A stretch of DNA of 64,000 nt from Patescibacteria group bacterium (GTDB taxonomy: Bacteria > Patescibacteriota > Minisyncoccia > Phycocordibacterales > UBA918), in NCBI GenBank assembly GCA_019752815.1, contig JAIELQ010000005.1, positions 49,625 through 113,624 of the forward strand, written 5' to 3'. How positions within the stretch are numbered: the first letter of the stretch is position 1; each line of letters opens with the position of its first letter. The notes under the pieces are model-generated. The model was not told where the DNA came from. It worked only from the letters and a program-made list of their open reading frames with translations, and searched no databases. This document shows positions 1 through 64,000 of this stretch, piece after piece. Position numbers and translations under genes: made by a program.

Positions 1-1
1 C

Positions 2-460
2 TGGGTTGGGTTGCTTCCGGGAGTAACTTCAATTGGGCTCTACGAGGTGCATGATGGAGCAGAACACTTTACTCCACTCCTGTATCCAGCAGCGACGGAT
101 CTCAATATCACTATTGGATTTGCCATTGCAGCAGTAGTGGCTATTCAGCTAGCTGGGGTACTAGCACTAGGGTTATTCAAATATGCCGGTAAGTTCATTA
201 ACTTTCACTCACCGATTGGTTTTGCGGTTGGTATTATTGAGTTAATTTCTGAACTAGCCCGTTTAATCTCGTTCTCATTCCGATTATTTGGGAATATTTT
301 TGCCGGAAAAGTTCTTTTGTTAGTAGTATTGTTTTTTGTTCCGTATGTTGTTCCAGTGCCACTTATATTTTTTGAGGTGTTTGTTGGTTTTATTCAAGCC
401 TTTGTGTTTGCCATCCTGACACTCTTCTTCATTAAGTTGGCGATGGAAGCCCCGCACTAG
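2..460 (+). CDS. atpB: F0F1 ATP synthase subunit a (C-terminal part; 5' end lies outside the window)
   Basis: Reading frame is open to the window edge. Multi-pass membrane protein with the a-subunit motif ARLISFSFRLFGNIFAG (conserved Arg). Followed by atpE and atpF. Confidence 0.85.
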   Translation, partial: WVGLLPGVTSIGLYEVHDGAEHFTPLLYPAATDLNITIGFAIAAVVAIQLAGVLALGLFKYAGKFINFHSPIGFAVGIIELISELARLISFSFRLFGNIFAGKVLLLVVLFFVPYVVPVPLIFFEVFVGFIQAFVFAILTLFFIKLAMEAPH

Positions 461-557
461 TGAATAATCACGAGTCTCGTAACTGCAGAGTATGTAGTGG
501 ACGAGTCTCGTACTTGTTTGGTAACGGGTACAGTATTATAAAAATAAAATAAATATT

Positions 558-821
558 ATGTCAGAATTAGAAATTGCAAAACAAATTGCTGAACTTGATT
601 TAGAGTCTATGAAAGCGCTTGCGATGGCGATTGCGGTTGCTATCGGAGTATTTGGTCCGGCTATTGGTATCGGTATGTTGGTATCAAAGGCACTTGAAGC
701 TATCGGACGCAACCCAGAAGCAGCACCAAAGATTCAAGCTACAATGATTATCGGTGTGGCTTTCGTTGAAGCGCTGGCGATTTTTGCGGTAGTGGTTGCG
801 TTCGTAATCAAATTCGCTTAA
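558..821 (+). CDS. atpE: ATP synthase subunit c
   Basis: 87-aa two-helix hairpin proteolipid rich in Gly and Ala, with the motif IIGVAFVEALAIFA carrying the conserved carboxylate. Position is within the atp operon. Confidence 0.9.
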   Translation: MSELEIAKQIAELDLESMKALAMAIAVAIGVFGPAIGIGMLVSKALEAIGRNPEAAPKIQATMIIGVAFVEALAIFAVVVAFVIKFA

Positions 822-845
822 TTTCCGCGAAATTGGCTAATTACA

Positions 846-925
846 GCGTTGTGCTGAGGTAAAATATTTTCTCACCGTATAAAAATACGGCTCGCAAAAT
901 TTTCCTTGCACGCCTTGTACTTCAT
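846..925 (+). repeat. Structured intergenic repeat, copy 1 (about 85 nt, family of 6)
   Basis: Shares GCGTTG..GGTAAAA..internal hairpin CCGTAT/ATACGG..TTTTCCTTGCACGCCTTGTA with copies at 6294, 29755, 30962, 41985 and 54781. Begins 25 nt after the atpE stop. Confidence 0.7.
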
Positions 926-1153
926 ACAATTTAGCGAAAATTACTCACACTGTGTTTGTTTAACATAAACTTTAGCGTAAAGTTTAAAGTTTAAAACACA
1001 CTCTGTTTATTAGTTAAGCTCATTGCAAGATTGTCTAAGATTCGCGAAGTACAAAAGAAATAATTCGACACGTACTACTGTACGGAGAGAATAATTTCTT
1101 GCAGTACGACAAAGAAGATTGGATGATATTGCGATAAGCGCTCTCTCAGCACT

Positions 1154-1603
1154 ATGGAAGATATTATTAAAGCTTTCGGAATCGACGGTCGTCTGATCCT
1201 CATTCAAATTGTAAACTTCGCCATTTTGATGGTGGCGTTGGTGTATTTTTTGTACAACCCAATCTTGAACATGCTTAAAGCGCGTGAAGAAAAGATTGTG
1301 CAGGGGATCAAAGACGCCGAAGCAGCTGCTGCTGCCAAAGCCTCTGCGGATGCCGAGAAAAAAGTAATTTTGACTGATGCACACACCGAGGCTGCAGCAG
1401 TTAATGCTCGTGCTAAATCAGCGGCCGATGCGACTGCAAGCGACATTGTTGCCAAAGCTCAAACTGATGCCGCTGCTGTTATGGCAGACGCTGCGCTGAA
1501 GGCGCAGCAACTAAAGCTCCAGGCTGAACGAGATAGTCAAGCGGAAATTGCCAAAACAGCTATACTCGCTGCTGAAAAAATTCTCACCCAAAAGAACGCG
1601 TAA
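1154..1603 (+). CDS. atpF: ATP synthase subunit b
   Basis: One N-terminal TM helix followed by a long Ala/Lys/Glu-rich helical stalk. Operon position is between atpE and atpH. Confidence 0.8.
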   Translation: MEDIIKAFGIDGRLILIQIVNFAILMVALVYFLYNPILNMLKAREEKIVQGIKDAEAAAAAKASADAEKKVILTDAHTEAAAVNARAKSAADATASDIVAKAQTDAAAVMADAALKAQQLKLQAERDSQAEIAKTAILAAEKILTQKNA

Positions 1604-1609
1604 TAAACT

Positions 1610-1993
1610 ATGAAAGACACCTACGTACACGCACTGTTGGAACTCATTCAATCTGGGCAACCGATTGATACTGTTTTGATGAATCTGACAAAGGTGTTGG
1701 CGTCACGTGGGCACAGTAAACTGCACGGATCAATTCTAAATGACTTGATGCATGCCTTAGAGTTGGCACAGGAGAATAGCTTACCAAAAGTCACGGTAGC
1801 AAAAGAAGGAAGTGTGAGTGAAGCTGAAATAAAAGCAGCACTTGTAAAGCTTTCCGTACCACATGATGAGTACAAAGTTACCTATAATCCTAACATTATT
1901 GGAGGACTGATTGCCACGTACCAGAGTAAACAATTAGATCAAAGTTACCAAACCAAGTTACGAGAGTTATATCAATCCATTATCACCACTTAA
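1610..1993 (+). CDS. atpH: ATP synthase subunit delta (OSCP), short form
   Basis: 127-aa helical protein directly upstream of atpA. Call is by synteny only; the match to delta subunits is weak but recognisable. Confidence 0.65.
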   Translation: MKDTYVHALLELIQSGQPIDTVLMNLTKVLASRGHSKLHGSILNDLMHALELAQENSLPKVTVAKEGSVSEAEIKAALVKLSVPHDEYKVTYNPNIIGGLIATYQSKQLDQSYQTKLRELYQSIITT

Positions 1994-2007
1994 TTATCAT
2001 AACCATT

Positions 2008-3573
2008 ATGAGCACCACAATTATCGACCGCATTAAAAAAGAAATCGCTGCCTTGGATGTAACGGCCACCCCCAAAGAGGTTGGGGTAGTGACTGCTGTA
2101 TCAGACGGTATCATTGAAATCTCTGGACTGACTTCTGCCCGAATGATGGAAATGGTGGTGTTTGGTGTGGGCGAAGGCGCAACGCTGGAAACTGCACTCA
2201 AACAAACGACTGTTCTCTATGGTCTCGTGTTGAACCTCGAAGAGGATGTGGTGAAGGTGGTGGTACTTGGTGAAAGTGCGGGCATCCGTGAAGGGATGAC
2301 TGTGTTCCGCACCAACACGCTCCTGTCTGTTCCCGTTGGTGACGGGATTGTGGGTCGAGTGGTGAATGCCCTTGGTGAAATGATTGATGGTAAAGGGGCA
2401 ATCACAACTGATAAAAACATGCCGATTGAACGCGTGGCGTACGGAGTAATGGATCGTTCATCGGTAAACGAACCAATCCACACGGGGATTAAGGCTATCG
2501 ACTCAATGATTCCAATTGGACGTGGGCAGCGTGAGCTCATCATTGGTGACCGCGGAACTGGTAAAACTACCATTGCCATTGATACTATCATCAACCAAAA
2601 GTACGAACCGGCCGCCAAGCGACCAATTTGTATTTATGTAGCGATTGGTCAAAAGCGTTCAAAAACTGCCAACATCATGGCTCAGCTTGAAAAAGCGGGC
2701 GCAATGGAGTACACCACCATCATCGCAACATCAGCGTCTGAAGCATCACCACTACTATTCCTCGCACCATTTACGGGAATGGCGATTGGTGAATACTTCA
2801 TGCAACAAGGGAAAGACGTTTTGATTATTCTCGATGACCTTAGTAAGCACGCCGTGGCCTACCGTCAAATGTCACTGTTGCTTAGGCGTCCACCAGGACG
2901 TGAAGCGTACCCAGGAGACATCTTTTACCTCCACTCACGTCTGCTCGAACGTTCAGCAAAATTGTCTGCTGAATTAGGTGGCGGCTCAATCACCGCGTTG
3001 CCGATTATCGAAACCCAAGAGGGTGACGTGTCGGCGTACATTCCAACGAACGTTATTTCTATTACCGACGGTCAGATTTTCCTCGAAACTGATTTGTTTA
3101 ACAAAGGCATCCGCCCAGCGCTTAACGTTGGTATTTCCGTATCACGTGTAGGTAGTAGTGCACAAACTAAAGCCATGAAGGCCGTAGCCGGAAAGATTCG
3201 TCTTGAGCTCGCACAGTTCCGAGAACTCGAAGCTTTTATGCAATTTGCCTCTGATCTCGATGCAGACACCAAAGCTCGTATCGATAGTGGTCGCAAATAT
3301 GTGGAGATGCTCAAGCAAACACAAAACAACCCAATGCCGTTCTACAAACAAGTAGTGTCTATTTATGGAGCGAACACTGGATTGTTTGATGGGGCTGATC
3401 CAAAAAATGTCCGTGCTATTGAAGATGCGTACCAGGCATTTATTGAACGAGACCGAAAAGCAACACTCGATGCAGTAGAAAGTACCCGAGCATTGTCTGA
3501 TGAACTCAAAGCCGACCTCGATAAATCAATTGTAGATTTCAAAGAAGCGAATAGTAACCTCTACACAGCGTAA
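2008..3573 (+). CDS. atpA: ATP synthase F1 alpha subunit
   Basis: Walker A GDRGTGKT and the alpha-subunit signatures QRELIIGDRGTGKT and ILDDLSKHAVAYRQMSLLLRRPPGREAYPGDIFYLHSRLLER. Confidence 0.97.
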   Translation: MSTTIIDRIKKEIAALDVTATPKEVGVVTAVSDGIIEISGLTSARMMEMVVFGVGEGATLETALKQTTVLYGLVLNLEEDVVKVVVLGESAGIREGMTVFRTNTLLSVPVGDGIVGRVVNALGEMIDGKGAITTDKNMPIERVAYGVMDRSSVNEPIHTGIKAIDSMIPIGRGQRELIIGDRGTGKTTIAIDTIINQKYEPAAKRPICIYVAIGQKRSKTANIMAQLEKAGAMEYTTIIATSASEASPLLFLAPFTGMAIGEYFMQQGKDVLIILDDLSKHAVAYRQMSLLLRRPPGREAYPGDIFYLHSRLLERSAKLSAELGGGSITALPIIETQEGDVSAYIPTNVISITDGQIFLETDLFNKGIRPALNVGISVSRVGSSAQTKAMKAVAGKIRLELAQFRELEAFMQFASDLDADTKARIDSGRKYVEMLKQTQNNPMPFYKQVVSIYGANTGLFDGADPKNVRAIEDAYQAFIERDRKATLDAVESTRALSDELKADLDKSIVDFKEANSNLYTA

Positions 3574-3585
3574 CCAAATACATTT

Positions 3586-4494
3586 GTGGCACTCAAACAA
3601 ATTAAAAACAAAATAATCTCCACCAAGAAAACCGGTAAAGTTACCAAGGCGATGGAAGCAGTGTCGGCGGTAAAAATGCGCAAGTCACAAGCACGGGCTT
3701 TTGATAGTCGTCCGTACGTGCATGCAGCGATGCGGATTTTGTCACGTCTGTCACAATCGGGAGATATAACTACACACTCACTTGCGCAAAAGCGCGATGC
3801 TGGAAAGAAACTGGTAGTGATGGTAACGAGTGATAAAGGGCTCGCCGGAAGTGTGAACAGTGCCATCATTAAAACTGTTGAGACAATGCTCCGTAACGGA
3901 GAAGAGTTTGATGTGATGACCATTGGTCGTAAAGCCACTGAGTTTGCGGGACGAGCTAACCTCACTGTTTTAGGTCAATTCACGAACGTGAGTGATGATG
4001 TAACGGTCGCTGATGTCTACAATATGGCCGAGGTAGTGCTTGATGCCTACAAAAAAGCCGAAACATATTCCAAGGTTGAAGTAGTGTACCAAAACTTCAT
4101 TTCTACTTTTGAACAGGAACCAACGAAGCGTCAGATTCTCCCACTTGATCCAGCTGAAATTCACTACATCATGCAGGGTATCAAACCAAAAGTTGGGAAG
4201 TTCAGTGAGTCTGTGGTTGCGGCTGATACGGTCATCAATTACGAAATTGAGCCAAATGCAGCAGCAGTGCTTGATGTTCTGATTCCACAATTGGTGCAAA
4301 TCATGCTCTTCCACGCTCTACTTGAGAGTAAGGCGAGTGAACACAGTGCCCGTATGGTAGCGATGAAGAACGCCACTGATAAGAGTAAGGAAGTAACTAA
4401 GTCTCTCACCCTTAAATACAACAAAGCCCGTCAGGCAGCGATTACTGCTGAGGTAGCTGAGATAACCGGTGGTATGGAAGCAATGAAAAAATAA
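3586..4494 (+). CDS. atpG: ATP synthase F1 gamma subunit
   Basis: GTG start. N-terminal IKNKIISTKKTGKVTKAMEAVSAVKMRK and C-terminal ITAEVAEITGGMEAMKK are typical of gamma. Confidence 0.9.
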   Translation: MALKQIKNKIISTKKTGKVTKAMEAVSAVKMRKSQARAFDSRPYVHAAMRILSRLSQSGDITTHSLAQKRDAGKKLVVMVTSDKGLAGSVNSAIIKTVETMLRNGEEFDVMTIGRKATEFAGRANLTVLGQFTNVSDDVTVADVYNMAEVVLDAYKKAETYSKVEVVYQNFISTFEQEPTKRQILPLDPAEIHYIMQGIKPKVGKFSESVVAADTVINYEIEPNAAAVLDVLIPQLVQIMLFHALLESKASEHSARMVAMKNATDKSKEVTKSLTLKYNKARQAAITAEVAEITGGMEAMKK

Positions 4495-4495
4495 T

Positions 4496-4825
4496 ATGGA
4501 ATCAAATCGCCAAGAAAAATTTCAGAATTCAATTCGTAATGAATCACAGATTCAGCTACTTTTTACTAAGGCCATCAATCAAAGTGTTGATTTGTTTTCT
4601 GTAGATTTGCAAAAAAATGAGCTAGAGCAATTAACTGCCTTGGCAGCAGAAGAACATACAACACCCTTTGGTAAAGTTGCTGAAATGAGAAGGCTCGCTC
4701 GTGAGTCGGACAGAGCAGCATTTAAAGGAGTTATTAGTAATATACTTCTTACTATTTCTGAAAATCTGACTGATGCAGAACGAAATCAGTTCGCTGGTAC
4801 AAGCACAAGTTTGCTTGACATCTAG
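4496..4825 (+). CDS. Hypothetical protein inserted between atpG and atpD
   Basis: 109-aa ORF. Its start overlaps the atpG stop, and it sits inside an otherwise canonical operon. No recognisable domain. Confidence 0.5.
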   Translation: MESNRQEKFQNSIRNESQIQLLFTKAINQSVDLFSVDLQKNELEQLTALAAEEHTTPFGKVAEMRRLARESDRAAFKGVISNILLTISENLTDAERNQFAGTSTSLLDI

Positions 4826-4887
4826 TAGTTCTTAGTAGTTAGAGCCTCAGGGGCTTTCACTACTCAGTGGTACTGAGTCATTATTAA

Positions 4888-6270
<1,383 letters not shown>

Positions 6271-6293
6271 AAGCGATAGCAGGCAACCTACTG

Positions 6294-6375
6294 CGTTGCG
6301 CTGCGGTAAAATAAGTTTCAACGTACAATAAAGTACGTCTCAAATTATTTTCCTTGCGCGCCTTGTATCTTACCT
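6294..6375 (+). repeat. Structured intergenic repeat, copy 2
   Basis: GCGTTGCGCTGCGGTAAAA..hairpin ACGTAC/GTACGT..TTTTCCTTGCGCGCCTTGTA. Begins 24 nt after the atpD stop. Confidence 0.7.
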
Positions 6376-6418
6376 ACTCTAGCTCCTCCTGATAATCTGA
6401 TATAAATTACTAAGAATT

Positions 6419-6568
6419 ATGCAAAAAATTATCAATTTTGTTAAAAAATTTGCAGTCAGTATTGTTGTCATGATTTGTGTGGCAATTCTGGCGTTCATAT
6501 ACACGTGGGGAGGTATGCTTGAAGTTTGGTTTCCAACTGGAACAACATTAATTCCACCTCAAAATTAA
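6419..6568 (+). CDS. Possible small membrane protein (49 aa, MQKIINFVKKFAVSIVVMICVAILAFIYTWGG...)
   Basis: Absent from the ORF track because it is under 60 aa. Hydrophobic single-TM peptide filling the atpD-atpC gap and ending 3 nt before atpC. Confidence 0.35.
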   Translation: MQKIINFVKKFAVSIVVMICVAILAFIYTWGGMLEVWFPTGTTLIPPQN

Positions 6569-6571
6569 AAC

Positions 6572-6814
6572 ATGAAACTACTTAAACTAACTATTTCAAA
6601 AGTAGACGCACCGGTCTTTGACGGGGATGTGGTTTCAGTGACGGTGCCCGGGACAGAAGGGGAGATGACTATTCTCGCTGACCACACCGCACTCATTTCA
6701 GTCCTAAAAGCGGGAGTAATCACCGTCGTATCAGAGGGTGGCAAAAAAGAATCATATGATTCGGTCGGTGGCACGCTCGAAATCAGCAATAATCACGCCA
6801 CTGTTTTGATTTAA
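6572..6814 (+). CDS. atpC: ATP synthase F1 epsilon subunit (beta-sandwich domain only, 80 aa)
   Basis: N-terminal MKLLKLTISKVDAPVFDGDVVSVTVPGTEGEMTILADH matches the epsilon beta-sandwich. Lacks the C-terminal helical hairpin. Terminal gene of the operon. Confidence 0.85.
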   Translation: MKLLKLTISKVDAPVFDGDVVSVTVPGTEGEMTILADHTALISVLKAGVITVVSEGGKKESYDSVGGTLEISNNHATVLI

Positions 6815-6878
6815 AACTCAGAATATCCTTTATTTGAGGGAGGCTTAGCCTCCCATGAATACAGAAAATTTTTACTAA

Positions 6879-6906
6879 AACCCTCCATAGTCATGGAGGG
6901 TTTTAG
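6879..6906 (+). terminator. Rho-independent terminator after atpC
   Basis: AACCCTCCAT-AGTC-ATGGAGGGTT stem followed by a T run. A second hairpin, GGGAGGC-TTA-GCCTCCC, lies just upstream. Confidence 0.7.
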
Positions 6907-6956
6907 TTTGAAATAAACTTCTACAGAAATACGTATTAATAAGATAAAATACATAT

Positions 6957-7625
6957 ATGGATAAAAATAAAATTGTCATGATAGCGGTGGGGGCAGGTAT
7001 TGTGGGATTGCTCGTTGGTATGGTAGTAAGTTCATTTCAACAGGATGGACGGGGTGGATACGGTCACGATATGATGCGTCATGGGGATGATAAGTGGGAC
7101 AAGATGGACAGACGTGGTGAATATGGTGATACCAAGGAACAGAGTGGCATGATGGGTATGGATCACTCTAATATGGACCATGGCATGATGATGGTCAGTA
7201 GTGAACGCGAGTTTATCATGGGTATGATTCCACATCATGAAGAAGCCATTGCAACCGCCAAGCAAGTGATTGAACGTGGCGGTAGTACATCAGAAATTAA
7301 AACACTTGCTGAAAATATAGTTAAAGCTCAAGAAGCCGAAGTGGCGCAGATGAAAGAGTGGTATAAAAATTGGTATGGTGAAGAGTATATTGCCGATGGA
7401 AAATATAAACCAATGATGCGACCGCTCGAATCATTGTCTGGTGCTGAATTAGATAAGGTGTTTTTGACCGATATGGTAATGCATCACCAAATGGCTATTA
7501 TGATGGCGATGAGCGTCGATGCCCATATTGAGCACGAGGAAATGAAGGCGCTTTCAACGAATATTAAAACTACCCAATCTGCCGAAATAGAAACAATGCA
7601 AAATCTCCTCAACAGTTTGAATTAA
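6957..7625 (+). CDS. DUF305-family protein with N-terminal TM helix and a Met/His-rich segment
   Basis: Paired DUF305-like motifs MIPHHEEAIATAK and MVMHHQMAIMMA. His/Met/Asp-rich stretch GGYGHDMMRHGDDKWDKMDRRGEYGDTKEQSGMMGMDHSNMDHGMMM resembles periplasmic copper-binding Met-rich motifs. Confidence 0.7.
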   Translation: MDKNKIVMIAVGAGIVGLLVGMVVSSFQQDGRGGYGHDMMRHGDDKWDKMDRRGEYGDTKEQSGMMGMDHSNMDHGMMMVSSEREFIMGMIPHHEEAIATAKQVIERGGSTSEIKTLAENIVKAQEAEVAQMKEWYKNWYGEEYIADGKYKPMMRPLESLSGAELDKVFLTDMVMHHQMAIMMAMSVDAHIEHEEMKALSTNIKTTQSAEIETMQNLLNSLN

Positions 7626-7654
7626 CTTTATTCTTTCAGGTCCTGACTAAAAAT

Positions 7655-7681
7655 CCTTTCAGTTAACCGAAAGGTTTTTTG
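7655..7681 (+). terminator. Rho-independent terminator
   Basis: CCTTTC-AGTTAACC-GAAAGG followed by TTTTTT. Confidence 0.7.
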
Positions 7682-8227
7682 GTTGCAATTATAAGATTAG
7701 ATAGTAGAGTATCACCCAGACACAGTTCAGGAGGCTGGCAGATGGTTCAAATCCCAAACCCATTCAAATTGATGGATGACTTGTTGTTGGATTATGTGTT
7801 CAACCCAATTACTTGGAAAATCGAGTATCGCTATGGCAAAAATGCGATGGATGTGAGGATTGTATTGAAGTATATTGGCATCGCAACCCTCATGCTGTTG
7901 TGTGTACTCGCTCAAGCGCACCTGCTGTTTATATTGTTGCTCGCTTTGTGGGTACTGCAGTCTTGGGTGGGAGATGATGCGGCTCGAGCCAGCTGGAAAA
8001 TAAACAACAAAACAGGGAAAAATATTTGGCGAATAAATGGTTTTTCTGTGAGAAGAATAAATGATTTGCTGATGCTGTACTGTGTAATTATGCCAAGCGG
8101 AGACTTTGTGTGGGATATTTTAGGAAATGCTGGTTGGTTGCTGGTGCTATCAATTCCTGGCTACCTCGACGCCACTGATGCACTGCCACCATATTACCGC
8201 GAGCTTAAAACAGCACCGCAGACGTGA
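7679..8227 (+). CDS. Hypothetical membrane protein
   Basis: 182-aa ORF with several hydrophobic helices. The likely start is the internal Met at 7742 (MVQIPNPF). No domain recognised. Confidence 0.45.
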   Translation: MVAIIRLDSRVSPRHSSGGWQMVQIPNPFKLMDDLLLDYVFNPITWKIEYRYGKNAMDVRIVLKYIGIATLMLLCVLAQAHLLFILLLALWVLQSWVGDDAARASWKINNKTGKNIWRINGFSVRRINDLLMLYCVIMPSGDFVWDILGNAGWLLVLSIPGYLDATDALPPYYRELKTAPQT

Positions 8228-8264
8228 AATCAAATCCCAAAGCTGGTAACGGCTTCGGGATATT

Positions 8265-9131
8265 TTATTTCTGACACCCTGGGCAATAGTGCGTGCCGCG
8301 GCCGGCACAGCGGATTTTTATAATCGTAGTTTTGCAACGGGGGCAGGGTGTGCCTTGTTTACCAAATACTTTGAGATATTGTGTGAAATTTCCAACATTA
8401 CCATCACTATCGACAAAATGTTGGAATGTTGTACCACCAACTTTGATTGATTCGTTCATGACGTCACCAGCGACTTTAGCCAGTAACTTCGCCTCTTTGT
8501 CCGTTAGTTTGTCTGCACGCCGGGTGGGGGCTATTTTAGCCCTCCAGAGTGCCTCGTCGACGTAGATGTTCCCTAATCCAGCTATGAATGATTGATTGAG
8601 CAAGACTGCTTTAATTGCTGTTTTACGTTTTTTGAGTGCATCGGTAAATTTAGGAATATCAAAATCAGCATGGATTGGTTCTGGTCCATATTTGCTTTTA
8701 ACGTGGTTGAGTTCAATATTGTCGACAATTTTAAGATACCCAAACAGTCGCATGTCGTTGAAATACAATGTGCCGGCATTGCCAAAATGAACCGCCAAGC
8801 GAGAATGTTTGTGGGGAAATCCGGAACCATCGCCCTCAGTCATCGAGTGTCCACCACCGATAATTGCACCTTTAGTGTCAACAAAGAAAAATTGCCCCGT
8901 CATTTTGAGGTGCCCTAGCATAAACACGTTAGGCTGATCGGCAAAACAGAAAATAAGTAGCTTACCAATCCGGTCTATATGATCAATTGTTTGTCCCGTA
9001 ACTTTTTTAGTAAATTTAGCATCACCGGCCGTAGTTTTAGGGTGATAGATAGTGACCCCTGTGATGGTTTTGCCACGTAGTTTATGGAGTAGTTGCAATC
9101 GGACAGTCTCGACTTCAGGGAGTTCAGGCAT
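8265..9131 (-). CDS. mutM: Formamidopyrimidine-DNA glycosylase / endonuclease VIII family (Fpg/Nei)
   Basis: Canonical N-terminus MPELPEVETVR (Pro2 and Glu3 catalytic). C-terminal zinc finger CPRCKTTIIKIRCAGRGTHYCPGCQ. Confidence 0.9.
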   Translation of the reverse strand: MPELPEVETVRLQLLHKLRGKTITGVTIYHPKTTAGDAKFTKKVTGQTIDHIDRIGKLLIFCFADQPNVFMLGHLKMTGQFFFVDTKGAIIGGGHSMTEGDGSGFPHKHSRLAVHFGNAGTLYFNDMRLFGYLKIVDNIELNHVKSKYGPEPIHADFDIPKFTDALKKRKTAIKAVLLNQSFIAGLGNIYVDEALWRAKIAPTRRADKLTDKEAKLLAKVAGDVMNESIKVGGTTFQHFVDSDGNVGNFTQYLKVFGKQGTPCPRCKTTIIKIRCAGRGTHYCPGCQK

Positions 9132-9265
9132 AGTGAGGTTATTTTACGCCATAATAGCGCAGGAGGCGAGTTATTCCGTATTGCAAAGCAGAGGCGCGGC
9201 AATTCACAGCTATCGAAGTGAATTGCCGCCCTCTGCTGACAATATGAGGCTGGTTCTTTAGGCTA

Positions 9266-9296
9266 AGAAAAAACCGGTCGTGAGACCGGTTTTTCT
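9266..9296. terminator. Bidirectional hairpin terminator
   Basis: AAACCGGTC-GTGA-GACCGGTTT with A and T runs on both sides. Confidence 0.65.
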
Positions 9297-9297
9297 G

Positions 9298-9414
9298 TTA
9301 GCCTTCGCAACTGACACAGACGGATTCGCTTGCCATATGTATCCGCGGTTTAGTAGGAGCACTACTCGCGACTTCTGGTAAGTCAAAATCAACGTTAAAT
9401 GTGTTATTTGCCAT
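9298..9414 (-). CDS. Small Cys-containing peptide (38 aa, MANNTFNVDFDLPEVASSAPTKPRIHMASESVCVSCEG)
   Basis: Absent from the ORF track. On the minus strand it is followed immediately by the hairpin terminator above. Lies upstream of mutM. Confidence 0.4.
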   Translation of the reverse strand: MANNTFNVDFDLPEVASSAPTKPRIHMASESVCVSCEG

Positions 9415-9534
9415 ATGATGTCATTTTAGCATGGTGCGAAAATGACCGGTTGTGACTGCCTGTGTATAGCGGGAGGCAAGTGACCATTTAAGCGTCTCTT
9501 GGAGACGAAAAAAATCATCCGTCAAGCACAGTGT

Positions 9535-9704
9535 CTCATCGAGTCAGTTTGAAGGTGATATAAATCCCAATAATCGCACCAATAGCATTTCCTAGGAGAG
9601 AGCTAAAGGAAAAAATACTGGCGCCCCATACAAGTGCGGGAATATACCCGCCAATCAAACCACCAAGAAACATTCCAAAATAAATAGTCTTCCGAGATTC
9701 CATG
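9535..9704 (-). CDS. GlsB/YeaQ/YmgE-family small membrane protein (56 aa)
   Basis: MESRKTIYFGMFLGGLIGGYIPALVWGASIFSFSSLLGNAIGAIIGIYITFKL. Gly-zipper two-helix peptide typical of the transglycosylase-associated protein family. The listed ORF 9603..10019 is in another frame and is spurious. Confidence 0.6.
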
Positions 9705-9837
9705 TCTCATAATACTAACATGGTCACTAATATAAAAACTCCCAGAGACTAAATCCCTAAGAGTTCTTGATAAGTGCCAGTAATTAACATTACAACACAT
9801 TTTTTTGAAGTAGGAGGCAGGACCTCCTACTTGATGG

Positions 9838-10257
9838 TTACGTACCGGCAGGGAGGGATTGGCAGGCAATGCCATCGCCGTCGCGATCAAGGCCGTGACG
9901 GTCAGGATTCTCGGCGGTGTTGCAGGTGTCGTAGACTTCTTGGGCTTCGGGCTGGGTTTTAAAGTTGCTGCAGTTATAGACATTCTCCTCGCAGGTTGCG
10001 CCATAGAGCGCTTTACCATTCTCGTCTCTTTGAATCATCGATTCAGATAGGGAGCCGGTCTCGACCAGCTTTCCTAAATCGACATCGGTATTCGTGGCTT
10101 CAAGTCCGAGCGCAATTAAAAGGACTGCACCAATACCAATCATAAATATCCGAGTTTTTTCAAAAAAGAACCCAATGATAACAACGAGTAGTAGTAATCC
10201 AATGATGATAATCAGTCGTGATTTTTTATTTTGGCGCCAATCTGCTACGTCTTTCAT
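9838..10257 (-). CDS. Membrane-anchored Excalibur calcium-binding domain protein
   Basis: N-terminal TM helix. C-terminal [10 protein letters not shown] matches the Excalibur motif (DxDxDGxxCE-like). Confidence 0.7.
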
Positions 10258-10328
10258 ATAACAAGTTATAAAACAAATAATACCCTAAGTGTAGGGTATT
10301 ATGTGTGAAAGTAAATATGCTGTCAGGG

Positions 10329-10682
10329 TTATTCCTGGCTGTGTAAACGGTCCGCTGCTTCTACGGTCGATACATTCTGGCTCATCAAAAGGAGGTTAAG
10401 AATTCCGTACGCTAACAACGCGTAGATAAATGCCGCCAATAAGGTAGTCCACTCAAAAATTGCTCCTGATTGGTAGCTGGTGCGAAATACTGACACAAAT
10501 GGGCTAACCAATACATTAGTAAGCGAATAAACAATATCTGTAAAGGTGGCAAGTGGGTTAGCTCCCAGTAACTTCATCACAAATCGTAGGGCGAGTAATA
10601 TTTCAATCGCACCAAAAATGAACCACACAATTTGTGTTCCAAAATATAATGGTTTAGTGCTTTTTGAGTTGTACGTAGACAT
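10329..10682 (-). CDS. YggT-family membrane protein
   Basis: 117-aa protein with two YGGT-like TM repeats (LALRFVMKLLGANP..., TLLAAFIYALLAYGILNLLLM). Confidence 0.6.
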   Translation of the reverse strand: MSTYNSKSTKPLYFGTQIVWFIFGAIEILLALRFVMKLLGANPLATFTDIVYSLTNVLVSPFVSVFRTSYQSGAIFEWTTLLAAFIYALLAYGILNLLLMSQNVSTVEAADRLHSQE

Positions 10683-10823
10683 AAATGAGAAATTTTTATT
10701 TGTAATATTTCTTTTTTATAGCCGTGCGAGGACAACTTTGATTGCAAATATCTCACAAAAGGGTACAGTTAATATGTTGATAGTTTTTGTTAACAAATTT
10801 ATTTCTTAATTTAAATTAATTGT

Positions 10824-11360
10824 ATGTTAACCAAAAAGGAAAAAATCCAATTACAAATCGTCATGACTAATGCTCATGCTGAGTTTGAGCAAGGTCTGTT
10901 GCGACATGCTCATTTTCGGGTGAGTGACAGTGGTCGGTGTGATGACTTGGTACAAGACACCTTTCTCAAAACCTGGGTGTACCTTATAAAGGCAGGCAAG
11001 ATATCTTCTATGAAACCTTTTCTGTATCACGTATTGAATTGCTTAATTATTGATGAGTACCGAAAAAAGAAAAGCGTATCACTTGATATATTGCTGGAAG
11101 CTGGATTTGAACCCGGATCGGATGATTTTGACAGAGTTGTAGACACTATTGATGGTAAGGCAGAGGTAGCTCTCATTATGACTCTGCCAGTAGCGTATCA
11201 AAAGATTATGAGTTTGCGCTACATAGATGACTTGTCACTCTCAGAGATTGCGCTGGAAACTGGTTTGACGAAAAATTTAGTAGCAGTAAAAACGCACCGT
11301 GGCATGGAAAAATTACGACAACTGTATGACGAGCGTTTTTCAAAAAAAGTTTTAGTGTAA
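10824..11360 (+). CDS. ECF-type RNA polymerase sigma-70 family factor
   Basis: Region 2 is VQDTFLKTWVYL. Region 4 HTH is LSLSEIALETGLTKNLVAVKTHRGMEKLRQ. Length is 178 aa. Confidence 0.8.
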   Translation: MLTKKEKIQLQIVMTNAHAEFEQGLLRHAHFRVSDSGRCDDLVQDTFLKTWVYLIKAGKISSMKPFLYHVLNCLIIDEYRKKKSVSLDILLEAGFEPGSDDFDRVVDTIDGKAEVALIMTLPVAYQKIMSLRYIDDLSLSEIALETGLTKNLVAVKTHRGMEKLRQLYDERFSKKVLV

Positions 11361-11438
11361 TAGAGGAGTGGGTTTCGCGGTAGTACGTAAGCTGACTGAA
11401 GTGTAATCAGTCAATCTACTAGTTTAATTAAAAAATCT

Positions 11439-11840
11439 ATGCAAAACATCATCGATACTGCGATAAGTAATCCGCAATTCTCTACTCTGGTAACGGCCAT
11501 TAAAGCAGCTGATTTAGTGGAAACACTCAGTGGTGCCGGACCGTTCACTGTTTTTGCTCCAACAAATGAAGCTTTCAAAAAGATAGCCCCAGATACGCTC
11601 ACTGCGGTACTAGCAGATAAGGATAAGTTAACCAATATTCTGACCTATCACGTTGTGTCAGGAAAAGTAATGTCAGCTGATGTGATGAAGCTCACAGAAG
11701 CAAAAACTGTACAGGGTACAATGTTGGCCATTGATGCAACTGACGGAGTAACTGTAAATACTGCAAAAGTAACCTCAGCTGACATTGAATGCACTAATGG
11801 TGTCATTCATGTGATTGATACGGTATTAATGCCGGCATAA
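11439..11840 (+). CDS. Fasciclin (FAS1) domain protein
   Basis: FTVFAPTNEAFKK and HVVSGKV..TNGVIHVIDTVLMP are classic FAS1 motifs. Confidence 0.85.
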   Translation: MQNIIDTAISNPQFSTLVTAIKAADLVETLSGAGPFTVFAPTNEAFKKIAPDTLTAVLADKDKLTNILTYHVVSGKVMSADVMKLTEAKTVQGTMLAIDATDGVTVNTAKVTSADIECTNGVIHVIDTVLMPA

Positions 11841-11857
11841 ATTGCATTGCATATTAC

Positions 11858-11884
11858 AAAAAACCGATTACCATCGGTTTTTTG
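11858..11884 (+). terminator. Rho-independent terminator
   Basis: AACCGAT-TACC-ATCGGTT followed by TTTTT. Confidence 0.7.
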
Positions 11885-11983
11885 TAATATTTAAGCAGTA
11901 GTGACGGCTTGATAGTGTAGAGGCAGATAACTCTCTAGGTACGTTATATGAATCTTATCCTTAATTAATTTTAATTAACTTAT

Positions 11984-12253
11984 ATGTTTACAAATACACT
12001 CTCAACCCAATTTACCCTGAAACTCGCAGTGGCTTCAACTATCGCTCTTAGTGGGTTTGTTGCTCTGACTGGTTTGGCTAATGCTGCAACGTACGCATAC
12101 GTAGATGCAGCTGGTGATGTAAAATCAGTGGTAGCAAACGACTGGAAAACAGCCATTGCCACCGCCCCAAATATTCATATCCATAGTGGCGTGATGTTGC
12201 TTACAACAGCAGCGGACTACACGATTGTGGGTGACTCAGTCTCAGGCTACTAA
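11984..12253 (+). CDS. Small secreted hypothetical protein
   Basis: Signal-peptide-like N-terminus ([21 protein letters not shown]). 89 aa. Confidence 0.45.
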
Positions 12254-12370
12254 ACCTCGTTGTGTGACCTACCAACTAAATGCACGGCATTTGGCTGGTA
12301 GAGAGTGACTGCGAGCGTGGGGGAGGTAAGTAGAGCAAGTTCTTTATTCTGAGTTAAAAATTGAACAATT

Positions 12371-13462
12371 ATGAAAAAAATTTCAACCGCCGCGCTGACA
12401 CTGGTGCTACCACTTTTGGCCTTGAGTGCGTTTTTAGTAGGCGTACCACAAACTGAGGCAGCCACAACTGATCCGGCCTGTACTCTCTATATCATCCATA
12501 ATAATCAAGTGAGCGAAACAAAATCACAGATTAACATCCAAGTAGCAAAAAACGATTTTGTGGGATTGATTTGGTATGGCATGAATGTCACGTCTGCAGT
12601 CGATACAGATGCTAAAACAGTGCCTACACTTGGTGCTCAAATAATTTTACCCACACGTGATAAGTCGTATTCGTATACCTTTAGCAATGGTGTAAAAAAT
12701 GTTACCTGTAACATTGATATTGAAGTAATTTCAGGGAGTGTATCAACAAAAAGTACTGCCAAATCAGATGAAAAATTTACCCTGACAGGAAAAGTTGAAG
12801 GAGCAACCAAAGCGGTTATAGCGTTTTATGCTCCCGGTGCTACCACACCGATTTATACTACAAAAGCAGTGACACTCAAGCGTGAAAAATTTAGTTTTAA
12901 AATGCCAAAAGCATTAGTTGATGATACGTATCATATCGTATTGCAAACCACTGATGCAAAGCCAATTGTGCTCGCCACGAGTACCATTACTGTTGGTAAG
13001 CCAAAGCCAGTGGCGCAAACGACCCTAGTAGTGCAAACAGTCCCATTACTATCGGGTGGGGTGGTCAAGGTAGGACGCGGGGTCGCCGTGGCGTACCTGC
13101 AAGTAATCAATGTTGGTACCACTCCAGCTCAATTAACGGACTTTACCTTTGGGCAAGTAGGAACTGCGCCGACTACAGCAATTGTAGGAGTGAGTATTAA
13201 TGATGAACTGGGATTAAGTAAGGGCTCAGTAGGGAATATGGTATCCGGGACACCGTTTACGGGGAATAAAGTAGTAATACCAGTGCCGGTAACCCTCGCT
13301 GCTAAAGAATCACGACTCTTTACGGTTCGGGCGGTGGTGGGTGCTAATGCTACTGCTAACATCGGCCAAACGATGTTGCTGTCGCTACAATCAATCACCG
13401 GTAACGCCAAAATTCAGAGTTCTCTTCCGGTAAACGGTGTGACGTGGACGATAGGGCAGTAA
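12371..13462 (+). CDS. Secreted hypothetical protein (363 aa)
   Basis: Signal peptide MKKISTAALTLVLPLLALSAFLVGVPQTEA. Thr/Val-rich beta-type sequence. No domain recognised. Confidence 0.55.
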   Translation: MKKISTAALTLVLPLLALSAFLVGVPQTEAATTDPACTLYIIHNNQVSETKSQINIQVAKNDFVGLIWYGMNVTSAVDTDAKTVPTLGAQIILPTRDKSYSYTFSNGVKNVTCNIDIEVISGSVSTKSTAKSDEKFTLTGKVEGATKAVIAFYAPGATTPIYTTKAVTLKREKFSFKMPKALVDDTYHIVLQTTDAKPIVLATSTITVGKPKPVAQTTLVVQTVPLLSGGVVKVGRGVAVAYLQVINVGTTPAQLTDFTFGQVGTAPTTAIVGVSINDELGLSKGSVGNMVSGTPFTGNKVVIPVPVTLAAKESRLFTVRAVVGANATANIGQTMLLSLQSITGNAKIQSSLPVNGVTWTIGQ

Positions 13463-13519
13463 TGTGTGATTTTTTACCTGAACAGGTTCAGAACACTTGG
13501 TTCAGGAATTTAGACAAGC

Positions 13520-13600
13520 AAATTGGTCACAAATTCAGAGAGCGTTGGATAGGAGTGGAATTTTGTATTTCTACCCAAGTCAGGTACTTCAGAACTCGAG
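13520..13600 (+). repeat. Direct repeat DR1 (about 80 nt); about 80 percent identical to DR2 at 15085..15170
   Basis: Shared core AAtTGGTCaCaAATTCAGAGAGcGTTGGATAGgAG...GGATTtT...TTCAGAACTcGAgT. Confidence 0.6.
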
Positions 13601-13606
13601 TGGATA

Positions 13607-13640
13607 AAAAGAAAGACCGCCCCCCAACGGTCTCTCAAAT
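13607..13640 (-). terminator. Terminator for the minus-strand gene 13684..14256
   Basis: On the minus strand: GAGACCGTTGGGGGGCGGTCTT hairpin then TTCTTTTT. Confidence 0.55.
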
Positions 13641-13683
13641 GAGATGGGTTGTGGCGATCATCTTACCTCCATTGTTTGCATTC

Positions 13684-14256
13684 CTAGCTTAAGCCTAAGT
13701 ACCGGACCGCCCGTTCGGGGTCTATCCTGTAGGGTGTTTCGTGACCCTCTAGGAAATGATGCTCGCGTATCAAGTGAGGATGTAGGTCTGAGAATATCAT
13801 TGCCCAGTCGTATTTCACCAACATCGTATAGTAGTCGAGTGGTATTGTTGAGTTTTGGACGAATCTCGTCTTCACTCCTTCAGGACAATCTTTATTGACT
13901 ACAAAGATCTGAGTGACCTTTAACGAAAGCCCGAAAGGTCCAGTAGTGCAAAAATCTCCCCAAGGACAAACGGGACTGTGTATGTAGTATTCCCGAAATA
14001 TCCGATTTCCACACACATGCTCATCATCGGTCTGGAATAGTCGTTCAATAGCACTGGCTAGTTCTTCATACGAAAGGTTGAGACGCTTTATAGTTTCTCG
14101 ATCCTTTTCAATCAACTGGTATAGATCTTCATTTGCGCCTAGGTAGCCAAAACGCAACTGTTCGTCAGGATGGTTTGGACGTAGTCTTTTCAATAACTCG
14201 TTTTTCGACGGTCGAGGCATTGAAAAGGGGAGTTCATTTTGTAAATTTCGTCCCAT
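13684..14256 (-). CDS. Hypothetical protein (cassette 1 cargo)
   Basis: ORF 13684..14334. Likely start is the ATGATG at 14256, preceded by GAGGAT. His/Cys-containing (CPWGDFCTTGPFG, HPHLIREHHFLEGHE). No domain recognised. Confidence 0.5.
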   Translation of the reverse strand: MGRNLQNELPFSMPRPSKNELLKRLRPNHPDEQLRFGYLGANEDLYQLIEKDRETIKRLNLSYEELASAIERLFQTDDEHVCGNRIFREYYIHSPVCPWGDFCTTGPFGLSLKVTQIFVVNKDCPEGVKTRFVQNSTIPLDYYTMLVKYDWAMIFSDLHPHLIREHHFLEGHETPYRIDPERAVRYLGLS

Positions 14257-14360
14257 CATTATCCTCGTTTTCAGGTACTGAAGCTTATCTGAGAAAAACT
14301 CTACACTAAATAATTTTGAAAGACAACAGTTCAAATTTTAGTTAACTTTTCTTTACAATA

Positions 14361-14383
14361 GCTCCCCAGGCAGGATTCGAAGC
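14361..14383 (+). repeat. Degenerate copy A of the tRNA-Asn 3' end (att-like)
   Basis: GCTCCCCAGGCAGGATTCGAAGC versus the tRNA 3' end GCTCCCCGGGCAGGATTCGAACC at 20410..20432. A roughly 60-nt imperfect palindrome follows (CTTTCGC...GCGAAAG). Confidence 0.65.
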
Positions 14384-14545
14384 TTACTTTCGCAAGTGAG
14401 TAAGGAATACAAAATTTACTTGGTTTTGAGTTACTAACTCAGCGAAAGAATATTTGCATACAGCTTCAGCACAGGTTGTCGCTCGCTTGTTTCTAAATCA
14501 ACAATATCACTGGATAAAATTAAGAAACTGCTTTCTGAGCTTACG

Positions 14546-14947
14546 TTACATAAACGCAGACAGTAGGAAGTACGCCACAATGGAGTTGATTACAAGACCA
14601 AGGACAAATGTAAAAGCAAAACTAAATGACCCCCTACTCATATGACTGCCAAGTTGTGACGTAAAGTAGAACAACATTCCTAACACCGAACAAACAATTA
14701 ATGCCTCTAGTTGAGAAATATCTATGATTGTGGCCTGCCAATAGTCACCCGCCATGTACTGTCTAGTTGTATATGCATTAGGACGACCATAGCCTAAAAA
14801 CACCCCTAACGTTGGATCTAATCGAATAAAAACAAAAAGTACAATGGCATATAAAAATGACCAAAAGAACCCGTTTTCTTTTTGTTTCGATATCCCTTTG
14901 AGTTGTTTATAAAAAAAGCAACAGATTACATAAGTAATTGCATGCAT
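14546..14947 (-). CDS. Hypothetical polytopic membrane protein (AT-rich gene)
   Basis: 133 aa with four hydrophobic helices. Local GC is clearly below the window average. Confidence 0.5.
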   Translation of the reverse strand: MHAITYVICCFFYKQLKGISKQKENGFFWSFLYAIVLFVFIRLDPTLGVFLGYGRPNAYTTRQYMAGDYWQATIIDISQLEALIVCSVLGMLFYFTSQLGSHMSRGSFSFAFTFVLGLVINSIVAYFLLSAFM

Positions 14948-15084
14948 ATTTAGGCACTATACGCTTCAAAGAAGAAGGGGTGTGGAGTCATAAGTTGATA
15001 TGTATATGCGTTCATATGTAAACAAAATGATTGCAATATTAATTATGTTAGCACGAATGGTTCGAACTCCGCCAAGGTACGTGG

Positions 15085-15170
15085 ATTTTGATAAGTAACT
15101 GGTCGCTAATTCAGAGAGAGTTGGATAGAAGCCGGATTATATTTGGTAATCATAGTTAAATATTTCAGAA
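15085..15170 (+). repeat. Direct repeat DR2 (partner of DR1)
   Basis: AACTGGTCGCTAATTCAGAGAGAGTTGGATAGAAGCCGGATTAT...TTCAGAACTAGAATTCAG. Confidence 0.6.
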
Positions 15171-15222
15171 CTAGAATTCAGTAAATGAAAAGGCCAGCAA
15201 AAAATCTGCTGGCCTCCAATGA

Positions 15223-15648
15223 TCAATCATTCAATGGTGCTGACACTGGTGTCCGGTATTCATACGCTAGGACATCAGCGGGCGGCTCTTCAATCGCCGT
15301 GTGGCGAATGAAGAGAACGCCATTCCGCAGCAGCATGTTCGGCCCTGCGCTACCTCGGTAGCGGCCAAACGAAACTGCAACAGCGCCGGCCTTTGCAAAT
15401 GCCTTGCACAGCTCGATCAGCAATCCTGTCGGCTTATTGTCTTCTGAGATATACTTTTCAATCTGACCATCCACATCGATGTGGGCCACACCGTGGTCTG
15501 AGCAATTCAACGCCTTGCTGTTATCACCCTTGAGGGTGATAGTGAGAAAAGGCTGTTTGAACGGCAACGGGTTGTCTGCATTTGCCGACATGTGCGGGTT
15601 ATACCGCGCCATAATCTTCTCCATAAAGTCACCTATCGCATTATCCAT
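15223..15648 (-). CDS. Hypothetical protein (GC-rich, cassette 2 cargo)
   Basis: 141-aa ORF. GC is roughly 58 percent versus about 45 percent in the window, suggesting foreign origin. No domain recognised. Confidence 0.5.
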   Translation of the reverse strand: MDNAIGDFMEKIMARYNPHMSANADNPLPFKQPFLTITLKGDNSKALNCSDHGVAHIDVDGQIEKYISEDNKPTGLLIELCKAFAKAGAVAVSFGRYRGSAGPNMLLRNGVLFIRHTAIEEPPADVLAYEYRTPVSAPLND

Positions 15649-15715
15649 CTGTCTTCTCCTTCTGTTTCTGAACCAAAAATACAGTAATACAAAATATAAA
15701 CCATGTCAATATAAA

Positions 15716-15738
15716 GCTCCCCGGGCAGGATTTGAAGC
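15716..15738 (+). repeat. Degenerate copy B of the tRNA-Asn 3' end (att-like)
   Basis: GCTCCCCGGGCAGGATTTGAAGC. Copies A and B share the GAAGCTT variant. Confidence 0.65.
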
Positions 15739-15767
15739 TTTTAGGTCCGTGTGTTTCTAAGTGGTGA

Positions 15768-18164
15768 TTACAATGCCCACTTCGGTCGACGGTAGTAGGT
15801 AAAGGCAAGTAACACACTAATAAATATCAAGGGTATAAGTAATCGCTGGCGAAAAGTATTGGTTACTGGGGTGTCTTGTGTGCCATCGTCAGCTTGGGCG
15901 ATATTGGTGCCGAGTATAGTTGGTAGACTATCAATAATAGTTTCAGTGGTGGTAGCTACTCCCAGCACAGTCGGGAGTGTGTCGTCAGTCAGAAAGCTAG
16001 CATTTGATTGCATCAAGAGTGGGTAGGTGAGGGCCGTGGGTAGATTAGTTGCACGGTAGAGAATTGTACCGTGGGCCAAATTCTGTCTCGACGCTACGTT
16101 ATTTTGCAGTAGGGTAGTATCGAGGGTGTAGGTGCCTGGATTAGCACCCCCCATAAAGGTAATCTCGTATAAAACGGTTATTTCCTCATAGGGCAGGAGA
16201 GTGCCAATGTCCCAGACCTCGGTTTGAATTATATTCCCAAGCTCGTCTCGTAAATTATCGGTGAGGCTTATGTTCATAAAGGTCTTGCTCGTTGGATTAT
16301 TGATGATGATGTGCTGCGGGGAGACTTCTCCTTGGTGTGTAATACTGCTGGTCGATAGACGATTAATTGTGATATTACTCAGATTAGTCATAGCGGGTGT
16401 ATCGGATAGATTTTTTAACACCGTATTTTTCTTGCTGGTATTAGAACCGCCACTACTAACTTTTTTACTGGCGTAAATTGTTCCGGTATCAGAATTGTCT
16501 TGTGTATTATTATCGTTTTCGTGTGAGGTTACATTAACGGTGTTAGTAATTTCTGTACCAGGGACCGTGTTACGAACTTTTGCTTGATATGATATTTGGC
16601 TTGATTCGCCTACTGCGAGTGGCTCGGGTAAGTTGAAGGAAATCGTTCCGTCACTTAGGGTTGTGTAGGTATGTGAGGAATCAATGATCGAGAGGTGTGC
16701 GGTATCAAAATCGTCACGAACGATGACGTTGTTGGCGATGGCGTCACCTTGATTGATGATGGTGTAGGTATAGGTAACTACGCTATCGTTTTTTATGGTT
16801 GCAGGAGTAGAAATCTCCTCACCAATCCAAAGGTCAGGTCGGCCAAAGGCGAGGTTGCCGGTAAAGTCGCCAAAGATATTAATTATAGCGAGTGTCCAAT
16901 TTCTTCCGATGACGGTGGCGTTAGCAACAGTGACCACATTGGCGCCAATCAATGCGTCACCGGTGGTAATCAGGGACGAATCTGCTCCGGTAATGGTATT
17001 TTGTCCACTGTTGGCAGTGAGGGTTGCATTGGTAGTGATAGCGGCGGTGTTGGTGGCGCTGACTGTACGTTGTGCCGCAGCAGTACTGCCCTGATTTGAG
17101 TTGGTGAGGTAGTATGAACCATCATCTCCTTTGATTACTTCTATCTCGGGAATTAATCCTTGAATTTCACCCAGCCAATCACCATGAACTTTGAGCATAA
17201 TAACCATTGAGTCACCACCAAGGAGGGCGCTGTTAATAGAATTAATAGTTTGAGTGACACTTTTGGCATTGCCGGTTAGGGTGGTAGTAACGTTACCGTC
17301 TACGGTGTTATTGCCAGTATTAGAATTAGACTCAATGTTGCTTGTTACTAAAGCTTGATTTTGAATATCGATATTGGTCGGAACGGTTGAGACCGCTGAG
17401 GTAAAAAAGTTATTTAGTCCAGGAAAAATAATATCACCCGTAACATCACGAAAGGCATTTACTGTGACTACCAAATAGTGTGAATCAATAAAGGTACTGT
17501 TAGCGATTGTGACGAGATTCAGGCCCGTAAATGCGTCGCCCGTTTCAATCAGAGCATTACCTAGATTTGTTTCCAGTTCGTTGTTCCCGGTAATCGATTC
17601 AAGGAAAATTGTATTATCGATTGTAGCGCCGTTTATTACGCCAACACTGACTGCGTCAGAAGATAAGCAGGTATGTAAATCGCAGGGGACGCTTGTGCTA
17701 CTTTGTGGACGGAAATCAAGCGCGTTAGTTTGGTTGTTGTGTAGCTGAGCAAAAATAATTTCACCTTGGGAATTAACAGAAGTGGTATTCACGACATTTA
17801 AAATATTAGCGGCAGCGAGCGCATCACCAGTAACGATACTGGTGGTAGTCGCTATGATTGCTGTTTCCGTGGTGGTTGCCTGTGCATCGCTTGTAGTAGC
17901 GGGGGTAGATTCGAGATCGCTCGTGGTAGCCACGCTTTCGCTACGCTCTTCGCTTGTCGTAGAAATCGGTTTTGTTACCTGAGGAGGGGTGTTAGTTACT
18001 ATATCCACAATGACGCTTGTTTCTGCTGGGTTTGTTTCTGTTTGTGACTGACCGGCTTCTGTATCTTCATCCGCATATACGGAGGTTGAAAATAGGGGAG
18101 TGCTGAGGAGAAGCATCAGGGCAGCAAATATTCCAGCGGCAAATTTTTTGATGTATGTTTTCAT
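15768..18164 (-). CDS. Large surface/adhesin-like protein (798 aa) with signal peptide and C-terminal TM anchor
   Basis: N-terminal signal peptide MKTYIKKFAAGIFAALMLLLSTPLFSTSVYA. Thr/Asn/Ser-rich beta-repeat body. C-terminal LLIPLIFISVLLAFTYYRRPKWAL is a hydrophobic anchor with a basic tail. Confidence 0.7.
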   Translation of the reverse strand: MKTYIKKFAAGIFAALMLLLSTPLFSTSVYADEDTEAGQSQTETNPAETSVIVDIVTNTPPQVTKPISTTSEERSESVATTSDLESTPATTSDAQATTTETAIIATTTSIVTGDALAAANILNVVNTTSVNSQGEIIFAQLHNNQTNALDFRPQSSTSVPCDLHTCLSSDAVSVGVINGATIDNTIFLESITGNNELETNLGNALIETGDAFTGLNLVTIANSTFIDSHYLVVTVNAFRDVTGDIIFPGLNNFFTSAVSTVPTNIDIQNQALVTSNIESNSNTGNNTVDGNVTTTLTGNAKSVTQTINSINSALLGGDSMVIMLKVHGDWLGEIQGLIPEIEVIKGDDGSYYLTNSNQGSTAAAQRTVSATNTAAITTNATLTANSGQNTITGADSSLITTGDALIGANVVTVANATVIGRNWTLAIINIFGDFTGNLAFGRPDLWIGEEISTPATIKNDSVVTYTYTIINQGDAIANNVIVRDDFDTAHLSIIDSSHTYTTLSDGTISFNLPEPLAVGESSQISYQAKVRNTVPGTEITNTVNVTSHENDNNTQDNSDTGTIYASKKVSSGGSNTSKKNTVLKNLSDTPAMTNLSNITINRLSTSSITHQGEVSPQHIIINNPTSKTFMNISLTDNLRDELGNIIQTEVWDIGTLLPYEEITVLYEITFMGGANPGTYTLDTTLLQNNVASRQNLAHGTILYRATNLPTALTYPLLMQSNASFLTDDTLPTVLGVATTTETIIDSLPTILGTNIAQADDGTQDTPVTNTFRQRLLIPLIFISVLLAFTYYRRPKWAL

Positions 18165-18263
18165 GAAAATATTTTGTAATGATAAATCCTGTCCTTAGAT
18201 ACCCTGACGAAGTAGCTTCGCAATGGTATCTAAAAACAGGGGGTCCTGTTTTTAGAGTAAACC

Positions 18264-19364
18264 TTAGTTACGGACGATTCGGGTCATGGTACGACCTGAG
18301 GTAGTCACAATAGTAGCCAGCGAGTCAGAGACACCGGTATTAACCGCGCCGCCATTTCCACCGTTACCACCAGTACCGCCGGTGCCAGCAGTTGAATCAT
18401 TTGATTCAGATCCACTACCACTTGTGTTACCTCCGTCACCACCACGCTCTGCCCGTGCACCACGAGAGGTATTGTCTCCGGTTTGGGCATTCACCGCGAC
18501 GGCGTTACCGACATTAGCTGTATTGGTGTTTGCTGCAGCAATGTCATCTTCGTCATCAACATGAGTGCGAGTGTATTCAATTGATAGGTTGTCGTATTCG
18601 ACAAGACTAATGTCTGAAGTAAGTGTTACATCATCAGAAATGGCGTTATTTGACGATGAATTTGATTCAGATGAATTGTCGTACTCACTCGCTGATTCTG
18701 ATTCAGTGTTGTTTGACTCTGATTCAGAGTTTGATGAACTAGATTCTGAATTAGAGCTTGAACTTTCGTCAGTGTCATCTGATGAATCACTATCAGATGA
18801 AGAGTCAGACGCTTCATTTTCAGAAGCTGATTCTGAGTTAGCTTCCTCACTTTCAGATTCACTTCCTGTTACAGAAGTACTTTCTGATTCTTGTTGTGAA
18901 GAGTTTTCATCGTAGTCTTGAACATATGATGTAGATTCATCATAGGTCATGCCAGTTTCAGATTGGTATGACAATGTTTCATCATAATTTTCGTCGTTTC
19001 CGTTATTGTCTTCGATAACGGTATCGGTAGTGTTAACATCATTGCGAATGTCAGCAGTGGCGATAGCATCACCGGTCGTGATGCTGCCACCATTTCCGCC
19101 ATTTCCACCATCGCCACCGTCGCCGGCAGTACTACTGCCGTCATTAGAACCGCTGACGTTACCACCTTCACCACCACGATTCGCCCGAGCGCCTCGAGAA
19201 GTGTTTCCACCAGTGTTGGCTCCAACTGTTACTTGGTTAGTAACCGTTGCTTCGTTGTCGTTAGTAACGGTTATTGCTCCAGCCAAAGCTGTTTGTCCAC
19301 CGACAGCCACCATACTTAATATGGCGAGTGTCGCAGTAGATTTTGCTAAAATGTTTGTTCTCAT
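18264..19364 (-). CDS. Secreted polyanionic low-complexity protein with an internal duplicated Gly/Asn domain
   Basis: Signal peptide. Two similar Gly/Asn-rich segments (..GGNTSRGARA.RGG.GGN.SGS..STAG.GG.GGNGGNGG..) flank an extremely Ser/Asp/Glu-rich stretch (SESESEEANSESASENEASDSSSDSDSSDDTDESSSSNSESSSS...). Confidence 0.6.
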   Translation of the reverse strand: MRTNILAKSTATLAILSMVAVGGQTALAGAITVTNDNEATVTNQVTVGANTGGNTSRGARANRGGEGGNVSGSNDGSSTAGDGGDGGNGGNGGSITTGDAIATADIRNDVNTTDTVIEDNNGNDENYDETLSYQSETGMTYDESTSYVQDYDENSSQQESESTSVTGSESESEEANSESASENEASDSSSDSDSSDDTDESSSSNSESSSSNSESESNNTESESASEYDNSSESNSSSNNAISDDVTLTSDISLVEYDNLSIEYTRTHVDDEDDIAAANTNTANVGNAVAVNAQTGDNTSRGARAERGGDGGNTSGSGSESNDSTAGTGGTGGNGGNGGAVNTGVSDSLATIVTTSGRTMTRIVRN

Positions 19365-19574
19365 AATGTGTAAGATTATTTATTAATTTGTCGAAGCAAA
19401 ATTGTTTGATATAAAAAAATAACAAATTACCTCCAGACAAAACTAATACCGCGGTGGTCAAATGTAGATTACAAACTGAGTTCAAAAGTTGCTCACTAGG
19501 CAACAGAAAAATAGATACGTCATTAATTTAAAAAAAATTACCACCCGAGTTTCATCGGGTGGTTTTGATAATAA

Positions 19575-20165
19575 TTACTCTGATTCTGTGATGTCTTGCA
19601 CAGATGGTGTTTTGAGTTTTATCTTTTGTTTAATTTCGTCACCTTTGGCAAACTGTATGTAAATTGTTTCGCTGGCGGCTCGTTTGCTTATGCCTTCAAT
19701 TGCGGTCGCTTCGTCGGGACTCGCCTCCATTGCTTCAACATTCAGTTCCCATTTTCGGCGCAGAAATTTCAACTTCCGTAACGTAATTAAACGCTCAATA
19801 AGGGTGACCACTTCTTTAGCACTACGTGGCACACTGATGCCTGCAGGCGTATTTCTCCAACCTAACGTGCCAGTTGCCCAGGTAACGGAACGTTGTTTGC
19901 CGTTGTCGGTGAGCGTTGTTTTATGAGTGCGTGCGTACTCTTTTAGAATGGTGAATTTTTCAGCAAACTCGTCTGACACTTTTGCTGCCTTTTGGTCAGC
20001 TACCACCACCAATACATTGATGGCTTGATTCAGTTCAACCTGCTGCTGCTCAAGTTTGAGCTTCAGTTTCTCTAGTTCTCCCAACAACTGGGCAGCTTCA
20101 GCATCGTTTGTCGGTATAGGGAAGGTATGTTTTTTGGCCACGATAGGCTCCTTTGAAATGAACAT
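19575..20165 (-). CDS. Phage Mu Gam-like host-nuclease inhibitor family protein
   Basis: N-terminal coiled coil (LLGELEKLKLKLEQQQVELNQAINVL) then the Gam-like core KTTLTDNGKQRSVTWATGTLGWRNTPAGISV..AKEVVTLIERL. Confidence 0.6.
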   Translation of the reverse strand: MFISKEPIVAKKHTFPIPTNDAEAAQLLGELEKLKLKLEQQQVELNQAINVLVVVADQKAAKVSDEFAEKFTILKEYARTHKTTLTDNGKQRSVTWATGTLGWRNTPAGISVPRSAKEVVTLIERLITLRKLKFLRRKWELNVEAMEASPDEATAIEGISKRAASETIYIQFAKGDEIKQKIKLKTPSVQDITESE

Positions 20166-20296
20166 TTCTTATATAAGGCCGATTGTGTTTTGAGATGATT
20201 GCAGGTTGTTTTCTTCTTGGGTAGGATTCGATTCCTACAGAATCTATGCAGCGTTTGGATATTTTGTGCGCAAGCTACAAAATATCTCAAAACGCT

Positions 20297-20398
20297 TTTC
20301 GAATCCTGACGCAAGGCACGTGTAGTGCCTTGCTCCCGGGGAGCGTGTGATCATAGGTACAGTAAAAGCCACAAGCTGATGCTTGTGGCTTTTACTGT
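20297..20398. repeat. Palindromic structure next to the tRNA-Asn 3' end
   Basis: Perfect 18-bp inverted repeat ACAGTAAAAGCCACAAGC-TGAT-GCTTGTGGCTTTTACTGT at 20361..20398. At 20297..20346 there is an inverted copy of the tRNA 3' motif (CGCTCCCCGGGAG...CAGGATTCGAA on the minus strand), split by the hairpin GCAAGGCAC-TACAC-GTGCCTTGC. Confidence 0.6.
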
Positions 20399-20410
20399 AT
20401 GATTACTACG

Positions 20411-20743
20411 CTCCCCGGGCAGGATTCGAACCTGCGACCAATCGATTACACGAATCTCCTAATTTCTTAGAGGGGTGGACTATATCATCACCGGTTGTAT
20501 TTCTACACGACGGTGCAAGGCGCTTCGAATGCATTTTTGCATCCTACTCCCGTAAGGGATAGTCTCTGAACCTTCAATTGGATTTCTCCAAAAGCTTGGC
20601 TGCTGATTGCCCACAGCACACGAATGTCTGTTTCGGGGTTCCAGCAATTCACCTTGTTTGCAATAACGATTTCTCGATAAGGCTGCTATTTTGAACTTTG
20701 TCCACTGTTACAGTCGACTGCTCTACCGCTGAGCTACCGAGGA
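20411..20743 (-). tRNA. tRNA-Asn(GUU) interrupted by a group I intron. Exon 1 is 20710..20743, the intron is 20449..20709, exon 2 is 20411..20448.
   Basis: Exons on the minus strand read UCCUCGG-UA-GCUC-AGCGGUA-GAGC-A-GUCGA-CUGU / UAA-UCGAU-UGGUC-GCAGG-UUCGAAU-CCUGC-CCGGGGA-G. The acceptor stem, D arm and discriminator G73 match bacterial tRNA-Asn (compare E. coli UCCUCUGUAGUUCAGUCGGUAGAAC...). The intervening 261 nt ends in G and carries the group I R element GUUCAGAGACUA, the S element AUAUAGUCC, and P/Q-like elements AAUUGCUGGAA and AAUCAGCAGCC. Confidence 0.8.
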
Positions 20744-20854
20744 GCGTAATAATCATGCGCACTTAATTCCCTAATGGGAAATAAGTGCCTGTATTGTACA
20801 GAAAAATAGGATTTATTCAACCGTGGGGGCGGGGAGGGGGTAAATGGGGTGAGG

Positions 20855-21322
20855 TTAATCGTTTTGGTCGTTTAACGTAACCGTTTTCATGACGGTGATA
20901 AAACCTTTGACATCAAGTGGTCCAGCACCTCTGAGCCATTTCCGGCTCTCTTTGCGGAGGATGGGTTCGATAGTGGTGACAAGTTCTGAACCGGCAGACG
21001 TGATAGTGGCCAAGCGTTCACGTTTGTCTGTTTTGCCGGCAGTGATGCTAACCAGGTTTCGATCCTGCAGGCGTTTGATGCGCAGGGTTATGAAGGGGGC
21101 CTCGACACCCAATTCTTCTGATAAAACACTCAGTTTCATTCCGGTACGTTTATCGTCATGCAAGAGCCCAATAATAGCCCAGTCGACACTGGTGAGGTCG
21201 TAGGGGGCGAGTACGGCATCGGTGTGGGATTTGAGTACCCGGTGGGTGCGAGCCACCAAAACGCCAATTTGGTACGTGGTAAGTGTGAGGTGTTTGACAA
21301 TTAACCGTTTGAGTAATGACAT
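20855..21322 (-). CDS. MarR-family transcriptional regulator
   Basis: 155 aa. Winged-HTH segment SVLSEELGVEAPFITLRIKRLQDRNLVSITAGKTDKRERL is typical of MarR. Confidence 0.8.
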   Translation of the reverse strand: MSLLKRLIVKHLTLTTYQIGVLVARTHRVLKSHTDAVLAPYDLTSVDWAIIGLLHDDKRTGMKLSVLSEELGVEAPFITLRIKRLQDRNLVSITAGKTDKRERLATITSAGSELVTTIEPILRKESRKWLRGAGPLDVKGFITVMKTVTLNDQND

Positions 21323-21494
21323 GTGACTAGCTTATGTGGTTATACAAAATTAGTAAAGAGGGATTGTAATGAAAGGAGTGAAGATACGGCATAAAGGCAG
21401 TTGCGCAAAATGTGGCCTTTGCGTACAATACTATAAATACTTAATCAAGTTAAGTATATTACCAACTGACCAAATTAAAAAACTTAAACTTCGT

Positions 21495-22148
21495 ATGAAC
21501 AACTATGTAATTGCAGCCATTATTGGGGTCATTATCATTGCGGGTATTGTATACGCATCACAAAATGATGAAGTGTCTATGCAAGAAAAAGTACAGATGG
21601 ACCAAGAGGCTAAAATGAAAATGGAAGCCGAAGCTCGGGAAAAAGCCGCTATGGAAGCTAATGCAAACATGGATGCAAAAACCAACACTGAAGCAGGGGT
21701 AATGGTTGGAGGAGCAATGATGTTACCAACACTCGACATTGTTGATAATGCAGCCAAAGCCAGTAATGTAACCACTGTAGTCACTGCAGTAAAAGCGGCT
21801 GGTTTGCTTGACACCCTTAAAGGTCCTGGACCATTCACTGTTTTTGCACCAACAAACGATGCGTTTGCTAAGTTACCAGCAGGAACAGTTGATTCGTTAC
21901 TAAAGGCCGATATGAAAGCTGACCTCACAAGTATCTTGACTTATCACGTGGTCGCGGGACGCTACACCGCTGCGGATCTAAAAGATGGTATGACACTAAA
22001 GACGGTAAATGGAGCTACACTTAAAGTAAGTAATGTTAACGGAGTCGTTAAAATTAATGGATCTTCAACTGTGCAAACAGCTGATGTGATTTCTAGTAAC
22101 GGAGTAACTCATGTTGTTGATACGGTTTTGATGCCACCAAAGATGTAA
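21495..22148 (+). CDS. Membrane-anchored fasciclin (FAS1) domain protein
   Basis: ORF 21369..22148. The likely start is the Met at 21495, followed by a TM helix (YVIAAIIGVIIIAGIVYA). FAS1 motifs FTVFAPTNDAFAKLP and HVVAGRY..TNGVTHVVDTVLMP. Confidence 0.85.
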   Translation: MNNYVIAAIIGVIIIAGIVYASQNDEVSMQEKVQMDQEAKMKMEAEAREKAAMEANANMDAKTNTEAGVMVGGAMMLPTLDIVDNAAKASNVTTVVTAVKAAGLLDTLKGPGPFTVFAPTNDAFAKLPAGTVDSLLKADMKADLTSILTYHVVAGRYTAADLKDGMTLKTVNGATLKVSNVNGVVKINGSSTVQTADVISSNGVTHVVDTVLMPPKM

Positions 22149-22167
22149 TCATAGCTAGAAGATCAGA

Positions 22168-22196
22168 AAAACGTCGACTGAGAAGTCGGCGTTTTT
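22168..22196 (+). terminator. Rho-independent terminator
   Basis: ACGTCGACT-GAGA-AGTCGGCGT followed by TTTTTCT. Confidence 0.65.
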
Positions 22197-22237
22197 CTGA
22201 TATACTTACCGTGTTATAGGCTAATTATCTTTTACAT

Positions 22238-22525
22238 ATGCTTAATCTCTATATCAAAACGGGTTGCCCCTACTGTCTGCGGGTGCTTGAAGCAAACGAA
22301 ACTATCAAAGCGCCGCTTGTGCTACGAAATATCTCTGAAAATCCTCAATTACGAGAGGAACTTATCGAGAAAGGAGGTAAGGCTCAAGCTCCGTATTTAG
22401 AAGATACTGATCGTGGTGTATCAATGTATGAGTCACTCGACATCATAGAGTATCTCAAAGTAAATTATGGTAATGGGGAGACGGTTGAAATAAAAACGGT
22501 GGGTAACGTGTGTCCAATAGACTAG
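22238..22525 (+). CDS. Glutaredoxin-like protein
   Basis: N-terminal LYIKTGCPYCLRVLE has the CPYC active site. 95 aa thioredoxin fold. Confidence 0.75.
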   Translation: MLNLYIKTGCPYCLRVLEANETIKAPLVLRNISENPQLREELIEKGGKAQAPYLEDTDRGVSMYESLDIIEYLKVNYGNGETVEIKTVGNVCPID

Positions 22526-22621
22526 AAGAGCGATACTTTTATAAGTGGTATACTATGAATATCAGTACGATAGTAAATGTCAGACAGGTTGCAGATGTAG
22601 TTATTAATATAAATCTACACA

Positions 22622-22987
22622 ATGTCATTCCCAAACATTTCATTCAAACACACTCAAACGGAAGTGAATTATAAATTGCAGGATTTAATAACTACCAAAT
22701 TACAGACACTCGAACGATACATTGGGGGTAAAAGTGATAATCGGTGTGAGGTAGAGTTTTCTAAAGTAGCTCCGCATCAAAGTGGCGATATTTATAAAGT
22801 AGAAGTAAATATCTGGAGTGATGGGGTACTGTACCGCGCGACTGACACAGCTAGCACCTTTGAAAATGCCATTGATGCGGTGCGCAGTGATCTAGACAGT
22901 GAGCTTAACCGCGCTCGAACCAAAAAAATGAACTTGTGGCGTAAAGGCGCACGCAAGATGAAAGAAATGATGCGATTTGGCCAGTAA
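22622..22987 (+). CDS. hpf: Ribosome hibernation promoting factor / RaiA (YfiA) family
   Basis: 121 aa. FKHTQTEVNYKLQDLITTKLQTLERYI...YKVEVNIWSDGVLYRATDTASTFENAIDAV has the beta-alpha-beta-beta-beta-alpha pattern of the sigma-54 modulation protein family. Confidence 0.8.
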   Translation: MSFPNISFKHTQTEVNYKLQDLITTKLQTLERYIGGKSDNRCEVEFSKVAPHQSGDIYKVEVNIWSDGVLYRATDTASTFENAIDAVRSDLDSELNRARTKKMNLWRKGARKMKEMMRFGQ

Positions 22988-23022
22988 GGAAAATTGAATA
23001 GTGAAAATTGAATATTGAAGAT

Positions 23023-23052
23023 AAAAAACAAGCGCATGGCGCTTGTTTTTTT
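23023..23052. terminator. Bidirectional terminator between hpf (+) and fmt (-)
   Basis: AAAAAACAAGCGC-ATG-GCGCTTGTTTTTTT. Confidence 0.75.
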
Positions 23053-23067
23053 ATGATTATCTTTAAA

Positions 23068-23946
23068 CTATTTGTTTTTGAAGTATTGATTCCAATCCAT
23101 TTCGTTTTTACCTTCGGGGATGATGCGGGTAATCATGAGTTTGCCAGTTGGGGTGAGGGTGGCTTGTTTGATTTTGATGCGTTTACCCTCATGGATGAAG
23201 AATGTTTCGGGCCAGCCATCAAAGGCACAGATTTTGCGGTACGTTGCGAGAGCCTCGTCGCCGGTGGGTAGCTTGGCAGGGTCGATTTTTAGCTCGGACA
23301 TGTCCTTGGTGATTTTGGTACAGAAGGTGGCCTGGGTGTCGTCTTGTGCTGTGGGCGTTAGGGTGCCTTTTTGTAGTTCAACCATCACGTGTACGAGCAA
23401 ATCGCCACTGATGAGTGCCATAGTGCGATCGAGTTCGGCTCCGGGGATTGGTTCGGGTAACATCACTGGTTGTTGATGCAAAATTGGTCCGTGATCTAAT
23501 TGTGCATCCATTTGCATGATGGTAACGCCGGCGGCCGAGAGGTTGGACAGGAGTGTACTACGAATTGGACTGGCACCGCGTAGTTTGGGAAGAAGTGATG
23601 GGTGGGCGTTAATCGTGCCGTACTTCGGTAGATTAATAAGCCAATCGGGCATAATTTTGCCATAGGCAAACACTACAAAAAAATCAAACGTTTCAGCTGT
23701 CAGCGGTCCTAGTTCCTCAGCATTTTTGAGTGTCGTTGGTTGAAAGACAGGAATGTTGCGTTCAGCTGCCCAAACTTTGGTTGGTGGGGGAGTAATGACT
23801 TGTTTGCGACCAACTGGAGCGTCTGGGTTGCAGACAATTAGTGCGGGCACAAAACCAAATGTCTCCATTTCGGTGAGGGCTGTGGAAGCTATTTCCGGTG
23901 TGCCAAAGAATGCAAAACGGGGATTGGGGTAGCTTGTTTTTTCCAT
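23068..23946 (-). CDS. fmt: Methionyl-tRNA formyltransferase
   Basis: N-terminal FFGTPEIASTALTEM..PALIVCNPDAPVGRKQ..TPPPTKVWAAERNIPVFQP. Also the formyltransferase motif INAHPSLLPKLRGASPI. Confidence 0.92.
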   Translation of the reverse strand: MEKTSYPNPRFAFFGTPEIASTALTEMETFGFVPALIVCNPDAPVGRKQVITPPPTKVWAAERNIPVFQPTTLKNAEELGPLTAETFDFFVVFAYGKIMPDWLINLPKYGTINAHPSLLPKLRGASPIRSTLLSNLSAAGVTIMQMDAQLDHGPILHQQPVMLPEPIPGAELDRTMALISGDLLVHVMVELQKGTLTPTAQDDTQATFCTKITKDMSELKIDPAKLPTGDEALATYRKICAFDGWPETFFIHEGKRIKIKQATLTPTGKLMITRIIPEGKNEMDWNQYFKNK

Positions 23947-23996
23947 AGATTCATCTACTATACCCGATAGAAACGTATCGGCAACAGGAGTTTGTC

Positions 23997-24209
23997 ATGT
24001 CTGCGAAAAGTTATGCAGAAAAAATTTCTCGGATGCAAAATCGTTCAAAATTTTTTACTACAAAAAATATAGCCTATTGGAACTTTGTTACAGTGTGGCA
24101 GGCTAAACTCTATTTTGAAGCGTGGGATGCATGGAAAAAAGGTGAAGGTAGAAAATGGTTTTTTATTGCGGTTGCACGCTGGCTTGAGGTACCAATCAGG
24201 TTTAAGTAG
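23997..24209 (+). CDS. Possible small Trp-rich protein encoded opposite the def-fmt pair
   Basis: 70-aa ORF (..WNFVTVWQAKLYFEAWDAWKKGEGRKWFFIAVARWLEVP..). A + strand hairpin (CCCGCACG-GCAA-CGTGCGGG, then T-rich) follows at 24240..24290. Confidence 0.3.
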   Translation: MSAKSYAEKISRMQNRSKFFTTKNIAYWNFVTVWQAKLYFEAWDAWKKGEGRKWFFIAVARWLEVPIRFK

Positions 24210-24275
24210 GTAACCAAAAAGCATCAGAATCTTACACATAACCCGCACGGCAACGTGCGGGCTTTCAATCTTTTT

Positions 24276-24824
24276 TTAAACAGCTTCTTTTTTATCTTCA
24301 CGTTTCAATTTCCTCTTTTTTCTATCCAATTCGTCTTTGTGCCAGACCTTTTCGGCTCGGTCAGTGAATAGTATCCCATCGAGATGGTCGTATTCGTGTT
24401 GGATAATTTGGGCGAGGAGTGAGCCGGCCCCGCGTTCGTACCATTTACCTGTTTCGTCCTGGGCGCGCAAAGTAACATTGGTTGAGCGACGAACTATGCC
24501 GTAGTACTCGGGAATCGATAGGCAGCCCTCACCGACTTCATGAGTTTTCTTAGAGAATTTCACAATTACAGGATTAATGGCGACAAGTGACGGTAGGGCA
24601 TCGCGGTCTTTGGATTGGTCCTCGATTAAAAAAATTCGCTTACTAATCCCAATTTGCGGTGCGGCAATCGCGACCGCGGTAAAGCCATCTACCTTATAGG
24701 TGTGGAGGGCGGTACGCATGTCTTTAAGAATTTTAGTGACTGTGCCATCAGAAAATTCCTCCGAAGTAATTTCTTCGGCGATAGCATGCAGAGCAGGGTG
24801 GTTTTCAGGGACTAATTTAGCCAT
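24276..24824 (-). CDS. def: Peptide deformylase
   Basis: Motifs GIGISAPQ-like (AAPQIGISKRIFLI), EGCLSIPEYYG and HEYDHLDG. Confidence 0.93.
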   Translation of the reverse strand: MAKLVPENHPALHAIAEEITSEEFSDGTVTKILKDMRTALHTYKVDGFTAVAIAAPQIGISKRIFLIEDQSKDRDALPSLVAINPVIVKFSKKTHEVGEGCLSIPEYYGIVRRSTNVTLRAQDETGKWYERGAGSLLAQIIQHEYDHLDGILFTDRAEKVWHKDELDRKKRKLKREDKKEAV

Positions 24825-24933
24825 ATGAATATTTGGCTACTATAGCCTAGATATGATGAAAAATAAATAGTCTTCATAACGAAGATGCCGCACGTTCGAT
24901 ATGAATCGATCGTGCGGCAAAGTTTTGGGTGGG

Positions 24934-25386
24934 TCACTCGTGTAAGGCGGATAAAATTTCCTGGGATTCCTCAGTAACCATGTAGTAGATAGTTCCGAGT
25001 AAGAGTGTATCGGCAATCATTTCTCGGTACGTCGCTTTATACTCGGAGCACGGTAGTGGACCTGAGATGCTCCCCAGGCAGTACTGCTCGTAGTTGTGCT
25101 CAATTCTGTTAAACATCGCTTGACCACGCTCGCGCATTTCATCAACGAGCTGCAACATATCATCAGCCTTATAGCGGAGCAGTGTTTGGTCGAACTCGCT
25201 CACTTCAGAAAGTGAACCATGTCCAGAGAGGGCAAAATTCAGTTCTTCAAGAAAAGATATAAGGTACTGTGCGTCTGTAACCAGTTGGTGTTGATACGCG
25301 GTGTACACCTCATCTCCAATTGTTTGGGCATGAGTTACATTTGCCGGCAGTGCCATCAATAGTGCGGCCAGTATTGTCTGACGCAT
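24934..25386 (-). CDS. Secreted hypothetical protein
   Basis: ORF 24934..25455. The likely start is the Met at 25386 (MRQTILAALLMALPANVTHAQT signal peptide). Confidence 0.5.
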   Translation of the reverse strand: MRQTILAALLMALPANVTHAQTIGDEVYTAYQHQLVTDAQYLISFLEELNFALSGHGSLSEVSEFDQTLLRYKADDMLQLVDEMRERGQAMFNRIEHNYEQYCLGSISGPLPCSEYKATYREMIADTLLLGTIYYMVTEESQEILSALHE

Positions 25387-25541
25387 GATTTCCCCCTGTT
25401 TGGTAAAGACCTCGTTACTAATTTGTATAGTATGTTTCTCTGCTTCAAACGTCAATTATTTATGGTGCGGATGTATGTACTTTATCTTATGTAAAAAATA
25501 TGCCGCGTAGTCCCTCGGAGGGAGTGCGCGGCAAATGTTGG

Positions 25542-25853
25542 TTACTCTTGGGGTGTGGGACACCCGTCTTCGGAACAGATAATGGTCGGTGGTTCCCCGT
25601 GGATAAGACGCACCAGGATATCGGCTTGGAGTGTGAAGTTTGCTCGCGCTTCATCACAGCCTTCTATCCTTATCCGCAGTAGTCTCTGTGCCTGTCCCGC
25701 ATCATCCAAATTGATGCACTTACCAAGGTAGTGCTCATAGGCCGAGCTGACTCGGTCACTCTGATTATTGATGCTTGCTCCAGCAGCGAAGGTCTCTTGA
25801 GCAATGGTCGGATGCGCCATTAGCATCAAGCATGCAGAGAGAACAGTTCTCAT
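25542..25853 (-). CDS. Small secreted Cys-containing hypothetical protein
   Basis: Signal peptide MRTVLSACLMLMAHPTIAQE. Four Cys. 103 aa. Confidence 0.5.
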   Translation of the reverse strand: MRTVLSACLMLMAHPTIAQETFAAGASINNQSDRVSSAYEHYLGKCINLDDAGQAQRLLRIRIEGCDEARANFTLQADILVRLIHGEPPTIICSEDGCPTPQE

Positions 25854-25923
25854 GACATTTCCTTTCGATGAGATGTTTGGTAGTGTACTGCAGTTTTCTC
25901 AAAAAGCAATTTTACAAATGCTT

Positions 25924-27819
25924 CTATACGATGCGGTCGGGGTTGATGGTTATGGCCACATACGGTGGCAAATGTCGCAACGTTTCGATCAGCTCTTTGG
26001 TGTCAGATCGGGGATCTAGTCGCAATAAACAATGTCGCAACTGTTCTTTTTGTTTGGAGTGAGGGTTGGTATAGAAGGCGCCTGAAACATTGTGAGCGGC
26101 AAACATTTTTTTGATTATAGTTTCGGTATCAGAGATGATTTGGGGGGCACCTTGCCACGAAAGGAAGATAAATTTTGCAAACGGTGGGTACTTGAGCATT
26201 TGGCGTAAATTAATTTCATCATCATGAAAACGATCTACTGCACCACGGCTGGCATACATGAGTAAGTCATCAGTTTCGCTGCGTGTTTGAATCATAACTT
26301 CACGTCCGGAGTGTTCCCGTAATTCGAGGATTAAACGAAACACCGTTTCATCTGCTCGCCATGAGGGAATAGCCCGTACCGCATCAAGCGACACAATTGC
26401 AGAAAGGGCGATATTTGACGGGAGGTACGGCATGACCATTTGGGTGGCGAGCAAAATTGCCCCTTTTTGTTTTTCAAAATCAGTTTTAATGACTGTGGCT
26501 TTTTTGTGAGTGGTGGCGGTGGTGTGGTCAAAAATACTAAGGGGAGTTTTAGGAAAAAGTTTGCGACACTCGTCTTCAACTTGTTGGATACCAATACCAC
26601 GTTCACGCAGACGCCATGAGCCACAGTTTTCGCAGACGTCCGCTGCGCGCACGCGCTTACCTGATGTGCTCGATACAAACCACCGTTCCTCCACATGTTC
26701 GGCATTTATGGTACGCAGGAGTGAATAGGGGGTTCCCGAATCAGGGCAACGAAATATAAACCCACAATCAACACAGGCAACAACTGGTGCTAAACCGCGC
26801 CTCGCGGCAAATAAAAATACGTTGTGACGACCTTCAAGTGTTGTTTCAATACGTTTAATCAACTCCGGTGAAAACAGCTGAAACGGCACATCGTTTTTTG
26901 GTTTGTCGGTTTGATTAACAATGGTGAGTTTGGCGGGTAGTTCCAGTCGTACCGGGTGCTCGCCATATGTTTGGTAGATGTCACTGCGTCGCTTGTGTTC
27001 ATCTTCAGTGGTCGTGAGGGTGTCACCGAGGATAATGCTGCGCTTAGAGACCGAGGCTAGTATTTTTAACACGATGCGGTGATCGAGGTTGGGGCGGGTG
27101 CGCATAATGTAGTGGGAGCTGGCCGCTTCTTCGACAATGATGGTGGTACTATCTGCTCGGTCGAGATAGGCGAAACTTGGCGTGGTGATGGTGAGGGTGG
27201 CTTGTGATAAGTCAGAAAACGCAGCGTAGGCAGCCTCGCGTTGCTTTTTAGTTTGGTGACTACTAAAACATATCACCCGTTCACTAATCCCACGTTCGAG
27301 TGCCTGGCGCATTTTTTCTACTGTGGTGCTCGTGGGTACCACGAGGAGTACCGAACCACGGTGTGCAAAGGCACTGCGAATAATGGTTTGGTAGCTAATG
27401 ATGCGGTCGGCTTCGCTTGCGCACAGTATTTGTGGCGTGCTGTCCTCGGTGGAGATGCTACTGCTGGTTGCTGGGTACGGGGAGAGTCCTGATCTAATGT
27501 CGGGGGGGAGTAAATTAAACAAAATGGCTCCGCGTTTGCTTGGGTTATCTTGGTACAGTTTTTCGACGGTCGCAAGGAGTGAAGGGGCAATGGTAACAAC
27601 GTCTTTTTGTTCTGGTAGTTTACGTAACGAGAAGGTCGCTGCTTTGAGGGCGGTTTTGGTGCTTGAGACGGCCTTGCCATCAATTACAATACCTTGAATA
27701 GTCTTGCCACGTACTGGAATCGCAATAATTGAACCAACGGGGTAATTTGTAGCAGAAAAGTATGACAGTGACTCAATTTGAATACCACGGACCAGCGGAA
27801 TGACTTCGATGACGAACAT
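25924..27819 (-). CDS. priA: Primosomal protein N' (PriA helicase), short form
   Basis: Helicase core with an atypical Walker A region. Cys-rich zinc-binding insertion CVDCGFIFRCPDSGTPYSLL...CENCGS. C-terminal helicase domain. 631 aa. Confidence 0.8.
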   Translation of the reverse strand: MFVIEVIPLVRGIQIESLSYFSATNYPVGSIIAIPVRGKTIQGIVIDGKAVSSTKTALKAATFSLRKLPEQKDVVTIAPSLLATVEKLYQDNPSKRGAILFNLLPPDIRSGLSPYPATSSSISTEDSTPQILCASEADRIISYQTIIRSAFAHRGSVLLVVPTSTTVEKMRQALERGISERVICFSSHQTKKQREAAYAAFSDLSQATLTITTPSFAYLDRADSTTIIVEEAASSHYIMRTRPNLDHRIVLKILASVSKRSIILGDTLTTTEDEHKRRSDIYQTYGEHPVRLELPAKLTIVNQTDKPKNDVPFQLFSPELIKRIETTLEGRHNVFLFAARRGLAPVVACVDCGFIFRCPDSGTPYSLLRTINAEHVEERWFVSSTSGKRVRAADVCENCGSWRLRERGIGIQQVEDECRKLFPKTPLSIFDHTTATTHKKATVIKTDFEKQKGAILLATQMVMPYLPSNIALSAIVSLDAVRAIPSWRADETVFRLILELREHSGREVMIQTRSETDDLLMYASRGAVDRFHDDEINLRQMLKYPPFAKFIFLSWQGAPQIISDTETIIKKMFAAHNVSGAFYTNPHSKQKEQLRHCLLRLDPRSDTKELIETLRHLPPYVAITINPDRIV

Positions 27820-28182
27820 TTAGGTAGTATAGCAAATCAAAGAGGGAATAGAGAATATGGAATATTGAAGATAAAATAGTCATTTGCATATTGGAAACAA
27901 GTGGTATAATTAAATCATGTTAGAACCTCATGACATTCAAAAATTGATGGAAGTCCTTGCAACGAAAGAGGATATTCGTGACGTTAAAGAGAACTTAGGG
28001 TCAGTCGAAGATATTTTGAGTAATCTCGTAACGGCAACTGATCGCTTTGGTAAGTAGAACTGAAATGCTAAATCAGGAATATCTGGTGTTAAAAGATCGT
28101 GATAGTCGGTATGAACGGTGGTTTTTACAAATTGCAGAAAAAGTTGGCGTTACATTAACTCCTTAATATATTGCTAAATAAC

Positions 28183-28216
28183 AAAAAAGTCCTCACAAAT
28201 TGTGAGGACTTTTTTG
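28183..28216. terminator. Bidirectional terminator (murA on minus, small ORFs on plus)
   Basis: AAAAAAGTCCTCACAAATTGTGAGGACTTTTTTG. Confidence 0.75.
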
Positions 28217-28225
28217 TTGAAGTTA

Positions 28226-29725
28226 TTAAAACTCATCGAGATATTTAATGTCTGCACCGAGACTGGCTAATCGTGCAACGAGGTTTTCATAACCGCGGTT
28301 GATACTGTAGATATTACGCAGGACCGAGCGGCCGGATGCGCCCAACATCGCAATCAAGAGAATCGTAGCGGGACGCAAGGCGGGCGGGCAGATGAGCTCA
28401 GCTGATTTTAGCTGTGTTGGTCCGGTGATGTAGATACGGTGAGGGTCGGCCAAAACGGTGTCAGCACCGAGTTTTTCGAGCTCGGTAAAATAAATGGCGC
28501 GTTTTTCATACATCCAATCGTGAATGAGGGTTTGACCAGCTGCCTGGGTCGCAATCACCGCGTAGAAGGGGAGGTTGTCGGCATTGAGTCCAGGGTAGGG
28601 CCTGGAGTGTACTTTTTCTGGTGAAGCGTGTAGTTTGCTTGGTTTGATTTTTAAATCTACCAGTTTGGTGTATTCATTGACTGCTAGGTATGGTTTTGAT
28701 GTGCTGTATTGCAGACCCATTTTTTCGAGTACCAACAGTTCAAGCTCAAGAAACTCAATTGGAGCTCGGGTAATAGTGATGGCAGAATTAGTAACAATTG
28801 CAGCTGCAATAAAAAACATACTGTCGGTTGGATCCTCGGCCAGGGTGTATTCAATATCGACATTGATAGTACGAACACCGGTAACGGTTAGTGTGGTGGT
28901 GCCGATACCTTCAATTTGCACCCCAAATAATTTTAAGAAGACACAGATTTCCTGCACCATGTAGTTGGCACTCGCATATTTGATGACCGTTGTGCCTTCG
29001 TTAAGTGCTGCTGCGAACAGGACATTTTCAGTCACGGTGTCCCCGGATTCGTAAAGAATAATTTCAGACGGTTTTTTAAGTACGGTTGCGACTCTGAATT
29101 CTTTTTCTGTGGTTTCTATACTGACACCATAGTGTTCAAGGGCGTAAAAATGAGGGCGAACGGTGCGACTGCCGAGTTTGCAACCGCCTGATTGCGGAAG
29201 TGCAAAACTCGGCATAGTGTGAATCAGTGCACCAATAAACATTACAATACTGCGGGTTTTGCGGGCAGCATCAACATCGATTTTTTTGAGATCAAATTTT
29301 TTGGGTGGGGTGATCGTAATGGTACTGCCGCTCCAAACAATATGCATGCCGATACTCTGTAGCACCTCGATAATGCGGTGCACTTCCTCGATACGAGGCA
29401 TTCTGTGGAGGGTGGTGACGCCGCGGTTTAATAGTGACGCACATAGAAGTCCCACTGCACCATTTTTACTGGTATTAGTTTCAATGGTGCCAGATAGCTT
29501 CTTGTTCCCATTGATTTCGACATTAACGGTCCCAGGTGAGAGGGTGATGAGATTTTTACCGAGTGCGGTCCCGATTTTTTTCAGCATCTCGGCACTGATG
29601 TTTTGGGTGCCTGATTCAAGACGAGCAATAGCGCTTTGTGTAGTTTTAAGTTTTTTAGCGAGTTGTGTTTGGGTGAGTCCGACTGACTCTCTCAAATCAG
29701 CAATTCTGTTTCCAATATTTTCCAT
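28226..29725 (-). CDS. murA: UDP-N-acetylglucosamine 1-carboxyvinyltransferase fused to an N-terminal XRE-type HTH domain
   Basis: Residues 1-60, IADLRESVGLTQTQLAKKLKTTQSAIARLESGTQNISAEMLKKIGTALG, form an HTH_XRE. The remaining roughly 430 aa has the MurA/EPSP fold (SKNGAVGLLCASLL and related motifs). 499 aa in total. Confidence 0.85.
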   Translation of the reverse strand: MENIGNRIADLRESVGLTQTQLAKKLKTTQSAIARLESGTQNISAEMLKKIGTALGKNLITLSPGTVNVEINGNKKLSGTIETNTSKNGAVGLLCASLLNRGVTTLHRMPRIEEVHRIIEVLQSIGMHIVWSGSTITITPPKKFDLKKIDVDAARKTRSIVMFIGALIHTMPSFALPQSGGCKLGSRTVRPHFYALEHYGVSIETTEKEFRVATVLKKPSEIILYESGDTVTENVLFAAALNEGTTVIKYASANYMVQEICVFLKLFGVQIEGIGTTTLTVTGVRTINVDIEYTLAEDPTDSMFFIAAAIVTNSAITITRAPIEFLELELLVLEKMGLQYSTSKPYLAVNEYTKLVDLKIKPSKLHASPEKVHSRPYPGLNADNLPFYAVIATQAAGQTLIHDWMYEKRAIYFTELEKLGADTVLADPHRIYITGPTQLKSAELICPPALRPATILLIAMLGASGRSVLRNIYSINRGYENLVARLASLGADIKYLDEF

Positions 29726-29754
29726 ATATTTAATAGTAAAAACGACGCACTTCA

Positions 29755-29838
29755 GCGTTGGTCTACGGTAAAACTTTTCTCACCATACCAGTACGTATGG
29801 CTCGCAAAGTTTTCCTTGCCCGCCTTGAATTGCATTCG
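29755..29838 (+). repeat. Structured intergenic repeat, copy 3
   Basis: GCGTTGGTCTACGGTAAAA..hairpin CCATAC/GTATGG..TTTTCCTTGCCCGCCTTGAA. Confidence 0.7.
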
Positions 29839-29932
29839 TTTATAACTATCAAATAATATAGCATATCTGCTATATACATGTCATTTTCTAATTGGTGGAA
29901 AAGTGCTGAAGGTGGTACACTAGGGGCCTTAT

Positions 29933-30946
29933 ATGTTCGACAGATTTACTCCTAAAATTGGTATCGACCTCGGGACGACGAGTGTCTTAGTGTTTGTGCC
30001 TGGACAGGGAATTGTACTCAATGAGCCGTCGGTAGTAGCGGTAGGTGAAAACAATACGGTCCTCGCCGTGGGAGCAGAAGCCAAACAAATGATTGGACGA
30101 ACACCGGACACTATTCGGGCGTACCGGCCGATGAAAGATGGAGTAATTGCTGATTATCGCGTGACTGAGGCAATGTTACGATACTTTTTGCAAAAGGCAC
30201 TGAGCAAATACAATATTTTTAAACCTGATGTGATGGTATCGGTACCAGCGGGAGTAACCTCAACCGAACGGCGCGCAGTGGTAGAAGCCACGATTAAAGC
30301 GGGTGCGCGTAATGCCTACGTAGTAAAAGAACCAATTCTCGCTGCTATTGGGGCGGGGGTTCCGATCTATGAACCCCAAGGACACATGATTGTTGATATT
30401 GGTGGTGGAACGATTGACGTGGCAGTGATTTCTCTCGGTGGGATTGTAGCTGCAAACTCAGTCAAATGTGCCGGTAACCGCATTGATGCTGCTATCATTA
30501 ATTTTGTTAAAAAGACACGGAATTTATCGATTGGTGAAAAAACGGCTGAAGAAGTAAAAATCAAAGTAGGTTCAGCTCTGCCCCTTGAAGAAGAGTTGGT
30601 GATGGAACTCAAAGGTCGCGATGTCTTTACCGGATTGCCACGGACAACGGAGATTAAAACTAATGAAGTGGTGCGAGCAATTGCTGTTGAACTGCGTGAA
30701 ATGGTTAAAGCCATTAAAGATGTATTCCAGGATACGCCCCCAGAATTAGCATCAGATATTATTGATGGAGGGATTATTATGACCGGAGGAACTTCACAGT
30801 TACGAAATTTTCCAGAGTTAGTTAAACGACGGACGGGAGTGAAAGCACAGCTCGCAGATCAGGCGTTGTTTTGTGTGGTTAAGGGGACGGGTGTGGCACT
30901 GGAGCACCTCACCACTTACAAGCGTGCCATTTTAACAAAACGCTAA
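29933..30946 (+). CDS. mreB: Rod shape-determining protein MreB (paralog 1)
   Basis: IGIDLGTTSVLVFV..LNEPSVVA. Actin/Hsp70 fold motifs DIGGGTIDVAVISLGGIV and IIMTGGTSQL. Confidence 0.92.
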   Translation: MFDRFTPKIGIDLGTTSVLVFVPGQGIVLNEPSVVAVGENNTVLAVGAEAKQMIGRTPDTIRAYRPMKDGVIADYRVTEAMLRYFLQKALSKYNIFKPDVMVSVPAGVTSTERRAVVEATIKAGARNAYVVKEPILAAIGAGVPIYEPQGHMIVDIGGGTIDVAVISLGGIVAANSVKCAGNRIDAAIINFVKKTRNLSIGEKTAEEVKIKVGSALPLEEELVMELKGRDVFTGLPRTTEIKTNEVVRAIAVELREMVKAIKDVFQDTPPELASDIIDGGIIMTGGTSQLRNFPELVKRRTGVKAQLADQALFCVVKGTGVALEHLTTYKRAILTKR

Positions 30947-30961
30947 ATTTGAGTGATTACT

Positions 30962-31040
30962 TTGTTGTGCTCGAAATTGTTTCGGTCAACGTATAAACAT
31001 ACGTCTCTCTCAAAAATTTCAACCACGCCTCGTACTCATC
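30962..31040 (+). repeat. Structured intergenic repeat, copy 6 (more diverged)
   Basis: TTGTTGTGCTCG..TCAACGTATAAACATACGTCTC..CAACCACGCCTCGTACT. Begins 16 nt after the mreB stop. Confidence 0.6.
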
Positions 31041-31257
31041 TCACATTAAGTATTTTGTGACGAAGCGGTAATTTGGCGCATCTGCTTTGTTGCTCTTCAA
31101 AAAATTGTTTTCAATGTGCAAGAAGCACACCTCAAACAATTTTTTTTCGTGCGCCGCGCATCTATCGCCAAATAACCACTTCTTTTGAATATTGACATAA
31201 CGTATTTTAATGTTATTGTGTAGCAAGTTTTTAACTGGCTACTAAAGGGAGAAAGCC

Positions 31258-31827
31258 ATGAAGTTCATCAAGATCCTTCTCACCATCTGTGCTCTCAACA
31301 TCGGTGGTGGTATGGCCACTGCACAAGAACAGTCGTATTGTGATCAGTACTTCTACGGTATCATCGACCAAGATACGGTCGGAATGTTCATCGACAAAGT
31401 TCTCCTCGATGAATGTGATGCTGGTTCACAATTGCGAGTCTTTATCAGTTCCGCTGGCGGTGATCCGCAAGCTGCAATGGGTCTCTACGACTGGCTCCAG
31501 CTACTTGAGGCGGATACTGTAGCCATGGGCGATGTAGCTTCCGCAGCGGTACCGCTCTTTCTGGCAGGTAAGGTCCGTACGGCGCTGCCGAATGCGAGGT
31601 TTTTGATACATCCAGGATACACGTTTGTTCAAGAAAAAATGACTGATCGAGATTTTGCAGAACTCAAAGAGAGGGATGCTTGGGACGATGAGATGTACAA
31701 TCGCATCATCGCTGAACGTACCGGTTTGGAGCGAAGCAAAGTAGATAAAATGGTCGATCCCTTCACCGTGTTTGGAGTAGATGAAGCAAAAGAATGGGGG
31801 TTCATTACTCAAGCGTCGCTTAACTGA
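31258..31827 (+). CDS. Secreted ClpP/S14-like serine peptidase homolog
   Basis: Signal peptide MKFIKILLTICALNIGGGMATA. ClpP-like core ISSAGGDPQAAMGLYDWLQ..VAMGDVASAAVPLFLAGKVRTALPNARFLIHP. Confidence 0.6.
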   Translation: MKFIKILLTICALNIGGGMATAQEQSYCDQYFYGIIDQDTVGMFIDKVLLDECDAGSQLRVFISSAGGDPQAAMGLYDWLQLLEADTVAMGDVASAAVPLFLAGKVRTALPNARFLIHPGYTFVQEKMTDRDFAELKERDAWDDEMYNRIIAERTGLERSKVDKMVDPFTVFGVDEAKEWGFITQASLN

Positions 31828-31972
31828 AAAGAGCTTAGCTCAACTTCGGTTGGGCGGCTTTTTTATTTTGTTTCACCGCATTCATGATTGAGCTGTGTAG
31901 AGGGTGGGGTGAGTACGTGAGCTGATGCGGTACACTATAGATATACTATATGTACGTTGTTTGTTCTTAAGT

Positions 31973-33085
31973 ATGTTTGAGCGGTCATCAAAACAATTCT
32001 CTAGTCCAGAAGAGGAAGTGCAGTACTTGCGCGAGCGTATTGCGGTGCGTGAACGTGAGCTCTTGGGTAGAACAACCGAGGTAGATCATGCTGATTACGA
32101 AACGATTGCGAAACAGGAACTTTATGAGTATGGGATGTTTACGCCTAAAGTGATTTTAAATCCTGACCATGCGTTTGATGATCACGACTTGGCGTCGCAC
32201 ACTGAATTAATCGTAACGAGTCATGATCCTGCGACAGAAATCGTGACTGTTGCCTTTGAAAAGGGAATTCGCAATGCCTTGACACTACTCGAAAATGTTG
32301 AGAGTCCATACGTGATTGATGAGGTGCATCGTCAGCTCATTGAGTACATCAAACAAGGAAGGACAACTCAGGATTTAAAAGAAGGAGTACCACCGTGGGC
32401 CATTATGCATATGTCACTATTTGAAGTGACGTTGCCAGAACTCAAAGGGGCAAATGACAAAGAGTATCAACTGGCGGATTTGGTTGGCATGATGGAACAG
32501 TTATTTGCCGGAATGCGCAGTATTGCTCATAAAGATCCTCGTAATACCATGGTATTTGAAATTGCAGTCGCAGACAGTAGTGAGGATATTGTGTTTTATA
32601 CTGCAGTACCAAGCGAATTTGTGACGTTGTTTGAAAAGCAAACCCTGTCACTTTTTCCACGTGCAGTAATTGTTGAACAACTTCACGACTACAATATTTT
32701 TGTACCAGAAGGTACTAGTGTGGTGGCTGATGTGACTCTCAAGAAACACCCGATCTATCCAATTCGTAGTCACGCAGAGTTCACAACGGATCCACTTAAC
32801 GTTATTCTTAATGCGTTTTCTAAAATTGAACATGATGGTAGTGGTGCTGCCATGCAGTTTATTATTCGGTACCCGAAAACTGACTACCGAAAAAATTATT
32901 CAGAAATTCTTAAAAAAGTACAAAAGGGGACTAAACCAAAAGAAGCAATTGCGCGCAGTACGTTTAGTGGAGAGCTTACTGCTTCGGTATCCGAATTATT
33001 TTTTACTAAACCAAAAAAGAAGGTGAATTCGAACCGGCCAAAGAAGTCGATCAAGAAGCGGTTGAGCTGTTTAATAAAAAACTAA
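31973..33085 (+). CDS. Hypothetical protein (370 aa, Lys-rich C-terminus)
   Basis: ORF 31925..33085. The likely start is the Met at 31973. No domain recognised. Immediately upstream of the P-loop ATPase. Confidence 0.5.
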   Translation: MFERSSKQFSSPEEEVQYLRERIAVRERELLGRTTEVDHADYETIAKQELYEYGMFTPKVILNPDHAFDDHDLASHTELIVTSHDPATEIVTVAFEKGIRNALTLLENVESPYVIDEVHRQLIEYIKQGRTTQDLKEGVPPWAIMHMSLFEVTLPELKGANDKEYQLADLVGMMEQLFAGMRSIAHKDPRNTMVFEIAVADSSEDIVFYTAVPSEFVTLFEKQTLSLFPRAVIVEQLHDYNIFVPEGTSVVADVTLKKHPIYPIRSHAEFTTDPLNVILNAFSKIEHDGSGAAMQFIIRYPKTDYRKNYSEILKKVQKGTKPKEAIARSTFSGELTASVSELFFTKPKKKVNSNRPKKSIKKRLSCLIKN

Positions 33086-33156
33086 ATTCACAAATTGTTG
33101 AGACTAATATTCGGATTATAGTCTCGGCCAAACTACCACACCGAGCGAGTCAAATC

Positions 33157-34740
33157 ATGTCGGAATTGGCAGCTACACTTCATCAATTTGCAACCGTTGA
33201 TAGTAATCAGTTTGTGATCAATGAGCGTAAGGGTAGTGTATTGCGCGCAGTCGAAAAAAGTTTTTCATTCAGAGAGTTTAATCCAAAAACGAGCGTCCCG
33301 CTGTCACTTACAGAATTATCAACCATTATGCACTTTACCGGCAATGGTATTACATCCTCGCCACAATATAAGCAGTCTGGAGCGATGACTGCAGCAGCGC
33401 CTACTGATACACCTACAGAAGGTACACTTTTGGGAGTCAATAAACACCGTAACACCGAAAAGGAGATTTATATGACTGAGCGTGATCGCATGCGACATTT
33501 TTACGTGATTGGTCAAACGGGTACTGGTAAATCAGTATTGCTTAAAAATGTCATCATTCAAGATATTTTAAATGGTGACGGTGTTTGTATGATAGACCCG
33601 CATGGAACCGACATCGTAGACGTACTAGGCTCAATTCCACCAGAGCGTGAAAAGGATGTAATTTACTTTGATCCATCGGATCTAGAGAATCCAATTGGGC
33701 TTAACATGCTGGAGTTTGATGAACAAAAACCAGAGCAGAAAACATTTGTGGTTAATGAATTATTTTCAATTTTCCAAAAATTGTATGGAGGAAATCCAGA
33801 ATCAATGGGGCCAATGTTTGAACAGTATTTTCGTAACGCAACGTTGCTCGTGATGGAAGATCCAGATTCAGGGAATACCCTAATGGATATTTCACGGGTA
33901 ATGGCTGACGCCAAGTATCGGCGGATGAAATTAGAGAAAGCTAAAAATCCGGTCGTGGTACAGTTTTGGCGTGAGATTGCGACTAAAGCCGGTGGTGAAG
34001 CTTCACTCGAAAACATAGTGCCCTATATCGTATCAAAATTCGACGTGTTTACCGCCAACGACTACATGCGTCCAATTATTGGTCAGCAAAAATCGGCTTT
34101 CAACTTTAGACAGATTATGGATGAGAAGAAAATCTTACTTGTGAATCTTTCTAAAGGCCGTTTGGGTGAAATTAATGCCAATCTTATTGGTATGATTATT
34201 GTAGGTAAAATCTTGATGGCAGCATTGTCTCGAGTAGATAATGAAGCGATGGACTTTCCACCGTTCTATTTGCATATTGATGAGTTCCAAAACGTATCAA
34301 CTCCATCAATTGCTTCAATTTTGTCAGAAGCTCGAAAGTATAAATTGAGTCTCACTATGGCTCATCAATTTATTGCGCAACTTGATCAAGATATTAAAGA
34401 TGCGGTATTTGGTAACGTGGGCTCAGTCGCAGCATTTCGAATTGGATCTGAAGATGCTCATTTTTTGGAGAGTCAGTTTGCTCCTGTATTTAGTGCAAAC
34501 GACCTAATGAATGTGCCAAATTGGAACGCTATGATACGGATGTTAGCTAATGGTACTCCAACAAAACCATTTAGTATTGGTACCATGCCACCTTTTAAAG
34601 CGGATATTACCAGAGTGGCAGAACTAAAAGCTATGTCCGCGAAAAGGTACGGACGTCCACGCGCCGAAGTTGAGGCTGAAATCGCTGCCCGCTATGCCAA
34701 GGAGCCTGTTTCGCTCCCCCCGCTAAGTGCTATGATATAG
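33157..34740 (+). CDS. FtsK/HerA/TraG(VirD4)-superfamily P-loop ATPase (soluble, 527 aa)
   Basis: Walker A HFYVIGQTGTGKSVLLKN. Walker B FYLHIDEFQN. Downstream ARKYKLSLTMAHQFIAQLD resembles the RKYG..L.TQ motif of HerA/TraG/VirB4-type ATPases. No TM helices. Confidence 0.65.
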   Translation: MSELAATLHQFATVDSNQFVINERKGSVLRAVEKSFSFREFNPKTSVPLSLTELSTIMHFTGNGITSSPQYKQSGAMTAAAPTDTPTEGTLLGVNKHRNTEKEIYMTERDRMRHFYVIGQTGTGKSVLLKNVIIQDILNGDGVCMIDPHGTDIVDVLGSIPPEREKDVIYFDPSDLENPIGLNMLEFDEQKPEQKTFVVNELFSIFQKLYGGNPESMGPMFEQYFRNATLLVMEDPDSGNTLMDISRVMADAKYRRMKLEKAKNPVVVQFWREIATKAGGEASLENIVPYIVSKFDVFTANDYMRPIIGQQKSAFNFRQIMDEKKILLVNLSKGRLGEINANLIGMIIVGKILMAALSRVDNEAMDFPPFYLHIDEFQNVSTPSIASILSEARKYKLSLTMAHQFIAQLDQDIKDAVFGNVGSVAAFRIGSEDAHFLESQFAPVFSANDLMNVPNWNAMIRMLANGTPTKPFSIGTMPPFKADITRVAELKAMSAKRYGRPRAEVEAEIAARYAKEPVSLPPLSAMI

Positions 34741-34745
34741 GTACT

Positions 34746-37502
34746 ATGAAAGAGGGCTATCCATCAAATAAATTGGATGTGGCGTATCGAGGCGACTTCG
34801 AAGACCCTGCGCGGACTGCTTTTTCTAATGCACAGTTGCCGCCCCAAAGAGTGACACTCGAAGATTTTGCAAAATATCCGTTTGGTCCTTCTGAGATAAC
34901 TTCAAAAAGTGATTACGTAAAACATGTGCTCACCTGGTTTTCAAAAGCACTCATCGATGCTGGATATAAACCCAATGAAGTTGATAATCTCATTCGTAAA
35001 TCATTAGATACTATTGATTTTAATAGACCGGAAGCGATGTACGTAGCTGATATCAATCGTATTATTCAAAATTTTTATAAGGCAGCTCCTGGTAAAAATA
35101 GTTCGACTGAGGCAACTGAGGTTCCAGCTCCAGTTGCTGCTGGGCAAGCTGAGATTATTGAGACTTCTGTTCAGTCAACACCAACACCAATAACGCCTGT
35201 TGTACCGCAACAGAGTGAAACGCACATTTCTCCTTTTGCACAAAAAGTTGAACCGTTTCGGTCGGCAGATGATGGTGTGCCCAAAGAGGTCACAATTAAT
35301 ACTAGAACTCCAGATCTGAGTTCGGTTTCGAGTGTAGAAATACAACAAGAAGAAGAAACTCTGCCACTCGCTACAGAATTTGATGATCGAGCGCAAGAAT
35401 ATGCCGAATACGGTAATCGTTCAATAAAAATAACACCTTCTTTCCCTGAAGCTACTAACGTGACAGCGGTTAAAAAAGATAATTTCGAAAATCCTCCTCA
35501 GGTGACTCGTAATGAACAGTTAGCTTCGACACCGCTCATTCTAACCCCTGAAATGCGGGTTGTTGATCCGAATGAACCAATTGTGCTTGAGACAGTGAGT
35601 GCTGATGACGAGGTCGCGTTGGAGAAGCGGAATGTTGGTTTAGAATATCAAAGCAAGCTTGATGCGCTCAACACACAAGCGTTTAATCATGAAGCGTACA
35701 TAGAATTTGTGTTTGATGTGCACACGGGTCTTAGACATGAATATGATGGAGTAATCAATTCAGCGCGAAATAACCTAAAGCGATTTGATGGCTTTTATGC
35801 ACCGTCCACAATTGAAAAACAAGCACTGCAATTATTATCAAGTCTCCAAGGTCAGTACGCCAAGATGCAGAATGTACAATCTGATTACGGTCTTATTCGA
35901 GGCGCACTGACTGAGAAATTAAGTGAGAGTCCTACCGACGCAATCGAAGCCGAAATTAAGTCTTTGTCACAGAGTTATCTTGATGCTACACAAAAACTTT
36001 TTGCAAACATTAGCAAGCTTGAAGGTTTGATAGAAGAAGTGAAACAAGAAGAAAAACCGTCAGTAGCAGAAGTGTATCGGGCACAATTTGAAAAACTGCA
36101 GACTGAAGGTAATCAGGTGTTGCGGTCACTATCAGCCAGTCACCCCTTGTATGAGCGGCTAAAGACAGCTGTAGAAGTTGATTTACAAAAAATTATTGCA
36201 CAAGCGTCTGTTGAAAATGGGGGAGATAAAGCGGTACTTGAAAACTCCTCGAACTTTATAGCGAGAAGGGATCAAATTAAAGAGCTGATTTCATTTATCA
36301 AAAAAGAACAAGAGTATCAAGATTTCTTTGCGCGTGCTCGGGCGCGGGTGCAAAAACTTGAATCACAATTTGAAATAATTCCGACGGGAGATAAAGGAAT
36401 GCAGGTAAAAACAATCCTTGCAGAAAATATTGTAAAAATTAAACAGGCTCTTAGTGGAACTGATTCACAAACCGCCACCGTAGGCGTGCTTGAGAACTTG
36501 AATCAACAAAAAAGCATTATTGAGATGTTACTTCGTGATTCAGAAGAGTCAATTTCGTCATTACCGCAGAGTGAGACTGTCGTACAACAAGAAGTGGGGT
36601 CAAGGGTGTTAACTGATGCTGAGTTGATTGCCGTTGTTGAAAAAACTCCGCTTGTTGAAAATATGGCAGAAGTGCAGGATCGCTATCAGATGCAGCGGGC
36701 AGAGATTGAAAAATATCTAACGTACCAACGTGAGCAACAGAGCAGGGAACGTTTCTCTGGACCCGTGTATGAAAAAGCAAAACGACTAGCAGGCATGCTA
36801 CATTTGGGTACGATTGGTAAAGCGGCTGCGGTACTTTTGACGCTCGCTGGACCAGCTGGTGTCTCGAGTCAAAAATCAGACCTGAATATTCTTGGTGATC
36901 TCAACATGTCAGCAGGTGTGTTAGCGCAACCGGATTTTGATTACGCCGCTATTTCAGAATTTCTCCGGACGGCTGAGGGATTTAGGGTGATTTCTGAAAC
37001 AGTAGCACCGGCAGTGTCAACTGTTGCTCCAGAGTTACCAAAAGTACCAGTGTCAGTAGAGACTGTGCCCGGTGTGATTTTGCCAGACATGGTCAGTCGT
37101 TCAAATGACGAAACCCAGGATATGCCATCAGAAATCTTTAGTGATTTAGCTGATGAGGTACCAAAAGACAAGGGTATTGAATTTGCAAGTCCAAATAAAT
37201 CTAATGTTCCAGAAGCTTTACGTAAGCCATACAAAATAAATTTTGGTGATAAATTCTGGGATATTAATGAGGGAAAAACGCTCGCTGGTAAATTGCCGGT
37301 CATGTCACAAATAAATCCTTCCTTAAAACAAGCACTCATAGACCGTATGCGCGATAAAATTAATAATGACAGAGCACTCAGAGACGCTATTGGCGGGTTT
37401 GGTAAAAATGCTGATCAGCTCCGTACCGGAGAATTAATGAATCTCGACAAACTTAATGAACTGGGGGTGAGTGTAGCCGCTGACTACAGTTATCTAAAAT
37501 AA
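34746..37502 (+). CDS. Giant hypothetical coiled-coil protein (918 aa)
   Basis: Long predicted helical or coiled-coil regions with one internal hydrophobic segment (AAAVLLTLAGPAGV). No enzymatic motif recognised. Start is 6 nt after the ATPase stop. Confidence 0.55.
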   Translation: MKEGYPSNKLDVAYRGDFEDPARTAFSNAQLPPQRVTLEDFAKYPFGPSEITSKSDYVKHVLTWFSKALIDAGYKPNEVDNLIRKSLDTIDFNRPEAMYVADINRIIQNFYKAAPGKNSSTEATEVPAPVAAGQAEIIETSVQSTPTPITPVVPQQSETHISPFAQKVEPFRSADDGVPKEVTINTRTPDLSSVSSVEIQQEEETLPLATEFDDRAQEYAEYGNRSIKITPSFPEATNVTAVKKDNFENPPQVTRNEQLASTPLILTPEMRVVDPNEPIVLETVSADDEVALEKRNVGLEYQSKLDALNTQAFNHEAYIEFVFDVHTGLRHEYDGVINSARNNLKRFDGFYAPSTIEKQALQLLSSLQGQYAKMQNVQSDYGLIRGALTEKLSESPTDAIEAEIKSLSQSYLDATQKLFANISKLEGLIEEVKQEEKPSVAEVYRAQFEKLQTEGNQVLRSLSASHPLYERLKTAVEVDLQKIIAQASVENGGDKAVLENSSNFIARRDQIKELISFIKKEQEYQDFFARARARVQKLESQFEIIPTGDKGMQVKTILAENIVKIKQALSGTDSQTATVGVLENLNQQKSIIEMLLRDSEESISSLPQSETVVQQEVGSRVLTDAELIAVVEKTPLVENMAEVQDRYQMQRAEIEKYLTYQREQQSRERFSGPVYEKAKRLAGMLHLGTIGKAAAVLLTLAGPAGVSSQKSDLNILGDLNMSAGVLAQPDFDYAAISEFLRTAEGFRVISETVAPAVSTVAPELPKVPVSVETVPGVILPDMVSRSNDETQDMPSEIFSDLADEVPKDKGIEFASPNKSNVPEALRKPYKINFGDKFWDINEGKTLAGKLPVMSQINPSLKQALIDRMRDKINNDRALRDAIGGFGKNADQLRTGELMNLDKLNELGVSVAADYSYLK

Positions 37503-37507
37503 ACACT

Positions 37508-37801
37508 ATGATCACTTCACAACACATTCAAGCGGCGCAAACTAAATTAGGTCTCGATACGCTATCACCGTCAGACGCGGAAGCAATTTTAAATAGATTT
37601 GGCTACGATATTGTGGTGGCCACGATGACTGAGTTCATGACGTCTCTGGGGGAATGGGAGCAGAATTCATTTGAAAGTTGGATTGAAGCACATCAAGCTG
37701 AACCAGACATGCTCGAACAATTGATGTTGCTCTATCCACAATTTGGAAAAATCCTCACGGAAGAAATTTTAAAATTAAAAAACGCACACGAAGTAGTGTA
37801 G
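37508..37801 (+). CDS. Small helical hypothetical protein (97 aa)
   Basis: Starts 6 nt after the giant ORF. Acidic helical protein. Confidence 0.5.
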   Translation: MITSQHIQAAQTKLGLDTLSPSDAEAILNRFGYDIVVATMTEFMTSLGEWEQNSFESWIEAHQAEPDMLEQLMLLYPQFGKILTEEILKLKNAHEVV

Positions 37802-37867
37802 TTTTGTAAAGTAATACACAGAAGCGTAGGTGCATATACTTTTGTCTCGTAACGACAGTGGTATGAT

Positions 37868-39631
37868 ATGCGTATGACAGCTGATGCTCGTTCTTTGGGG
37901 GTAACCGTACCTGAACAGTTTGACTTCGATTCTCAAGCGGGAATTTTGTTTGTGTTACGTGCTATTAGAGCAGCAGATTTAAGTGGTGCCGATAAAAACA
38001 GTCTTAAAGATTTAGTCTTTCTCTACAATACAGGTGGAAAAGATGAATCGGTAAAGAAAAAATTAGCTGATACTCTGAGTGTACATGGAGTTACTCCGGC
38101 TACAGTTTTACTCGAGGTGCCCAAGCAGGCTGCAGTTCCGAGAGAAGAAGCGAAACCATTAACTACTCCTGGTTTTATGGGTGGACGATTGACACCAGTA
38201 TTTCATCCACCAGTCGTAGCAACTCCTGCCGCCCCAATACCGGTTACAGCACCAGCACCTGTGTCAGTTGTACAAGTTCCTCAAGTTGATGTTCCGGTGA
38301 TACAAATTAAACCCGAAACCCAACCAAACGTTGTAGTACCTAAAGTAGAAAAAGTTACTCCTGTTGCACCAGTAGCTCCGCCAGTTCGACCAATAGTACC
38401 AGTGCCACAGCCGGTAACTCCAGTGCCAAACGTGACGCCTGAAGCAGTCAATATCGAGGTTAAAAAAGATATCCCAACACCTGTTCAGACTCCGGTTGAG
38501 GTGGCGCCTGCCTACGTCGCGAGTCGTATGGAGCGTATCCGAGTTATTAAATCTGATGTTAACGCTCGAGTAGGTAATCCGGTGAATCTTGTAGATGTCG
38601 ACAATGCGCTTGGTCGCGAATATATGAGCGCGCTGCTGGAAGCAATGAAGCTGCTCAGTAGTGCCAGTGAACAAGAGTCAACTATTGCGATGAACCGATT
38701 AGAGACAGTATACGCCCAGGTGCTGTTACTGCTTGATGCCCAGCAAAAAACCGAATCCGCTGTTGTGTCACCCGTTACGCCCCCGGCACCAGTGATGCCA
38801 GTTGTTCCAGTTACTCCCGTGCCACCAGTACTGCCGGTGGTGCCAGTTGTACCTGTAGCCCAGCCAGCAGCTCAAACACCAATGCCTGAGGTCGTAGCAC
38901 CGGTTTCAATTCCTGTGGTGTCGAGTCCGGTTGTGCCGTCTCCGGTGGTAGTACCACAGCCAGTTTTACCATCGATTGTCGAGCCCGCACTTGATGTGAT
39001 TGTTCGCAGTAAAGTATCTGATAAACCGACTACACCACCGGTAGTGAGCAATTGGGAAACGGCTGCTCATGCTCCAGTCGATATGGTTTCAAGTGTGGGG
39101 GCTACAGTCACACCGCCTGATGTAGTAATGGTAAACCGTATGAGTACTCCACCAGCGGAACCATTGCGTCCGGTAGTGTCACCAGTAGCACAGGTGTACC
39201 AGCCGGAAGTTACTCCGTCTGTAGGTGAAGTACAGCCACTGCGAGCCATCACCGAATTACCAACTGCTGACGAGGTGAGTGCGGTAGAAGCTATGAGTAG
39301 TAATCCTCTGTACACCAAAGATATTGATGCCGGTTTGGATCAATTGCTCAGTGAGTGGGCAATCTTCAAAAAAAGTGGTTTGTTTGGAACGGGACCGAAA
39401 GGGCGTGAACATCCGCTCTATATCAAAATATCACCGATGCAAGTTCCACTTATCCTCTCTGGTCGTTTTGAAGGTTCGACCCAGGAAATTAAACAAAGTA
39501 TTACTGATTACATGAATGGTTGGCGGTATGAACAGGGAATTGTGTACGAACCAAACGAAACGTTTGATCAGTATCTCAGACGCGTTATCAGGCATATCTT
39601 AGATTTGCAGAAAACAAAACGTCGTTCATAA
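37868..39631 (+). CDS. Pro/Val-rich repetitive protein with a conserved C-terminal globular domain (587 aa)
   Basis: Central PV-rich repeats (PVTPVPNVTPEAV, PVMPVVPVTPVPPVLPVVPVVPVAQP). C-terminal domain ..LYTKDIDAGLDQLLSEWAIFKKSGLFGTGPKGREHPLYIKI.. Confidence 0.55.
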   Translation: MRMTADARSLGVTVPEQFDFDSQAGILFVLRAIRAADLSGADKNSLKDLVFLYNTGGKDESVKKKLADTLSVHGVTPATVLLEVPKQAAVPREEAKPLTTPGFMGGRLTPVFHPPVVATPAAPIPVTAPAPVSVVQVPQVDVPVIQIKPETQPNVVVPKVEKVTPVAPVAPPVRPIVPVPQPVTPVPNVTPEAVNIEVKKDIPTPVQTPVEVAPAYVASRMERIRVIKSDVNARVGNPVNLVDVDNALGREYMSALLEAMKLLSSASEQESTIAMNRLETVYAQVLLLLDAQQKTESAVVSPVTPPAPVMPVVPVTPVPPVLPVVPVVPVAQPAAQTPMPEVVAPVSIPVVSSPVVPSPVVVPQPVLPSIVEPALDVIVRSKVSDKPTTPPVVSNWETAAHAPVDMVSSVGATVTPPDVVMVNRMSTPPAEPLRPVVSPVAQVYQPEVTPSVGEVQPLRAITELPTADEVSAVEAMSSNPLYTKDIDAGLDQLLSEWAIFKKSGLFGTGPKGREHPLYIKISPMQVPLILSGRFEGSTQEIKQSITDYMNGWRYEQGIVYEPNETFDQYLRRVIRHILDLQKTKRRS

Positions 39632-39639
39632 TAGACAGC

Positions 39640-40257
39640 ATGCACAACCACCATGCTGTTTTATTATTGAGTGACTCTTATGCCCAAAGTGGTTATGCGC
39701 CTACTTCAGACAAGGAAAAAATAGAGATTGAAATCAATACCTTTGATACGTTAGCTATTTCTGATGTACGCAAGATTATTCAATCGGCCTTTGTAAAACC
39801 GCTTGCAGCTGAGGTAAAAATTGTGGTCATTGAAGCCAAGGGGATAGCTCGCGAAGCACAACAGGCACTTTTGAAAATATTTGAAGAACCACCGCTCACC
39901 ACAAAGTTTATTTTGGTGCTGCCGGGTATAGAGGGGTTGCTCCCAACGGTACTCTCGCGTGTCAGTGTGCCATTTGGGTATTCGCTGGCGGCGCGAACTA
40001 CCAATCCTTTTTTTACGATTTTTCAATCAAGTTCCTATGCTGGCCGACTTGAGTGTATTGCCAGAATTACCAAAGATAAAGATAGTGATCAAATTGAGCT
40101 ATTACGCTCGGGAGTACTGTGGCTTTTGTCACAAACACCACTACCTCCGCATGCAGCACAGTTAGCATATTGCGTAGATACTATGAATGTACGTGGCGCC
40201 TCAAAAAAAATGTTGCTTGAAGAAATTGCTTTGCTTTTGCCTGTACAGGTTAACTAG
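39640..40257 (+). CDS. holB: DNA polymerase III delta-prime-like subunit (truncated, 205 aa)
   Basis: IEAKGIAREAQQALLKIFEEPP matches the NALLKtLEEPP motif of clamp-loader delta-prime. Lacks the N-terminal Walker region. Confidence 0.6.
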   Translation: MHNHHAVLLLSDSYAQSGYAPTSDKEKIEIEINTFDTLAISDVRKIIQSAFVKPLAAEVKIVVIEAKGIAREAQQALLKIFEEPPLTTKFILVLPGIEGLLPTVLSRVSVPFGYSLAARTTNPFFTIFQSSSYAGRLECIARITKDKDSDQIELLRSGVLWLLSQTPLPPHAAQLAYCVDTMNVRGASKKMLLEEIALLLPVQVN

Positions 40258-40307
40258 TGCTATACTCTGTTAAATAGTGGGATAATTAATATAATGAGTA
40301 AGAAATT

Positions 40308-40850
40308 ATGGATAACGGATACGAAAAAAGACTAAAAGAGGTAATCGAATTTTTACAAAAAGAATTTGTGGCAATTAGGACCGGACAAGCGACTCCGGCG
40401 CTCTTGGATAGTGTAAAGGTAGAAAGTTATGGCACGTATATGCCCATCCAGCAAATAGGTTCAATTGGCGTTGAAGATGCGCGCACCCTCCGTATTTCTA
40501 CCTGGGACACAACGCAGATTCCAGCCATTGAACGAGCAATTCGCGATTCGGATTTAGGGGTTTCTGTCTCTTCTGATTCAGCTGGCCTGCGAGTTATTTT
40601 CCCTGATTTAACCGCCGAACGTAGGACTCAGATTATAAAGATAGCTAAAAGTAAACTCGAAGACGCACGTGTGTCAGTTCGGGCCGTGCGTGATGACGCC
40701 ATGAAGGAGATTGAAACTGCCCTTAAAGCTGGAGATATTAGTGAAGACGAAAAACATACCAAGCGTGAACAAGTACAGAAAAATGTAGATCTCACCAACC
40801 GTACCTTAGAAGCTGTGTTTGAGAAGAAGGAAGAGGAAATTTCCCACTAG
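40308..40850 (+). CDS. frr: Ribosome recycling factor
   Basis: 180 aa. FVAIRTGQATPALLDSVKVESYG...IPAIERAIRDSDLG is typical of Frr. Confidence 0.92.
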   Translation: MDNGYEKRLKEVIEFLQKEFVAIRTGQATPALLDSVKVESYGTYMPIQQIGSIGVEDARTLRISTWDTTQIPAIERAIRDSDLGVSVSSDSAGLRVIFPDLTAERRTQIIKIAKSKLEDARVSVRAVRDDAMKEIETALKAGDISEDEKHTKREQVQKNVDLTNRTLEAVFEKKEEEISH

Positions 40851-40870
40851 CCTTATTTGATATTTATATT

Positions 40871-41956
40871 ATGACTACTGTTCTCATTTTTTTAGCCGTA
40901 CTATTCGTACTTATTCTGGTACATGAGTGGGGTCATTTTATTGTGGCAAAGCTCACCCGGATGCGGGTTGATGAATTTGCCATTGGGTTTCCACCGCGAT
41001 TGTTCTCTCGTAAATATGGTGAAACTGAATACAGTTTAAATGCTTTGCCACTCGGTGGATATGTACGTATTTATGGTGAAGATCCAACAGCGGTTGAGGG
41101 TGAGGTTGCTGATAAAAGTCGAGCCTTTGGATCGCGACCAAAATGGGCCCAGGCCCTGGTATTGCTCGCTGGGGTGACCATGAACTGGATTTTTGCTTGG
41201 TTTTTGCTGGTAGTTATTATGTTAGTGGGTGTCCCAACCCAGATTACAGAAAAGGACGCAACCGACAATTCGGTAATATATATCGAAAGTGTGCTCGAGG
41301 GTTCTCCGGCAGATACCGTATTACCGCCACAATCAAAACTTATCAGGGTAGAAAGTGGTGACTCTGTGCTCAATCCAATTCTGCCGTCTACCTTTAGTGA
41401 GTTTGTGGCGAGTCGTGCGGGAGAAACAATTGATATAACGTATCAGGATGTGAATGGTGCAGAAAATACCGTGTCAGTTATTCCGCAGACCGGTGTTATA
41501 GAATCTTCACCAGAACGGGCAGCGCTTGGTGTTTCAATGTCATTAGTTGAAACTGTACAAAAACCGCTTGGTACGGCGATTGTGGATGCTGGTATACAAA
41601 CCTGGACGATGACAAAAACTATTGTGGTTGGATTTGGAAAATTAATCACTGGCCAAGTCAGTTTAAATCAAATTTCTGGCCCGGTAGGTATTGCTGGTTA
41701 TGTGGGTGATGCAGCAGCTGTTGGGGTAACAACACTGTTGTACCTTACTGCGTTTATTTCGGTAAACTTGGCTGTGATTAATTTATTACCAATTCCAGCA
41801 CTAGATGGTGGACGACTAGTATTTGTGGCCATTGAAGCGGTAACTCGTCGACCAATTCCGCCAGTGTGGGCGTCGCGAGTTAACTTGGTTGGGTTTGCGG
41901 CACTGATGTTACTTATGTTGCTAGCAACCATTAGCGATATATCCAAGTTATTTTAG
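40871..41956 (+). CDS. rseP: RIP zinc metalloprotease RseP (site-2 protease)
   Basis: HEWGHFIVAKL (HExxH) in TM1. PDZ-containing middle. LNLLPIPALDGG near the C-terminus. Confidence 0.9.
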   Translation: MTTVLIFLAVLFVLILVHEWGHFIVAKLTRMRVDEFAIGFPPRLFSRKYGETEYSLNALPLGGYVRIYGEDPTAVEGEVADKSRAFGSRPKWAQALVLLAGVTMNWIFAWFLLVVIMLVGVPTQITEKDATDNSVIYIESVLEGSPADTVLPPQSKLIRVESGDSVLNPILPSTFSEFVASRAGETIDITYQDVNGAENTVSVIPQTGVIESSPERAALGVSMSLVETVQKPLGTAIVDAGIQTWTMTKTIVVGFGKLITGQVSLNQISGPVGIAGYVGDAAAVGVTTLLYLTAFISVNLAVINLLPIPALDGGRLVFVAIEAVTRRPIPPVWASRVNLVGFAALMLLMLLATISDISKLF

Positions 41957-41984
41957 AGAAGACATCCATAAACGACACACTTCT

Positions 41985-42068
41985 TCGTTGCTGCTGCGGT
42001 ACATTTTCTTCCACCGTACAAGAAGTACGTTTCCAGAAAATGTCCTTGCGCGCCTCGAATTGTACTCG
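41985..42068 (+). repeat. Structured intergenic repeat, copy 4
   Basis: TCGTTGCTGCTGCGGTACATTTTC..hairpin CGTAC/GTACG..ATGTCCTTGCGCGCCTCGAA. Begins 29 nt after the rseP stop. Confidence 0.7.
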
Positions 42069-42237
42069 TTTCTGAATGTCTAATTGAGCATTTGCGTTTA
42101 AAACAATAAAAGGTCGCTTTGCGGCCTTTTATTGTTTTGTGCTACACTTTGAATTATGAAGATTTTTAACTCTCGCCATCTGCCCGTGGGGTAATCTCAC
42201 TACTTAATGCTGTTTTTACTATTTAAAAAAAATTAAT

Positions 42238-43494
42238 ATGCGACAATCACACCTATTCACAAAAACTCGAAAAGAAGCGCCAGCAGACGAAGTGGCTAAA
42301 AATGCCCAACTTTTAATCCGTGCTGGGTACGTTTATAAAAACATGGCTGGTGCCTATACTTTTTTGCCGTTAGGTTTAAAAGTGATTGCAAAAATTAACC
42401 AAATTATCCGTGAAGAAATGGATGCGATTGGGGGGCAAGAGCTTACAATGCCAGCATTACAGGATACTCAATTGTGGGAGAAGTCTGGTCGCTGGTCAGA
42501 TGACGTAGTCGATGTGTGGTTCAAATCAGAGTTAAAAGCCGGAGGGGTAGTTGGTTTTGGCTGGACACATGAAGAAGTGATAACAGACCTGATGCGCCAG
42601 TTTATTTCGTCCTACAAAGATTTACCAAAATTTCCGTACCAAATTCAAAAAAAGTTTCGTAATGAAATGCGCGCCAAAAGTGGCATTATGCGTACTCGTG
42701 AGTTTGATATGAAAGACATGTACTCATTTTGTGCTAGTCAAGAACAGCACGATGCATTTTATGCAGCTGCAGCTGAAGCCTACAAAAGGGTATTTGAACG
42801 GTTAGGTATAGGAGCAGAAACGTTTCAAACATTTGCATCAGGCGGGGCGTTCTGTAAATTCAGTCATGAGTTTCAAACACTGGCTGAAGCCGGAGAGGAT
42901 ATTGTATATGTGAACGAAGCAAAAGGTATAGCCGTAAACGAAGAAGTGCTTGAAGAAGCTGATTTAAGTGAGCTCGGTGTGACACGCGAAGAATTAGAAA
43001 AACGCAGTAGTATTGAAGTAGGAAATATCTTTTCACTTGGTACTAAGTTTTCTGAAGCGCTTGATTTGACGTTTACTGATGAAAACGGGGATCAAAAACC
43101 AGTCATTATGGGTAGTTACGGTATTGGCCCGGCTCGTTCAATGGGAACAATTGTTGATTTGCTATCAGACGAAAAAGGAATTGTGTGGCCGGAATCAGTG
43201 GCGCCGTTTAAAGTGCACTTAGTAGCACTTAATACTGATGACTCAGAAGTAAAAGACTTTGCCGAAGGTGTTTATGCGTCATTCAAAGATAGAGGTGTCG
43301 AAGTGTTATTTGATGATCGGGATGCGCGGGCTGGAGAAAAATTTGCCGACAGTGATTTATTGGGGATGCCGTACCGCGTGGTCGTGAGTAAAAAACTGAA
43401 AGAATCAGGACAATTTGAAGTAGTGACCCGCAAAACTGGGGAAGTACGGCTACTGTCCGAAGAGGAGTTGTTTGCTGATCTAGTGGGTGAATAA
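42238..43494 (+). CDS. proS: Prolyl-tRNA synthetase, short form lacking the editing insertion domain
   Basis: Class II aaRS motifs. The N-terminus MRQSHLFTKTRKEAPADEVAKNAQLLIRAGY is bacterial-type ProS, but the protein is only 418 aa. Confidence 0.85.
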   Translation: MRQSHLFTKTRKEAPADEVAKNAQLLIRAGYVYKNMAGAYTFLPLGLKVIAKINQIIREEMDAIGGQELTMPALQDTQLWEKSGRWSDDVVDVWFKSELKAGGVVGFGWTHEEVITDLMRQFISSYKDLPKFPYQIQKKFRNEMRAKSGIMRTREFDMKDMYSFCASQEQHDAFYAAAAEAYKRVFERLGIGAETFQTFASGGAFCKFSHEFQTLAEAGEDIVYVNEAKGIAVNEEVLEEADLSELGVTREELEKRSSIEVGNIFSLGTKFSEALDLTFTDENGDQKPVIMGSYGIGPARSMGTIVDLLSDEKGIVWPESVAPFKVHLVALNTDDSEVKDFAEGVYASFKDRGVEVLFDDRDARAGEKFADSDLLGMPYRVVVSKKLKESGQFEVVTRKTGEVRLLSEEELFADLVGE

Positions 43495-43520
43495 TTGATT
43501 TTAGTTATAACTAATGTAAC

Positions 43521-43546
43521 AAAAACAGCGATTAATCGCTGTTTTT
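43521..43546 (+). terminator. Rho-independent terminator after proS
   Basis: AAAAACAGCGATTAATCGCTGTTTTT. Confidence 0.75.
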
Positions 43547-43743
43547 TGTTTAGTTATTAAAGTAAACAGAATTATTGACCCTGTTTCAATAATCGAAAAG
43601 TACAAGGCGGCAAGGAGTAAGTGAAGAATCCGTACCTTATGTACGGTGACTGAACTTGCGACGCAGTCAACACAGTAATTTTTGATTATTGGGACAGGCG
43701 CTATTTTGGAGATAAATCTTTTTCATAGTAGAATAGGGGACTT

Positions 43744-44820
43744 ATGAGCTTATTCGGTCGCACATTTTCCAAACTGCTTAATTCTGTATCGACAGACATT
43801 GGGATTGATTTGGGTACCGCCAATACATTAATGTATGTGAAAGGTAAAGGAATCATTCTAAACGAACCAACTATTGTTGCTATCAACAAAAAAACGGGAC
43901 AACTCGTGGCAGTGGGTAATGAAGCGAGGGCGATGCAGGGGCGAACACCGACGCACATTGAAGTTGTGCGACCACTTGTTGATGGAGTAATTTCAGACTT
44001 TGAAGTGACAGAGGAAATGCTCGGCTACTTAATTGCTAAAGTTCGCAATGAGATGCGTACGTTGATTGCACCACGGGTGTTAGTAGGCGTGCCGTCAGGT
44101 ATTACTAATGTGGAAATGCGGGCAGCACGTGATGCGGCTCGTAATGCGGGAGCACGCGAAGTATTTTTGATTGAAGAACCAATGGCGGCAGCCATAGGCG
44201 CTAAGTTACCAATTGGTAAAGCAGTTGGTAGTATGATTATTGATATTGGAGGCGGCACTACTGATATTGCCGTCATTTCACTCAATGGAATTGTAGTAGC
44301 AAAAAATTTGCGCGTAGCTGGCGATCATTTAAGTGCGTCCATTTCAACGTATATTCGTGACCAATTTAAAGTGTATGTCGGTGAAAAAACAGCTGAAGAT
44401 GTGAAAATTGCCTTAGCTGCCGTTGAGCACAAAGATGGCGCCAAAGAACATGTTATCCGCGGTCGAGATGTAATGACGGGTTTGCCGCGTGAAGTAGTCA
44501 TCACCGATAGTGATGTCCGAGATGCAATTGCGCCTCAGGTAGATAGTATTGTTGAGGCGGTACGAACGGTGCTTGAAAAAACTCCTCCCGAAGTGCTGGC
44601 AGATATCATGCAACGGGGAATTCATCTCTCAGGCGGCGGCGCACTTATTCCTGGCCTGCAGTCACTTTTGGAAGAGGTACTTGAAGTGCCAGTAATCGTC
44701 GTTCCTGATCCGTTGCGTGCAGTAATTCGTGGAGCTGGTATTGTGATTGAGAACTTAGAATTTTATGAAGAAATCCTTATTGATAAAGAAGGCGAACTCT
44801 CGCCACATCTCTCTAACTAG
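43744..44820 (+). CDS. mreB: Rod shape-determining protein MreB (paralog 2)
   Basis: IGIDLGTANTLMYV..LNEPTIVA, DIGGGTTDIAVISLNGIV and IHLSGGGALI. Confidence 0.92.
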   Translation: MSLFGRTFSKLLNSVSTDIGIDLGTANTLMYVKGKGIILNEPTIVAINKKTGQLVAVGNEARAMQGRTPTHIEVVRPLVDGVISDFEVTEEMLGYLIAKVRNEMRTLIAPRVLVGVPSGITNVEMRAARDAARNAGAREVFLIEEPMAAAIGAKLPIGKAVGSMIIDIGGGTTDIAVISLNGIVVAKNLRVAGDHLSASISTYIRDQFKVYVGEKTAEDVKIALAAVEHKDGAKEHVIRGRDVMTGLPREVVITDSDVRDAIAPQVDSIVEAVRTVLEKTPPEVLADIMQRGIHLSGGGALIPGLQSLLEEVLEVPVIVVPDPLRAVIRGAGIVIENLEFYEEILIDKEGELSPHLSN

Positions 44821-45736
44821 AAAAGTTGGATTTGGAATTATCGCATTACTTATTTGTTTGGTTTTGTATTTTGTTGTACCAAAAGTAGTTACTGCCGTTG
44901 TGGCTGTTGTCTGGTATCCCTTTGATGCGGTCAGAGTGTGGGTTGCTGAATCAGGTAGTTCATTGCCACAGTATATTCGTGAACGAAAAGTATTAGTTGA
45001 CGAACTAGAAGCCTTGAAAATTAAAGTGGCCACCGAGCAGGGGACTGAAAACACCATTAAAAAATTGCAGATTGAAAATGATGAGTTGCGTGAACTTGCC
45101 GGCGCAGTGCCTGAGGCTCGGGTCCTCGCTCGAGTGATTGGTCGACCGGGAACATTACCGTACGATATTGTGATGCTCGATAGAGGTAGAACTCACGGTA
45201 TCATCGAAAACGCACCTGTGTTTTTAGGGGCAGATCAAGTGATTGGATTTGTCTCCAAGGTGAATGAAAAAACATCCTTCGTCACACTCGTGACTACTCC
45301 GGGATTTAGTTCATCGGCCTACGTGATTGGTCCAAATATTTATACCTTTGCCGAAGGTATGGGCAGTGGTATTTTACGTGTTCGGGTACCGCAAGGAATC
45401 ATGCTGCGGACGGGCGACATGGTGTTGTTGCCCGCAATCGATTCAGGTATCTACGGTGTAATTTCGTATATCGAAACATCGTCCACCCAGCCAGAACAGT
45501 ACGGTTTTGTAACTACAAATATTCCAACCCAGAGTCTCTACTATGTTTCGGTGGGTAAAGAGGGGATAGTCCCACATTCGTTTGCTGAAGCAGAGTCGCT
45601 CGTTGATACTACTCGCGAGTCTTTATTCACTGTCGATGTGCCACTGGATGTGCTGGTCACTCCGGAAACAAGTACGTCAACAGCGACAACTTCGACTTCT
45701 ACGGTGTCAAATGCGACCTCAACCTTACCACAATAA
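44765..45736 (+). CDS. mreC: Rod shape-determining protein MreC
   Basis: N-terminal TM helix, coiled coil (LEALKIKVATEQGTENTIKKLQIENDELRE), then a beta-domain. The real start is probably downstream of 44820, because the listed ORF overlaps mreB by 56 nt. Confidence 0.75.
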   Translation: MKKSLLIKKANSRHISLTRKVGFGIIALLICLVLYFVVPKVVTAVVAVVWYPFDAVRVWVAESGSSLPQYIRERKVLVDELEALKIKVATEQGTENTIKKLQIENDELRELAGAVPEARVLARVIGRPGTLPYDIVMLDRGRTHGIIENAPVFLGADQVIGFVSKVNEKTSFVTLVTTPGFSSSAYVIGPNIYTFAEGMGSGILRVRVPQGIMLRTGDMVLLPAIDSGIYGVISYIETSSTQPEQYGFVTTNIPTQSLYYVSVGKEGIVPHSFAEAESLVDTTRESLFTVDVPLDVLVTPETSTSTATTSTSTVSNATSTLPQ

Positions 45737-46008
45737 TGATCATGACAAATCGTTCTGTATTAATTCGGATCGTGACATTTCTGACACTGTGTATAGTGTG
45801 GTATTTTGATAGTGTGATAATTGCAGTACCGTTGTCAGTTTGGTATCTCTATAATTTTCGTGCGTATGAACTTGTGCTGCTCGGGCTATTTATCGATGCG
45901 TACTTCTTATCTTCTCTAGGTCTTCCATACTACACCCTCAGTTTTTTGGCGGCCGTTATTTTTATGGAGTTGCTTAAACCAAGTCTACGTAACCGAGATA
46001 TCATATGA
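45736..46008 (+). CDS. mreD: MreD-like small membrane protein
   Basis: 90-aa polytopic membrane protein between mreC and pbp2, with start and stop overlaps on both sides. Confidence 0.55.
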   Translation: MIMTNRSVLIRIVTFLTLCIVWYFDSVIIAVPLSVWYLYNFRAYELVLLGLFIDAYFLSSLGLPYYTLSFLAAVIFMELLKPSLRNRDII

Positions 46009-47711
46009 AATTTCGCTCCAATAAAAAAAAGTTTGTTGAATTAGACGAGATTTTGCTCGATGCTTCTAATTTACCGTCATTTAATACGGGTCGAATGGAG
46101 GGGCGACGGGAATTGCCGATTCGGGCCCTCAATGTCTATTTGGTGGGCATTTGTTTTACTATTATAGCAATAGCCTTTTTTGGAAAAATTTTTCAGCTGC
46201 AAGTGGTCGAAGGGGCCCGGTTTAGGACCATAAGTGATAACAACAGTGTAAACACGAACGTAATCATTGCCGAACGTGGGGTGGTATTTGATAGGCGGGG
46301 CGAACCACTCATTTGGAACGAACACGATTTTTCTAATCAGTATGATTTCCCTGTTCGTGCCTATACTGATCGGTTAGGAATTGGACAACTTATTGGCTAT
46401 GTTAGTTACCCGCAACGAGATAATAAAGGTATTTACTATCGCACTGAATATATTGGTCGTACCGGTGTTGAGAGTGCATTCGAGAGTGAGCTCCATGGTG
46501 TCAATGGTGAAAAAATTATTGAACAAGATGCCTTAGGGGCTGTTGTGGGAGAGCACGCACTGGCAGCACCTGTTGATGGTCGAGAAGTCACGTTGTCAGT
46601 GGATGCAGCACTATCTGAAGCGATGTATCAAATTATTTCAACCAGTAGTATCAGTGCAGGTTTCCGTAGTGGCGCTGGAGCTATTATGGATATTCATACC
46701 GGGGAAATTTTGGCGATGACAAGTTATCCATCTTATGATCCCGAAGTAATGGCAGATGGAGACAATACTGAACTTATTTCGCAATATAACAATGATGACC
46801 GGCTGCCGTTTTTGAATAAGGTGGTGAGTGGGGTGTATACACCGGGCTCGATTGTAAAACCATTTGTCGCGTACGCAGCATTGTCTGAAAAAATAATTGA
46901 TCCTAATAAAACCATTGTCAGTAATGGTTCAATTGTAATACCGAACCCATATAATCCGAGTAATCCATCCCGGTTTAATGACTGGCGCGCTCATGGAGCG
47001 ATGACGATGCGCGAAGCGATAGCTTTCTCATCAAACGTATACTTCTACATTATTGGTGGAGGGTTCGGAGATCAGCCGGGGCTCGGGATTACAAAAATGA
47101 GTCAGTACTATAAATTGTTTGGTATGGGTACGACAACCGGCATTAATATTGCGCAGGAGCAAGCCGGAGTTGTACCAACACCAGAATGGAAAGCAACCAC
47201 CTTTGATGATGATTGGCGTTTGGGTGATACGTACTTTACCTCAATTGGGCAGTATGGTTTTCAAACTACGCCATTACAAATGTTACGAGCGTATGGGGCT
47301 CTCGCTTCAGGCGGAACGTTAATTACCCCGCACGTGATTAAGGGAGAGGTCGGAGCTTCAGTTGACCTAAATCTTAACCCGGCACACGTTCGCATCATTC
47401 ATGAGGGGATGCGCAAAACTGTAAACTTCCCTGGTGGAACAGCGCGTGGTCTCGAACGCTCGGATGTCGCGATTGCTGCTAAGTCTGGGACTGCGGAAAT
47501 TGGTGCCGGTAACGCGTACGTAAACTCGTGGGCTGCAGGCTTTTGGCCGTATGAAGATCCCAAGTACGCCTTCATTCTTATGATGGATAAGGCACCGCGA
47601 AGTAACGCCTTGGGGGCAACGCGTATCATGGGTGGAGTCTTTGATTGGATGGCCATCAATCGTCCTGAGTATATGGGACTGTCTACCTCGAGTCCTGAAA
47701 TTACTCGGTAA
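46005..47711 (+). CDS. mrdA: Penicillin-binding protein 2 (elongasome transpeptidase)
   Basis: N-terminal TM helix. SxxK (GSIVKP), SxN (SSNVYF) and KSG/KTG (KSGTAE). Confidence 0.88.
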   Translation: MKFRSNKKKFVELDEILLDASNLPSFNTGRMEGRRELPIRALNVYLVGICFTIIAIAFFGKIFQLQVVEGARFRTISDNNSVNTNVIIAERGVVFDRRGEPLIWNEHDFSNQYDFPVRAYTDRLGIGQLIGYVSYPQRDNKGIYYRTEYIGRTGVESAFESELHGVNGEKIIEQDALGAVVGEHALAAPVDGREVTLSVDAALSEAMYQIISTSSISAGFRSGAGAIMDIHTGEILAMTSYPSYDPEVMADGDNTELISQYNNDDRLPFLNKVVSGVYTPGSIVKPFVAYAALSEKIIDPNKTIVSNGSIVIPNPYNPSNPSRFNDWRAHGAMTMREAIAFSSNVYFYIIGGGFGDQPGLGITKMSQYYKLFGMGTTTGINIAQEQAGVVPTPEWKATTFDDDWRLGDTYFTSIGQYGFQTTPLQMLRAYGALASGGTLITPHVIKGEVGASVDLNLNPAHVRIIHEGMRKTVNFPGGTARGLERSDVAIAAKSGTAEIGAGNAYVNSWAAGFWPYEDPKYAFILMMDKAPRSNALGATRIMGGVFDWMAINRPEYMGLSTSSPEITR

Positions 47712-47783
47712 TACACCCCATAAATCACTTTGTGCACAGTTTGACCACAGCGATTAAGTGCGTATAATTGTGGTAAATTAATT

Positions 47784-48260
47784 TTGCATATGAATGATCA
47801 ACAATCCTATCTGACTGCTGAAAAGTTTGATGAGTTGAAGAAAGAGTTGGACCATTTAAAAACTGTTCGTCGCAAGGAAGTAGCTGAATCACTTGAGTAC
47901 GCACGTAGTCTCGGAGACCTCTCTGAAAACGCTGAGTACCAAGAAGCTCGCGATATGCAAGGAGCAATCGAAGAACGCATTGGTCACCTTGAAAAAGTTA
48001 TCAAAGAAGCAAAAATTGTTGCTCACGACAAAAAAGGTGACGTGATTGTACTCGGATCAACCGTGACAATCCAAAAAGATAAAGACAAAGACAGTCACAC
48101 CTACACCATCGTAGGAGCCGAAGAAGCCAACATCCACGAAAAGAAACTATCCTACCTCTCACCACTGGGTGAATCACTCATGGGGAAGATCAAGGGAGAT
48201 GAGTTCAGTTTTGAGACTCCGGCTGGGAAACAAAAGTACAAGGTCTTGAAAGTTGAGTAA
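47784..48260 (+). CDS. greA: Transcription elongation factor GreA
   Basis: LTAEKFDELKKELDHLKTVRRKEVAESLEYARSLGDLSENAEYQEARDMQ is the canonical GreA coiled coil with acidic tip residues. Confidence 0.92.
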   Translation: MHMNDQQSYLTAEKFDELKKELDHLKTVRRKEVAESLEYARSLGDLSENAEYQEARDMQGAIEERIGHLEKVIKEAKIVAHDKKGDVIVLGSTVTIQKDKDKDSHTYTIVGAEEANIHEKKLSYLSPLGESLMGKIKGDEFSFETPAGKQKYKVLKVE

Positions 48261-48264
48261 AATA

Positions 48265-48525
48265 GGGAGGGAAATCCAAAATCCATCATCTGCGTTGTTG
48301 GTTGGCAAAAAATTTTGTTCAAGGTGAGAAAGTCTGGGAGACTTTCCCAAGAGGTTGCCAGCTAGTTTGAAAAACTAGCGACAACCTGAACAGCTTCTGT
48401 AAGAAGCAGAAAGCACACCTCACAATATTTTTCACCACCCGCCTAGCAGCTGAAAGAATTTTGAACTTCCATCGACCATTTAGGTGTTTACAAAACCGAC
48501 CGCTCACGCGGTCGGTTTTTGTTAT
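48265..48525 (+). ncRNA. Candidate structured non-coding RNA (unclassified) between greA and lysS
   Basis: About 260 nt without a credible ORF. Stable hairpins (GGTTGCCAGCTAGTTT-GAAA-AACTAGCGACAACC, and CTTC-TGTAA-GAAG). Ends in the terminator CCGACCGC-TCAC-GCGGTCGG followed by TTTTTGTT at 48496..48522. Confidence 0.35.
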
Positions 48526-48583
48526 TGCTTTTGATTTCTAATCATGATAGTTTTCTGTTAGTTCTCCAGCAAAAGGAAAGACT

Positions 48584-48775
48584 ATGCTCAGATTGATCAG
48601 AAAAGTCCGGCGAGTGATTTTCCGAAATGTAATCAAAAAGTACTATAAGTATGGATTTACTCATGCTGCCGGGGTGCGAGGAAAAAAACCTTCCTCGTTC
48701 AATCACCGCTCGCTGGAACAGGCATTCCGGCGAGGAGTAAAAGAGGTAAAAAGACAACATCAACGTATGATGTAG
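48584..48775 (+). CDS. Possible small highly basic protein (63 aa)
   Basis: ORF MLRLIRKVRRVIFRNVIKKYYKYGF..., preceded by AAAGGAAAG. Arg/Lys-rich. Confidence 0.3.
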   Translation: MLRLIRKVRRVIFRNVIKKYYKYGFTHAAGVRGKKPSSFNHRSLEQAFRRGVKEVKRQHQRMM

Positions 48776-48846
48776 AAAATGTGACCGGCTCCAACGGGGC
48801 CGGCATTTACTTTGCCAAACGTACATTTAAACGCTAATATATTCAA

Positions 48847-50349
48847 ATGTCTACACACGATGATTTAATGAACGAACGCCGAAAAAAGCGCGACGCCCTA
48901 CAGGCGGCCGGGATGAACCCGTATACCGCGACGGCCAAAGCCACTCATACTAATGGGGCAGTTTTACAGAATTTTAACGAGCTCGTGGCTTCGGCCGAAT
49001 CCGTAACTCTCACTGGCCGGGTGATGGCATTGCGTCTCCATGGGGCCTTAGCGTTTGCTGACATTTTTGATGGTACTGCTCGAGTGCAAGCTATGTTCAC
49101 GAAGGAAAATGTCGGGGAGGAGCTGTTTGATTTATTTGTCGCTACTATTGATGCCGGGGACTTCATTGAAGTTACCGGGACAGCATTTATTACCAAGCGC
49201 GAAACCCAAGCTATCCAAGTTGCGACCTGGCGAGTTTTAACCAAGTCACTGGCACCAATGCCAACTGAACACTTTGGTATCAAAGATGAAGACATGCGCT
49301 ACCGCAAGCGATACCTCGACTTACTACTCGACGATGAAGCGCGTGCGCTGTTTATACAAAAAGCCAAGTTCTGGGAAGTCACGCGACGATTTATGGTTGA
49401 TCATGGTTTTCTCGAGGTAGAAACACCAACCATTGAAGTTACAACCGGTGGTGCTGAAGCTCGTCCATTTAAAACGTATCACAACGATTTTGATATGCCG
49501 GTGTTTATGCGTATCTGTATCGGAGAACTGTGGCAGAAGCGTTTGATGGCGGCTGGTTACCCAAAAACATTTGAAATTGGTCGCGCCTATCGCAATGAAG
49601 GAACGAGTCCGGAACACCTCCAAGAATTCACTAACTGCGAGTTCTATTGGGCGTATGCTGACTATCGTGACGGGATGACGTTTGTGCGTGATTTGTATCG
49701 GGCGATTGCCACCGAGGTGTTTGGTACCACCAAATTCACTATGCGTGATCATACGTTTGATTTGGCTGATGACTGGGTGGAGATTGATTATACGGAAACC
49801 ATCAGAGAAAAAACTGGCATTGATATTCATACAGCCACCGAAGCCGAGATGGAAACTAAATTGCGCGAACTGGGTGTTAAGTACGACGGTAACAATCGGG
49901 AACGATTAACAGATACACTTTGGAAATATTGTCGTAAACAAATTACTGGTCCAGCGTTCTTGATTAACCATCCAACACTAGTAGCACCGCTGGCGAAAAA
50001 GCGACCAGGTACAGATACAGTTGAAATGTTCCAGCCAATTATCGCTGGTAGTGAAGTAGGTCGTGGCTATAGTGAACTAAACGACCCCGATGATCAGCGC
50101 GCCCGATTCGAAGTACAAAAGAAACTGCTTGATGCGGGTGATGACGAGGCTATGATGGCCGATTGGGAATTTGTGGAGATGCTCGAACACGGCATGCCAC
50201 CAACCTGCGGGTTTGGATTTGGCGAACGTTTGTTTGCGTTCTTGGCAGGGAAGCCACTACGTGAAGTACAGCTATTTCCACTGATGAAACCAAAAAATGA
50301 GGCTGATAAAGATTCTGCACAGTCAGATTGTGTAGCGTGTGAAGGGTAG
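48847..50349 (+). CDS. lysS: Lysyl-tRNA synthetase, class II
   Basis: N-terminal OB domain. Class II motifs FLEVETPTIEV, FEIGRAYRNEG and the C-terminal GFGFGERL. Confidence 0.95.
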   Translation: MSTHDDLMNERRKKRDALQAAGMNPYTATAKATHTNGAVLQNFNELVASAESVTLTGRVMALRLHGALAFADIFDGTARVQAMFTKENVGEELFDLFVATIDAGDFIEVTGTAFITKRETQAIQVATWRVLTKSLAPMPTEHFGIKDEDMRYRKRYLDLLLDDEARALFIQKAKFWEVTRRFMVDHGFLEVETPTIEVTTGGAEARPFKTYHNDFDMPVFMRICIGELWQKRLMAAGYPKTFEIGRAYRNEGTSPEHLQEFTNCEFYWAYADYRDGMTFVRDLYRAIATEVFGTTKFTMRDHTFDLADDWVEIDYTETIREKTGIDIHTATEAEMETKLRELGVKYDGNNRERLTDTLWKYCRKQITGPAFLINHPTLVAPLAKKRPGTDTVEMFQPIIAGSEVGRGYSELNDPDDQRARFEVQKKLLDAGDDEAMMADWEFVEMLEHGMPPTCGFGFGERLFAFLAGKPLREVQLFPLMKPKNEADKDSAQSDCVACEG

Positions 50350-50363
50350 AAGTGAGTATGTTC

Positions 50364-50400
50364 GAAAAAAGCGCAAGGATTTACATCCTTGCGCTTTTTA
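50364..50400. terminator. Bidirectional terminator
   Basis: AAAAAAGCGCAAGGAT-TTAC-ATCCTTGCGCTTTTT. Confidence 0.75.
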
Positions 50401-50406
50401 GCTGCA

Positions 50407-51066
50407 TCAGTCACCACTGAACCAGCCGAGACGTCGACCTTCCTGTTCGCTAACCGCTTCCTTGACCTGGACTTCTTCCCGTACTAGCTGTAGGTGTGAG
50501 GGTAAAGATTTTGCAATGGCATCAAGAGCTTCATTAAGGGTGGTGAAATAGGAAGCGTTGTATTGCTGGCACCCCGTCTCATATGAGAAGGAACCGTCAC
50601 CGATATTTTTTATTTTACGCACTGGCCCATGTTCAACCACTCGATTTTCGTGTTGATTTACACTATACAGTAAAGTGCCAAGTGGATGATACTCAGGGAG
50701 AGGTTCAAACTTAGCAGCTTTAGCCATAAGGCACGCTATAACTGCATCAATGTTGAAATACTCTCGTATAAGGTCGTTCAACTGAACATCTTCGCGCCGA
50801 GTAATTGTGTCGTCAGCCATCCTCAGAGCGATTTTTTGCAGTGCATAAGCAACGGCGATACGTATGTTTTCGTTGCTTGCTAGCCAGACGTTTTTGTTAT
50901 CTCCACCTTGAAAAACTGTCAATCCAGCGATGACTGGTCCGTCGAGTTTTTCCTCGTCTTCGAATCGTAGAGAATTGATACTTATGACACTTAGTGTGTG
51001 ATTGCTATTGCAAACCACCACTGGTGTCCCGAGTAGCGGTGCAGTAGCAAGGGAAGTGAATTTCAT
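50407..51066 (-). CDS. Ntn-hydrolase, proteasome beta / HslV-like protein (possibly Anbu-type)
   Basis: Aligns by eye to HslV. GTPVVVCNSNHTLSVI corresponds to TTIVSVRRNGHVVIAG. VIAG is conserved. GDGSFSYETGCQ corresponds to GSGGPYAQAAA. No adjacent ATPase. Confidence 0.45.
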   Translation of the reverse strand: MKFTSLATAPLLGTPVVVCNSNHTLSVISINSLRFEDEEKLDGPVIAGLTVFQGGDNKNVWLASNENIRIAVAYALQKIALRMADDTITRREDVQLNDLIREYFNIDAVIACLMAKAAKFEPLPEYHPLGTLLYSVNQHENRVVEHGPVRKIKNIGDGSFSYETGCQQYNASYFTTLNEALDAIAKSLPSHLQLVREEVQVKEAVSEQEGRRLGWFSGD

Positions 51067-51360
51067 TTCCTATCTCCAGGTTTGAACTAATATCGTCTGG
51101 TTGCATAGTAGCAAAATATATTCAATTTACAATGAACGTGAATTTAAGTCGTTTTTTCAATATTGTAAGAGTTATCCACTTGAAACGTGTGCAAAAGTGC
51201 TAGGCAGTGGGATGAAGTGGTGTATAGTGTATGTGTGGTGGGAGATAGTGGTATACGAGACCGAAAGGTACCGTATGCAGGAGGGAGGTACTCTCTAAAC
51301 CTACTGGAATCACTCCACTGATTGCGGTTGGTTTAGAGGGTACCTTCAAACTATTAAGAT

Positions 51361-51795
51361 ATGTTAATTGGCGAATACAAGCACACGTTGGACCCTAAGA
51401 AAAGGCTGTCACTGCCGTCTAAATGGCGGGGTGAACTTGGGGCATCGCTTGTCGTCACACGCGGTCTTGATAATTGTCTCTTTGTATATCCGCTCCAGGA
51501 GTGGCAGAAAATCACCGACAAAATTGGTGAACTGCCACTTGGGACAGCGGACACCAGAAGTTTCAACCGATTCTTCTTATCAGGAGCAGTAGAGGTGGAG
51601 GTAGATTCAGTTGGACGTATTCTCGTGCCAGATTTTTTAAAGGAGTTTGCCAAACTCGACTCAAAGGTAGTCTTGGCTGGTATCCATAACCGAATAGAAA
51701 TTTGGGATGAGAACAAGTGGACAGAGTACAAAGCACAAATTGAACTCGAAGCAGATTCCCTCGCGGAGAAGCTTGGAACAATCGGTGTCCTCTAA
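51361..51795 (+). CDS. mraZ: Transcriptional regulator MraZ
   Basis: MLIGEYKHTLDPKKRLSLPSKWRGELG...LVVTRGLDNCLFVYP. The duplicated MraZ fold begins the dcw cluster. Confidence 0.92.
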   Translation: MLIGEYKHTLDPKKRLSLPSKWRGELGASLVVTRGLDNCLFVYPLQEWQKITDKIGELPLGTADTRSFNRFFLSGAVEVEVDSVGRILVPDFLKEFAKLDSKVVLAGIHNRIEIWDENKWTEYKAQIELEADSLAEKLGTIGVL

Positions 51796-51819
51796 GTCAC
51801 CCAACCACTCTCTATATTT

Positions 51820-52707
51820 ATGAAGCATATTTCAGTCTTGCCCCAAGAAGCAGTCGATGCACTCGCGCTTACAAAAGATGCGATTGTCGTTGATGCTACC
51901 TTGGGTGCTGGCGGACATGCACGATTGATTTTGTCAGAGCTAGGTCATAAAGGCACCTACATCGGGTTTGATGCAGATAGTACTGCCATCGAAGCTCTGC
52001 AAGATTTAAAAAAAGCCAAAGCCACGGTGCACCTGGTGCATAGCAACTTTGTGAATATTCAATCGGAATTGCAAAAGCTTCATATTGAGAGCGTAGACGC
52101 GATACTCGCTGACCTTGGTTGGCGTACAGATCAGTTTACGGATGGGGGAAAGGGGTTCTCGTTCACTTCAGATGATAGTTTGTTCATGACCTATGGTGAC
52201 CCGAGTCAGTATGCATTTACGGCCGGTGACATAGTAAATGGATGGGATGCAGATGATATCGCAAACGTCTTGTTTGGGTACGGTGAAGAACGATACTCAC
52301 GGCAAATTGCTAAAGCAATAGTCGAGTACCGTAAAAAAAATACCATCAAGACCGCTGCTGAATTGGCAGAAATAATCTTTACCTCAGTACCGATGTCGTA
52401 CCGGCATGGACGAATTCATCCCGCCACCAAATCCTTCCAAGGTTTGCGCATTGCGGTTAATGATGAATTCAAAGTTCTCGAAGATTTTTTAGCACATGCA
52501 TGGCAGTGTCTCTCGCCTAACGGGCGACTCGCCATCATCTCGTTCCATAGTCTTGAAGATCGAATTGTAAAACATACCTTTCGAAACTTAGTACAAGCTC
52601 AGTCTGGTGTCCTCATAACCAAACGACCAATTGTAGCAAGTAGTGAAGAACTAAAAGCTAATCCGCGCGCCCGCAGTGCCAAATTACGAATTATTCAGAA
52701 AATTTAG
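51820..52707 (+). CDS. rsmH: 16S rRNA (cytosine1402-N4)-methyltransferase RsmH (MraW)
   Basis: HISVLPQEAVDAL...VDATLGAGGHA SAM-binding motif and the ADLGWRTDQ..GFSF motif. Confidence 0.92.
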   Translation: MKHISVLPQEAVDALALTKDAIVVDATLGAGGHARLILSELGHKGTYIGFDADSTAIEALQDLKKAKATVHLVHSNFVNIQSELQKLHIESVDAILADLGWRTDQFTDGGKGFSFTSDDSLFMTYGDPSQYAFTAGDIVNGWDADDIANVLFGYGEERYSRQIAKAIVEYRKKNTIKTAAELAEIIFTSVPMSYRHGRIHPATKSFQGLRIAVNDEFKVLEDFLAHAWQCLSPNGRLAIISFHSLEDRIVKHTFRNLVQAQSGVLITKRPIVASSEELKANPRARSAKLRIIQKI

Positions 52708-52713
52708 TCGCCT

Positions 52714-53034
52714 ATGAAAACCATCGTCGCCATTATTAAACAACCAAGTTACGGATTCTATTTCAACGTTGGAATTATACTCTTCTTTGCCTTGGTTTTT
52801 TTGTATATGTATTTTCTGTCGATGTCGGTAGTGCACGTGGTGTTGCGCAAAGAAGTCATCCAAAAGGTAGGAACCGTTGAGTCAGATATTGCCATGCTCG
52901 AAGCCTCGTATATTGATGCGCAACATAAAGTTAGTAACAAAATTGCAGCCTTAGAAAACTTTACTGAAACCGAAGCCAAGATTTTTGTCAGCCGAACGGA
53001 ATCAACCTTGGTATTGTCTGACACAGCACGGTAA
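52714..53034 (+). CDS. ftsL: FtsL-like cell division membrane protein
   Basis: 106-aa single-TM protein between rsmH and ftsI. Call is by synteny. Confidence 0.55.
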   Translation: MKTIVAIIKQPSYGFYFNVGIILFFALVFLYMYFLSMSVVHVVLRKEVIQKVGTVESDIAMLEASYIDAQHKVSNKIAALENFTETEAKIFVSRTESTLVLSDTAR

Positions 53035-53038
53035 AACT

Positions 53039-54754
53039 ATGCGGAAAACAACCAATCTCCGTATTCGAATAATTTCCGCCTTCATTTTTTTTATTGGTTT
53101 TTTGTTAATTGTTCGCTTGTATCAAATTCAAATTCAGCAAGCCAGTGCCTATCAAGAAAAAGCTGAGCGTCAGTACGTACACACCGCTAAAGATGTGTAC
53201 AATCGTGGCAGTATTTATTTTACAACTAAAGACGGTGAAAAGGTGTCAGCCGCCTCAATCACCTCGGGCTATTTGCTCGCGGTTAATCCATCTCTGATTA
53301 CAAATCCAGACGAGGTCTATGAGAAACTAAGTCTCTTTACCACCCTTTCACGCGAAGAGTTTGTTGAAAAAGCTACTCTGCCAAACCGCACCTACGTAGA
53401 GATTGAGCCAAAACTAGATGAAGAAACGTATAAAAAGATTTCTGAATTGGATGTAAAAGGCGTGATGTTATACCGCAATCAGTGGCGCTATTATCCTGGA
53501 GATGCTGTATCAGCCCGTACGATTGGGTTTGTTGGATTTGGCAGTGATGATGGGCAGTTGCGGGGTAAGTACGGACTTGAGCGCTACTATGACGAAACAT
53601 TGTATCGCGATAACACCATTTTATCGGTAAACTTTTTTGCGGAGATTTTTTCGAACCTGGGTAGTTTAGTATTTGAAGATGAGACTAAAAAGAGCGGTAG
53701 TGTGGTCACGACTATTGAGCCGACTGTAGCCCGTATGCTCGATCGTATTTTGCAGGAAACCCAAGAGCAATACCAGAGTAAGCTAAGCGGCGGAATTATT
53801 ATGGATCCAAAAACCGGAGCAATATACGCAATGAATGCGATACCTACGTTTGACTTAAATTCTCGTGGTACTACGTCAATTGAACAATTTGAAAATCCGT
53901 TAGTGGAGGATGTATACGAAATGGGTTCAATCATTAAGGCACTTACGATCGCTGCGGGACTCGATAGTAAAGTTATCACACCTGAATCAACCTACTACGA
54001 TGCAGGTTTTCTTGAACTTAACTCAAAAACAATTAAAAACTTTGACGGCAAGGGTCGCGGTACGGTATCTATGCAGGAAGTAATTAATCAGTCCCTTAAC
54101 ACTGGAGTGTCACACATTGTGAAGTTAATGGGTAAGGACAAATTTCGAACGTATTTCGAAGGCCTCAAATTAGGTAGTGAAACCGGCATTGATTTACCGA
54201 GCGAGGCGCAGGGTTTGATGCAGAACTTGAAGTCTCCGCGCGACGTAGAATATGCGACCGCATCGTTTGGACAGGGGATTGCGATGACGCCGGTTGCGAC
54301 CGCGCGAGCACTCGCTACCTTGGGTAACGGTGGACATTTGGTTACACCCCATATTGTAAAAGAAATTGAATATGATGACGGTACGAAAAAAGAAGTCGCC
54401 TACCCAAATGGTGCACAGGTATTTACACCTGAAACTAGTGAGACTGTCTCACGAATGTTGACCAATGTAGTAGATGATGCCTTGCGTGGTGGTAAAGTCG
54501 CTTTGCCTCATCACAGCATTGCTGCCAAAACGGGTACCGCTCAAATGGCTAATCCTAATGGAGGAGGGTATTACGAGGATCGCTACCTCCACTCTTTCTT
54601 TGGATATTTTCCATCGTATGATCCAAAATTTATTGTGTTCCTATATACGGTAGACCCGCGTGGAGTGCAGTATGCGTCAGAAACATTGACTGAGCCATTT
54701 ATGGATATTACAAAGTTTCTCATCAATTACTATTCCATCCCCCCAGACCGATGA
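53039..54754 (+). CDS. ftsI: Penicillin-binding protein, FtsI/PBP3-like transpeptidase
   Basis: ORF 52985..54754. The likely start is the Met at 53039 (MRKTTNLRIRIISAFIFFIGF TM helix). SxxK (GSIIKALT), SxN (SLNTG) and KTG (KTGTAQ). Confidence 0.88.
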   Translation: MRKTTNLRIRIISAFIFFIGFLLIVRLYQIQIQQASAYQEKAERQYVHTAKDVYNRGSIYFTTKDGEKVSAASITSGYLLAVNPSLITNPDEVYEKLSLFTTLSREEFVEKATLPNRTYVEIEPKLDEETYKKISELDVKGVMLYRNQWRYYPGDAVSARTIGFVGFGSDDGQLRGKYGLERYYDETLYRDNTILSVNFFAEIFSNLGSLVFEDETKKSGSVVTTIEPTVARMLDRILQETQEQYQSKLSGGIIMDPKTGAIYAMNAIPTFDLNSRGTTSIEQFENPLVEDVYEMGSIIKALTIAAGLDSKVITPESTYYDAGFLELNSKTIKNFDGKGRGTVSMQEVINQSLNTGVSHIVKLMGKDKFRTYFEGLKLGSETGIDLPSEAQGLMQNLKSPRDVEYATASFGQGIAMTPVATARALATLGNGGHLVTPHIVKEIEYDDGTKKEVAYPNGAQVFTPETSETVSRMLTNVVDDALRGGKVALPHHSIAAKTGTAQMANPNGGGYYEDRYLHSFFGYFPSYDPKFIVFLYTVDPRGVQYASETLTEPFMDITKFLINYYSIPPDR

Positions 54755-54780
54755 TTTGCGCTTGATCACACGCATCTGCT

Positions 54781-54865
54781 GCGTTGTTGCGGGTAATTTT
54801 TTCAGTCAACGTACATTTAGGTACGCCTCCCGAAAAAATTACCCGCACGCCTTGCATCTGCATGC
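54781..54865 (+). repeat. Structured intergenic repeat, copy 5
   Basis: GCGTTGTTGCGGGTAATTTTTT..hairpin CGTAC/GTACG..AAAAAATTACCCGCACGCCTTGCA. The outer stem is a perfect 15-bp pairing. Confidence 0.7.
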
Positions 54866-55028
54866 GCTGAAACACAAATCATGAATTTAAGAGGATTTGG
54901 TTATATCAATAAAGCTAAATAGATTCATAAGTTGTGTCTTTGCGAGGAGTTCACGACGAAGCAATCCACGTCTTCATAAAAGATGTTAGAATATCTACAT
55001 TAAGTTTATATAAACAAACCTATTCGAC

Positions 55029-56318
55029 ATGAAAAACGTGCTTAAAAAAGTGGTGGTGGCGGTGCTGACGTTTGAGGCAAAGGTGCTACTAAAACGTACT
55101 AAGCCGACGATTATTGCGATTACAGGAAGTGTGGGGAAGACGTCGACCAAGGATGCTATTTTTACCGTTCTCAAAAACCATAAAAAAACGCGCAAGAGTC
55201 AAAAAAGTTTTAACTCTGAAATCGGGGTGCCACTCTCAATTCTCGGACTACCAAATGGTTGGGATAATCCGTTCACGTGGTTTAAAAATTTCTTTGATGG
55301 TTTTATAATTGCGTTCTTTAGTCGTAACTATCCCGAGGTGCTGGTACTTGAATGTGGTGTTGATCGGCCGGGCGACATGGCGAATCTCACAAAATGGATG
55401 AAGCCAGATATTGTGGTGATGACGAGGTTGCCCGACGTGCCCGCGCACGTGGAATATTTTGTGACGCCCGAAGCGGTGGTGGCCGAGAAAATGGAGCTTT
55501 TAAAGGCCTTAAAACCCGATGGAGTATTTGTGTACAATCACGATGATATGAAGCTCCAGGAGGCTGTAGCGGGCGTCAGACAACAAGCTATCGGCTTTGC
55601 CCGGTATCTCCCAACTCATTACATGGCGTCGGCTGATGCCATTGTGTACCATAACGACGAACCGGTCGGTTCAACCTTTACATTGACCCATCTTGACGAG
55701 AAAACCCCAATCAAGGTCATGGGTTCAATTGGTATGCAAAATGCCTATGTGGTAGCGGCTGCAGCCGCGGTAGCAGCGCAATTTGATATTAGTCTTGAGT
55801 CGGTGGCTACCGCGATGCTTGAACACACGGCACCATCAGGGCGCATGCGCATGATACCGGGGATCAAGGGGACACTCATTATTGACGATACTTATAACTC
55901 CTCACCAGTGGCCGCTGAAGCAGCACTTACGTCACTATCTGAGATTCGTGGGGCTAAGCGTAAAATTGCTATTTTGGGTGATATGCTTGAGCTGGGGCAA
56001 TTTTCATCACGGGCTCATGAAAAACTAGGGGAGCAAGTACCAAAATGCGCTGATGTGTTATTTACTGTTGGTGTCCGGGCACGAAAAATTGCCGAGACTG
56101 CCGTTGAGTTTGGGATGCATGAAAAATTTGTGTTTCAGTATGACGATGCGATTCGTGCTGGTAGGGAACTACAAAACTTTATCCAGCCTGGTGATGTCAT
56201 TTTAATAAAAGCCTCCCAAGGGATTCGAGCCGAAAAAATTGTCGAAGAAATAATGGCCCATCCTGAACAAGCTGCTACGCTCCTGGTGCGGCAGGATTCA
56301 TCCTGGAAAACAAGATAA
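55029..56318 (+). CDS. murF: Mur ligase family protein, most likely MurF
   Basis: P-loop IIAITGSVGKTSTKDAI. Mur ligase middle and C-terminal domains. 429 aa. Position is after ftsI. Confidence 0.75.
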   Translation: MKNVLKKVVVAVLTFEAKVLLKRTKPTIIAITGSVGKTSTKDAIFTVLKNHKKTRKSQKSFNSEIGVPLSILGLPNGWDNPFTWFKNFFDGFIIAFFSRNYPEVLVLECGVDRPGDMANLTKWMKPDIVVMTRLPDVPAHVEYFVTPEAVVAEKMELLKALKPDGVFVYNHDDMKLQEAVAGVRQQAIGFARYLPTHYMASADAIVYHNDEPVGSTFTLTHLDEKTPIKVMGSIGMQNAYVVAAAAAVAAQFDISLESVATAMLEHTAPSGRMRMIPGIKGTLIIDDTYNSSPVAAEAALTSLSEIRGAKRKIAILGDMLELGQFSSRAHEKLGEQVPKCADVLFTVGVRARKIAETAVEFGMHEKFVFQYDDAIRAGRELQNFIQPGDVILIKASQGIRAEKIVEEIMAHPEQAATLLVRQDSSWKTR

Positions 56319-56406
56319 AATATTTCCAAAATTTCGACAATAAACTTCAAAAAACTAGGTTTTATATACCTAGTTTTTTCGTTAAAATATGATATAATGT
56401 AATTAT

Positions 56407-57282
56407 ATGAATAAATATATAGTTTCATTAATGGTTGTACCGGCACTATTTTTGGCTCTTGCGACACCCGCACTAGCCAATAGTCAGGTGAAATATTATC
56501 AAACTAACTACCAAACGAACTCAAGTTCACAACAGCAACAAATTGCACAGCTCTATGCATTAATCGCTCAGTTACAAGCTCAACTCGCAGCACTACAAAT
56601 CTACAATCCAGGGTACCCCACATACAATAACGGTAGTTACCAAAATTCAAACGAGATTACTCGCGTTACGACTGGCACTGTTGAAGGTGATGGGGATGAT
56701 GCGGTTCGGATGGAAGGCTCAGTAACTTTTAGACGAGATTCTGAAGCCCGTGTCTGGTTCGAATACGGCACTAGCAATAAACTGTCATACAGTACTCAGT
56801 CAATCGAGATTGATGGAGACAGTGGTGATACTGAAGATTTCGAAATTACGGCCACTGATTTAGATGACAATGATGTCTACTACTACCGTGCAGTAGCTGA
56901 AGATGACGATGGACGTTATGTCGAAGGAGTAGTGCGATCATTCCGTTTTGACGGCCGAAATGACGATGACGATGATGACGACGATTATTACGATGATGAC
57001 TCTGATGATGGTGATTGGTCTCTTGAAGTAGAAGATGATTATTACGAAACTGGTGATACAATCCGTGTTGATTACGAGGTAGAAGATGAAGACGACAATA
57101 ACTGGATTGGTCTCTACGAAGTGGGTGACAGTGACTCAAACTACGTTTCATTCAAGTACGTACGAGATGAAGAAGGGTATGTAACATTCCGGATTAACCG
57201 AGAAGGTGAATACGAATTCCGCCTCTTTGACGAAGATAATGATGAACAAGCTACCAGTGACGAATTTGAAGTTGAGGATTAA
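56407..57282 (+). CDS. Secreted acidic protein with a Gln-rich coiled coil
   Basis: Signal peptide MNKYIVSLMVVPALFLALATPALA. QQQQIAQLYALIAQLQAQLAALQ. Long Asp/Glu-rich C-terminal half. Confidence 0.55.
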   Translation: MNKYIVSLMVVPALFLALATPALANSQVKYYQTNYQTNSSSQQQQIAQLYALIAQLQAQLAALQIYNPGYPTYNNGSYQNSNEITRVTTGTVEGDGDDAVRMEGSVTFRRDSEARVWFEYGTSNKLSYSTQSIEIDGDSGDTEDFEITATDLDDNDVYYYRAVAEDDDGRYVEGVVRSFRFDGRNDDDDDDDDYYDDDSDDGDWSLEVEDDYYETGDTIRVDYEVEDEDDNNWIGLYEVGDSDSNYVSFKYVRDEEGYVTFRINREGEYEFRLFDEDNDEQATSDEFEVED

Positions 57283-57302
57283 TCACTACTTCACACCACT
57301 AA

Positions 57303-57328
57303 AAAAGCGGGCACAGGCTCGCTTTTTT
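57303..57328 (+). terminator. Rho-independent terminator (+ gene)
   Basis: AAGCGGGCACAGGCTCGCTTTTTT. Confidence 0.7.
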
Positions 57329-57344
57329 AGTTGGTAACGTAAAA

Positions 57345-57372
57345 GGTCCTGTTGCTTGCGCAACAGGACCTG
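57345..57372 (-). terminator. Rho-independent terminator (minus gene 57608..58669)
   Basis: Perfect palindrome GGTCCTGTTGC-TTGC-GCAACAGGACC with TTTTAC on the minus strand. Confidence 0.7.
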
Positions 57373-57607
57373 CTCGTCTTGTCCTCTTTTTCCTACCGTA
57401 CATGAAGCTCATTGTGAGCCCTTCCCAGGTAGTTTTTAATCCTTCACATGAAAGGACCAGAGTTACGTTACGGACTGAGCTTTGTCCGGGATTGTTCTAC
57501 CGCAGAAGGGTTCAGGAGCATCGGCAGAACTCATAGCTTTTACCATAGCTGTCGGATGTGCTCCTTCGTACTGCCAATAAAGTATCATTATTTTAAAAAA
57601 TGTCAAG

Positions 57608-58669
57608 TTACAGTGGCAGCGCAAAATGTACCACGACGTAGACTTTGCCATTCTCGACACTCACTCCAACTCCTTGATGGGTAAACGTAGGGGATAGAAT
57701 GTTTTTGCGGTGACCGGCACTCTTTTGCCACTGGGTCATAAAGAAGTTGGCGACATATTCGGCAGTTGGTCGGTCGTCGTATTCCATCATGGCGAGATTC
57801 TCGCCCCATGAACTAGCTGCATATCCTGACTCATCAAACCGGCAGGTGAGATCACACCCATTTCTATCAATGTGGGCGAGGTAATTGCCAGAGAGTAACC
57901 GGCCACTGTATTTTTGAGCGCTCGCCGCTAAATCTGAATCTGATTGGTAGATTGGGAGCGACTCGCGCTGACGCAGTTTTTTAGTAGCCTCAGTAATAAG
58001 GGCGGTAACTTCCACCCCAAAGGCACTGTCAGTTTGGAGGGTGGTTGGTTGTGGGGTCGCTGCAAGTGGTACAGGGGTAGTTGGTTTTGTAACTTGTGCT
58101 CCCGCTACCGTTTGTTTGGGGATAGTTGTTTTAGAGATAGGTGACGTGGGGTTATCTTTAGTAATGCGTATCGTCGCAGTGTTTTCAGTTGCAGTTTCAA
58201 GCGTAACGGTATAGGCACCAATTGTTTGTGGCTCCATGCGGGATGTTCCGAGTGAGAGCTGGGATATTGTGTCGGTAAAATCACCACCGGTAAAAGTAAA
58301 TTGTGGTGACAGTTCACCGGCCCAAATACACTGCACGTCAGGTTTACACCGCGAATCGTTAATCGTGGTTAAGGTAACTACGAGGCCGTCAGGGTAGGTA
58401 ACTGTTTCTGCAAGAGTGAATGTGTGTGCAGTATCAAAATTAATTACGACCGTAGGGGATGGTTCTGCGGGAGTGTTCACTACGGGTACCGGTGGTGTAG
58501 GCGATGGTACGGTGCAGTCAGGCTGACCGACAGTACCACACGCAGGTGTGGTATAGGTGGTTAGTATCGTTGTAGCAGGCGTCGAGGAAGTAAAAAATAA
58601 CGTGGCGACCAAGCTGCCACTTATCAATCCCAGTAATAGGGCAGTAGTACAAATAATCGCCTTATGCAT
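57608..58669 (-). CDS. Secreted protein with a C-terminal CAP/SCP/PR-1 domain
   Basis: Signal peptide or TM helix. Thr/Pro-rich linker. C-terminal ..WQKSAGHRKNILSPTFTHQGVGV..GKVYVVVHFA matches the CAP-domain signature. Confidence 0.7.
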   Translation of the reverse strand: MHKAIICTTALLLGLISGSLVATLFFTSSTPATTILTTYTTPACGTVGQPDCTVPSPTPPVPVVNTPAEPSPTVVINFDTAHTFTLAETVTYPDGLVVTLTTINDSRCKPDVQCIWAGELSPQFTFTGGDFTDTISQLSLGTSRMEPQTIGAYTVTLETATENTATIRITKDNPTSPISKTTIPKQTVAGAQVTKPTTPVPLAATPQPTTLQTDSAFGVEVTALITEATKKLRQRESLPIYQSDSDLAASAQKYSGRLLSGNYLAHIDRNGCDLTCRFDESGYAASSWGENLAMMEYDDRPTAEYVANFFMTQWQKSAGHRKNILSPTFTHQGVGVSVENGKVYVVVHFALPL

Positions 58670-58763
58670 TCGTCTATTCTACCATTAATACGGATTAGGT
58701 ACTGGTATCGTCAATAGCAAAAACCCCTCCATAGGGGTTTTTTGTACATTTGCTAATGGGTAA

Positions 58764-59240
58764 TTACTCCAATACCTTGATGTAGAATCCGGCACTCCCA
58801 TAGAGGGTATAGGTACCGTCACTGTTGTCTTGGGCGTAGACCTCGACTGCTTTACCAATATAATTTTCTAAATCACCAAATCCCTCCACGCCAATGACAC
58901 TCCCAACTTCGGCTTGGTTAAATCCAAACAGGGTCGTGACTTTTTTTCCATCAACCTCAACAAAACACTCCCCGTCAGAGAAACATCTGGTATCTACCTT
59001 GGTCAGGGTACCGGTAAATGTATCAGCCTTAAGTTTGCCTGGGGTGGTTGTCACTGAAGTAACGGTGGTTGTCGAGTTAGTAGTAATAACGGCTCCGTTG
59101 TCAATTGTATCAGTTTCTTCAGTCATGGGGTCTTCGGTGGTCGCAGTGGTAGGGGCAGACATTTCTTTTGGTTTGCCAAGCAACACTATGAGTCCCAAGA
59201 CAACGATGATCAAAGCTCCTAAAATTAAAATGTTTTTCAT
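58764..59240 (-). CDS. Small membrane-anchored or secreted hypothetical protein
   Basis: N-terminal TM helix ILILGALIIVVLGLIVLL. Thr-rich. 158 aa. Confidence 0.5.
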   Translation of the reverse strand: MKNILILGALIIVVLGLIVLLGKPKEMSAPTTATTEDPMTEETDTIDNGAVITTNSTTTVTSVTTTPGKLKADTFTGTLTKVDTRCFSDGECFVEVDGKKVTTLFGFNQAEVGSVIGVEGFGDLENYIGKAVEVYAQDNSDGTYTLYGSAGFYIKVLE

Positions 59241-59324
59241 ACCCTTATATTATCCCACGGTTTGTATAACCTGACTACCAAAAACCGCATAGGAAAAGGC
59301 GCCACCGGTTGGGGCGCCTTTTAG

Positions 59325-59816
59325 TTATTGTTGCGCTGTGGCAATTTCAAGCCAGCGTTCATGACGATGACGATACAGACTATCTGCAATGCGGGCCACA
59401 ATACCCGTCGCCCAGCCAGCTTCAAGCAAAATGGTATCGGTGTACATGCAAAAATCGCAGCCTGGCACTGGTTCAATTTTCATCACGTGATGCCAGTACT
59501 CAACGACACCGCCCGACTCAACTGTTTCGATGAAGAGTTGATTATGATCAACTTTGATGACTTCGACTAGGTGCCTGCCTTCAGGCAGTAGTGACCACGG
59601 TAGCTTTAGGAACTTTGGTCTGATATCTACTTTGGTGCCTACTTCCCATTCTTCGGGGAGCTCTCCATGGTAGGTGACGAAACCTTTAGCAACATCACGC
59701 AACGTTTGGGTTTTTTTAAGCAGCTCCCACATGTCTACGGTCGCAAGTGGCAGCAAGCTGGAATAGTTGAGTTCAACTGAATGTTTTGTCGTGAGTTTTG
59801 TTGCAGAAGACAGCAT
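59325..59816 (-). CDS. SRPBCC (START/Bet v1-like) superfamily protein
   Basis: ORF 59325..59942. The likely start is the Met at 59816, preceded by GGAG. Beta-grip pattern similar to the polyketide_cyc2/COQ10-like fold. Confidence 0.5.
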   Translation of the reverse strand: MLSSATKLTTKHSVELNYSSLLPLATVDMWELLKKTQTLRDVAKGFVTYHGELPEEWEVGTKVDIRPKFLKLPWSLLPEGRHLVEVIKVDHNQLFIETVESGGVVEYWHHVMKIEPVPGCDFCMYTDTILLEAGWATGIVARIADSLYRHRHERWLEIATAQQ

Positions 59817-59952
59817 CGTTTTCTCCAGATCTTTGAACGGACTAACAATAAATATACAACAAATATTTAAAATGTAAATAGCGGGTAAATCTAAAGAAAG
59901 ACCCAGTTCCTTTATGCGATCAGAAAAATTGGTATGGTACACTCATACCAAT

Positions 59953-60660
59953 ATGAACAAGACAGTAACGATATTCACCGATGGTGCCGCCAAGGGTAAT
60001 CCCGGCCGAGGCGGGTATGGAGTAGTAATTTCAGATGGTGAGACCATAACTGAACTCGGTGGACACAAAGCTCGTACCACCAACAACGAAATGGAACTTA
60101 AAGCTGTCGTAGAGGCATTGACGTTCATGAGTGGAAAAACAAATGCAGCATCGATTTACACTGACTCAAAATATGTAGTTGAGGGAGCAACGGGTTGGAT
60201 ATTTGGGTGGATGAATAACGGTTGGCAGACCAAAGCCAAAACTGATGTTATAAACAAAGAATTGTGGCAGGATCTCGCAAAACTCCTAAAACAGGTAACA
60301 GTAGATTGGCACAAAGTCCCCGGTCACGTGGGTATCATTGGTAACGAACGAGCCGACGTGATTGCGTCAACTTTTGCCTCAGCGGGCACGTTCGAACTGT
60401 ATGCCGGTCCAAAAAGCACCTATGGCCACGCTATCGAAAACACACAGTATGATGAATCAAAAGCCAAAGACAGAAGTGACGCCCGCAAACGCTCTGCCCA
60501 AAAAGCCTACTCGTATGTCAGTGCCGTAGATGGGGTGGTAAAAATCCACCAAACCTGGGCCGAATGCGAAGCGAGGGTGAAGGGGAAGAGTGGTGTCCGG
60601 TTCAAGAAGTCTCTCGATGCCGGGAATGAGAGAGAAATTGTGAAGGAGTTTGGCGGGTAG
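59953..60660 (+). CDS. rnhA: Ribonuclease HI with a C-terminal RNA-DNA hybrid-binding domain
   Basis: VTIFTDGAAKGNPGRGGYGVVI, ..NNEMELKAV.. and HKVPGHVGIIGNERADVIAS carry the catalytic DEDD residues. The C-terminus KAYSYVSAVDGVVKIHQTWAECEARVKGKSGVRFKKSLDAGNE resembles a Cauli_VI/HBD domain. Confidence 0.85.
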   Translation: MNKTVTIFTDGAAKGNPGRGGYGVVISDGETITELGGHKARTTNNEMELKAVVEALTFMSGKTNAASIYTDSKYVVEGATGWIFGWMNNGWQTKAKTDVINKELWQDLAKLLKQVTVDWHKVPGHVGIIGNERADVIASTFASAGTFELYAGPKSTYGHAIENTQYDESKAKDRSDARKRSAQKAYSYVSAVDGVVKIHQTWAECEARVKGKSGVRFKKSLDAGNEREIVKEFGG

Positions 60661-60745
60661 ATGTATTGAAAAGAAAACCCGTCTACCATTTGTTGCTTGA
60701 AGTTGATTATCGTGTTATAATTTAGGTCGAATTGAAATGTAAGGA

Positions 60746-61072
60746 GTGGCCATGCCGAAACGAGATCGTATGCTCGGACCTGTGCAGATAGTATTGCTGC
60801 ACCTGATTGATACGAATGTGTCGAGATATGGTCAGGCACTTCGTGACAGTGTCGCTGTCTTATTTGGAGAGCACATCTCGGTTGCTCAAGTGTACATTGC
60901 TCTTAATAGGCTTCAAGAGCGTGGATTGGTTATTGAGGGAATGTCAGAACCGACTAAACGAAAAGGGCAACCAAGAAAAATGTACCTAATTTCTCCCGAG
61001 GGCGTAGAGGCCCTCGATGTGTATCGAAAAGTTGCAGCCCATATTTTGGCAGTTAATGAGTCAGCGCGCTAG
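60746..61072 (+). CDS. PadR-family transcriptional regulator
   Basis: 108 aa. ILLHLIDTNVSRYGQALRDSV..RKMYLISPEG winged HTH. Confidence 0.75.
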   Translation: MAMPKRDRMLGPVQIVLLHLIDTNVSRYGQALRDSVAVLFGEHISVAQVYIALNRLQERGLVIEGMSEPTKRKGQPRKMYLISPEGVEALDVYRKVAAHILAVNESAR

Positions 61073-61224
61073 CGCTGATTTTTTTATGCTCAAAGTTTAA
61101 TAAAATTAAAGCCTATTTGTGACCGTTGTGTCACATATACGGCGAACCCATACACAGTTGAGCTGGTTACTATTTTTTCACAACCAGTTTATACTATGCA
61201 CCTTATTACCTAATCTAATCGCCT

Positions 61225-61878
61225 ATGAAAAAACTCATCCTACTCACCAGTATTGCCGTGTTTATCCTAACTGGATTTTATCTGTTTGCTACTAGAAATA
61301 GTGAAGAGGTATCTTCACCAGATACTGAAATTACCTACTATGAAGACGGCACTCCAGTAGTCTATTGCGACGAAAATGGAAACCGCTACAACACAGTTGC
61401 CGAGGCAAAAGCCGCCGGTTTAACTGAGGCTCAATATGGCGCAACATACTGTCCTGAAAATACAGAACCCGTGAGTGCCGATTACGTCGGTATGACGGTA
61501 GTAGAAGCGCAAGCCAAAGCCGATGCAGATGGAGTTCCATTCAGAGTGGTGATAGAAGATGGACAGCCACAACCAATTACCAAAGATATTCGTGAAGGAC
61601 GGATTAATGCCACGGTCGCAAATGGAGTGGTTACTGAATACTCTGTAGAATCAATGACACCACCAGTTGAAGAAACAAATGTCCCTGCCAGTACTACTGT
61701 GAGTACCATCATCGGCATGACAACAGCCGAGGCCGAAGCCTACGCCACAACCCAAAACGTGCCCTTCCGAGTGGTAATGCGAGACGGTGAATCACTACCA
61801 GTCACCATGGATCTAAGACCAGGCAGAATCAACGCCGTGGTAGAAGCTGGATTGGTGGTTTCGTATACGATTGAGTAG
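61225..61878 (+). CDS. Secreted protein with two tandem peptidase-inhibitor-I78-like repeats
   Basis: Signal peptide or TM helix. Two repeats, VGMTVVEAQAKADADGVPFRVVIEDGQPQPITKDIREGRINATVANGVV and IGMTTAEAEAYATTQNVPFRVVMRDGESLPVTMDLRPGRINAVVEAGLVV. Confidence 0.6.
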   Translation: MKKLILLTSIAVFILTGFYLFATRNSEEVSSPDTEITYYEDGTPVVYCDENGNRYNTVAEAKAAGLTEAQYGATYCPENTEPVSADYVGMTVVEAQAKADADGVPFRVVIEDGQPQPITKDIREGRINATVANGVVTEYSVESMTPPVEETNVPASTTVSTIIGMTTAEAEAYATTQNVPFRVVMRDGESLPVTMDLRPGRINAVVEAGLVVSYTIE

Positions 61879-61987
61879 GGAGGGGTGGGTGGTTTGTGAC
61901 CCGCATCGTGATGAGGTAAAAAAATCATTACCTGGTAAGGCTTTTGTGGATTCTGAAAGTAAAACGTTCTTGCCCCTTCGTGATAGT

Positions 61988-62842
61988 CTATTTCTTGTAT
62001 CTATTTAGTAAGTATAGAATTTGATTAAGTTCTAGCCAAAGGTACACATACTCTTTCTCAGTAAATTTCTTTGGTTGACCCCCTTGCTCATGGTGAATAT
62101 TTGATACCACGTATCCGATGCGATTTTCAAAATCTGGGTGTTCACCATCAAAGAGAATGTTCGAGATTTGCTTCTTGTTACTTAGCTTAGGAAACGAACC
62201 ATCTTCCTTGGCGTAAAGTCTTTCGAGTGTATTTTCTACGATTCTCTTTAGCTTATCTAGAGATTGATTGTAAAAAAGATTCTTATTTGATTGACCATCA
62301 TGTCTGAAGGCTAAAAATTCTGCGACACACTCTTCGTAGCGTAATTTGTTAGCGCTATCGGTATCAAGGTCAGAAGTGTTTTGATTAATAACTTCAGCTG
62401 TTACAACATCAAGTTTTCTTTTAAATAATCTATCTTTATTGTCATAGTAAAAGTCTAGATCAAAAACCTCAGCATCGTTAGTGCTAATAACTAATTCAAT
62501 AAAATCTAAAAGTGTTTCGCTGAGTTTATTGTTTATGTTATCAAGTTCATATTGCTGTCGCTGAAAAAGATTTAATACTTCTGGAATTATTTCATTCAAA
62601 AATGAGACGAATCCCTCTTGGTCTTCCCTTAAAATATAAGAACTCTCCAAAAAACTGATCAATCCAAGATGATTGCGACTATATTCACTGTATCGATATT
62701 GCTTACCGATTTTTTCAGGTAGGATGTGAAGCAGAGTATTGTTTATGTATGCATTTTTTAGTACATGGTTTGCAGCGTCAAAAAATGTACTATAGCTATG
62801 TGAAAATTTTTTTAAATTTAAATTAGGAAATTTATTGTTCAT
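61988..62842 (-). CDS. Hypothetical protein (AT-rich orphan gene beside tRNA-Glu)
   Basis: ORF 61988..62890 overlaps the tRNA. The likely start is the Met at 62842 (MNNKFPNLNLKK). Asn/Lys/Tyr-rich, low GC. No domain recognised. Confidence 0.5.
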   Translation of the reverse strand: MNNKFPNLNLKKFSHSYSTFFDAANHVLKNAYINNTLLHILPEKIGKQYRYSEYSRNHLGLISFLESSYILREDQEGFVSFLNEIIPEVLNLFQRQQYELDNINNKLSETLLDFIELVISTNDAEVFDLDFYYDNKDRLFKRKLDVVTAEVINQNTSDLDTDSANKLRYEECVAEFLAFRHDGQSNKNLFYNQSLDKLKRIVENTLERLYAKEDGSFPKLSNKKQISNILFDGEHPDFENRIGYVVSNIHHEQGGQPKKFTEKEYVYLWLELNQILYLLNRYKK

Positions 62843-62871
62843 GATAATGCTCCTTGGTGTTTGAACCAACG

Positions 62872-62943
62872 CTCTCTTTTGTGACCTCACGGGGAATCGA
62901 ACCCCGATTGCAGGAATGAGAATCCTGCGTCCTAGCCGTTAGA
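62872..62943 (-). tRNA. tRNA-Glu(CUC)
   Basis: Minus strand reads GGCCUCA-UC-GUCU-AACGGCUAG-GAC-G-CAGGA-UUCUCAU-UCCUG-CAAU-CGGGG-UUCGAUU-CCCCG-UGAGGUC-A. D arm and acceptor are like bacterial tRNA-Glu. Anticodon CUC. Confidence 0.8.
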
Positions 62944-63166
62944 CGATGAGGCCGTCTGTTGTTTCTTCAATTGGGTGTCAGTATAGTAGCAAACTTATAT
63001 ATAAATTACCAAGTAAAAAGTCAGTATTTATATCTTAGTAGTAAGTGCCAGTCGTTATTGGTGTAGGGAAGTTACAATGTTGATTCATTGACAAAAATGA
63101 CAATAAATGCATAATTCCTCTTGGACTTTAGACGTTACTCCTCACTCAAACAAACGAGGAATATAG

Positions 63167-63643
63167 ATGAAACTGACAGCCAGCCAAGTTTGGGAGGTCG
63201 CTCTCGCAGATCCCAAGTTCGCCGCCAAAATTCCCGAGGGCAGCCCGCAACGCGATGTTATCCGTCCCTTTGTCGAAGGGTCGGTCGAGGTACTTGCTGA
63301 CCAACTTGAGACAGTTGTTTCATTGCAGACAATTGCCGATGCGAAGATGAAATTTCTCCGCTACTGTGTCGACAATGGTCTCGGCAAAGCCATGGGCGAC
63401 GCGACCGGTATGGGCGGGACAATGCTCGATGGGATGCTTGAGCAACTCATCGAAATGCTTGAACCCATTGTCGCAGACTCCATTACGTTTCTCGAAGAAA
63501 ATGGCGTGACCGAAGAGCAGGTGATGCTCAGTTCGCAGATGGGTTTGAATCCTGACAACCAAGAGAAGTGGCGCGCAGGAACGCTGACCATCGGTGAGCT
63601 GCTTTTGACGCAGCCTTCAGATATTCTGCTGACCGACAACTGA
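63167..63643 (+). CDS. Hypothetical protein (higher-GC segment)
   Basis: 158-aa acidic ORF followed by a strong terminator. GC is higher than the window average. Confidence 0.5.
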   Translation: MKLTASQVWEVALADPKFAAKIPEGSPQRDVIRPFVEGSVEVLADQLETVVSLQTIADAKMKFLRYCVDNGLGKAMGDATGMGGTMLDGMLEQLIEMLEPIVADSITFLEENGVTEEQVMLSSQMGLNPDNQEKWRAGTLTIGELLLTQPSDILLTDN

Positions 63644-63648
63644 CAATC

Positions 63649-63688
63649 GACTGCGCGCACCCAACGGGATGTGCGCAGTTTTTTTATG
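63649..63688 (+). terminator. Rho-independent terminator
   Basis: CTGCGCGCAC-CCAACGGGA-TGTGCGCAG followed by TTTTTTT. Confidence 0.75.
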
Positions 63689-63818
63689 TTTTAAATAACT
63701 TTGTTAAAACAAAAAGACGGTCCGGGGACCGCCTTTCTTTTTATTTCCCGCGGCCGATTCTGATCGGATTGCGGGTGATGGTGGACTGGGTTTGGTCACA
63801 GTGACGCATGGCGGCTTC

Positions 63819-64000
63819 TCAGTGGATGATGAATTCGCCTGTGACATTGCGCCACTCACCGGGGCGGATGAGTTTGCGGTGGGTGAACTCAACCGAGTGT
63901 AATGGACCGTCGATTTCACGTTGCCAGAACTCGATGAATCCAAAGAGCTTGGGGTAGTCAGGAGCTATATCGTACTGCTGCCAAATAAATTCACTCAGCA
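63819..64000 (-). CDS. Hypothetical protein, C-terminal fragment (5' end beyond the window)
   Basis: Open frame on the minus strand ending ...EFWQREIDGPLHSVEFTHRKLIRPGEWRNVTGEFIIH then a stop at 63819..63821. The minus-strand terminator at 63712..63745 follows. Confidence 0.45.
   Translation of the reverse strand, partial: LSEFIWQQYDIAPDYPKLFGFIEFWQREIDGPLHSVEFTHRKLIRPGEWRNVTGEFIIH

Follow-up and report, generated by a model that had tools for sequence, protein, structure and literature searches.

The stretch of DNA that we analyzed (here called the window) comprises 64,000 nt of contig JAIELQ010000005.1 (assembly GCA_019752815.1; positions 49,625 to 113,624 of the forward strand) from a Patescibacteria group bacterium (Patescibacteriota; Minisyncoccia; Phycocordibacterales; UBA918). 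Spacers in this window, several of them inside the atp operon, carry copies of an imperfect palindrome of about 120 to 130 nt, which we term the rod, each copy forming one long hairpin. Six copies had been described in the original prediction; all six were recovered where they had been placed and with the sequence blocks ascribed to them, and a covariance model built from them identified four more that had been missed, giving exactly 10 copies in the window at a score of ≥50 bits (Table 1). The next hit scored 13.5 bits, leaving a gap of more than 35 bits between copies and background, and the family takes up 1.4 kb of the 64 kb, about 2%.

Table 1 Copies of the rod in the 64,000-nt window
Copy	Coordinates	Strand	Score (bits)	Position relative to genes	Occurrence in relatives	Fold and internal features	MFE, + strand/- strand (kcal/mol)
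Copy 1	819..943	+	94.2	Directly after atpE; palindrome begins on the TAA stop (819-821)	Orthologues in 11 relatives		-31.2/-38.8
Missed copy, inverted	1018..1139	-	80.6	Between atpE and atpF; ends about 15 nt ahead of the atpF ATG (1154)	Orthologues at L121 5897-5998 and L122 6185-6286		-42.2/-27.6
Copy 2	6265..6391	+	97	After atpD; TAG stop (6268-6270) within outer helix	Orthologues in L121, L122, L124, and L128; missing in L119 (atpD-atpC distance, 3 nt)		
Copy 3	29717..29866	+	87.5	Between the start of a - strand HTH/EPSP-synthase-like gene (29725) and mreB1 (29933)	Missing in L208 (87-nt spacer; indel takes in outer arms); in L207, the same outer arms around a different structured insert of ~200 nt		
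Copy 4	30935..31058	+	67.8	After mreB1, stop (30944-30946) within outer helix; first of tandem pair	Orthologues behind mreB in L207, L243, and L244		
Missed copy	31046..31200	+	86.3	After mreB1; second of tandem pair	Tandem second copy also in L243		
Copy 5	41960..42081	+	86.9	After rseP (stop, 41954-41956); canonical terminator behind at about 42108-42140			
Missed copy, inverted	43580..43698	-	61.7	Between the terminator (43521-43546) of a class II aminoacyl-tRNA synthetase gene and a second mreB (43744)			
Missed long variant, 222 nt	48260..48481	+	50.2	After greA (stop, 48258-48260); terminator behind at 48492-48519	Module recurs at L124 6098-6188 (97% identity, one compensatory change)	Three-hairpin module of ~94 nt (about 48319-48412) in place of apical loop; z, -4.9	
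Copy 6	54751..54882	+	72.3	After ftsI; TGA (54752-54754) within outer helix		16-bp perfect inner stem; z, -5.45	-47.4/-73.2

Distribution and architecture of the rods

The same model found about 40 further copies in related Patescibacteria; our listing of 40 copies covers the window and relatives, with extra copies in loci L032, L045, L098, L243, and L244. Control DNA from unrelated sources (~1.6 Mb) yielded no copy. The model detected none in unrelated genomes (115 loci) or viruses (33 loci) with the exact 18-nt 3' block and none in 60 atp loci from more distant bacteria, and atp loci with AtpG identities of ≤61% likewise contained none. When a genome collection was scanned with TTTTCCTTGCNCGCCTTG, real copies were present in 3 of the 118 loci among the matches listed (L032, L045, and L098); these listed matches were mostly chance occurrences in high-GC genomes, and the loci without copies served as negative controls. 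The rods are one lineage-specific family of imperfect palindromes within a group of Patescibacteria.

The unit had been taken to be about 85 nt long. Its real length is close to 125 nt, as the flanks beyond those limits pair with each other in a copy-specific manner: 5' and 3' flanks from the same copy form duplexes with a mean of -13.4 kcal/mol, versus -6.9 kcal/mol for mismatched partners. From the apex outward, each rod contains an apical helix of 5 to 6 bp, an A/T-rich helix, an asymmetric conserved junction (GCGTTG ... CGCCTTG in the orientation in which the repeat was originally read, CAAGGCG ... CAACGC on the other strand), a 3-bp helix with a covarying middle pair, and outer helices that differ from copy to copy and whose arms extend to the stop codon and final codons of the adjoining gene. 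The conserved blocks are thus internal and asymmetric and are not mutually inverted, whereas the ends vary between copies. A perfect 15-bp stem assigned earlier to copy 5 (41985) in fact has 16 bp and belongs to the copy at 54781. Modular variants and tandem copies of the rod occur among the window and the relatives. Gene callers place spurious ORFs on rods, for example, at L122 5538-5714. The short rods may be miniaturized members of a larger structured nucleic acid of about 250 to 300 nt, into which optional branch domains (modules A, B, and C) may insert at the apex and at the conserved junction; module A had no viral match.

That the copies share a hairpin preserved by compensatory changes was already apparent from the six original copies alone, in which 13 of 27 pairs showed double changes. 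When the G-rich strand was aligned with MAFFT, 92.8% of cells were paired and 28 of 31 pairs showed double changes; the covariation score of 0.646 was reached by none of 500 shuffles and compares with values of ≤0.136 for slid controls. The core helices are almost purely Watson-Crick (673 Watson-Crick, 11 GU, and 16 AC oppositions). Compensatory changes also separate orthologous copies, and the distal arm follows synonymous differences in the last codons of atpD (GATGAAGTT/AACTTCATC in L128; GATGAGGT/ACCTCATC in L121). The very strong covariation, including that between orthologues and against synonymous sites of atpD, bears out the proposal that selection acts on structure rather than on sequence, and since the distal arm covaries with synonymous sites in the coding arm, the noncoding structure constrains, or tracks, the coding sequence.

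Anchoring to stop codons

Fourteen of 18 independent sites have a palindrome that begins at a gene's stop codon (offset, -14 to +4 nt), and the distance from stop codon to model start is mostly 14 to 18 nt. The stop codon, formerly placed 16 to 30 nt upstream of the element, lies inside the outermost helix or no more than 4 nt from it. Seven of the 10 copies in the window conform to the earlier rule that the element always follows a + strand stop codon; copy 3 lies between two gene starts, behind no + strand stop codon, and two copies are inverted, so that the co-orientation of all copies with their genes does not hold either. Rod orientation goes with the gene and not with replication: in L208, L207, and L244, it flips with the gene strand within 8 kb, and the GC skew of the window is constant. 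An IS200/IS605-like transposon that targets single-stranded DNA in a replication-oriented manner was rejected on these grounds. The flanking genes (atp, mreB, rseP, ftsI, and greA) are syntenic in all relatives.

Three rods are located between a stop codon and a canonical terminator; at copy 5, the long variant, and L131 17840, the rod is 6 to 22 nt away from a bidirectional-looking terminator. The rods themselves are followed by no T-run on either strand, and this, together with the presence of separate terminators, led us to reject their identity as intrinsic terminators.

Anchoring to the stop codon, a translation-level landmark, speaks for the mRNA copy being no less important than the opposite strand. 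The rods could be cis elements at the mRNA level only, with the sense C-rich hairpin in the 3' untranslated region or intercistronic RNA serving as a stabilizer, as a processing site (an RNase III site or exonuclease barrier), or for tuning of termination at the stop codon, and with pyrimidine-rich internal loops as protein-binding spots or deliberately weak spots. There is no doubt that the sense strand is transcribed, in the atp operon as well as in the segments from stop codon to terminator; the spacing to the stop codon is tight across independent loci, the oldest and most conserved sites are all in the sense (gene-following) orientation, and the sense strand is significantly structured (mean z, -4.2). 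Irregular intercistronic hairpins such as phage T7 RNase III sites and REP mRNA stabilizers set differential stability and expression, and E. coli REPs situated ≤~15 nt from a stop codon reportedly reduce translation via ribosome stalling, a finding said to come from work by Liang, Rudd and Deutscher in 2015. The T7 and REP stabilizers act as sense RNA, whereas the sense strand of the rods is the weaker fold. This difference, enlarged upon below, makes an exclusively mRNA-level role doubtful.

Strand polarity

The functional fold had been assumed to be that of the mRNA-sense strand. By RNA parameters, the mean MFE of the strand originally read is -39.2 kcal/mol and that of its complement is -54.6 kcal/mol, with the complement lower in 38 of 38 copies; by DNA parameters, the complement folds better in 30 of 30. 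At the 14 stop-codon sites, the transcript is the weaker-folding, C-rich strand. Oppositions that are not Watson-Crick are G·U or G·A on the complement and A·C or C·U on the mRNA-sense strand; in the outer arms, counted on the complement, G·U exceeds A·C by 52 to 7 and G·A exceeds C·U by 28 to 6. A selected sense RNA should display G·U at least as often as A·C, but on that strand the counts are 7 and 52. The polarity is intrinsic to the element, persisting at four sites where it is inverted relative to transcription, which also speaks against a purely mRNA-level function.

The excess of C over G is specific to the rods (skew, -0.143, versus -0.017 in other spacers). Mutation bias was rejected as the source of the asymmetry, as the known deamination biases on the exposed sense strand or the lagging-strand template predict the opposite sign and the other spacers lack the skew. 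Fold-back or template-switch copying with G·T misincorporation was discarded because the G·T expected from it would be on the sense strand, contrary to observation.

Another candidate reading is that of small antisense RNA genes or antisense-transcript insulators, in which the G-rich strand would be transcribed convergently to the adjoining gene and the rod RNA, overlapping the stop codon, would act on the mRNA or block antisense transcription entering the gene. The G-rich strand folds into a helix that is almost uninterrupted and contains G·U and tandem G·A, typical of functional RNA, its 3' arm could base pair with the final codons and the stop codon, and one promoter-like site lies on the - strand just downstream of copy 2 (6444-6416). 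Promoter-like sites are, however, rarer than in shuffled sequence, no conserved promoter motif is found upstream of the rods on the G-rich strand, and there is no U-tract behind the rod on that strand. The spacer to the next gene is often just 20 to 30 nt, and at copy 5, the long variant, and L131 17840 the 6 to 22 nt between the rod and the terminator leave no room for an antisense promoter. We consider it improbable that the rods are antisense RNA genes or insulators of this type.

Comparison with known families

The expectation that the element belongs to no described family was upheld in Rfam, in BLAST collections, and in the literature. An Rfam scan at gathering thresholds of the window and four relatives returned only group I introns and a tRNA, Rfam 15 in E-value mode (up to 5 to 10) gave no hits or chance hits for five element regions, BLAST searches against plasmids, phages, and E. 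coli genomes yielded no match, and we found no description of the rod family in the literature. No transposase, RAYT, or integrase was present in the window ORFs scanned or in Pfam tables of ~190 kb of relatives. On the G-rich strand, several copies read GAGCCGUAU...AUACGGU, suggestive of group II intron domain V, a 34-nt hairpin inside the intron with an AGC triad, a 2-nt bulge, and a GNRA loop, but this identity was rejected because the rods have neither the bulge nor the distal helix nor the GNRA loop and Rfam reports no hit. Resemblances to the K-turn, signal recognition particle RNA, Y RNA, RNase P, twister, and hammerhead were lost on inspection or in Rfam, and TIGR arrays are tandem, unlike the dispersed single rods.

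The suggested likeness to REP, MITE, or BIME elements holds in that the rods are extragenic hairpins kept by compensatory changes. REP/BIME elements and REPINs, which are mobilized by RAYT, a Y1 HUH transposase, in Pseudomonas and Enterobacteria, share with the rods this mode of conservation, vertical persistence at gene ends, and occasional tandem clusters, and the REP hairpin has been proposed to form in single-stranded DNA or mRNA. A REPIN pairs two REPs in inverted orientation as a symmetric doublet, each end of which is an invariant 16-mer; the rods, in contrast, have variable ends, internal asymmetric blocks, and a clear polarity, do not consist of two inverted units with conserved ends, and occur in a reduced Patescibacteria genome, anchored to stop codons and pairing with coding sequence. 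ERIC/IRU elements of enterobacteria and Correia/NEMIS elements of Neisseria are imperfect palindromes of 100 to 150 bp in transcribed intergenic regions, some overlapping gene ends, and ERIC and Correia elements fold in mRNA and alter its stability or processing depending on orientation; in size, form, and location at gene ends, the ~125-nt rods are similar. ERIC and Correia elements have terminal inverted repeats of conserved sequence and duplicate a TA target, whereas the terminal arms of a rod, unlike those of these elements and of MITEs, are complementary within the copy and unrelated between most copies. Apparent direct repeats are present at copy 6 (GCATCTGC) and copy 2 (ACCTACT), and the single comparison of a filled with an empty site (copy 3 versus L208) revealed no clean duplication. 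As candidate target-site duplications, these two repeats are explained as by-products of the quasi-palindromic helices, and other copies lack them.

Integron attC sites have a conserved palindromic structure with little sequence conservation and are recognized, strand selectively, as a folded single strand. The rods resemble them in lying at the 3' end of an ORF and starting at its stop codon, in conserving structure over sequence, in folding better on the strand complementary to the ORF, and in an apex that is variable and sometimes branched, so that a recombinase reading the folded bottom strand could be envisaged. The R''/R' boxes of attC (RYYYAAC ... GTTRRRY, with the AAC crossover point) are absent from the stem base of the rods, the conserved blocks of which are internal and asymmetric, and L boxes and a cassette array are also lacking; the neighbors are syntenic housekeeping genes rather than promoterless cassettes, and no integrase was found in any sampled locus. 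A role as attC-like or other single-strand recombination sites is, in our judgment, highly improbable.

Interpretation

The best reading is that the rods are a previously undescribed repeat family of the REP/REPIN/ERIC-like kind. We put at roughly 0.5 the probability that this new family multiplied in ancient times and is now retained at gene ends, largely without moving and with its hairpin rather than its sequence kept, by the mechanism outlined here. Past multiplication is indicated by the recurrence of outer-helix subfamilies at unrelated loci, by copies that some relatives have and others lack (L119 is without the atpD copy and L208 without copy 3), and by the tandem copies and modular variants. 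Nonorthologous copies are never near-identical (best identity, ~0.86; median, 0.76) and thus give no indication that the family moved recently. As a single-stranded nucleic acid, the G-rich hairpin would be the form on which maintenance or propagation acts, in parallel with a proposal made for REPINs. Against this, no process is known by which template strands would become single-stranded DNA according to gene orientation. The transcribed C-rich copy would be a moderately stable rod opening at the stop codon, and it may punctuate the mRNA as a barrier to 3' exonucleases or as a modulator of termination and cistron coupling, candidate pairs being atpE/atpF, atpG/atpD, and atpD/atpC.

It is also conceivable, if rather unlikely, that the rods constitute a gene-end element of a new kind that works via the strand complementary to the mRNA, as a hairpin of template-strand DNA or antisense RNA, and that derives perhaps from a larger structured nucleic acid; the 3' arm of the hairpin would then remain complementary to the terminal codons of housekeeping genes, stop codon included.

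Patescibacteria have some of the smallest and most streamlined bacterial genomes and are thought to be poor in mobile or regulatory elements. Even relatives with just ~63% AtpG identity have kept rods at the same gene ends, and this retention and the share of the window that rods take up in a streamlined lineage argue that they either have a function or are a genomic replicator of great persistence. Annotation of rods in metagenome-assembled genomes is possible immediately with the covariance model. If the larger modular form is real, it would point to an RNA family of ribozyme-like or protein-scaffold type or to a signal for structure-specific recombination or replication undescribed in bacteria. 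For REP-like elements in general, the strand polarity of the rods raises a testable question, namely, which strand, and in which molecule, is the one selected.

Identification and extent of the repeat family

The positions and shared blocks of the six copies in the original prediction were verified in the sequence, and an alignment of these copies (mean column identity, 71%) was folded by RNAalifold into a single long hairpin of 27 pairs, 13 of them doubly compensated, in keeping with the common fold that had been proposed; single-sequence folds of the six gave z-scores of -1.3 to -5.5. The covariance-model search suggested at that stage placed the copies well apart from background in the window. 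In an unfiltered scan of the window, a model built from the six copies (R1) recovered nine copies at E≤8e-9, with the next match at E=0.07, and R2, a later model trained on 34 copies, recovered exactly ten, at 50 to 97 bits, with the next match at 13.5 bits; four of the ten had been overlooked. R2 found no copy in the 115 listed unrelated genome loci that carry the exact 18-nt 3' block, none in 33 viral loci with the same exact block, and none in 60 atp loci from more distant bacteria. Given this separation in the window, together with specificity controls that all behaved as expected, the repeat family is real and not a chance pattern.

The unit, first put at about 85 nt, proved to be longer: the lengths of the palindromes, here called rods, cluster at 119 to 132 nt, with a few of 143 to 155 nt and a long variant of 222 nt. 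The 28 nt flanking the model match on each side pair within a copy (mean duplex energy, -13.4 kcal/mol); flanks of different copies are not complementary (mean, -6.9 kcal/mol; standard deviation, 3.05). The expectation that a copy always follows a plus-strand stop codon was borne out for 7 of the ten window copies; copy 3 lies between the start of a minus-strand HTH/EPSP-synthase-like gene and mreB1, and two copies are inverted and so do not share the orientation with the genes that had been attributed to all. In 6/6 gene-following window copies the outermost helix contains the stop codon or comes within 4 nt of it, so that the stop does not precede the element by 16 to 30 nt; at independent loci, 14 to 18 nt in most cases separate the stop codon from the model start. 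Copies inside the atp operon were seen as predicted. The window encodes two MreB paralogues, each with an adjoining rod.

Coordinates of rods, modules and other features (positions in the window unless a relative's locus, L plus number, is named)
Feature	Position	Strand	Remarks
Overlooked rod	1018-1139	-	Inverted; just upstream of atpF
Overlooked rod	31046-31200	+	Covariance-model match
Overlooked rod (copy 8)	43580-43698	-	Inverted; between terminator and second mreB
Overlooked rod, long variant (222 nt)	48260-48481	+	After greA
Rod under called ORF	L122 5592-5692		58-aa ORF at 5538-5714
Module A	48319-48412		After greA; ~94 nt, three hairpins, replaces apical loop
Module A	L124 6098-6188		After atpE; ~94 nt, three hairpins, replaces apical loop
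Module A relative	L208 about 1330-1450	-	GG..CC to CC..GG compensatory swap; adjoins intron-containing tRNA
Module B	L208 about 11040-11125		Branch in one strand at conserved junction; long form at L208 11015-11215
Module C	L208 about 3313-3395		Branch in other strand, same conserved junction; long form at L208 3226-3430
Modules B + C	L207 9680-9900		Multibranched insert
Terminator	42108-42140		A-run before, T-run after stem; looks bidirectional
Terminator	43521-43546		A-run before, T-run after stem; looks bidirectional
Terminator	48492-48519		A-run before, T-run after stem; looks bidirectional
MreB	29933-30946
Second MreB	43744-44820		First gene of mreC/PBP2 cluster
Intron-split tRNA gene	20412-20745	-	Not called by ARAGORN
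Group I intron	20456-20703		Rfam RF00028, 81.6 bits
Intron-in-tRNA	L208 1031-1271		Same arrangement
Mu Gam-like ORF	19575-20165	-	PF07352, E=5e-17
HerA/TraG-like ATPase, then 918-aa protein	33157-37502	+	DUF87, T4SS-DNA_transf; DUF8128/DUF87
109-aa ORF	4496-4825	+	Unannotated; between atpG and atpD

Covariation and distribution among relatives

The central claim of the original prediction, that pairing is kept by paired substitutions, was upheld in two alignments. In the model-fitted alignment of the C-rich strand, which is usually mRNA sense, 24 of 27 pairs were doubly changed and 83% of cells were paired, and the observed score was reached by no shuffle. When the opposite, G-rich strand was aligned independently with MAFFT, flanks included, RNAalifold predicted 31 pairs (-33.6 kcal/mol), 28 with double changes, 92.8% of cells were paired, and the covariation score was 0.646 versus at most 0.136 for slid controls. 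At the middle pair of the 3-bp helix beside the conserved junction, 16 copies have G-C, 9 have A-U and 8 have U-A, and the core helices are nearly all Watson-Crick (673 Watson-Crick, 11 GU and 16 AC). Compensatory substitutions also distinguish orthologous copies. The distal outer arm tracks synonymous changes among the final codons of atpD (GATGAAGTT/AACTTCATC in L128 and GATGAGGT/ACCTCATC in L121), and perfect outer helices of 14 to 17 bp that include the stop codon occur in L098, L131 (17840), L207 (5361) and L032.

The proteins of the window (MBY0538002 and following; locus tags K2P47_) are those of a Patescibacteria group bacterium metagenome-assembled genome, on a contig of 211,474 nt; relatives include the assemblies GCA_040384025.1, GCA_040384045.1, GCA_043735715.1 and GCA_043719095.1. 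Loci of relatives were sampled around atpD, atpG, mreB and murF. Forty copies were listed for the window and relatives, with more in L243, L244 and three Patescibacteria genome loci; copies are confined to loci with AtpG about 63% identical or more, and none was found in sampled loci with AtpG identity of 61% or below. Orthologous sites follow atpE in 12 genomes, atpG in 5 (the window not among them), atpD in 5, and mreB, where a tandem pair is often found. Of three relatives, L207 and L244 carry two rods in tandem after a minus-strand gene of 631 to 646 aa, and L208 carries one. Copy 3 is absent from L208, the outer arms being included in the indel, and in L119, which lacks the element after atpD, atpD and atpC are 3 nt apart. 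No near-identical pair was present among nonorthologous copies (best identity, ~0.86; median, 0.76), which argues that multiplication of the repeat is ancient. In L122, a 58-aa ORF has been called over a rod, and repeats of this kind are a probable source of spurious small ORFs in metagenome-assembled genome annotations.

Strand polarity and the acting molecule

The functional structure had been assigned to the C-rich strand, but its complement is much the better fold: with RNA parameters, whole rods averaged -54.6 versus -39.2 kcal/mol, the complement being favored in 38/38 copies, and DNA parameters gave the same result in 30/30. The difference arises because, in a less redundant set of 30 copies, the non-Watson-Crick oppositions in the outer arms of the complement are mainly G·U (52) and G·A (28), with 7 A·C and 6 C·U, whereas on the C-rich strand they read as A·C (52), C·U (28), G·U (7) and G·A (6). 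The conserved internal loops of the G-rich strand are tandem G·A pairs beside a conserved G·U. C exceeds G on the C-rich strand of every copy, with skews of -0.167 in those 30 copies and -0.143 in the ten window rods, compared with +0.10 for neighboring coding strands and -0.02 for other codirectional spacers. This polarity is a property of the element itself, unchanged in copies that run against local transcription. Strand-biased deamination was rejected as its source, as known biases predict a skew of the other sign. Rods switch direction along with gene strand over a few kilobases under constant GC skew, which argues against a replication-oriented single-strand DNA transposon.

Judged from its setting, the C-rich strand would certainly be transcribed, for some copies are internal to the atp operon, and three have a stop codon on one side and, on the other, a canonical terminator that looks bidirectional. 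Among the terminators of the window, 42108-42140 and 48492-48519 are 11 to 22 nt downstream of rods, and 43521-43546 is about 32 nt before copy 8. Anchoring at stop codons points to mRNA and pairing chemistry to the other strand. A purely sense-mRNA element would account for the former and not for the latter, and we consider it unlikely. Antisense RNA would place the action on the better-folding strand, but there is no promoter room at the three terminator-flanked copies (terminator-rod distance, 6 to 22 nt), the rods have no conserved promoter motif, and promoter-like sites are not enriched at them, making this explanation quite improbable. We favor, at a probability of about one-half, a REP/REPIN-like element in which the G-rich hairpin would be the maintained form and its C-rich copy would serve as mRNA punctuation.

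Other features of the window

A tRNA gene has its anticodon loop split by a group I intron, with exons GCTCCTCGGTAGCTCAGCGGTAGAGCAGTCGACTGTAA and TCGATTGGTCGCAGGTTCGAATCCTGCCCGGGGAGCG; the arrangement, also present in L208, fits the group I introns recently reported from Patescibacteria tRNA genes (PMC13011429). The split tRNA gene adjoins an ORF encoding a bacteriophage Mu Gam-like domain. The HerA/TraG-like ATPase and the DUF8128/DUF87 protein are both kept downstream of mreB1-clpP in relatives. The 109-aa ORF in the atp operon, which has no Pfam match, is represented by ORFs of 105 to 107 aa in three of four relatives sampled there (L119, L121 and L122).

Relationship to known elements

The view that the repeat is not a described family was sustained: no Rfam family matched it, even at E≤10, BLAST searches against plasmids, phages and E. 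coli genomes returned nothing, and a literature search found no description. No transposase turned up in the scanned ORFs of the window or in the Pfam tables for the loci of relatives. By analogy, REP/REPIN, ERIC and Correia elements would be closest in behavior; REPINs, like the rods, are extragenic hairpins that vary by compensatory changes and persist vertically for long periods, but the rods lack the symmetric ends and terminal inverted repeats whose conservation defines these groups, and they show no clear target duplication. Integron attC sites resemble the rods in conserving structure more than sequence, in beginning at the stop codon and in being strand selective, but the rods have no R/L boxes, cassettes or integrase. 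In many copies (for example, window 890-864, minus strand), the G-rich strand carries GAGCCGUAU...AUACGGU in the apical helix and flanks, resembling both strands of domain V of group II introns, including the conserved G·U beside "AG"; this candidate was rejected, the remainder of the domain being absent and Rfam giving no hit.

Some rods, otherwise typical, contain one of three kinds of insert or a combination of them (modules A, B and C), none with an Rfam match. Module A of the window and that of L124 are 97% identical and differ by a compensatory change, and in L207 modules B and C lie together, inside the same outer arms as those of window copy 3, as an insert of ~200 nt (z, -5.3). The rods of ~125 nt are a real, previously undescribed, lineage-specific palindromic family, REP-like in kind and distinct in architecture and placement. 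There may be a larger structured family of which the short rods are the minimal form.

Follow-up and report, generated by a model that had tools for sequence, protein, structure and literature searches.

An accessory cassette array at the 3' end of an intron-containing tRNA-Asn gene in Patescibacteria: a putative T-loop-directed recombination hotspot resembling integrons

Integrons recombine at the core sites R'' and R' (RYYYAAC and GTTRRRY), where G|TT is the crossover point, and their attC palindrome is the target of the IS1111-attC group. Val and co-workers are said to have described in 2005 another folded site, the attP of CTX phage, as a forked hairpin of ~150 nt formed from two inverted target-like sites. 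Tycheposons are kb-scale elements that carry their own site-specific integrase and hallmark replication genes (10.1101/2020.12.28.424599). REP repeats are targets of IS621 and ISPpu9. A literature search found no published description of an array like the one reported here.

We analyzed a window of 64,000 nt from a Patescibacteria (CPR) chromosome. The region 13.47–20.41 kb is an accessory array joined to the 3' end of a chromosomal, intron-containing tRNA-Asn gene, and consists of minus-strand cargo genes bounded by tRNA-end copies and direct repeats (DRs; Table 1). The tRNA gene was not called by ARAGORN because a group I intron of 261 nt (Rfam RF00028, 81.6 bits) splits it; the intron was placed from the Rfam match and the exon limits were read by eye from the sequence. 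In the Kaiserbacteria MAG L001, the homolog without the intron is called as tRNA-Asn. The 5' flank of the tRNA carries genes for MarR, fasciclin, a glutaredoxin-like protein, a hibernation factor, a formyltransferase, and peptide deformylase, and no intI gene was found among these or in the annotated arrays of relatives.

Table 1. Positions of the array features in the window
Feature	Position	Strand	Remarks
DR1, 3' end of cassette 4	13478..13609	+	after degenerate T-loop-like core (..CAGGTTCAGAAC); ends in CTTCAGAAC
Intrinsic terminator of 192-aa cargo gene	13611..13636	-	
192-aa cargo ORF, cassette 4	13684..14262	-	length from ATG
Copy A, tRNA-Asn 3'-end core	14360..14385	+	left arm of truncated unit; contains GAAGCTTA, where hairpin A starts
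Unit remnant	14386..14514	+	hairpin A broken after TTAC by ~72-nt palindromic insert, then part of hairpin B
133-aa hydrophobic low-GC ORF	14546..14947	-	GC 36.8%; occupies place of missing unit part
DR2, DR module of cassette 3	15058..15181	+	GGTTCGAAC before it
141-aa cargo ORF, cassette 3	15223..15648	-	GC 51.6%
Copy B, tRNA-Asn 3'-end core	15715..15740	+	GAAGCTT is all that remains of its unit
798-aa DUF11 repeat surface protein, cassette 2	15768..18164	-	Pfam
366-aa ORF, cassette 2	18264..19364	-	internal duplication and repeats in its DNA
Mu Gam-like protein, cassette 2	19575..20165	-	Pfam
Complete unit	20210..20344	+	degenerate left arm, hairpin A, hairpin B, right arm TTCGAATCCTG, hairpin C, CCCGGGGAGC
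19-bp perfect hairpin, read as terminator	20358..20399	.	between unit and tRNA end; inverted repeat I5
tRNA-Asn(GUU), array anchor	20411..20743	-	exon 2 20411-20448, intron 20449-20709, exon 1 20710-20743

Starting at the tRNA and following the minus strand, the array is a chain of four cassettes. Cassette 1, the tRNA-proximal one, consists of a unit (the palindrome described below) and a terminator only; cassette 2 carries the Gam, 366-aa and 798-aa genes and has its unit deleted; cassette 3 contains the 141-aa ORF, DR2, the 133-aa ORF, and half a unit; and cassette 4, with the 192-aa ORF and DR1, is the distal array end. A full cassette begins with the tRNA's terminal ~17–21 nt, which run from the T-loop to the 3' end. 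Then come a promoter of its own, a single ORF or a few of them, a terminator, the conserved DR module, another tRNA-like core, a further terminator, and the ~135-nt unit, the far arm of which ends in TTCGAA. An earlier note on this DNA had described the two repeat-bounded segments as identical in architecture, and the order DR, terminator, minus-strand ORF, and tRNA-end copy was found in both.

The cargo genes of both DR cassettes are unrelated, as had been stated, and the repeat-gene-att type recurs with unrelated cargo. For the adhesin-like and Gam-like proteins recognized in the distal segment, Pfam gave DUF11 and Mu Gam-like, respectively; no family assignment was obtained for the 192-aa ORF. 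A homolog of the 141-aa ORF (72% identical) lies within the same cassette type in L130, and a Gam-like gene is also present within the L125 array. The drop in GC over the 133-aa ORF is real (36.8% vs 44.0% for the window), whereas the 141-aa ORF has 51.6% GC and not about 58%. Promoter-like sites lie upstream of the cargo wherever inspected; on the minus strand of copy B, the T-loop TTCAAA and the following TATATT form such a site for the 141-aa gene. The rve/DDE transposase genes in arrays are passengers and occur in either orientation.

Three copies of the tRNA 3' end in one orientation had been reported at 14361, 15716, and 20410. These are genuine, with 0–1 mismatch in 21 nt (0 expected, 100 shuffles). 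The identity block between tRNA and copies extends from the T-loop through the tRNA end. Copies A and B both carry AGCTCCCC.GGCAGGATT.GAAGCTT, and the GAAGCTT variant, from which a family of elements had been proposed, does mark such a family, being the start of hairpin A in a conserved unit. Two copies had escaped notice, as had the group I intron of the tRNA: one copy, at 20215-20236, is direct and degenerate, and the other, at 20298-20344, is inverted and split by a hairpin; both, with the sequence between them, make up the complete unit. The reading of the copies as a plain att duplication was not upheld; they are arms of a palindrome that is structured and covaries strongly.

The unit is a conserved palindrome whose left arm is a tRNA-end copy and whose right arm is an inverted one. 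Inspected by eye, one arm reads GCTCCCCGGGCAGGATTCGAA and the other the complement of it, with the joints at TTCGAA or at the GCTCC end, and TTCGAA flanks the scaffold of hairpins A and B. The consensus structure has 43 pairs, 27 of them with compensatory change, and 95.3% of the cells were paired vs 34–51% in slid controls. The complete unit scored 116 bits (E = 6e-23) with a covariance model that has this copy among its 20 source sequences, and its fold gave z = -7.4; the remnant next to copy A, which is without right arm and hairpin C, gave a profile match at 14452-14514 (E = 7e-4). The arms follow the resident tRNA and occur as Asn arms, in a variant-Asn form (L121), and as Leu arms (L093). 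The model matched 62 times in 305 kb of related loci and twice in the window.

The two direct repeats noted earlier also exist, as modules of ~125 nt with a mean column identity of 71% rather than of ~80 nt at about 80 percent. Profile matches had E values of 1e-30 to 1e-40 with a profile built from these copies themselves (1e-40 for DR1, one of its three source sequences), and covariation was slight. Homologs occur in L001, L094, L095, L112, L113, L125, and L130. The 12 DR cassettes have mutually unrelated cargo. Contrary to the earlier note, the DR does not form a boundary by itself but belongs to the cassette as a conserved non-coding module at the 3' end.

The repeats are not unique to this locus: ~30 related Patescibacteria loci also have units, DRs, and tRNA-end cores on the downstream side of tRNA-Asn. 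Units adjoin tRNA-Asn or stand in tandem in 18 metagenome loci, the syntenic tRNA-Asn of L001 has extra cores and units, and orphan cores without scaffold border many cassettes. Strain comparison showed that the array content varies and that the breakpoints lie at the tRNA-end core (L112/L113, L087/L095, and the window/L089), and the recombination hotspot proposed at the tRNA-Asn 3' end is supported. As far as the core's first base, L112 and L113 share 11,822 nt at 100.0% identity; past it they are unrelated. Between L087 and L095, identity returns exactly at TTCGAA; the left arm in L095 is a different tRNA-like sequence, and the arm can be exchanged for the end of another tRNA with the rest of the unit unchanged. 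Homology between the window and L089, in which many proteins are 75–98% identical (tblastx), ends within the unit. L085 and L096 share one cassette with different neighbours, and the common part stops just before the next core (GCTCC) and not at TTCGAA; a single crossover point does not account for all joints. In the L109 contig, the tRNA is directly preceded by the terminator of the outer of the two L107 units, as if the inner unit-plus-terminator module of L107 had been lost. Several joints, single-unit loss for example, could come from homologous recombination between the 20–140-nt repeats.

We infer site-specific recombination from the junctions only. On balance, we favour the view that tRNA-Asn is a hotspot of T-loop-directed site-specific recombination, at which integron-like cassette arrays would be built by a recombinase acting in trans.

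The possibility exists that the arrays are decayed tandem genomic islands, in which tRNA-specific tyrosine integrases of tycheposon- or phage-like type hit the T-loop of tRNA-Asn repeatedly and were later lost, the units and DRs having no recombination role. Tandem partial-tRNA direct repeats are the classical signature of serial integration (10.1101/2020.12.28.424599), tyrosine integrases with attB/attP cores in the T-loop are known, as in phage Ms6 (PMC1762012), and the extent of the identity block, the accessory cargo, and its deviating GC fit as well. However, the six cargo ORFs and those related arrays that are annotated contain neither an integrase nor a recognizable fragment of one. Pfam found only DUF11 and Mu Gam-like in the six ORFs, and, in line with the earlier note, Phage_integrase, Recombinase, and Resolvase had 0 matches there and, in precomputed Pfam results, 0 in the arrays L104, L107, L112, L113, L118, L120, and L125. 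The matches listed in the pooled Pfam scan of the whole window represent 25 of 46 families. A search for replication and mobility hallmark genes (primase, helicase, and excisionase) saw none, only Mu Gam-like and passenger IS transposases. Moreover, the cassettes are tiny (0.2–1.3 kb, with one at 4.5 kb), mostly single-gene, and have a non-coding tail of ~330 nt in common; an inverted arm that co-varies with the resident tRNA has no role in a plain double-stranded attP x attB reaction; and viral contigs and phage and plasmid collections gave no match. We therefore regard this explanation as unlikely, while giving it some weight.

It is also conceivable that the units are structured small RNA genes, antisense to or mimicking tRNA-Asn, which are tandem duplicates and vary by homologous recombination after DNA uptake, with no dedicated system involved. 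The strong covariation and stable folds agree with this, as do the terminator after each unit in related arrays and the stand-alone copies with a different closing helix (a stand-alone copy lies at 48319-48425 in the window). Scaffold copies without tRNA arms occur elsewhere too, including the 5' side of tRNA-Asn; the function of the scaffold may therefore be unrelated to recombination. The evidence on which strand folds is ambiguous: a bias of G.U over A.C (78 vs 14), present in helix B only and for the antisense strand relative to the tRNA, would imply that one given strand folds, whereas the window's stand-alone copy and the terminators point to transcription in the sense opposite to this bias. 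Against small RNA genes, no promoter-like site was found at that stand-alone copy, the tandem arrays leave almost no space for a unit promoter, and the unit had no match among Rfam families. The exchange of the left arm for another tRNA end exactly at TTCGAA and the many cassettes bounded by scaffold-less cores also speak against them, the framing of cargo cassettes by cores is left unexplained, and we consider such RNA genes a quite improbable account of the arrays.

In L103, an element of the IS110 (IS110/IS1111) family is inserted at TT[CG]AA of a unit arm and splits the unit, with CG on both sides; thus, a sequence-specific recombinase can hit the motif. DEDD (RuvC-like) plus Tnp recombinase was seen only in this insertion and in none of the six cargo ORFs of the window. 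It is nevertheless very unlikely that the unit is a bridge-RNA-like guide whose exchangeable arms direct a recombinase acting in trans, of the IS110 family or another kind, to the T-loop of the tRNA: the conserved scaffold, the re-set arms, the L103 insertion itself, and the structured nature of bridge RNAs (~150–250 nt with programmable loops; PMC11208160) speak for it, but the IS110 transposase occurs at one locus only and as a unit-disrupting insertion, matches to the unit profile lay solely in the split unit flanking the IS and not in the non-coding ends of the IS, the consensus fold pairs the arms together and does not show them in internal loops, and the left arm comes from the neighbour, not from the element.

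Under the hotspot model that we favour, the arrays would be built and reshuffled by site-specific recombination within or beside the tRNA-end core's palindromic T-loop motif, new cassettes would enter at the tRNA and displace older ones outward, and the recombinase would be supplied in trans and not be cassette-borne. We infer that the unit is probably a cassette-borne recombination site. In one folded strand, the two arms could re-create the tRNA gene's 3' end as a duplex copy, so that the folded unit might act as a target mimic, by analogy with a folded integron attC or CTX phage attP. No circular or excised form of a cassette was seen. A more specific proposal, which we advance tentatively and with real doubt, is that Patescibacteria possess a ~135-nt folded site with re-targetable arms (Asn, Leu) that mimic the tRNA 3' duplex, and that an unlinked host or helper recombinase inserts and shuffles single-gene cassettes with it. 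If true, this would be a second, independent route to integron-like arrays, with a tRNA gene as the primary recombination site.

The array resembles the tycheposons and tandem tRNA islands of Prochlorococcus in its tRNA hotspot, in partial-tRNA direct repeats that bound the segments, in newer inserts pushing older ones outward, in accessory strain-variable cargo, and in the frequency of degenerate remnants; a full tRNA with partial-tRNA direct repeats and tandem accretion was found here. Unlike these islands, it has no integrase in any annotated case, and its small cassettes have a tail of palindrome and DR. Like CTX-type Xer-using elements (IMEX), the cassettes lack a recombinase of their own and form tandem arrays at one chromosomal site, but the target is the tRNA from T-loop to 3' end instead of an identified dif site, and the cassettes are not phage genomes. 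With ERIC/IRU, BOX, REP, and MITEs, the unit shares an imperfect palindrome of ~70–135 nt, several copies per genome, a fold kept by compensatory changes and, in the case of REP-like repeats, targeting by IS110-family insertion; the model matches counted above are many dispersed short palindromic copies, as in MITEs. The unit arms are inverted repeats, and stand-alone copies have no target-site duplication. In contrast to those repeats, most unit copies are tied to one tRNA gene, have arms copied from that tRNA, and frame gene cassettes. The term 'integron-like', used in the earlier note, holds as an analogy and not beyond it: IntI is lacking, a tRNA gene serves as primary site, the arms copy the tRNA end and show no RYYYAAC/GTTRRRY boxes by inspection, a DR module is added, and the cargo has promoter-like sites and terminators on its flanks where inspected. 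As in integrons, however, one primary site is followed by small, mostly single-gene cassettes whose cargo is unrelated, the end of each cassette is an imperfect palindrome (~60–140 nt) in which structure is kept more than sequence, and an IS110-family element targets the palindrome.

The window is bacterial chromosome carrying divergent housekeeping genes (ATP synthase, PriA, MurA, PBP2, and LysRS), and its nearest species-level genome match is a Candidatus Kaiserbacteria MAG, L001. ARAGORN called no tRNA at 20.4 kb. The array is anchored there by a minus-strand tRNA-Asn(GUU) gene whose anticodon loop is split by a 261-nt group I intron (Rfam RF00028, 81.6 bits); the syntenic gene in L001 is intron-less and ARAGORN calls it tRNA-Asn. 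Among related Patescibacteria loci, the same intron was seen in L087 and L089 (Rfam) and in L097 (sequence reading), and an intron-less gene in L001, L085, L103, L121, and L125. A small HNH-like ORF adjoins the intron-containing gene in two lineages, on opposite sides of the tRNA. MurA has an N-terminal HTH_3 (XRE-type) domain, a fusion kept in all relatives fetched.

On the cargo side of the tRNA, the earlier note had described copies of the tRNA 3′ end, two direct repeats (DR), and two repeat-gene-copy modules. The last 21 nt of the tRNA indeed occur three times on the same strand (at 14361, 15716, and 20410; none expected in shuffles), both repeats were recovered by alignment and profile search, and the modules share one order, with terminators between ORF and repeat. 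A chance origin of the repeats and of the cores (copies of the tRNA end from T-loop to last base) was ruled out by the zero expectation in shuffles and by profile E-values down to 1e-40, the profile giving this value having the window repeats among its training sequences. We also found no recombinase domain in the ORFs of the region, where only DUF11 and Mu Gam-like domains were recognised. The reported low GC holds for the 133-aa ORF (36.8%, the window being at 44.0%), whereas the 141-aa ORF has 51.6% rather than the claimed 58%.

The earlier note had missed a further element beside the tRNA, in which the tRNA end occurs twice, once in direct orientation and degenerate, once inverted and split by a hairpin. 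The same arrangement occurs three times downstream of the tRNA-Asn of L001. When metagenomes were searched for the inverted-arm pattern, five of the 23 matches lay in GC-rich coding sequence and were dropped as chance matches; the result was 18 genuine Patescibacteria contigs, all with one element of approximately 135 nt, the unit. It consists of a left arm that is the tRNA end (GCTCCCCGGGCAGGA(A)TT(T)CGAA), hairpin A with the loop TTACA, a long hairpin B, a right arm (CTTCGAATCCTG), hairpin C, and CCCGGGGAGC, and is followed by a terminator and then by another unit or the tRNA. The sequence GAAGCTT common to core copies A and B, which had been noticed earlier, is the start of hairpin A in one unit subfamily, and these copies are thus truncated units. 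A palindromic insert of about 72 nt (ends TTTCGC..GCGAAA) lies in the hairpin A loop of one of them, right after TTAC.

The fold of the unit is strongly supported: compensatory changes were found in 27 of its 43 pairs, 95.3% of the alignment cells were paired as compared with 34–51% when the partners were slid, and single unit sequences folded 5–9 s.d. better than shuffles. Evidence as to which strand folds is weak and contradictory, since a G.U excess (78 vs 14), confined to helix B, lies on the strand antisense to the tRNA and the terminators point to the opposite strand sense. Neither the unit nor the direct repeat matched any Rfam family in the window and six related loci.

In their sequence, the arms of the unit match the neighbouring tRNA. 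The tRNA-Asn of L121 has a different acceptor (GCTCCGCGACC...), and its inverted unit arm matches this (TTCGAATCATGGTCGCGGAGC). In L093, two tandem units stand beside a tRNA-Leu(CAA). One of their arms repeats the 3′ end of the Leu gene in direct orientation, encoded CCA included; the other is the inverted complement of this end, interrupted by hairpin C at the corresponding position. Scaffolds of the A-B(-C) type also exist without tRNA arms, and the window has one such stand-alone copy (45 bits), whose closing helix is a different one, AGGTG/CACCT. Its neighbours are a 158-aa gene on one side and, on the other, a small ORF that precedes lysS; a strong plus-strand terminator is close by. In some relatives scaffold copies lie 5′ of tRNA-Asn, where the 5′ part of the tRNA and the leader are also directly repeated; the window lacks this arrangement. 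At the tRNA-Glu of the window (62.9 kb), a search found neither units nor core copies; the 299-aa ORF directly downstream of it has no Pfam match and lies in the window's lowest-GC kilobase (34.8%).

Location of features in the window and in related Patescibacteria loci
Feature	Locus	Position	Strand	Remark
tRNA-Asn(GUU), whole gene	window	20411-20743	-	
tRNA-Asn exon 1	window	20710-20743	-	read from sequence
tRNA-Asn exon 2	window	20411-20448	-	read from sequence
Unit	window	20210-20344		complete copy
Palindromic insert	window	14386-14457		
Promoter-like site	window	15708-15736	-	
Promoter-like site	L113	~1280-1318		
MurA	window	28226-29725	-	
Stand-alone A-B-C scaffold	window	48319-48425	-	
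Terminator	window	48492-48519	+	
299-aa ORF	window	61988-62887	-	
tRNA-Glu	window	62881-62953		
HNH-like ORF	L089	1807-2385		same lineage as L104
HNH-like ORF	L104	7413-7754		same lineage as L089
HNH-like ORF	L087	1372-1719		
Scaffold 5′ of tRNA-Asn	L001	9253-9374		
Scaffold 5′ of tRNA-Asn	L089	2807-2865		
Scaffold 5′ of tRNA-Asn	L097	~7150-7260		
Scaffold 5′ of tRNA-Asn	L107	8695-8958		
Tandem units at tRNA-Leu(CAA)	L093	1-344		
Inverted unit + tRNA-Asn pair	L084	661-3232		
IS110/IS1111-family element	L103	611-1947		345-aa transposase

Homologs of the direct repeat were found in seven related loci (L001, L094, L095, L112, L113, L125, and L130), within a recurrent module that reads, on the minus strand, tRNA-end core, promoter, ORF, terminator, DR, a second tRNA-like core (GTTCTGAAC...GAGC), terminator, and unit. 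The direct repeat is the tail of this cassette type. The cargo ORFs of 12 distinct DR cassettes showed no detectable mutual similarity. The repeat is conserved in sequence with slight covariation, and a structured RNA was rejected, as only 2–3 compensatory pairs were found and the consensus energy was weak for both strands. Many other cassettes, among them five within 2.6 kb of L097, are bounded by a longer, related core (GCTCCGCTGGGTAGAGGACGTTCGAAC) that resembles the 3′ end of another class-I tRNA. A promoter-like site facing the cargo gene is made up of the core T-loop (TTCAAA/TTCGAA), a 17-nt spacer, and TATATT just beyond the core; a TTGACA box often abuts the core too.

Comparison of related strains gave evidence of recombination at the cores. 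L112 and L113 are 100.0% identical over 11,822 nt to the first core base and unrelated past it, and both carry the same glutaredoxin-like protein. L087 and L095 are 94–99.8% identical; identity restarts exactly at TTCGAA, and at this switch L095 has a different tRNA-like left arm and a DR cassette. Between the window and its close relative L089/L104, collinearity extends from hairpin B of the unit across the tRNA, MarR, fasciclin, PriA, and MurA, with nothing in common on the cargo side. The contig L109 begins 21 nt before the tRNA end, with bases that correspond to a terminator in L107, the one belonging to the outer of its two units; the inner module of unit plus terminator thus seems to be missing. 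L085 and L096 have one cassette in common (92% identity), set between different neighbours; it ends before the next core, not at TTCGAA. A homolog of the 141-aa cargo protein, 72% identical, occupies a cassette of the same type in L130, whose lineage has a variant tRNA arm. Several contigs of relatives start or end at or near a unit or tRNA, and these repeats appear to coincide with assembly breaks. In L084, unit and tRNA-Asn are present as two identical inverted copies, head to head with almost no sequence between them, and genes for a glutaredoxin-like protein and a hibernation factor follow each copy; the inverted duplication may be genuine or may stem from misassembly. Some of the strain differences could have arisen by ordinary homologous recombination of one repeat with another.

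Several relatives have a left flank in common, and what lies between it and tRNA-Asn differed in every genome: AhpC and HNH; Peptidase_C39 and YkuD; NUDIX, YecM, and RNA ligase; APH, Gam, and two IS transposases; or glyoxalase and AhpC. No tyrosine or serine recombinase was matched in the relatives' arrays, no local recombinase was found among the six cargo ORFs and ten further ORFs of the window, and a pooled whole-window Pfam scan had none among the 25 of 46 families listed. PADLOC gave no defence-system match for the window cargo, PHROG gave no match except Gam, and the 141-aa protein had no PDB sequence match.

We assign the locus to a known kind, the tRNA-anchored integration hotspot. Repeated insertion and exchange at the T-loop-to-3′-end segment of the tRNA gene is consistent with the data; T-loop-specific integrases, that of phage Ms6 (PMC1762012) among them, use this class of site. 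Each incoming cassette would rebuild the tRNA end and push the old copy outward. In a folded single strand, the two arms of the unit would re-form a duplex copy of the target; together with the re-targeting to other tRNAs, this suggests that the unit may be the recombination site of the cassette, like a folded integron attC or the attP of CTX phage. That the array is an independent integron-like system is, in our view, a real possibility, though not the likelier one.

The only sequence-specific recombinase seen was the IS110/IS1111-family element of L103, with subterminal inverted repeats ATAGAACCC, which interrupts the right arm of a unit at TT[CG]AA and is flanked by CG at each end. This shows that the motif can be targeted, yet it does not explain the arrays. 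IS1111 elements target integron attC sites, a parallel to this insertion. A TIR/TSD transposon, with DR or unit moved by an rve-like protein, was rejected as the main model because the rve-like gene has no fixed orientation with respect to the cores, and the cores do not form its ends. A phage or plasmid origin was rejected, as units, DR, and cores had no match in viral contigs (four IMG/VR pattern scans), GenBank phages, or PLSDB plasmids (blastn).

Patescibacteria are host-dependent bacteria with tiny genomes, and to our knowledge the acquisition and turnover of their accessory genes are poorly understood. At this locus genes turn over at a defined site and in a set format, both of which recur, and even strains identical over 11.8 kb differ there; the cores, the unit covariance model, and the DR profile are concrete handles for finding such cassettes in metagenomes. 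If the unit is a folded, target-mimicking recombination site, it would represent an att site of a new class, one whose specificity can be exchanged, and would point to an undiscovered recombinase acting in trans. A full-text literature search covering integrons, cassettes, tRNA hotspots, and IS110 elements with tRNA targets gave no description of such a system in Patescibacteria. Unlike ordinary islands and tycheposons, the arrays systematically lack an integrase, their cassettes are very small, mostly of one gene, and a structured tail is common to them.

Follow-up and report, generated by a model that had tools for sequence, protein, structure and literature searches.

In several surface systems of bacteria, a secreted protein polymerises on an anchored partner, as is known for the long and short chaplins of Streptomyces, CsgB and CsgA of curli, and TapA and TasA of Bacillus. 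In the chaplins and in the CsgB/CsgA pair, the anchored and secreted proteins share a module. In the Sulfolobales, SlaA and SlaB form a two-component S-layer with a membrane-anchored stalk subunit. The staphylococcal Sdr and Clf surface proteins carry Ser-Asp repeat regions, and other polyanionic, cation-binding spacers are known. Much of bacterial diversity consists of Patescibacteria, and to our knowledge their envelopes and host contacts are almost undescribed at the molecular level. Fibrillar adhesins with stalk domains of the CLIPPER family (DUF11, PF01345) have been described by Costa et al. 2025 (PMC12617251; PDB 9IFR). S-layer proteins have been reported from Patescibacteria (bioRxiv 10.1101/2024.05.28.596244), and these may or may not belong to the family described here. 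In methanogen-parasitising Paceibacteria, the proposed attachment factors include secreted proteins that are expressed at a high level, some with Ig-like folds and others with peptidoglycan-binding domains (PMC10936435). We considered whether these highly expressed proteins are members of the present family, and dropped the idea because the supplementary tables of that study gave no link.

Here we describe a pair of genes in a 64,000-nucleotide stretch of DNA from a Patescibacteria bacterium of class Paceibacteria; this stretch as a whole is referred to as the window. We see about an even chance that this single bicistronic cassette encodes a two-component cell-surface structure of Paceibacteria. 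Both open reading frames reported in a first-pass annotation of the window are real and lie at the stated positions, on the minus strand, with the small gene (366 aa) at 18264-19364 and the large gene (798 aa) at 15768-18164. That annotation treated the two proteins as independent cargo of a genomic island. Instead, the two genes form one operon that is conserved across Paceibacteria, and their products are paralogous partners. Of 86 related loci, 70 have a small gene with two modules immediately upstream of the large gene and in the same orientation, and a contig end truncates most of the loci that lack an adjacent small gene. Beyond the pair itself, no neighbouring gene family is present in more than 12 of 88 loci.

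The head domain of the large protein defines a family of 1254 cluster representatives, and the cassette is found in at least 151 loci or genomes among the GTDB species-representative genomes, all of them Patescibacteria. DNA homology between the window and two related loci (L001 and L004) begins approximately 90-117 nt upstream of the small gene, spans the intergenic region and reaches into the large gene; a nearby gene for a Gam-like protein falls outside this common block. The promoter region, the small gene, an intercistronic hairpin and the large gene have been co-inherited across class Paceibacteria. A more distantly related clade has, between the small and large genes, a third ORF whose product is small, secreted and equipped with a half-module, which fits a multi-subunit assembly. 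Other clades have a stable synteny of their own, exemplified by seven loci with tRNA-Val approximately 3-4 kb upstream of the cassette. The cassette is ancient and chromosomal.

The large gene product is predicted to be a surface protein anchored in the membrane at its C terminus, and it is a 100% match to the NCBI entry 'DUF11 domain-containing protein [Patescibacteria group bacterium]'. The signal peptide, the Thr/Asn-rich beta body (15.4% T and 9.1% N) and the C-terminal anchor with a basic tail that had been noted on first pass are all present, and the AF2 model of the protein is all-beta, although a size of 798 aa does not warrant the term 'giant' that had been applied to it. All of its parts are encoded on the minus strand. 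The putative signal peptide (residues 1-31, 18072-18164), read by eye, ends in SVYA and is followed by DED. Next in order are an acidic, Thr/Ser-rich tip that is disordered in the AF2 model (residues 32-104, 17853-18071), a head domain delimited by repeat alignment and AF2 (residues 105-445, 16830-17852), a CLIPPER/DUF11 Ig-like domain with a conserved E-x-D-N-N-x-x-D-N-x-D acidic loop (residues 446-565, 16470-16829), and a second Ig-like beta-sandwich domain (residues 596-705, 16050-16379). The AF2 model then has a disordered stalk (residues 706-770, 15855-16049) and a TM helix (residues 772-791, 15792-15851), after which the sequence reads YYRRPKWAL and ends in the basic tail (residues 792-798). 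C-terminal anchors are present in homologues too.

A domain search, which the first-pass annotation had suggested, returned DUF11 above its gathering score, with PF01345 matching residues 453-563 at 47.9 bits (cutoff 24.6) and also matching 38 of 40 homologues. The CLIPPER domain has a modelled CnaA-like Ig fold that can be superposed on the solved CLIPPER domain. An intramolecular Lys-Asn isopeptide triad, which only part of the CLIPPER family has, is not conserved here. Across 40 homologues, the first strand (alignment columns 445-470) holds no conserved Lys (K458 occurs in only 6 of 40), and an Asn and an Asp are conserved near the C-terminal strand. The large protein has no significant NCBIfam match to a sorting signal (LPXTG, PEP-CTERM, PGF-CTERM and similar), the best being a sub-threshold match to exosortase XrtS (E 0.011, with 15.6 bits where the cutoff is 145). 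Most homologues have a TM helix and a basic tail, and the 20-50 residues before these show nothing beyond two loose motifs, VLG and [IV]A-x-A-[DE]-x-G.

These features invite comparison with the CLIPPER fibrillar adhesins (PMC12617251), with which the large protein has in common a signal peptide, a distal non-stalk domain, a C-terminal anchor and a CnaA-like Ig domain that scores above the Pfam threshold. The overall order, from signal peptide through head and Ig stalk to anchor, is exactly that of a fibrillar adhesin too, and this counts against the reading as a surface structure. In line with the first-pass annotation, one could regard the large protein as a short fibrillar adhesin, with a ligand for its head on a host cell or surface, and the small protein as an independent exported protein that binds, for example, cations or minerals. 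We consider this reading rather unlikely. It draws on the shared architecture, the PG_binding_1 domains carried by some large-protein homologues, the net charge of -39 in the acidic linker of the small protein, the frequency of episymbionts among Paceibacteria, and the secreted Ig-like-fold and peptidoglycan-binding proteins that have been proposed as attachment factors (PMC10936435). However, fibrillar adhesins of the CLIPPER type have long tandem arrays, whereas the stalk of the large protein consists of one CLIPPER domain and one other Ig-like domain with disordered linkers, and the isopeptide Lys is not conserved. The two also differ in that the head consists of repeats and belongs to no Pfam family, anchoring relies on a simple TM helix that lacks any recognised sorting motif, and a paralogous secreted partner is co-encoded.

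The head itself provides a further argument. Repeat alignment and the AF2 model resolve it into 3.5 copies of an all-beta module of approximately 95 aa, with the motifs N-x-A-x-V-x-N...TG-x-N...TGDA...N-x-x-N-T and a pLDDT that is mostly >90, the exception being a disordered loop at residues 155-169. As modelled, this module is new. None of 40 members has a Pfam family in the head, and neither PDB nor BFVD yielded a fold match to the head, which was searched only as part of the full-length model, where the Ig domains could mask a distant match. A PDB sequence search with both family profiles returned Gly-linker artefacts only, and an NCBIfam search found nothing for the 366-aa or the 798-aa protein. 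The head is also the most conserved region of the large protein (44% mean identity, with 29% of columns at least 80% conserved). The ligand-binding tip of host-specific adhesins is usually their most variable part. Thus, the conservation of the head argues against a host-specific adhesin tip.

A repeat alignment and hhalign both show that the small protein is paralogous to two of the head repeats. By hhalign, its family aligns with the head repeats (97.9%, E 4e-13), with the two small-protein modules (M1 and M2) placed on head residues 263-419, and each of these modules differs from a head repeat by an inserted GGxGGxGG loop of approximately 30 aa and the absence of the last two strands. A polyglycine-II or RTX-like nature of these loops is at most conceivable. 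Given this paralogy and the near-constant co-encoding of the two genes, the independent action of two proteins that the adhesin reading entails is hard to explain. The same alignment supplies the shared module that is seen in known pairs of anchored and secreted polymerising proteins, and it covers the module and not polymerisation itself. As in the chaplins, CsgB/CsgA and TapA/TasA, a cell-bound and a secreted protein of one module are co-encoded, and the secreted one is presumably more abundant. Membership in those families is not indicated, as no Pfam match to Chaplin, Curlin_rpt or TasA (Peptidase_M73) was found in the small family (0/36) or the head (0/40). The present system also differs from them in that it gives no sign of amyloid, has no dedicated secretion or assembly genes conserved near the cassette, and uses a much larger module (60-95 aa).

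The small gene product is most readily interpreted as a secreted protein with two modules, all encoded on the minus strand. Its signal peptide (residues 1-28, 19281-19364) ends in ALA and is followed by G, and the Sec-type signal peptides in both sequences agree with the earlier statement that both proteins are exported. The Gly/Asn-rich module M1 (residues 29-120, 19005-19280) is joined by an acidic Ser/Asp/Glu linker, delimited by composition (residues 121-262, 18579-19004), to module M2 (residues 263-366, 18267-18578), which ends in the conserved TRIVRN C terminus of the family. The G+N content is 37% in M1 and 31% in M2. The AF2 model has low confidence (mean pLDDT 55), with values of 62-77 for the modules and a disordered linker, and no Pfam family was found across 36 members. 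The first-pass description of Gly/Asn modules flanking an acidic stretch holds, in that the modules are two homologous copies, but 'nearly pure Ser/Asp/Glu' does not fit a linker of 142 residues in which S+D+E amounts to 61% (70% in the core, residues 146-240) and Lys and Arg are absent. Nor is the stretch a repeat: a DNA tandem repeat was rejected by TRF, and the sequence is of low complexity.

Most members of the small family have a short CxC linker, and in the alignment the acidic expansion occurs only in the clade of the window. The arrangement in two modules has been strongly conserved, as have the Gly-rich loops. The polyanionic stretch is thus a clade-specific expansion of the inter-module linker, and its absence from most of the family weighs against a general role of the small protein as an independent binder beside an adhesin. 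The stretch resembles the Ser-Asp regions of Sdr and Clf proteins in being a long, Ser/acid-rich, disordered segment of an exported protein that is free of Lys and Arg. It differs in that it is neither a dipeptide repeat nor a DNA tandem repeat, is confined to one clade of its family, and joins two folded modules of a secreted protein rather than linking a ligand domain to a wall anchor.

Between the two genes is an RNA hairpin, TCTAAAAACAGG-ACCC-CCTGTTTTTAGA, at 18229-18256 on the minus strand, approximately 13 nt past the stop codon of the small gene. Within 1.32 Mb of fetched sequence, its motif, AAACAGG-N3-9-CCTGTTT, was found 30 times, and 27 of these 30 occurrences lie between the small and large genes. 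Pairing holds in 94.5% of the cells of the 13-bp helix, and compensatory changes affect four pairs, a number reached by 0 of 500 shuffles; its G-U pairs are on the sense strand. The hairpin is therefore conserved in sequence, specific in position and covarying. It may serve as a leaky terminator or as an mRNA-stabilising element, and either function would cause the small subunit to be made in excess of the anchor. Alternatively, a protein could bind to it, or it could simply terminate transcription.

In the two-component surface structure that we favour, the C-terminal helix of the large protein is seated in the membrane, and the disordered stalk and two Ig-like domains carry the 340-aa head, with the acidic tip beyond it. 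By analogy with the known pairs and with two-component S-layers, the secreted small protein might dock onto the anchored head or co-assemble with it by way of homotypic contacts between modules. The outcome would be an outer layer or fibril that is hydrated and carries a strong negative charge, and it would probably be a constitutive component of the envelope rather than a host-specific adhesin. The SlaA/SlaB S-layers offer a partial precedent, as they likewise involve a two-gene operon, one subunit that combines a beta-sandwich, a stalk and a C-terminal TM anchor, and conservation throughout a lineage. In contrast to SlaA/SlaB, the anchored subunit here is the larger one and shares a module with its partner.

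It is also conceivable, but in our view very improbable, that the small protein acts on the head as a negative regulator, decoy or chaperone, capping or masking its exposed beta edges. The truncation of its homologous modules, which have lost the last two strands, would suit such a role, as would the strict co-encoding of the two genes. However, the gene order and hairpin suggest, as an inference only, that the small product is in excess as a major subunit would be, and the conserved bivalent design and Gly-rich loops exceed the needs of a simple cap. An extended form of the surface-structure proposal, which we regard as speculative and on balance unlikely, is that Paceibacteria have an unrecognised envelope structure built from the new beta module. 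In this form, the anchored large protein would template polymerisation or docking of its excess small paralogue, the hairpin would set the stoichiometry, and a polyanionic, cation-binding loop would decorate the surface in the clade of the window. Such a structure might be the surface layer or fibrils seen on ultra-small groundwater bacteria.

The cassette is class-wide and easy to recognise, and it comprises three unannotated parts: a new head domain, a paralogous secreted partner and a conserved RNA hairpin. As such, it is a concrete candidate for a major surface structure of Patescibacteria, and it gives handles for antibodies, proteomics and cryo-ET labelling. Even if the large protein proves to be a plain adhesin, it represents a large protein family that has no Pfam model and deserves one.

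We next consider the genomic setting in the window, where the segment has as its left boundary a tRNA-Asn(GUU) gene (20409-20743, minus strand). ARAGORN misses this gene because it is split by a 261-nt group I intron (20449-20709; Rfam RF00028, 81.6 bits), whose bounds were placed by splice-junction reasoning. An intron-less orthologue with identical exons is present in L089, L092 and L094 and reads CUGUUAA, and a metagenome scan with the tRNA 3' exon gave only two short loci that bear on the identity of the tRNA. A degenerate, 24-nt att-like direct repeat on the minus strand (copy B, 15715-15738), situated 30 nt past the stop codon of the large gene, is identical at 21 of 24 positions to the 3' end of tRNA-Asn (20409-20432). 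A further copy with 3 mismatches (14360-14383) lies 1.36 kb beyond copy B, and the 24-nt core thus occurs three times versus 0 expected by chance. The pair indeed lies between copy B and the Mu Gam-like gene (19575-20165, minus strand; PF07352, E 5e-17; phrog_491), as had been stated, and the tRNA is real but intron-split. The Gam-like gene has a strong terminator of its own (19540-19563) and is transcribed separately from the pair.

This setting could suggest that the pair is accessory cargo of a horizontally acquired mobile island integrated at tRNA-Asn, with Gam as a phage-derived marker, a scenario that we judge unlikely. Its appeal lies in the tRNA on one side and the degenerate repeats on the other, and in the variability of the region among relatives. 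The pair is missing from the tRNA-Asn site in the relatives L092 and L094, so the objection that the region is core and invariant does not apply locally. In the close relative L092, whose deformylase and MarR proteins are 91% and 81% identical to those of the window (exact-protein look-ups for MarR and the 798-aa protein found no records), tRNA-Asn is joined directly to a homologue (81%) of the 141-aa ORF located after copy B in the window, a junction that resembles an 'empty site', and a different giant beta-helix protein follows Gam. The same locus in L094 holds four copies of the att core with IS and APH cassettes, and in L026 and L047 the pair is on the other side of the tRNA than in the window.

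Other observations argue against an island. Pfam and PHROGs scans of the ORFs from 6.9 to 22 kb detected no integrase or recombinase, the GC content of the segment (0.43-0.45) equals the window average, and neither the head in IMG/VR, phage and plasmid records nor Gam in viral contigs (the only collection searched for it) has relatives. Homologues of Gam that are 60-73% identical occupy syntenic positions in L090, L092 and L094, and its presence in L092 and L094, where the pair is missing, marks it as a conserved backbone gene rather than cargo. Moreover, the order in L047 (small-big-tRNA-Asn) indicates that copy B could be left over from a site once occupied by the tRNA and not be an attR, and the breadth of the cassette among species-representative genomes and its stable synteny in other clades are difficult to reconcile with accessory cargo. 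The region therefore resembles tRNA-linked islands and tandem att cassette arrays in having a tRNA at one end, degenerate 3'-end repeats, variable content and, in L094, multiple att copies, but it differs from them in lacking an integrase, a compositional signal and phage or plasmid relatives, and in holding a backbone gene and a class-wide operon. What stands of the tRNA-associated island proposed on first pass is a variable region in which the pair lies between tRNA-Asn and a degenerate repeat: in this genome, the ancient cassette sits in a rearrangement-prone zone adjoining tRNA-Asn.

The two minus-strand genes for proteins of 798 aa (15768-18164) and 366 aa (18264-19364) described in the first-pass annotation were recovered at exactly those coordinates, and they form an operon that is conserved across the Paceibacteria. 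Relatives of the large protein occur at 151 loci in GTDB species-representative genomes, all of them Patescibacteria, the named lineages being Kaiser-, Taylor-, Nomura-, Zambryski-, Giovannoni-, Yonath-, Wildermuth- and Lloydbacteria. At 70 of the 86 loci examined, a same-strand small gene with two modules lies directly upstream of the large gene, and a contig end cuts most of the loci without one; any other neighbour family is present at 12 of 88 loci at most. The nearest relatives (loci L001-L004 of other genomes) have 80-92% amino-acid identity in the small protein and 67-70% in the large, and their DNA homology with the window begins about 90-117 nt 5' of the small gene and spans the intergenic region. 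Outside this homology lies the Mu Gam-like gene (19575-20165), which has a strong terminator of its own. In a more distant clade (L032-L085; e.g. L055 7235-7730, L049 7031-7483), the two genes are separated by a further ORF of roughly 110-190 aa, whose product combines a signal peptide with a half-module (..V.N.VSVSA.SGG..), the motif VNGE.VED and a hydrophobic/amphipathic C-terminal helix; this protein is possibly a third subunit.

The two proteins share a repeated module. The head of the large protein (residues 105-445) consists of one partial and three full copies of a module of about 95 aa with the motifs N-x-A-x-V-x-N-x-V-x-V-x-A-x-TG-x-N ... TGDA ... N-x-x-N-T, followed by two more strands. 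Both modules of the small protein, M1 and M2, are this same unit, each with a GGxGGxGG-rich insertion of about 30 residues and without the last two strands; in profile-profile comparison the families match at 97.9% probability (E 4e-13), with M1-M2 aligned to head residues 263-419. Pfam matches neither the head (0 of 40 members) nor the small family (0 of 36), and neither family profile found a solved structural relative by sequence. Conservation within the large protein peaks in the head, at 44% mean identity versus 19% for the disordered N-terminal tip and the stalk, and 29% of head columns are at least 80% conserved. The head occurs in 1254 proteins at E <= 1e-3 (HMMER, 1.84 billion cluster representatives), and the architecture is identical throughout the best 150 of these. 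A near-invariant Cys pair (C161, C166) lies within a disordered head loop.

Earlier claims on composition hold with minor corrections. The large protein is indeed rich in Thr (15%) and Asn (9%), and the modules of the small protein are 31-37% Gly+Asn, but the acidic linker between them, described as about 120 residues of nearly pure Ser, Asp and Glu, has 142 residues, of which 61-70% are Ser, Asp or Glu; it lacks Lys and Arg and has a net charge of -39. The linker is of low complexity and is no tandem repeat. Typical small-family members have 210-280 aa and a short linker containing CxC, and the long acidic linker is found only in the window's clade.

An AF2 model of the large protein built from 40 homologues (mean pLDDT 76; 401 residues at 90 or above) bears out the proposed beta body and C-terminal hydrophobic anchor. 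A signal helix (residues 4-21) and an acidic, Thr/Ser-rich disordered segment (22-103) precede the confident all-beta head (105-445), which is followed by two Ig-like domains (446-565 and 596-705), a disordered stalk (709-770) and a TM helix (772-791) that is followed by YYRRPKWAL. The suggested domain search returned DUF11/CLIPPER at residues 453-563 (E 2e-12, 47.9 bits), the sole part of the protein that Pfam recognises. Domains of the CLIPPER type are CnaA-like and form the stalk of fibrillar adhesins, and some members have no isopeptide bond (PMC12617251). Such a bond is unlikely here because no conserved Lys occupies the first strand of the domain across the 40 homologues. No recognised sorting motif was found ahead of the TM helix. 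The otherwise variable stalk (15855-16049, residues 706-770) and its homologues carry two short recurring motifs 20-50 residues before the helix, VLG(A/T) and [IVT]A-x-A-[ADEQ]-[DE]-x-G (NIAQADDG in the window); processing or sorting might take place at the A-x-A pattern.

A hairpin, TCTAAAAACAGG-ACCC-CCTGTTTTTAGA (18229-18256, minus strand), lies about 13 nt 3' of the small stop codon. Across the 1.32 Mb of sequence fetched, its motif AAACAGG-N3-9-CCTGTTT was found at 30 sites; 27 of them fall between small and large genes, 10-56 nt beyond the small stop codon, and two more just upstream of truncated large genes. Aligned over 24 loci, it forms a 12-13-bp helix (AAAACAGG-loop-CCTGTTTT) that is 94.5% paired over 13 bp, versus 40-56% in slid controls. 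Seven inner pairs are invariant. At four outer pairs the changes are compensatory (24 cells), a level that none of 500 shuffles reached; G-U pairs fall on the sense strand. Rfam gave no match at the gathering threshold. We infer that the hairpin is an RNA element, a leaky terminator or stabiliser, that sets the small-to-large ratio.

Some of this was already known: the large protein is 100% identical to an NCBI entry on a 211-kb contig, 'DUF11 domain-containing protein [Patescibacteria group bacterium]', and the Ig domain it carries belongs to a known kind. In the literature searched we found no account of the head domain, the secreted paralogue, the operon that spans the class or the conserved hairpin between the two genes. 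We rate the cassette as belonging to the surface proteins with a CLIPPER stalk. The bicistron is co-inherited, it encodes two exported paralogues of which one is anchored in the membrane, and both the head and the hairpin are conserved; the function that we infer for the pair, and the one that fits these facts best, is an anchored-plus-secreted surface assembly. The small protein would dock onto, or co-polymerise with, the head of the anchored large protein, and the acidic tip of the one and the polyanionic loop of the other would create a highly negative, hydrated surface, at which cation binding is plausible. In function, the nearest analogues are the long and short chaplins, CsgB/CsgA, TapA/TasA and SlaA/SlaB. 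The main rival, a host-specific adhesin, is disfavoured by the conserved head and the obligatory paralogous partner.

The pair had also been described as cargo of a tRNA-associated island, and it does lie between att-like copy B and Gam. The tRNA-Asn(GUU) gene (20409-20743, minus strand), for which ARAGORN gave no call, is split by a 261-nt group I intron (20449-20709, minus strand; RF00028, 81.6 bits, Rfam) that by splice logic separates positions 35 and 36 of the anticodon loop. The intron is polymorphic within the lineage, since orthologues in L026 and L088 contain it and those in L089, L092 and L094, with identical exons, do not. Copies of the last 24 nt of the tRNA lie at 15715-15738 (copy B) and 14360-14383 (copy C), and an inverted, hairpin-interrupted copy of its 3' end (CGCTCCCCGGGAG-hairpin-GTCAGGATTCGAAA, 20297-20345, minus strand) lies just downstream of the gene and its terminator. 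This inverted copy is kept in relatives (L088 ~60-110, L089 ~105-165, L094 5013-5059 and 6454-6500, L026 13855-13875). In L089 and L094 an extra direct att core lies about 70-110 nt from it, and the two together make an imperfect palindrome that borders small cassettes. This layout is integron-like, although no integrase lies nearby.

Comparison with relatives of the same backbone (MurA-like 75-78%, def 79-91%, MarR 74-81% identical) shows the region to be plastic. The window reads def-fmt-S30AE-fasciclin-MarR-tRNA-Asn-Gam-small-large-copyB-141aa-133aa-copyC; L047, def-fmt-S30AE-small-large-tRNA-Asn; L026, sigma-small-large-219aa-def-fmt-S30AE-tRNA-Asn; and L001 and L004, small-large-178-...-YkuD-Zn_peptidase, with a 286-aa gene in L001 replaced by TrmB and a 181-aa gene in L004. 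L092 has MarR-tRNA-Asn-141aa'-AhpC-glyoxalase-Gam-(1393-aa protein)-def-176-288-YkuD-Zn_peptidase, and L094 has MarR-tRNA-Asn, three more att cores along with IS and APH cassettes, then Gam-def-180-289-YkuD-Zn_peptidase. The variable stretch downstream of tRNA-Asn (window 14360-20432; L092 5971-8000; L094 2263-6586) holds ORFan genes of 141 and 133 aa between copies B and C in the window, AhpC and glyoxalase in L092, and four att cores, IS (DDE and rve transposases) and an aminoglycoside phosphotransferase in L094.

The flanking repeats, the 'empty' tRNA-141aa junction in L092 and the absence of the pair from this zone in L092 and L094 speak for the island reading. However, several points speak against a simple island: no integrase and no viral, phage or plasmid relatives were found, base composition is normal (GC stays at about 0.44 along the window), Gam belongs to the backbone, and the cassette is ancient, with its own stable synteny in other clades. 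We conclude that the cassette occupies a hot spot of rearrangement, where it might also move as att-flanked cargo. Because in the close relative L092 a 1393-aa Pel9A-like right-handed beta-helix protein (L092 8690-12871, minus strand) occupies the post-Gam position in place of the cassette, that position may be interchangeable for large surface proteins.

The rest of the window carries common chromosomal genes: ATP synthase, MreB, Fpg, fmt, def and a MurA-like gene. At 10824-11360 (plus strand) the gene for an ECF-type sigma factor (Sigma70_r2/r4) is followed by a fasciclin-domain gene (11439-11840), and a second fasciclin gene (21369-22148) lies beside MarR; the sigma factor homologue in L026 (52% identical; 6020-6532, minus strand) adjoins the small gene in divergent orientation. 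A VirD4/TraG-like coupling ATPase (T4SS-DNA_transf, TraG-D_C; 33157-34740, plus strand) and the ORFs of 918 aa (34746-37502) and 587 aa (37868-39631) after it, both without a Pfam match, possibly make up a module for type IV secretion or a conjugation-like process. At 28226-29725 (minus strand) an N-terminal HTH_3 (XRE-type) domain is fused to an EPSP-synthase/MurA-like enzyme, a fusion kept in L026 and L047 at 75-78% identity.

Follow-up and report, generated by a model that had tools for sequence, protein, structure and literature searches.

The Gam protein of phage Mu prevents loading of RecBCD (PMC12407980) and is described as able to mediate NHEJ of host DNA (PMC8987985, citing Bhattacharyya 2018). 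Common ancestry of Gam and bacterial Ku, both of which are DNA-end-binding homodimers, has been proposed, and Gam orthologues noted in bacteria have been assumed to come from prophage insertions (PMC1378119). The Gam protein of phage lambda is unrelated to Mu Gam in both family and mechanism (PMC12407980). A search of the literature yielded no publication on Gam in Patescibacteria, a phylum in which the repertoire for DNA repair is strongly reduced and little known.

A Gam gene was analyzed in a 64-kb stretch of the chromosome of a Patescibacteria bacterium (hereafter the window, to which all coordinates refer unless a related locus, designated by an L number, is named). The assignment of the protein is itself routine, as an identical protein is already present in NCBI and annotated as a Gam family member. 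Any surprise lies in the context of the gene and in its evolutionary persistence: what is new is the evidence for a persistent, selected, prophage-free clade of Gam at a defined locus.

The Gam gene, its product and its signals

The following features were assigned to the gene and its immediate flanks.

19575..20141, minus strand: coding sequence of the Gam-family protein, 188 aa from GTG (open reading frame, PF07352, orthologue alignment, start-codon register)
20148..20153, minus strand: Shine-Dalgarno sequence AAGGAG, 6 nt upstream of the GTG (alignment of upstream regions, 9 loci)
19540..19563, minus strand: intrinsic terminator-like hairpin with T-run, 9 bp of which 6 are G-C (terminator scan)

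A sequence-only reading of this DNA had reported a 196-aa open reading frame at 19575-20165. This frame was confirmed on the minus strand from an ATG, including the quoted peptide GKQRSVTWATGTLGWRNTPAGISV, but the real start is most likely the GTG at 20141, yielding a product of 188 rather than 196 aa, since the MAK.. start of the orthologues aligns there and AAGGAG lies 6 nt upstream. In the orthologue alignment, GTG (20141-20139) is the window codon that corresponds to the orthologues' start; all 24 orthologues have the MAK.. N-terminus, one of them in a 220-aa, N-terminally extended form, and the 8 extra residues that follow from the ATG at 20165 are present in none. Furthermore, AGGAG precedes the start by 5-6 nt in all orthologous loci examined (9 aligned, one of which has GGAG), and length is held to 183-191 aa in 23 of the 25 full-length clade proteins. 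The predicted 188-aa product has a mass of 21.1 kDa and a pI of 9.2.

The terminator-like hairpin begins 11 nt past the Gam stop codon, and an equivalent hairpin was found downstream of every orthologue (downstream sequences of 9 loci). Each orthologue thus has a private terminator, and the Gam gene would therefore be monocistronic; it is predicted to be transcribed as a unit by itself, from a presumed promoter to its own terminator. The GC content here (0.441) does not deviate from that of the window (0.440).

Family membership, as called in the sequence-only reading, was borne out by an HMM search in which PF07352 (Phage_Mu_Gam) gave a significant match with an E-value of 4.8e-17 and 62.7 bits against a gathering cut-off of 28.3, covering profile positions 2-147 of 149. 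PHROG 491 ('Mu Gam-like end protection') was matched at 5e-21, and the structure PDB 2P2U was matched both by the single sequence (phmmer, 4.7e-8) and by the family profile (5e-28). Authentic Mu Gam (AF083977.1, 5801-6325, 174 aa) aligned with the window protein by BLASTP at 26% identity over 154 columns with an E-value of 1e-12. Of 50,697 phage records searched by tblastn, 21 gave a match; those listed were Mu-like transposable phages or Mu-like inserts, at 27-33% identity. The near-invariant positions of the family are kept (L85, G99, W103, R104, P107, F134, R136, A145, G158 and E166). Structure prediction with AlphaFold2 (pLDDT 89.8) gave an alpha/beta domain preceded by a single long helix at the N-terminus (residues 21-80). 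As judged from these alignments, the window gene is a genuine, divergent full-length member of family PF07352.

The C-terminal tail EIKQKIKLKTPS is invariant in the clade and has a looser form ('LK.P') in a subset of distant Gams. The stretch E-I-K-Q-K-I-K-L-K-T-P-S followed by acidic residues, at approximately residues 169-188 of 188 (19575-19640, minus strand), is near-invariant in the clade and predicted to be disordered (pLDDT about 57). This tail may serve as a motif that contacts DNA or binds a partner.

A flexible region downstream of tRNA-Asn

Between the tRNA gene upstream of Gam and the genes downstream, the following features were assigned.

20410..20743, minus strand: tRNA-Asn(GUU) with a group I intron (Rfam RF00028, 81.6 bits; exon alignment)
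20449-20709, minus strand: group I intron of 261 nt, between anticodon positions 35 and 36
20206..20347, minus strand: structured module of about 145 nt between tRNA-Asn and Gam (covariance-model match, 132.7 bits)
15716..15739, minus strand: repeat R1 of the tRNA-Asn 3' end, a solo direct repeat matching at 22/24 nt
14361..14384, minus strand: repeat R2 of the tRNA-Asn 3' end, a solo direct repeat matching at 22/24 nt

The position beside an intron-containing tRNA that had been read from the sequence holds up on the RF00028 match and the exon alignment, while ARAGORN fails to call this tRNA-Asn. The arrangement of an intron-interrupted tRNA-Asn(GUU) has already been published for Patescibacteria (PMC13011429). 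In the window the tRNA lies 270 nt upstream of Gam. Among contexts with enough upstream DNA, 6 of 8 (the window, L003, L005, L010, L011 and L014) have tRNA-Asn 0.27-5.7 kb upstream of Gam on the same strand; it is intronless in L003, L005, L010 and L011 and intron-containing in L014 (intron at 3807-4064).

The module is a branched imperfect palindrome in which the 3' arm is a copy of the final 24 nt of tRNA-Asn and the 5' arm its complement; in the window the 3' arm (20213-20236) is degenerate and the 5' arm spans 20298-20344. Other copies were located in L005 (4326-4470, 7010-7153 and 8451-8592), L003 (8086-8230), L010 (8112-8258) and L016-L034. The arms track the local tRNA variant and co-vary with the tRNA in L010. 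A covariance model recovered 43 copies in the DNA examined, with 93.9% of cells paired, compensatory changes in 45 of 46 pairs across the 43 copies, and a covariation score of 0.50 (shuffles, 0.13; slid controls, at most 0.08). No Rfam family was matched, and with counts of 50 for G-U and 28 for A-C the module may be read from either strand. In L005, IS genes, an APH gene and small open reading frames are set apart from one another by three modules; L021 contains tandem empty module units, and elsewhere the module also occurs singly after the tRNA. No recombinase was seen with the module. The module may be a recombination site of the attC type or a novel structured RNA, and this tRNA-Asn-linked object may be more unusual than the Gam gene. 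A pattern scan identified 19 module-bearing metagenome loci with no Gam homologue in the DNA available, and because of these loci Gam and the module do not constitute a unit.

At 48314-48430 on the plus strand of the window lies a degenerate relative, scoring 35 bits, of the module; the three inner hairpins are kept and the tRNA-like arms are missing. This intergenic element, possibly a small structured RNA, precedes the gene for a class II aminoacyl-tRNA synthetase of the Asp/Asn/Lys type (48847-50349), and a terminator-like hairpin comes after it at about 48497-48530.

Copies of the tRNA 3' end also occur apart from the module. R1 and R2 lie 4.7 kb and 6.0 kb downstream of tRNA-Asn, and the 24-nt repeat recurs several times in L005 and L014. 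R1 and the degenerate arm at 20213-20236 bracket a segment comprising Gam, a 366-aa gene and a 798-aa DUF11 gene, while R1 and R2 delimit a segment encoding proteins of 141 aa and 133 aa. The junction formed by R1, TTTATATTGACAT and the 141-aa gene is the same as that after the L003 module, and the 141-aa gene has 81% identity to the one directly after that module. The solo repeats look like scars of serial site-specific insertions. The 'island' of the sequence-only reading thus stands as a flexible region downstream of tRNA-Asn in which insertion beside a tRNA 3' end is accompanied by direct repeats (R1, R2 and the degenerate copy at 20213-20236), but not as an island with an integrase or recombinase and deviant GC content.

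The two genes directly downstream of Gam (18264-19364, 366 aa, rich in G/N/S/D/E; 15768-18164, 798 aa, with a DUF11 domain; both minus strand) encode large secreted proteins of low complexity, both repeat-rich, with no homologue in any related locus fetched.

On the evidence of gene order, most clade copies occupy one chromosomal locus, namely this flexible region downstream of tRNA-Asn, between a def-fmt-HPF-Grx block and Fpg/ATP-synthase or def2 blocks. The upstream block, (MreB-MurA-631 aa)-def-fmt-HPF-Grx, is common to the window, L003, L005, L011 and L014. Downstream, the Fpg/ATP-synthase block is common to the window and L001, OmdA/AI-2E to L001 and L014, and def2 with the genes following it to L003, L005 and L008. 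Neighbors of Gam include accessory or cassette-like genes such as APH, IS elements, AhpC, glyoxalase and restriction-modification. In L001 (1-9800, GCA_046289095.1), a type I restriction-modification system, a ParB-N6/N4 methyltransferase fusion and a DUF4238 protein precede Gam and replace the tRNA-Asn block, with downstream Fpg/ATP-synthase synteny retained. The closest relative of the window, L022 (flank proteins 80-98% identical), contains neither Gam nor a remnant of it, and AhpC is followed directly by the gene found beyond Gam-def2 in L003 and L008. Gam is likewise missing over 6.7-9.7 kb in L019, L029 and L032, which share the upstream synteny. The gene is thus accessory and its distribution in the lineage patchy, with some members having it and others not.

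The absence of phage genes within 10 kb that had been noted from the sequence was borne out over a wider range. Pfam scans of 50 long open reading frames spanning 1.2-63 kb of the window revealed only cellular genes, with 13 frames lacking a Pfam match, and no transposase, integrase, recombinase, capsid, terminase or Mu gene among them. The matched frames include ATP synthase, Fpg, a sigma factor, fasciclin-domain proteins, MarR, glutaredoxin, HPF, fmt, def, an HTH-MurA fusion, two MreB paralogues, ClpP, RRF, aminoacyl-tRNA synthetase genes, PBPs, MraW, a Mur ligase, RNase H and the dcw cluster. A survey of the neighborhood in relatives gave the same picture: in ten other Gam contexts no Mu-type or phage structural genes were present, Gam never adjoined Mu genes, and no site-specific integrase was found. 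As a positive control, the outgroup Gam P0031 (L012) was recovered with MuB and GemA on either side, in a Mu-like prophage that is complete and also contains MuA, Mor and the Mu portal. Membership of the window Gam in a Mu-like prophage was accordingly rejected, with no MuA, MuB, GemA/Mor, portal or terminase among the 50 frames scanned in the window or in the 10 loci. Furthermore, no ligase, nuclease or Ku/LigD partner gene adjoins Gam, no ligase was found among its neighbors in the window or related loci, no LigD-type ligase was detected among the frames scanned in the window, and no PADLOC defence model matched Gam or its neighbors.

Two further observations concern other genes of the window. 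The MurA gene (28226-29725, minus strand; EPSP_synthase fold) is fused to an N-terminal XRE-type helix-turn-helix domain, and this fusion is conserved in several related genomes (L011 1492-3030, the start of L003, and L029 11863-13371). On the plus strand, a VirD4/TraG-like coupling ATPase (33157-34740; DUF87 / T4SS-DNA_transf / TraG-D_C) is followed by genes for 918-aa (34746-37502) and 587-aa (37868-39631) proteins without Pfam match, and the three may represent DNA-transfer or DNA-uptake machinery.

Spread, selection and origin of the clade

A word-indexed search of 5.8 billion clusters yielded 25 proteins of 59-73% identity, all with PF07352 and, where a source name was given, all from Patescibacteria or Paceibacteria. 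When 1.84 billion representatives were searched exhaustively with a profile, 806 family members were recovered, of which just two full-length 50%-identity clusters fall in the clade (317 and 209 bits; next match 94 bits), which places the clade as tight and isolated in the sequence space sampled. The clade was present in 1 of 185,579 GTDB species representatives and was not found among the 2.9 million viral contigs of IMG/VR.

The Gam frame is intact in 10 further genomic contexts. Among clade genes, pN was 0.12-0.26 compared to pS of 0.64-0.88 (Nei-Gojobori), such that synonymous sites are saturated, and dN/dS was 0.05-0.13 for those pairs where it could be computed. By these values, purifying selection has kept Gam long enough for synonymous saturation, and the gene is not a decaying relic. 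Identity of Gam between context genomes (59-78%) falls in or above the range seen for core genes of the flanks; between the window and L011, for example, Gam is 70% identical while HPF, Grx, Fmt and Def are 45%, 38%, 52% and 72% identical, respectively.

Two origins had been offered in the sequence-only reading, a relic of a Mu-like element and a domesticated end-protection factor, and the latter fits much better because the gene is intact in 10 contexts, diverges much as its flanks do, has saturated synonymous sites and keeps the same locus without Mu genes. A relic would be the decaying remainder of a Mu-like transposable prophage of which all else was lost, and both the family, which is typical of Mu-like phages, and the prophage origin assumed for bacterial orthologues (PMC1378119) speak for it. 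Set against these are open reading frames of constant length under strong purifying selection, a conserved ribosome-binding site and terminator, and a search of the window that found no Mu ends, MuA, MuB or structural-gene remnants. Mu transposes quasi-randomly, and for this reason a locus shared by diverged genomes is unexpected for Mu insertions. A relic is very unlikely. The gene is probably an exapted accessory gene of phage origin that serves the cell, with a product that would shield double-stranded DNA ends. By analogy with described Gam proteins, a homodimer held by the long N-terminal helices would bind double-stranded DNA ends and block exonucleases of the RecBCD/AddAB type, whereby the ends of a broken chromosome, or linear DNA that enters the cell or has been excised, would be stabilized; ends held by Gam may then be rejoined by the NAD-dependent ligase, as reported for Mu Gam with the E. 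coli ligase. Homology at 26-33% identity is the basis on which end binding, dimerization and protection from nucleases are predicted for the window protein.

The location of the Gam segment between att-like repeats and among cassette-like genes is equally compatible with a small islet or cassette, lacking an integrase, that inserted site-specifically at the tRNA-Asn 3' end and carries Gam as cargo. Gam would then protect linear or excised mobile DNA and persist by hitch-hiking and horizontal spread in the lineage. The tRNA upstream on the same strand in most contexts, the bracketing of the window segment by degenerate and 22/24 copies of the tRNA 3' end, the arrays of repeats and modules in L005, the variable presence of Gam among close relatives, and the restriction-modification and ParB-methylase genes adjoining it in L001 all favor such cargo. 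However, no tyrosine or serine recombinase and no other mobility gene accompanies Gam in any of 11 contexts, Gam lies beyond the last detectable repeat rather than between two in L005, L014, L003 and L008, and the 19 module-bearing metagenome loci are without Gam in the DNA available. Base composition at genome background, divergence that roughly tracks the flanking genes (L003 and L005 are closest in both) and the lack of a copy among viral contigs likewise count against cargo, which is possible but unlikely. Exaptation and cargo are not mutually exclusive, as the gene may have arrived by tRNA integration and been retained later. A narrower role for an exapted Gam, somewhat more doubtful, is that of a domesticated stand-in for Ku that would cap chromosomal double-strand breaks and, with the housekeeping NAD-dependent ligase, perform minimal end joining; ultra-small Patescibacteria presumably lack Ku/LigD, and the phage protein would be their sole NHEJ factor. 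Service as a host defence or regulatory factor is very unlikely. Such a factor could cap the ends of injected linear phage DNA, the circularization or replication of which would be blocked, or license another nuclease. Its circumstantial support comes from the variable region, the adjoining type I restriction-modification genes in L001 and the modulation of defence outcomes by end-binding proteins (PMC12407980), but no PADLOC model was matched, no partner gene is conserved and the contexts are mostly housekeeping. Assistance by Gam in recombination of cassette-like units at the tRNA-Asn hotspot is even more speculative, and is weakened because the 19 module-bearing loci lack Gam.

If exaptation is the right reading, the locus provides a comparative-genomic case of a phage anti-nuclease gene that a cellular lineage has retained and put to its own use. 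The locus also raises the testable question of whether end joining takes place in Patescibacteria. Furthermore, a small (21 kDa), divergent Gam/Ku-like end binder is a candidate reagent for end protection or for labelling of double-strand breaks.

Comparison with known end-binding systems

Phage Mu Gam and the window Gam belong to the same Pfam family, are of similar size, probably have the same architecture of a long N-terminal helix and an alpha/beta domain, and share the core motifs LT..GK, TG..WR..P and F.R.K.E.N.EA. Unlike Mu Gam, the window Gam is encoded outside a transposable phage (no MuA, MuB, GemA or Mor) by a monocistronic gene with its own terminator, is more basic (pI 9.2 compared to 7.8), and carries the C-terminal tail EIKQKIKLKTPS.. 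with low pLDDT, which Mu Gam lacks. The only solved structure of the family is PDB 2P2U, a putative Gam of Desulfovibrio vulgaris. The Gams of Mu-like prophages (for example L012, Haemophilus SuMu and Rhizobium RR1-B) are of the same family and provide the best phage matches at 27-33% identity. These genes lie in the early operon of complete prophages, between MuB and GemA/Mor, whereas those of the Patescibacteria clade do not, and a gap in score separates the two groups (317 and 209 compared to at most 94 bits). Phage lambda Gam, a DNA mimic that inhibits RecBCD, has in common with Mu Gam the name and the outcome of protection from RecBCD. Classification of the window Gam as a member of bacterial Ku/NHEJ (PF02735 with LigD) was rejected, with no Ku homology detected and no adjacent ligase: the Pfam scan returned only PF07352, the family profile returned no Ku from PDB, and hhalign against an approximate Mt-Ku sequence gave a probability of 0.4%. 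Bacterial Ku (Mt-Ku and YkoV, in Ku-LigD NHEJ) nevertheless provides the functional analogy for a Gam that serves its host.
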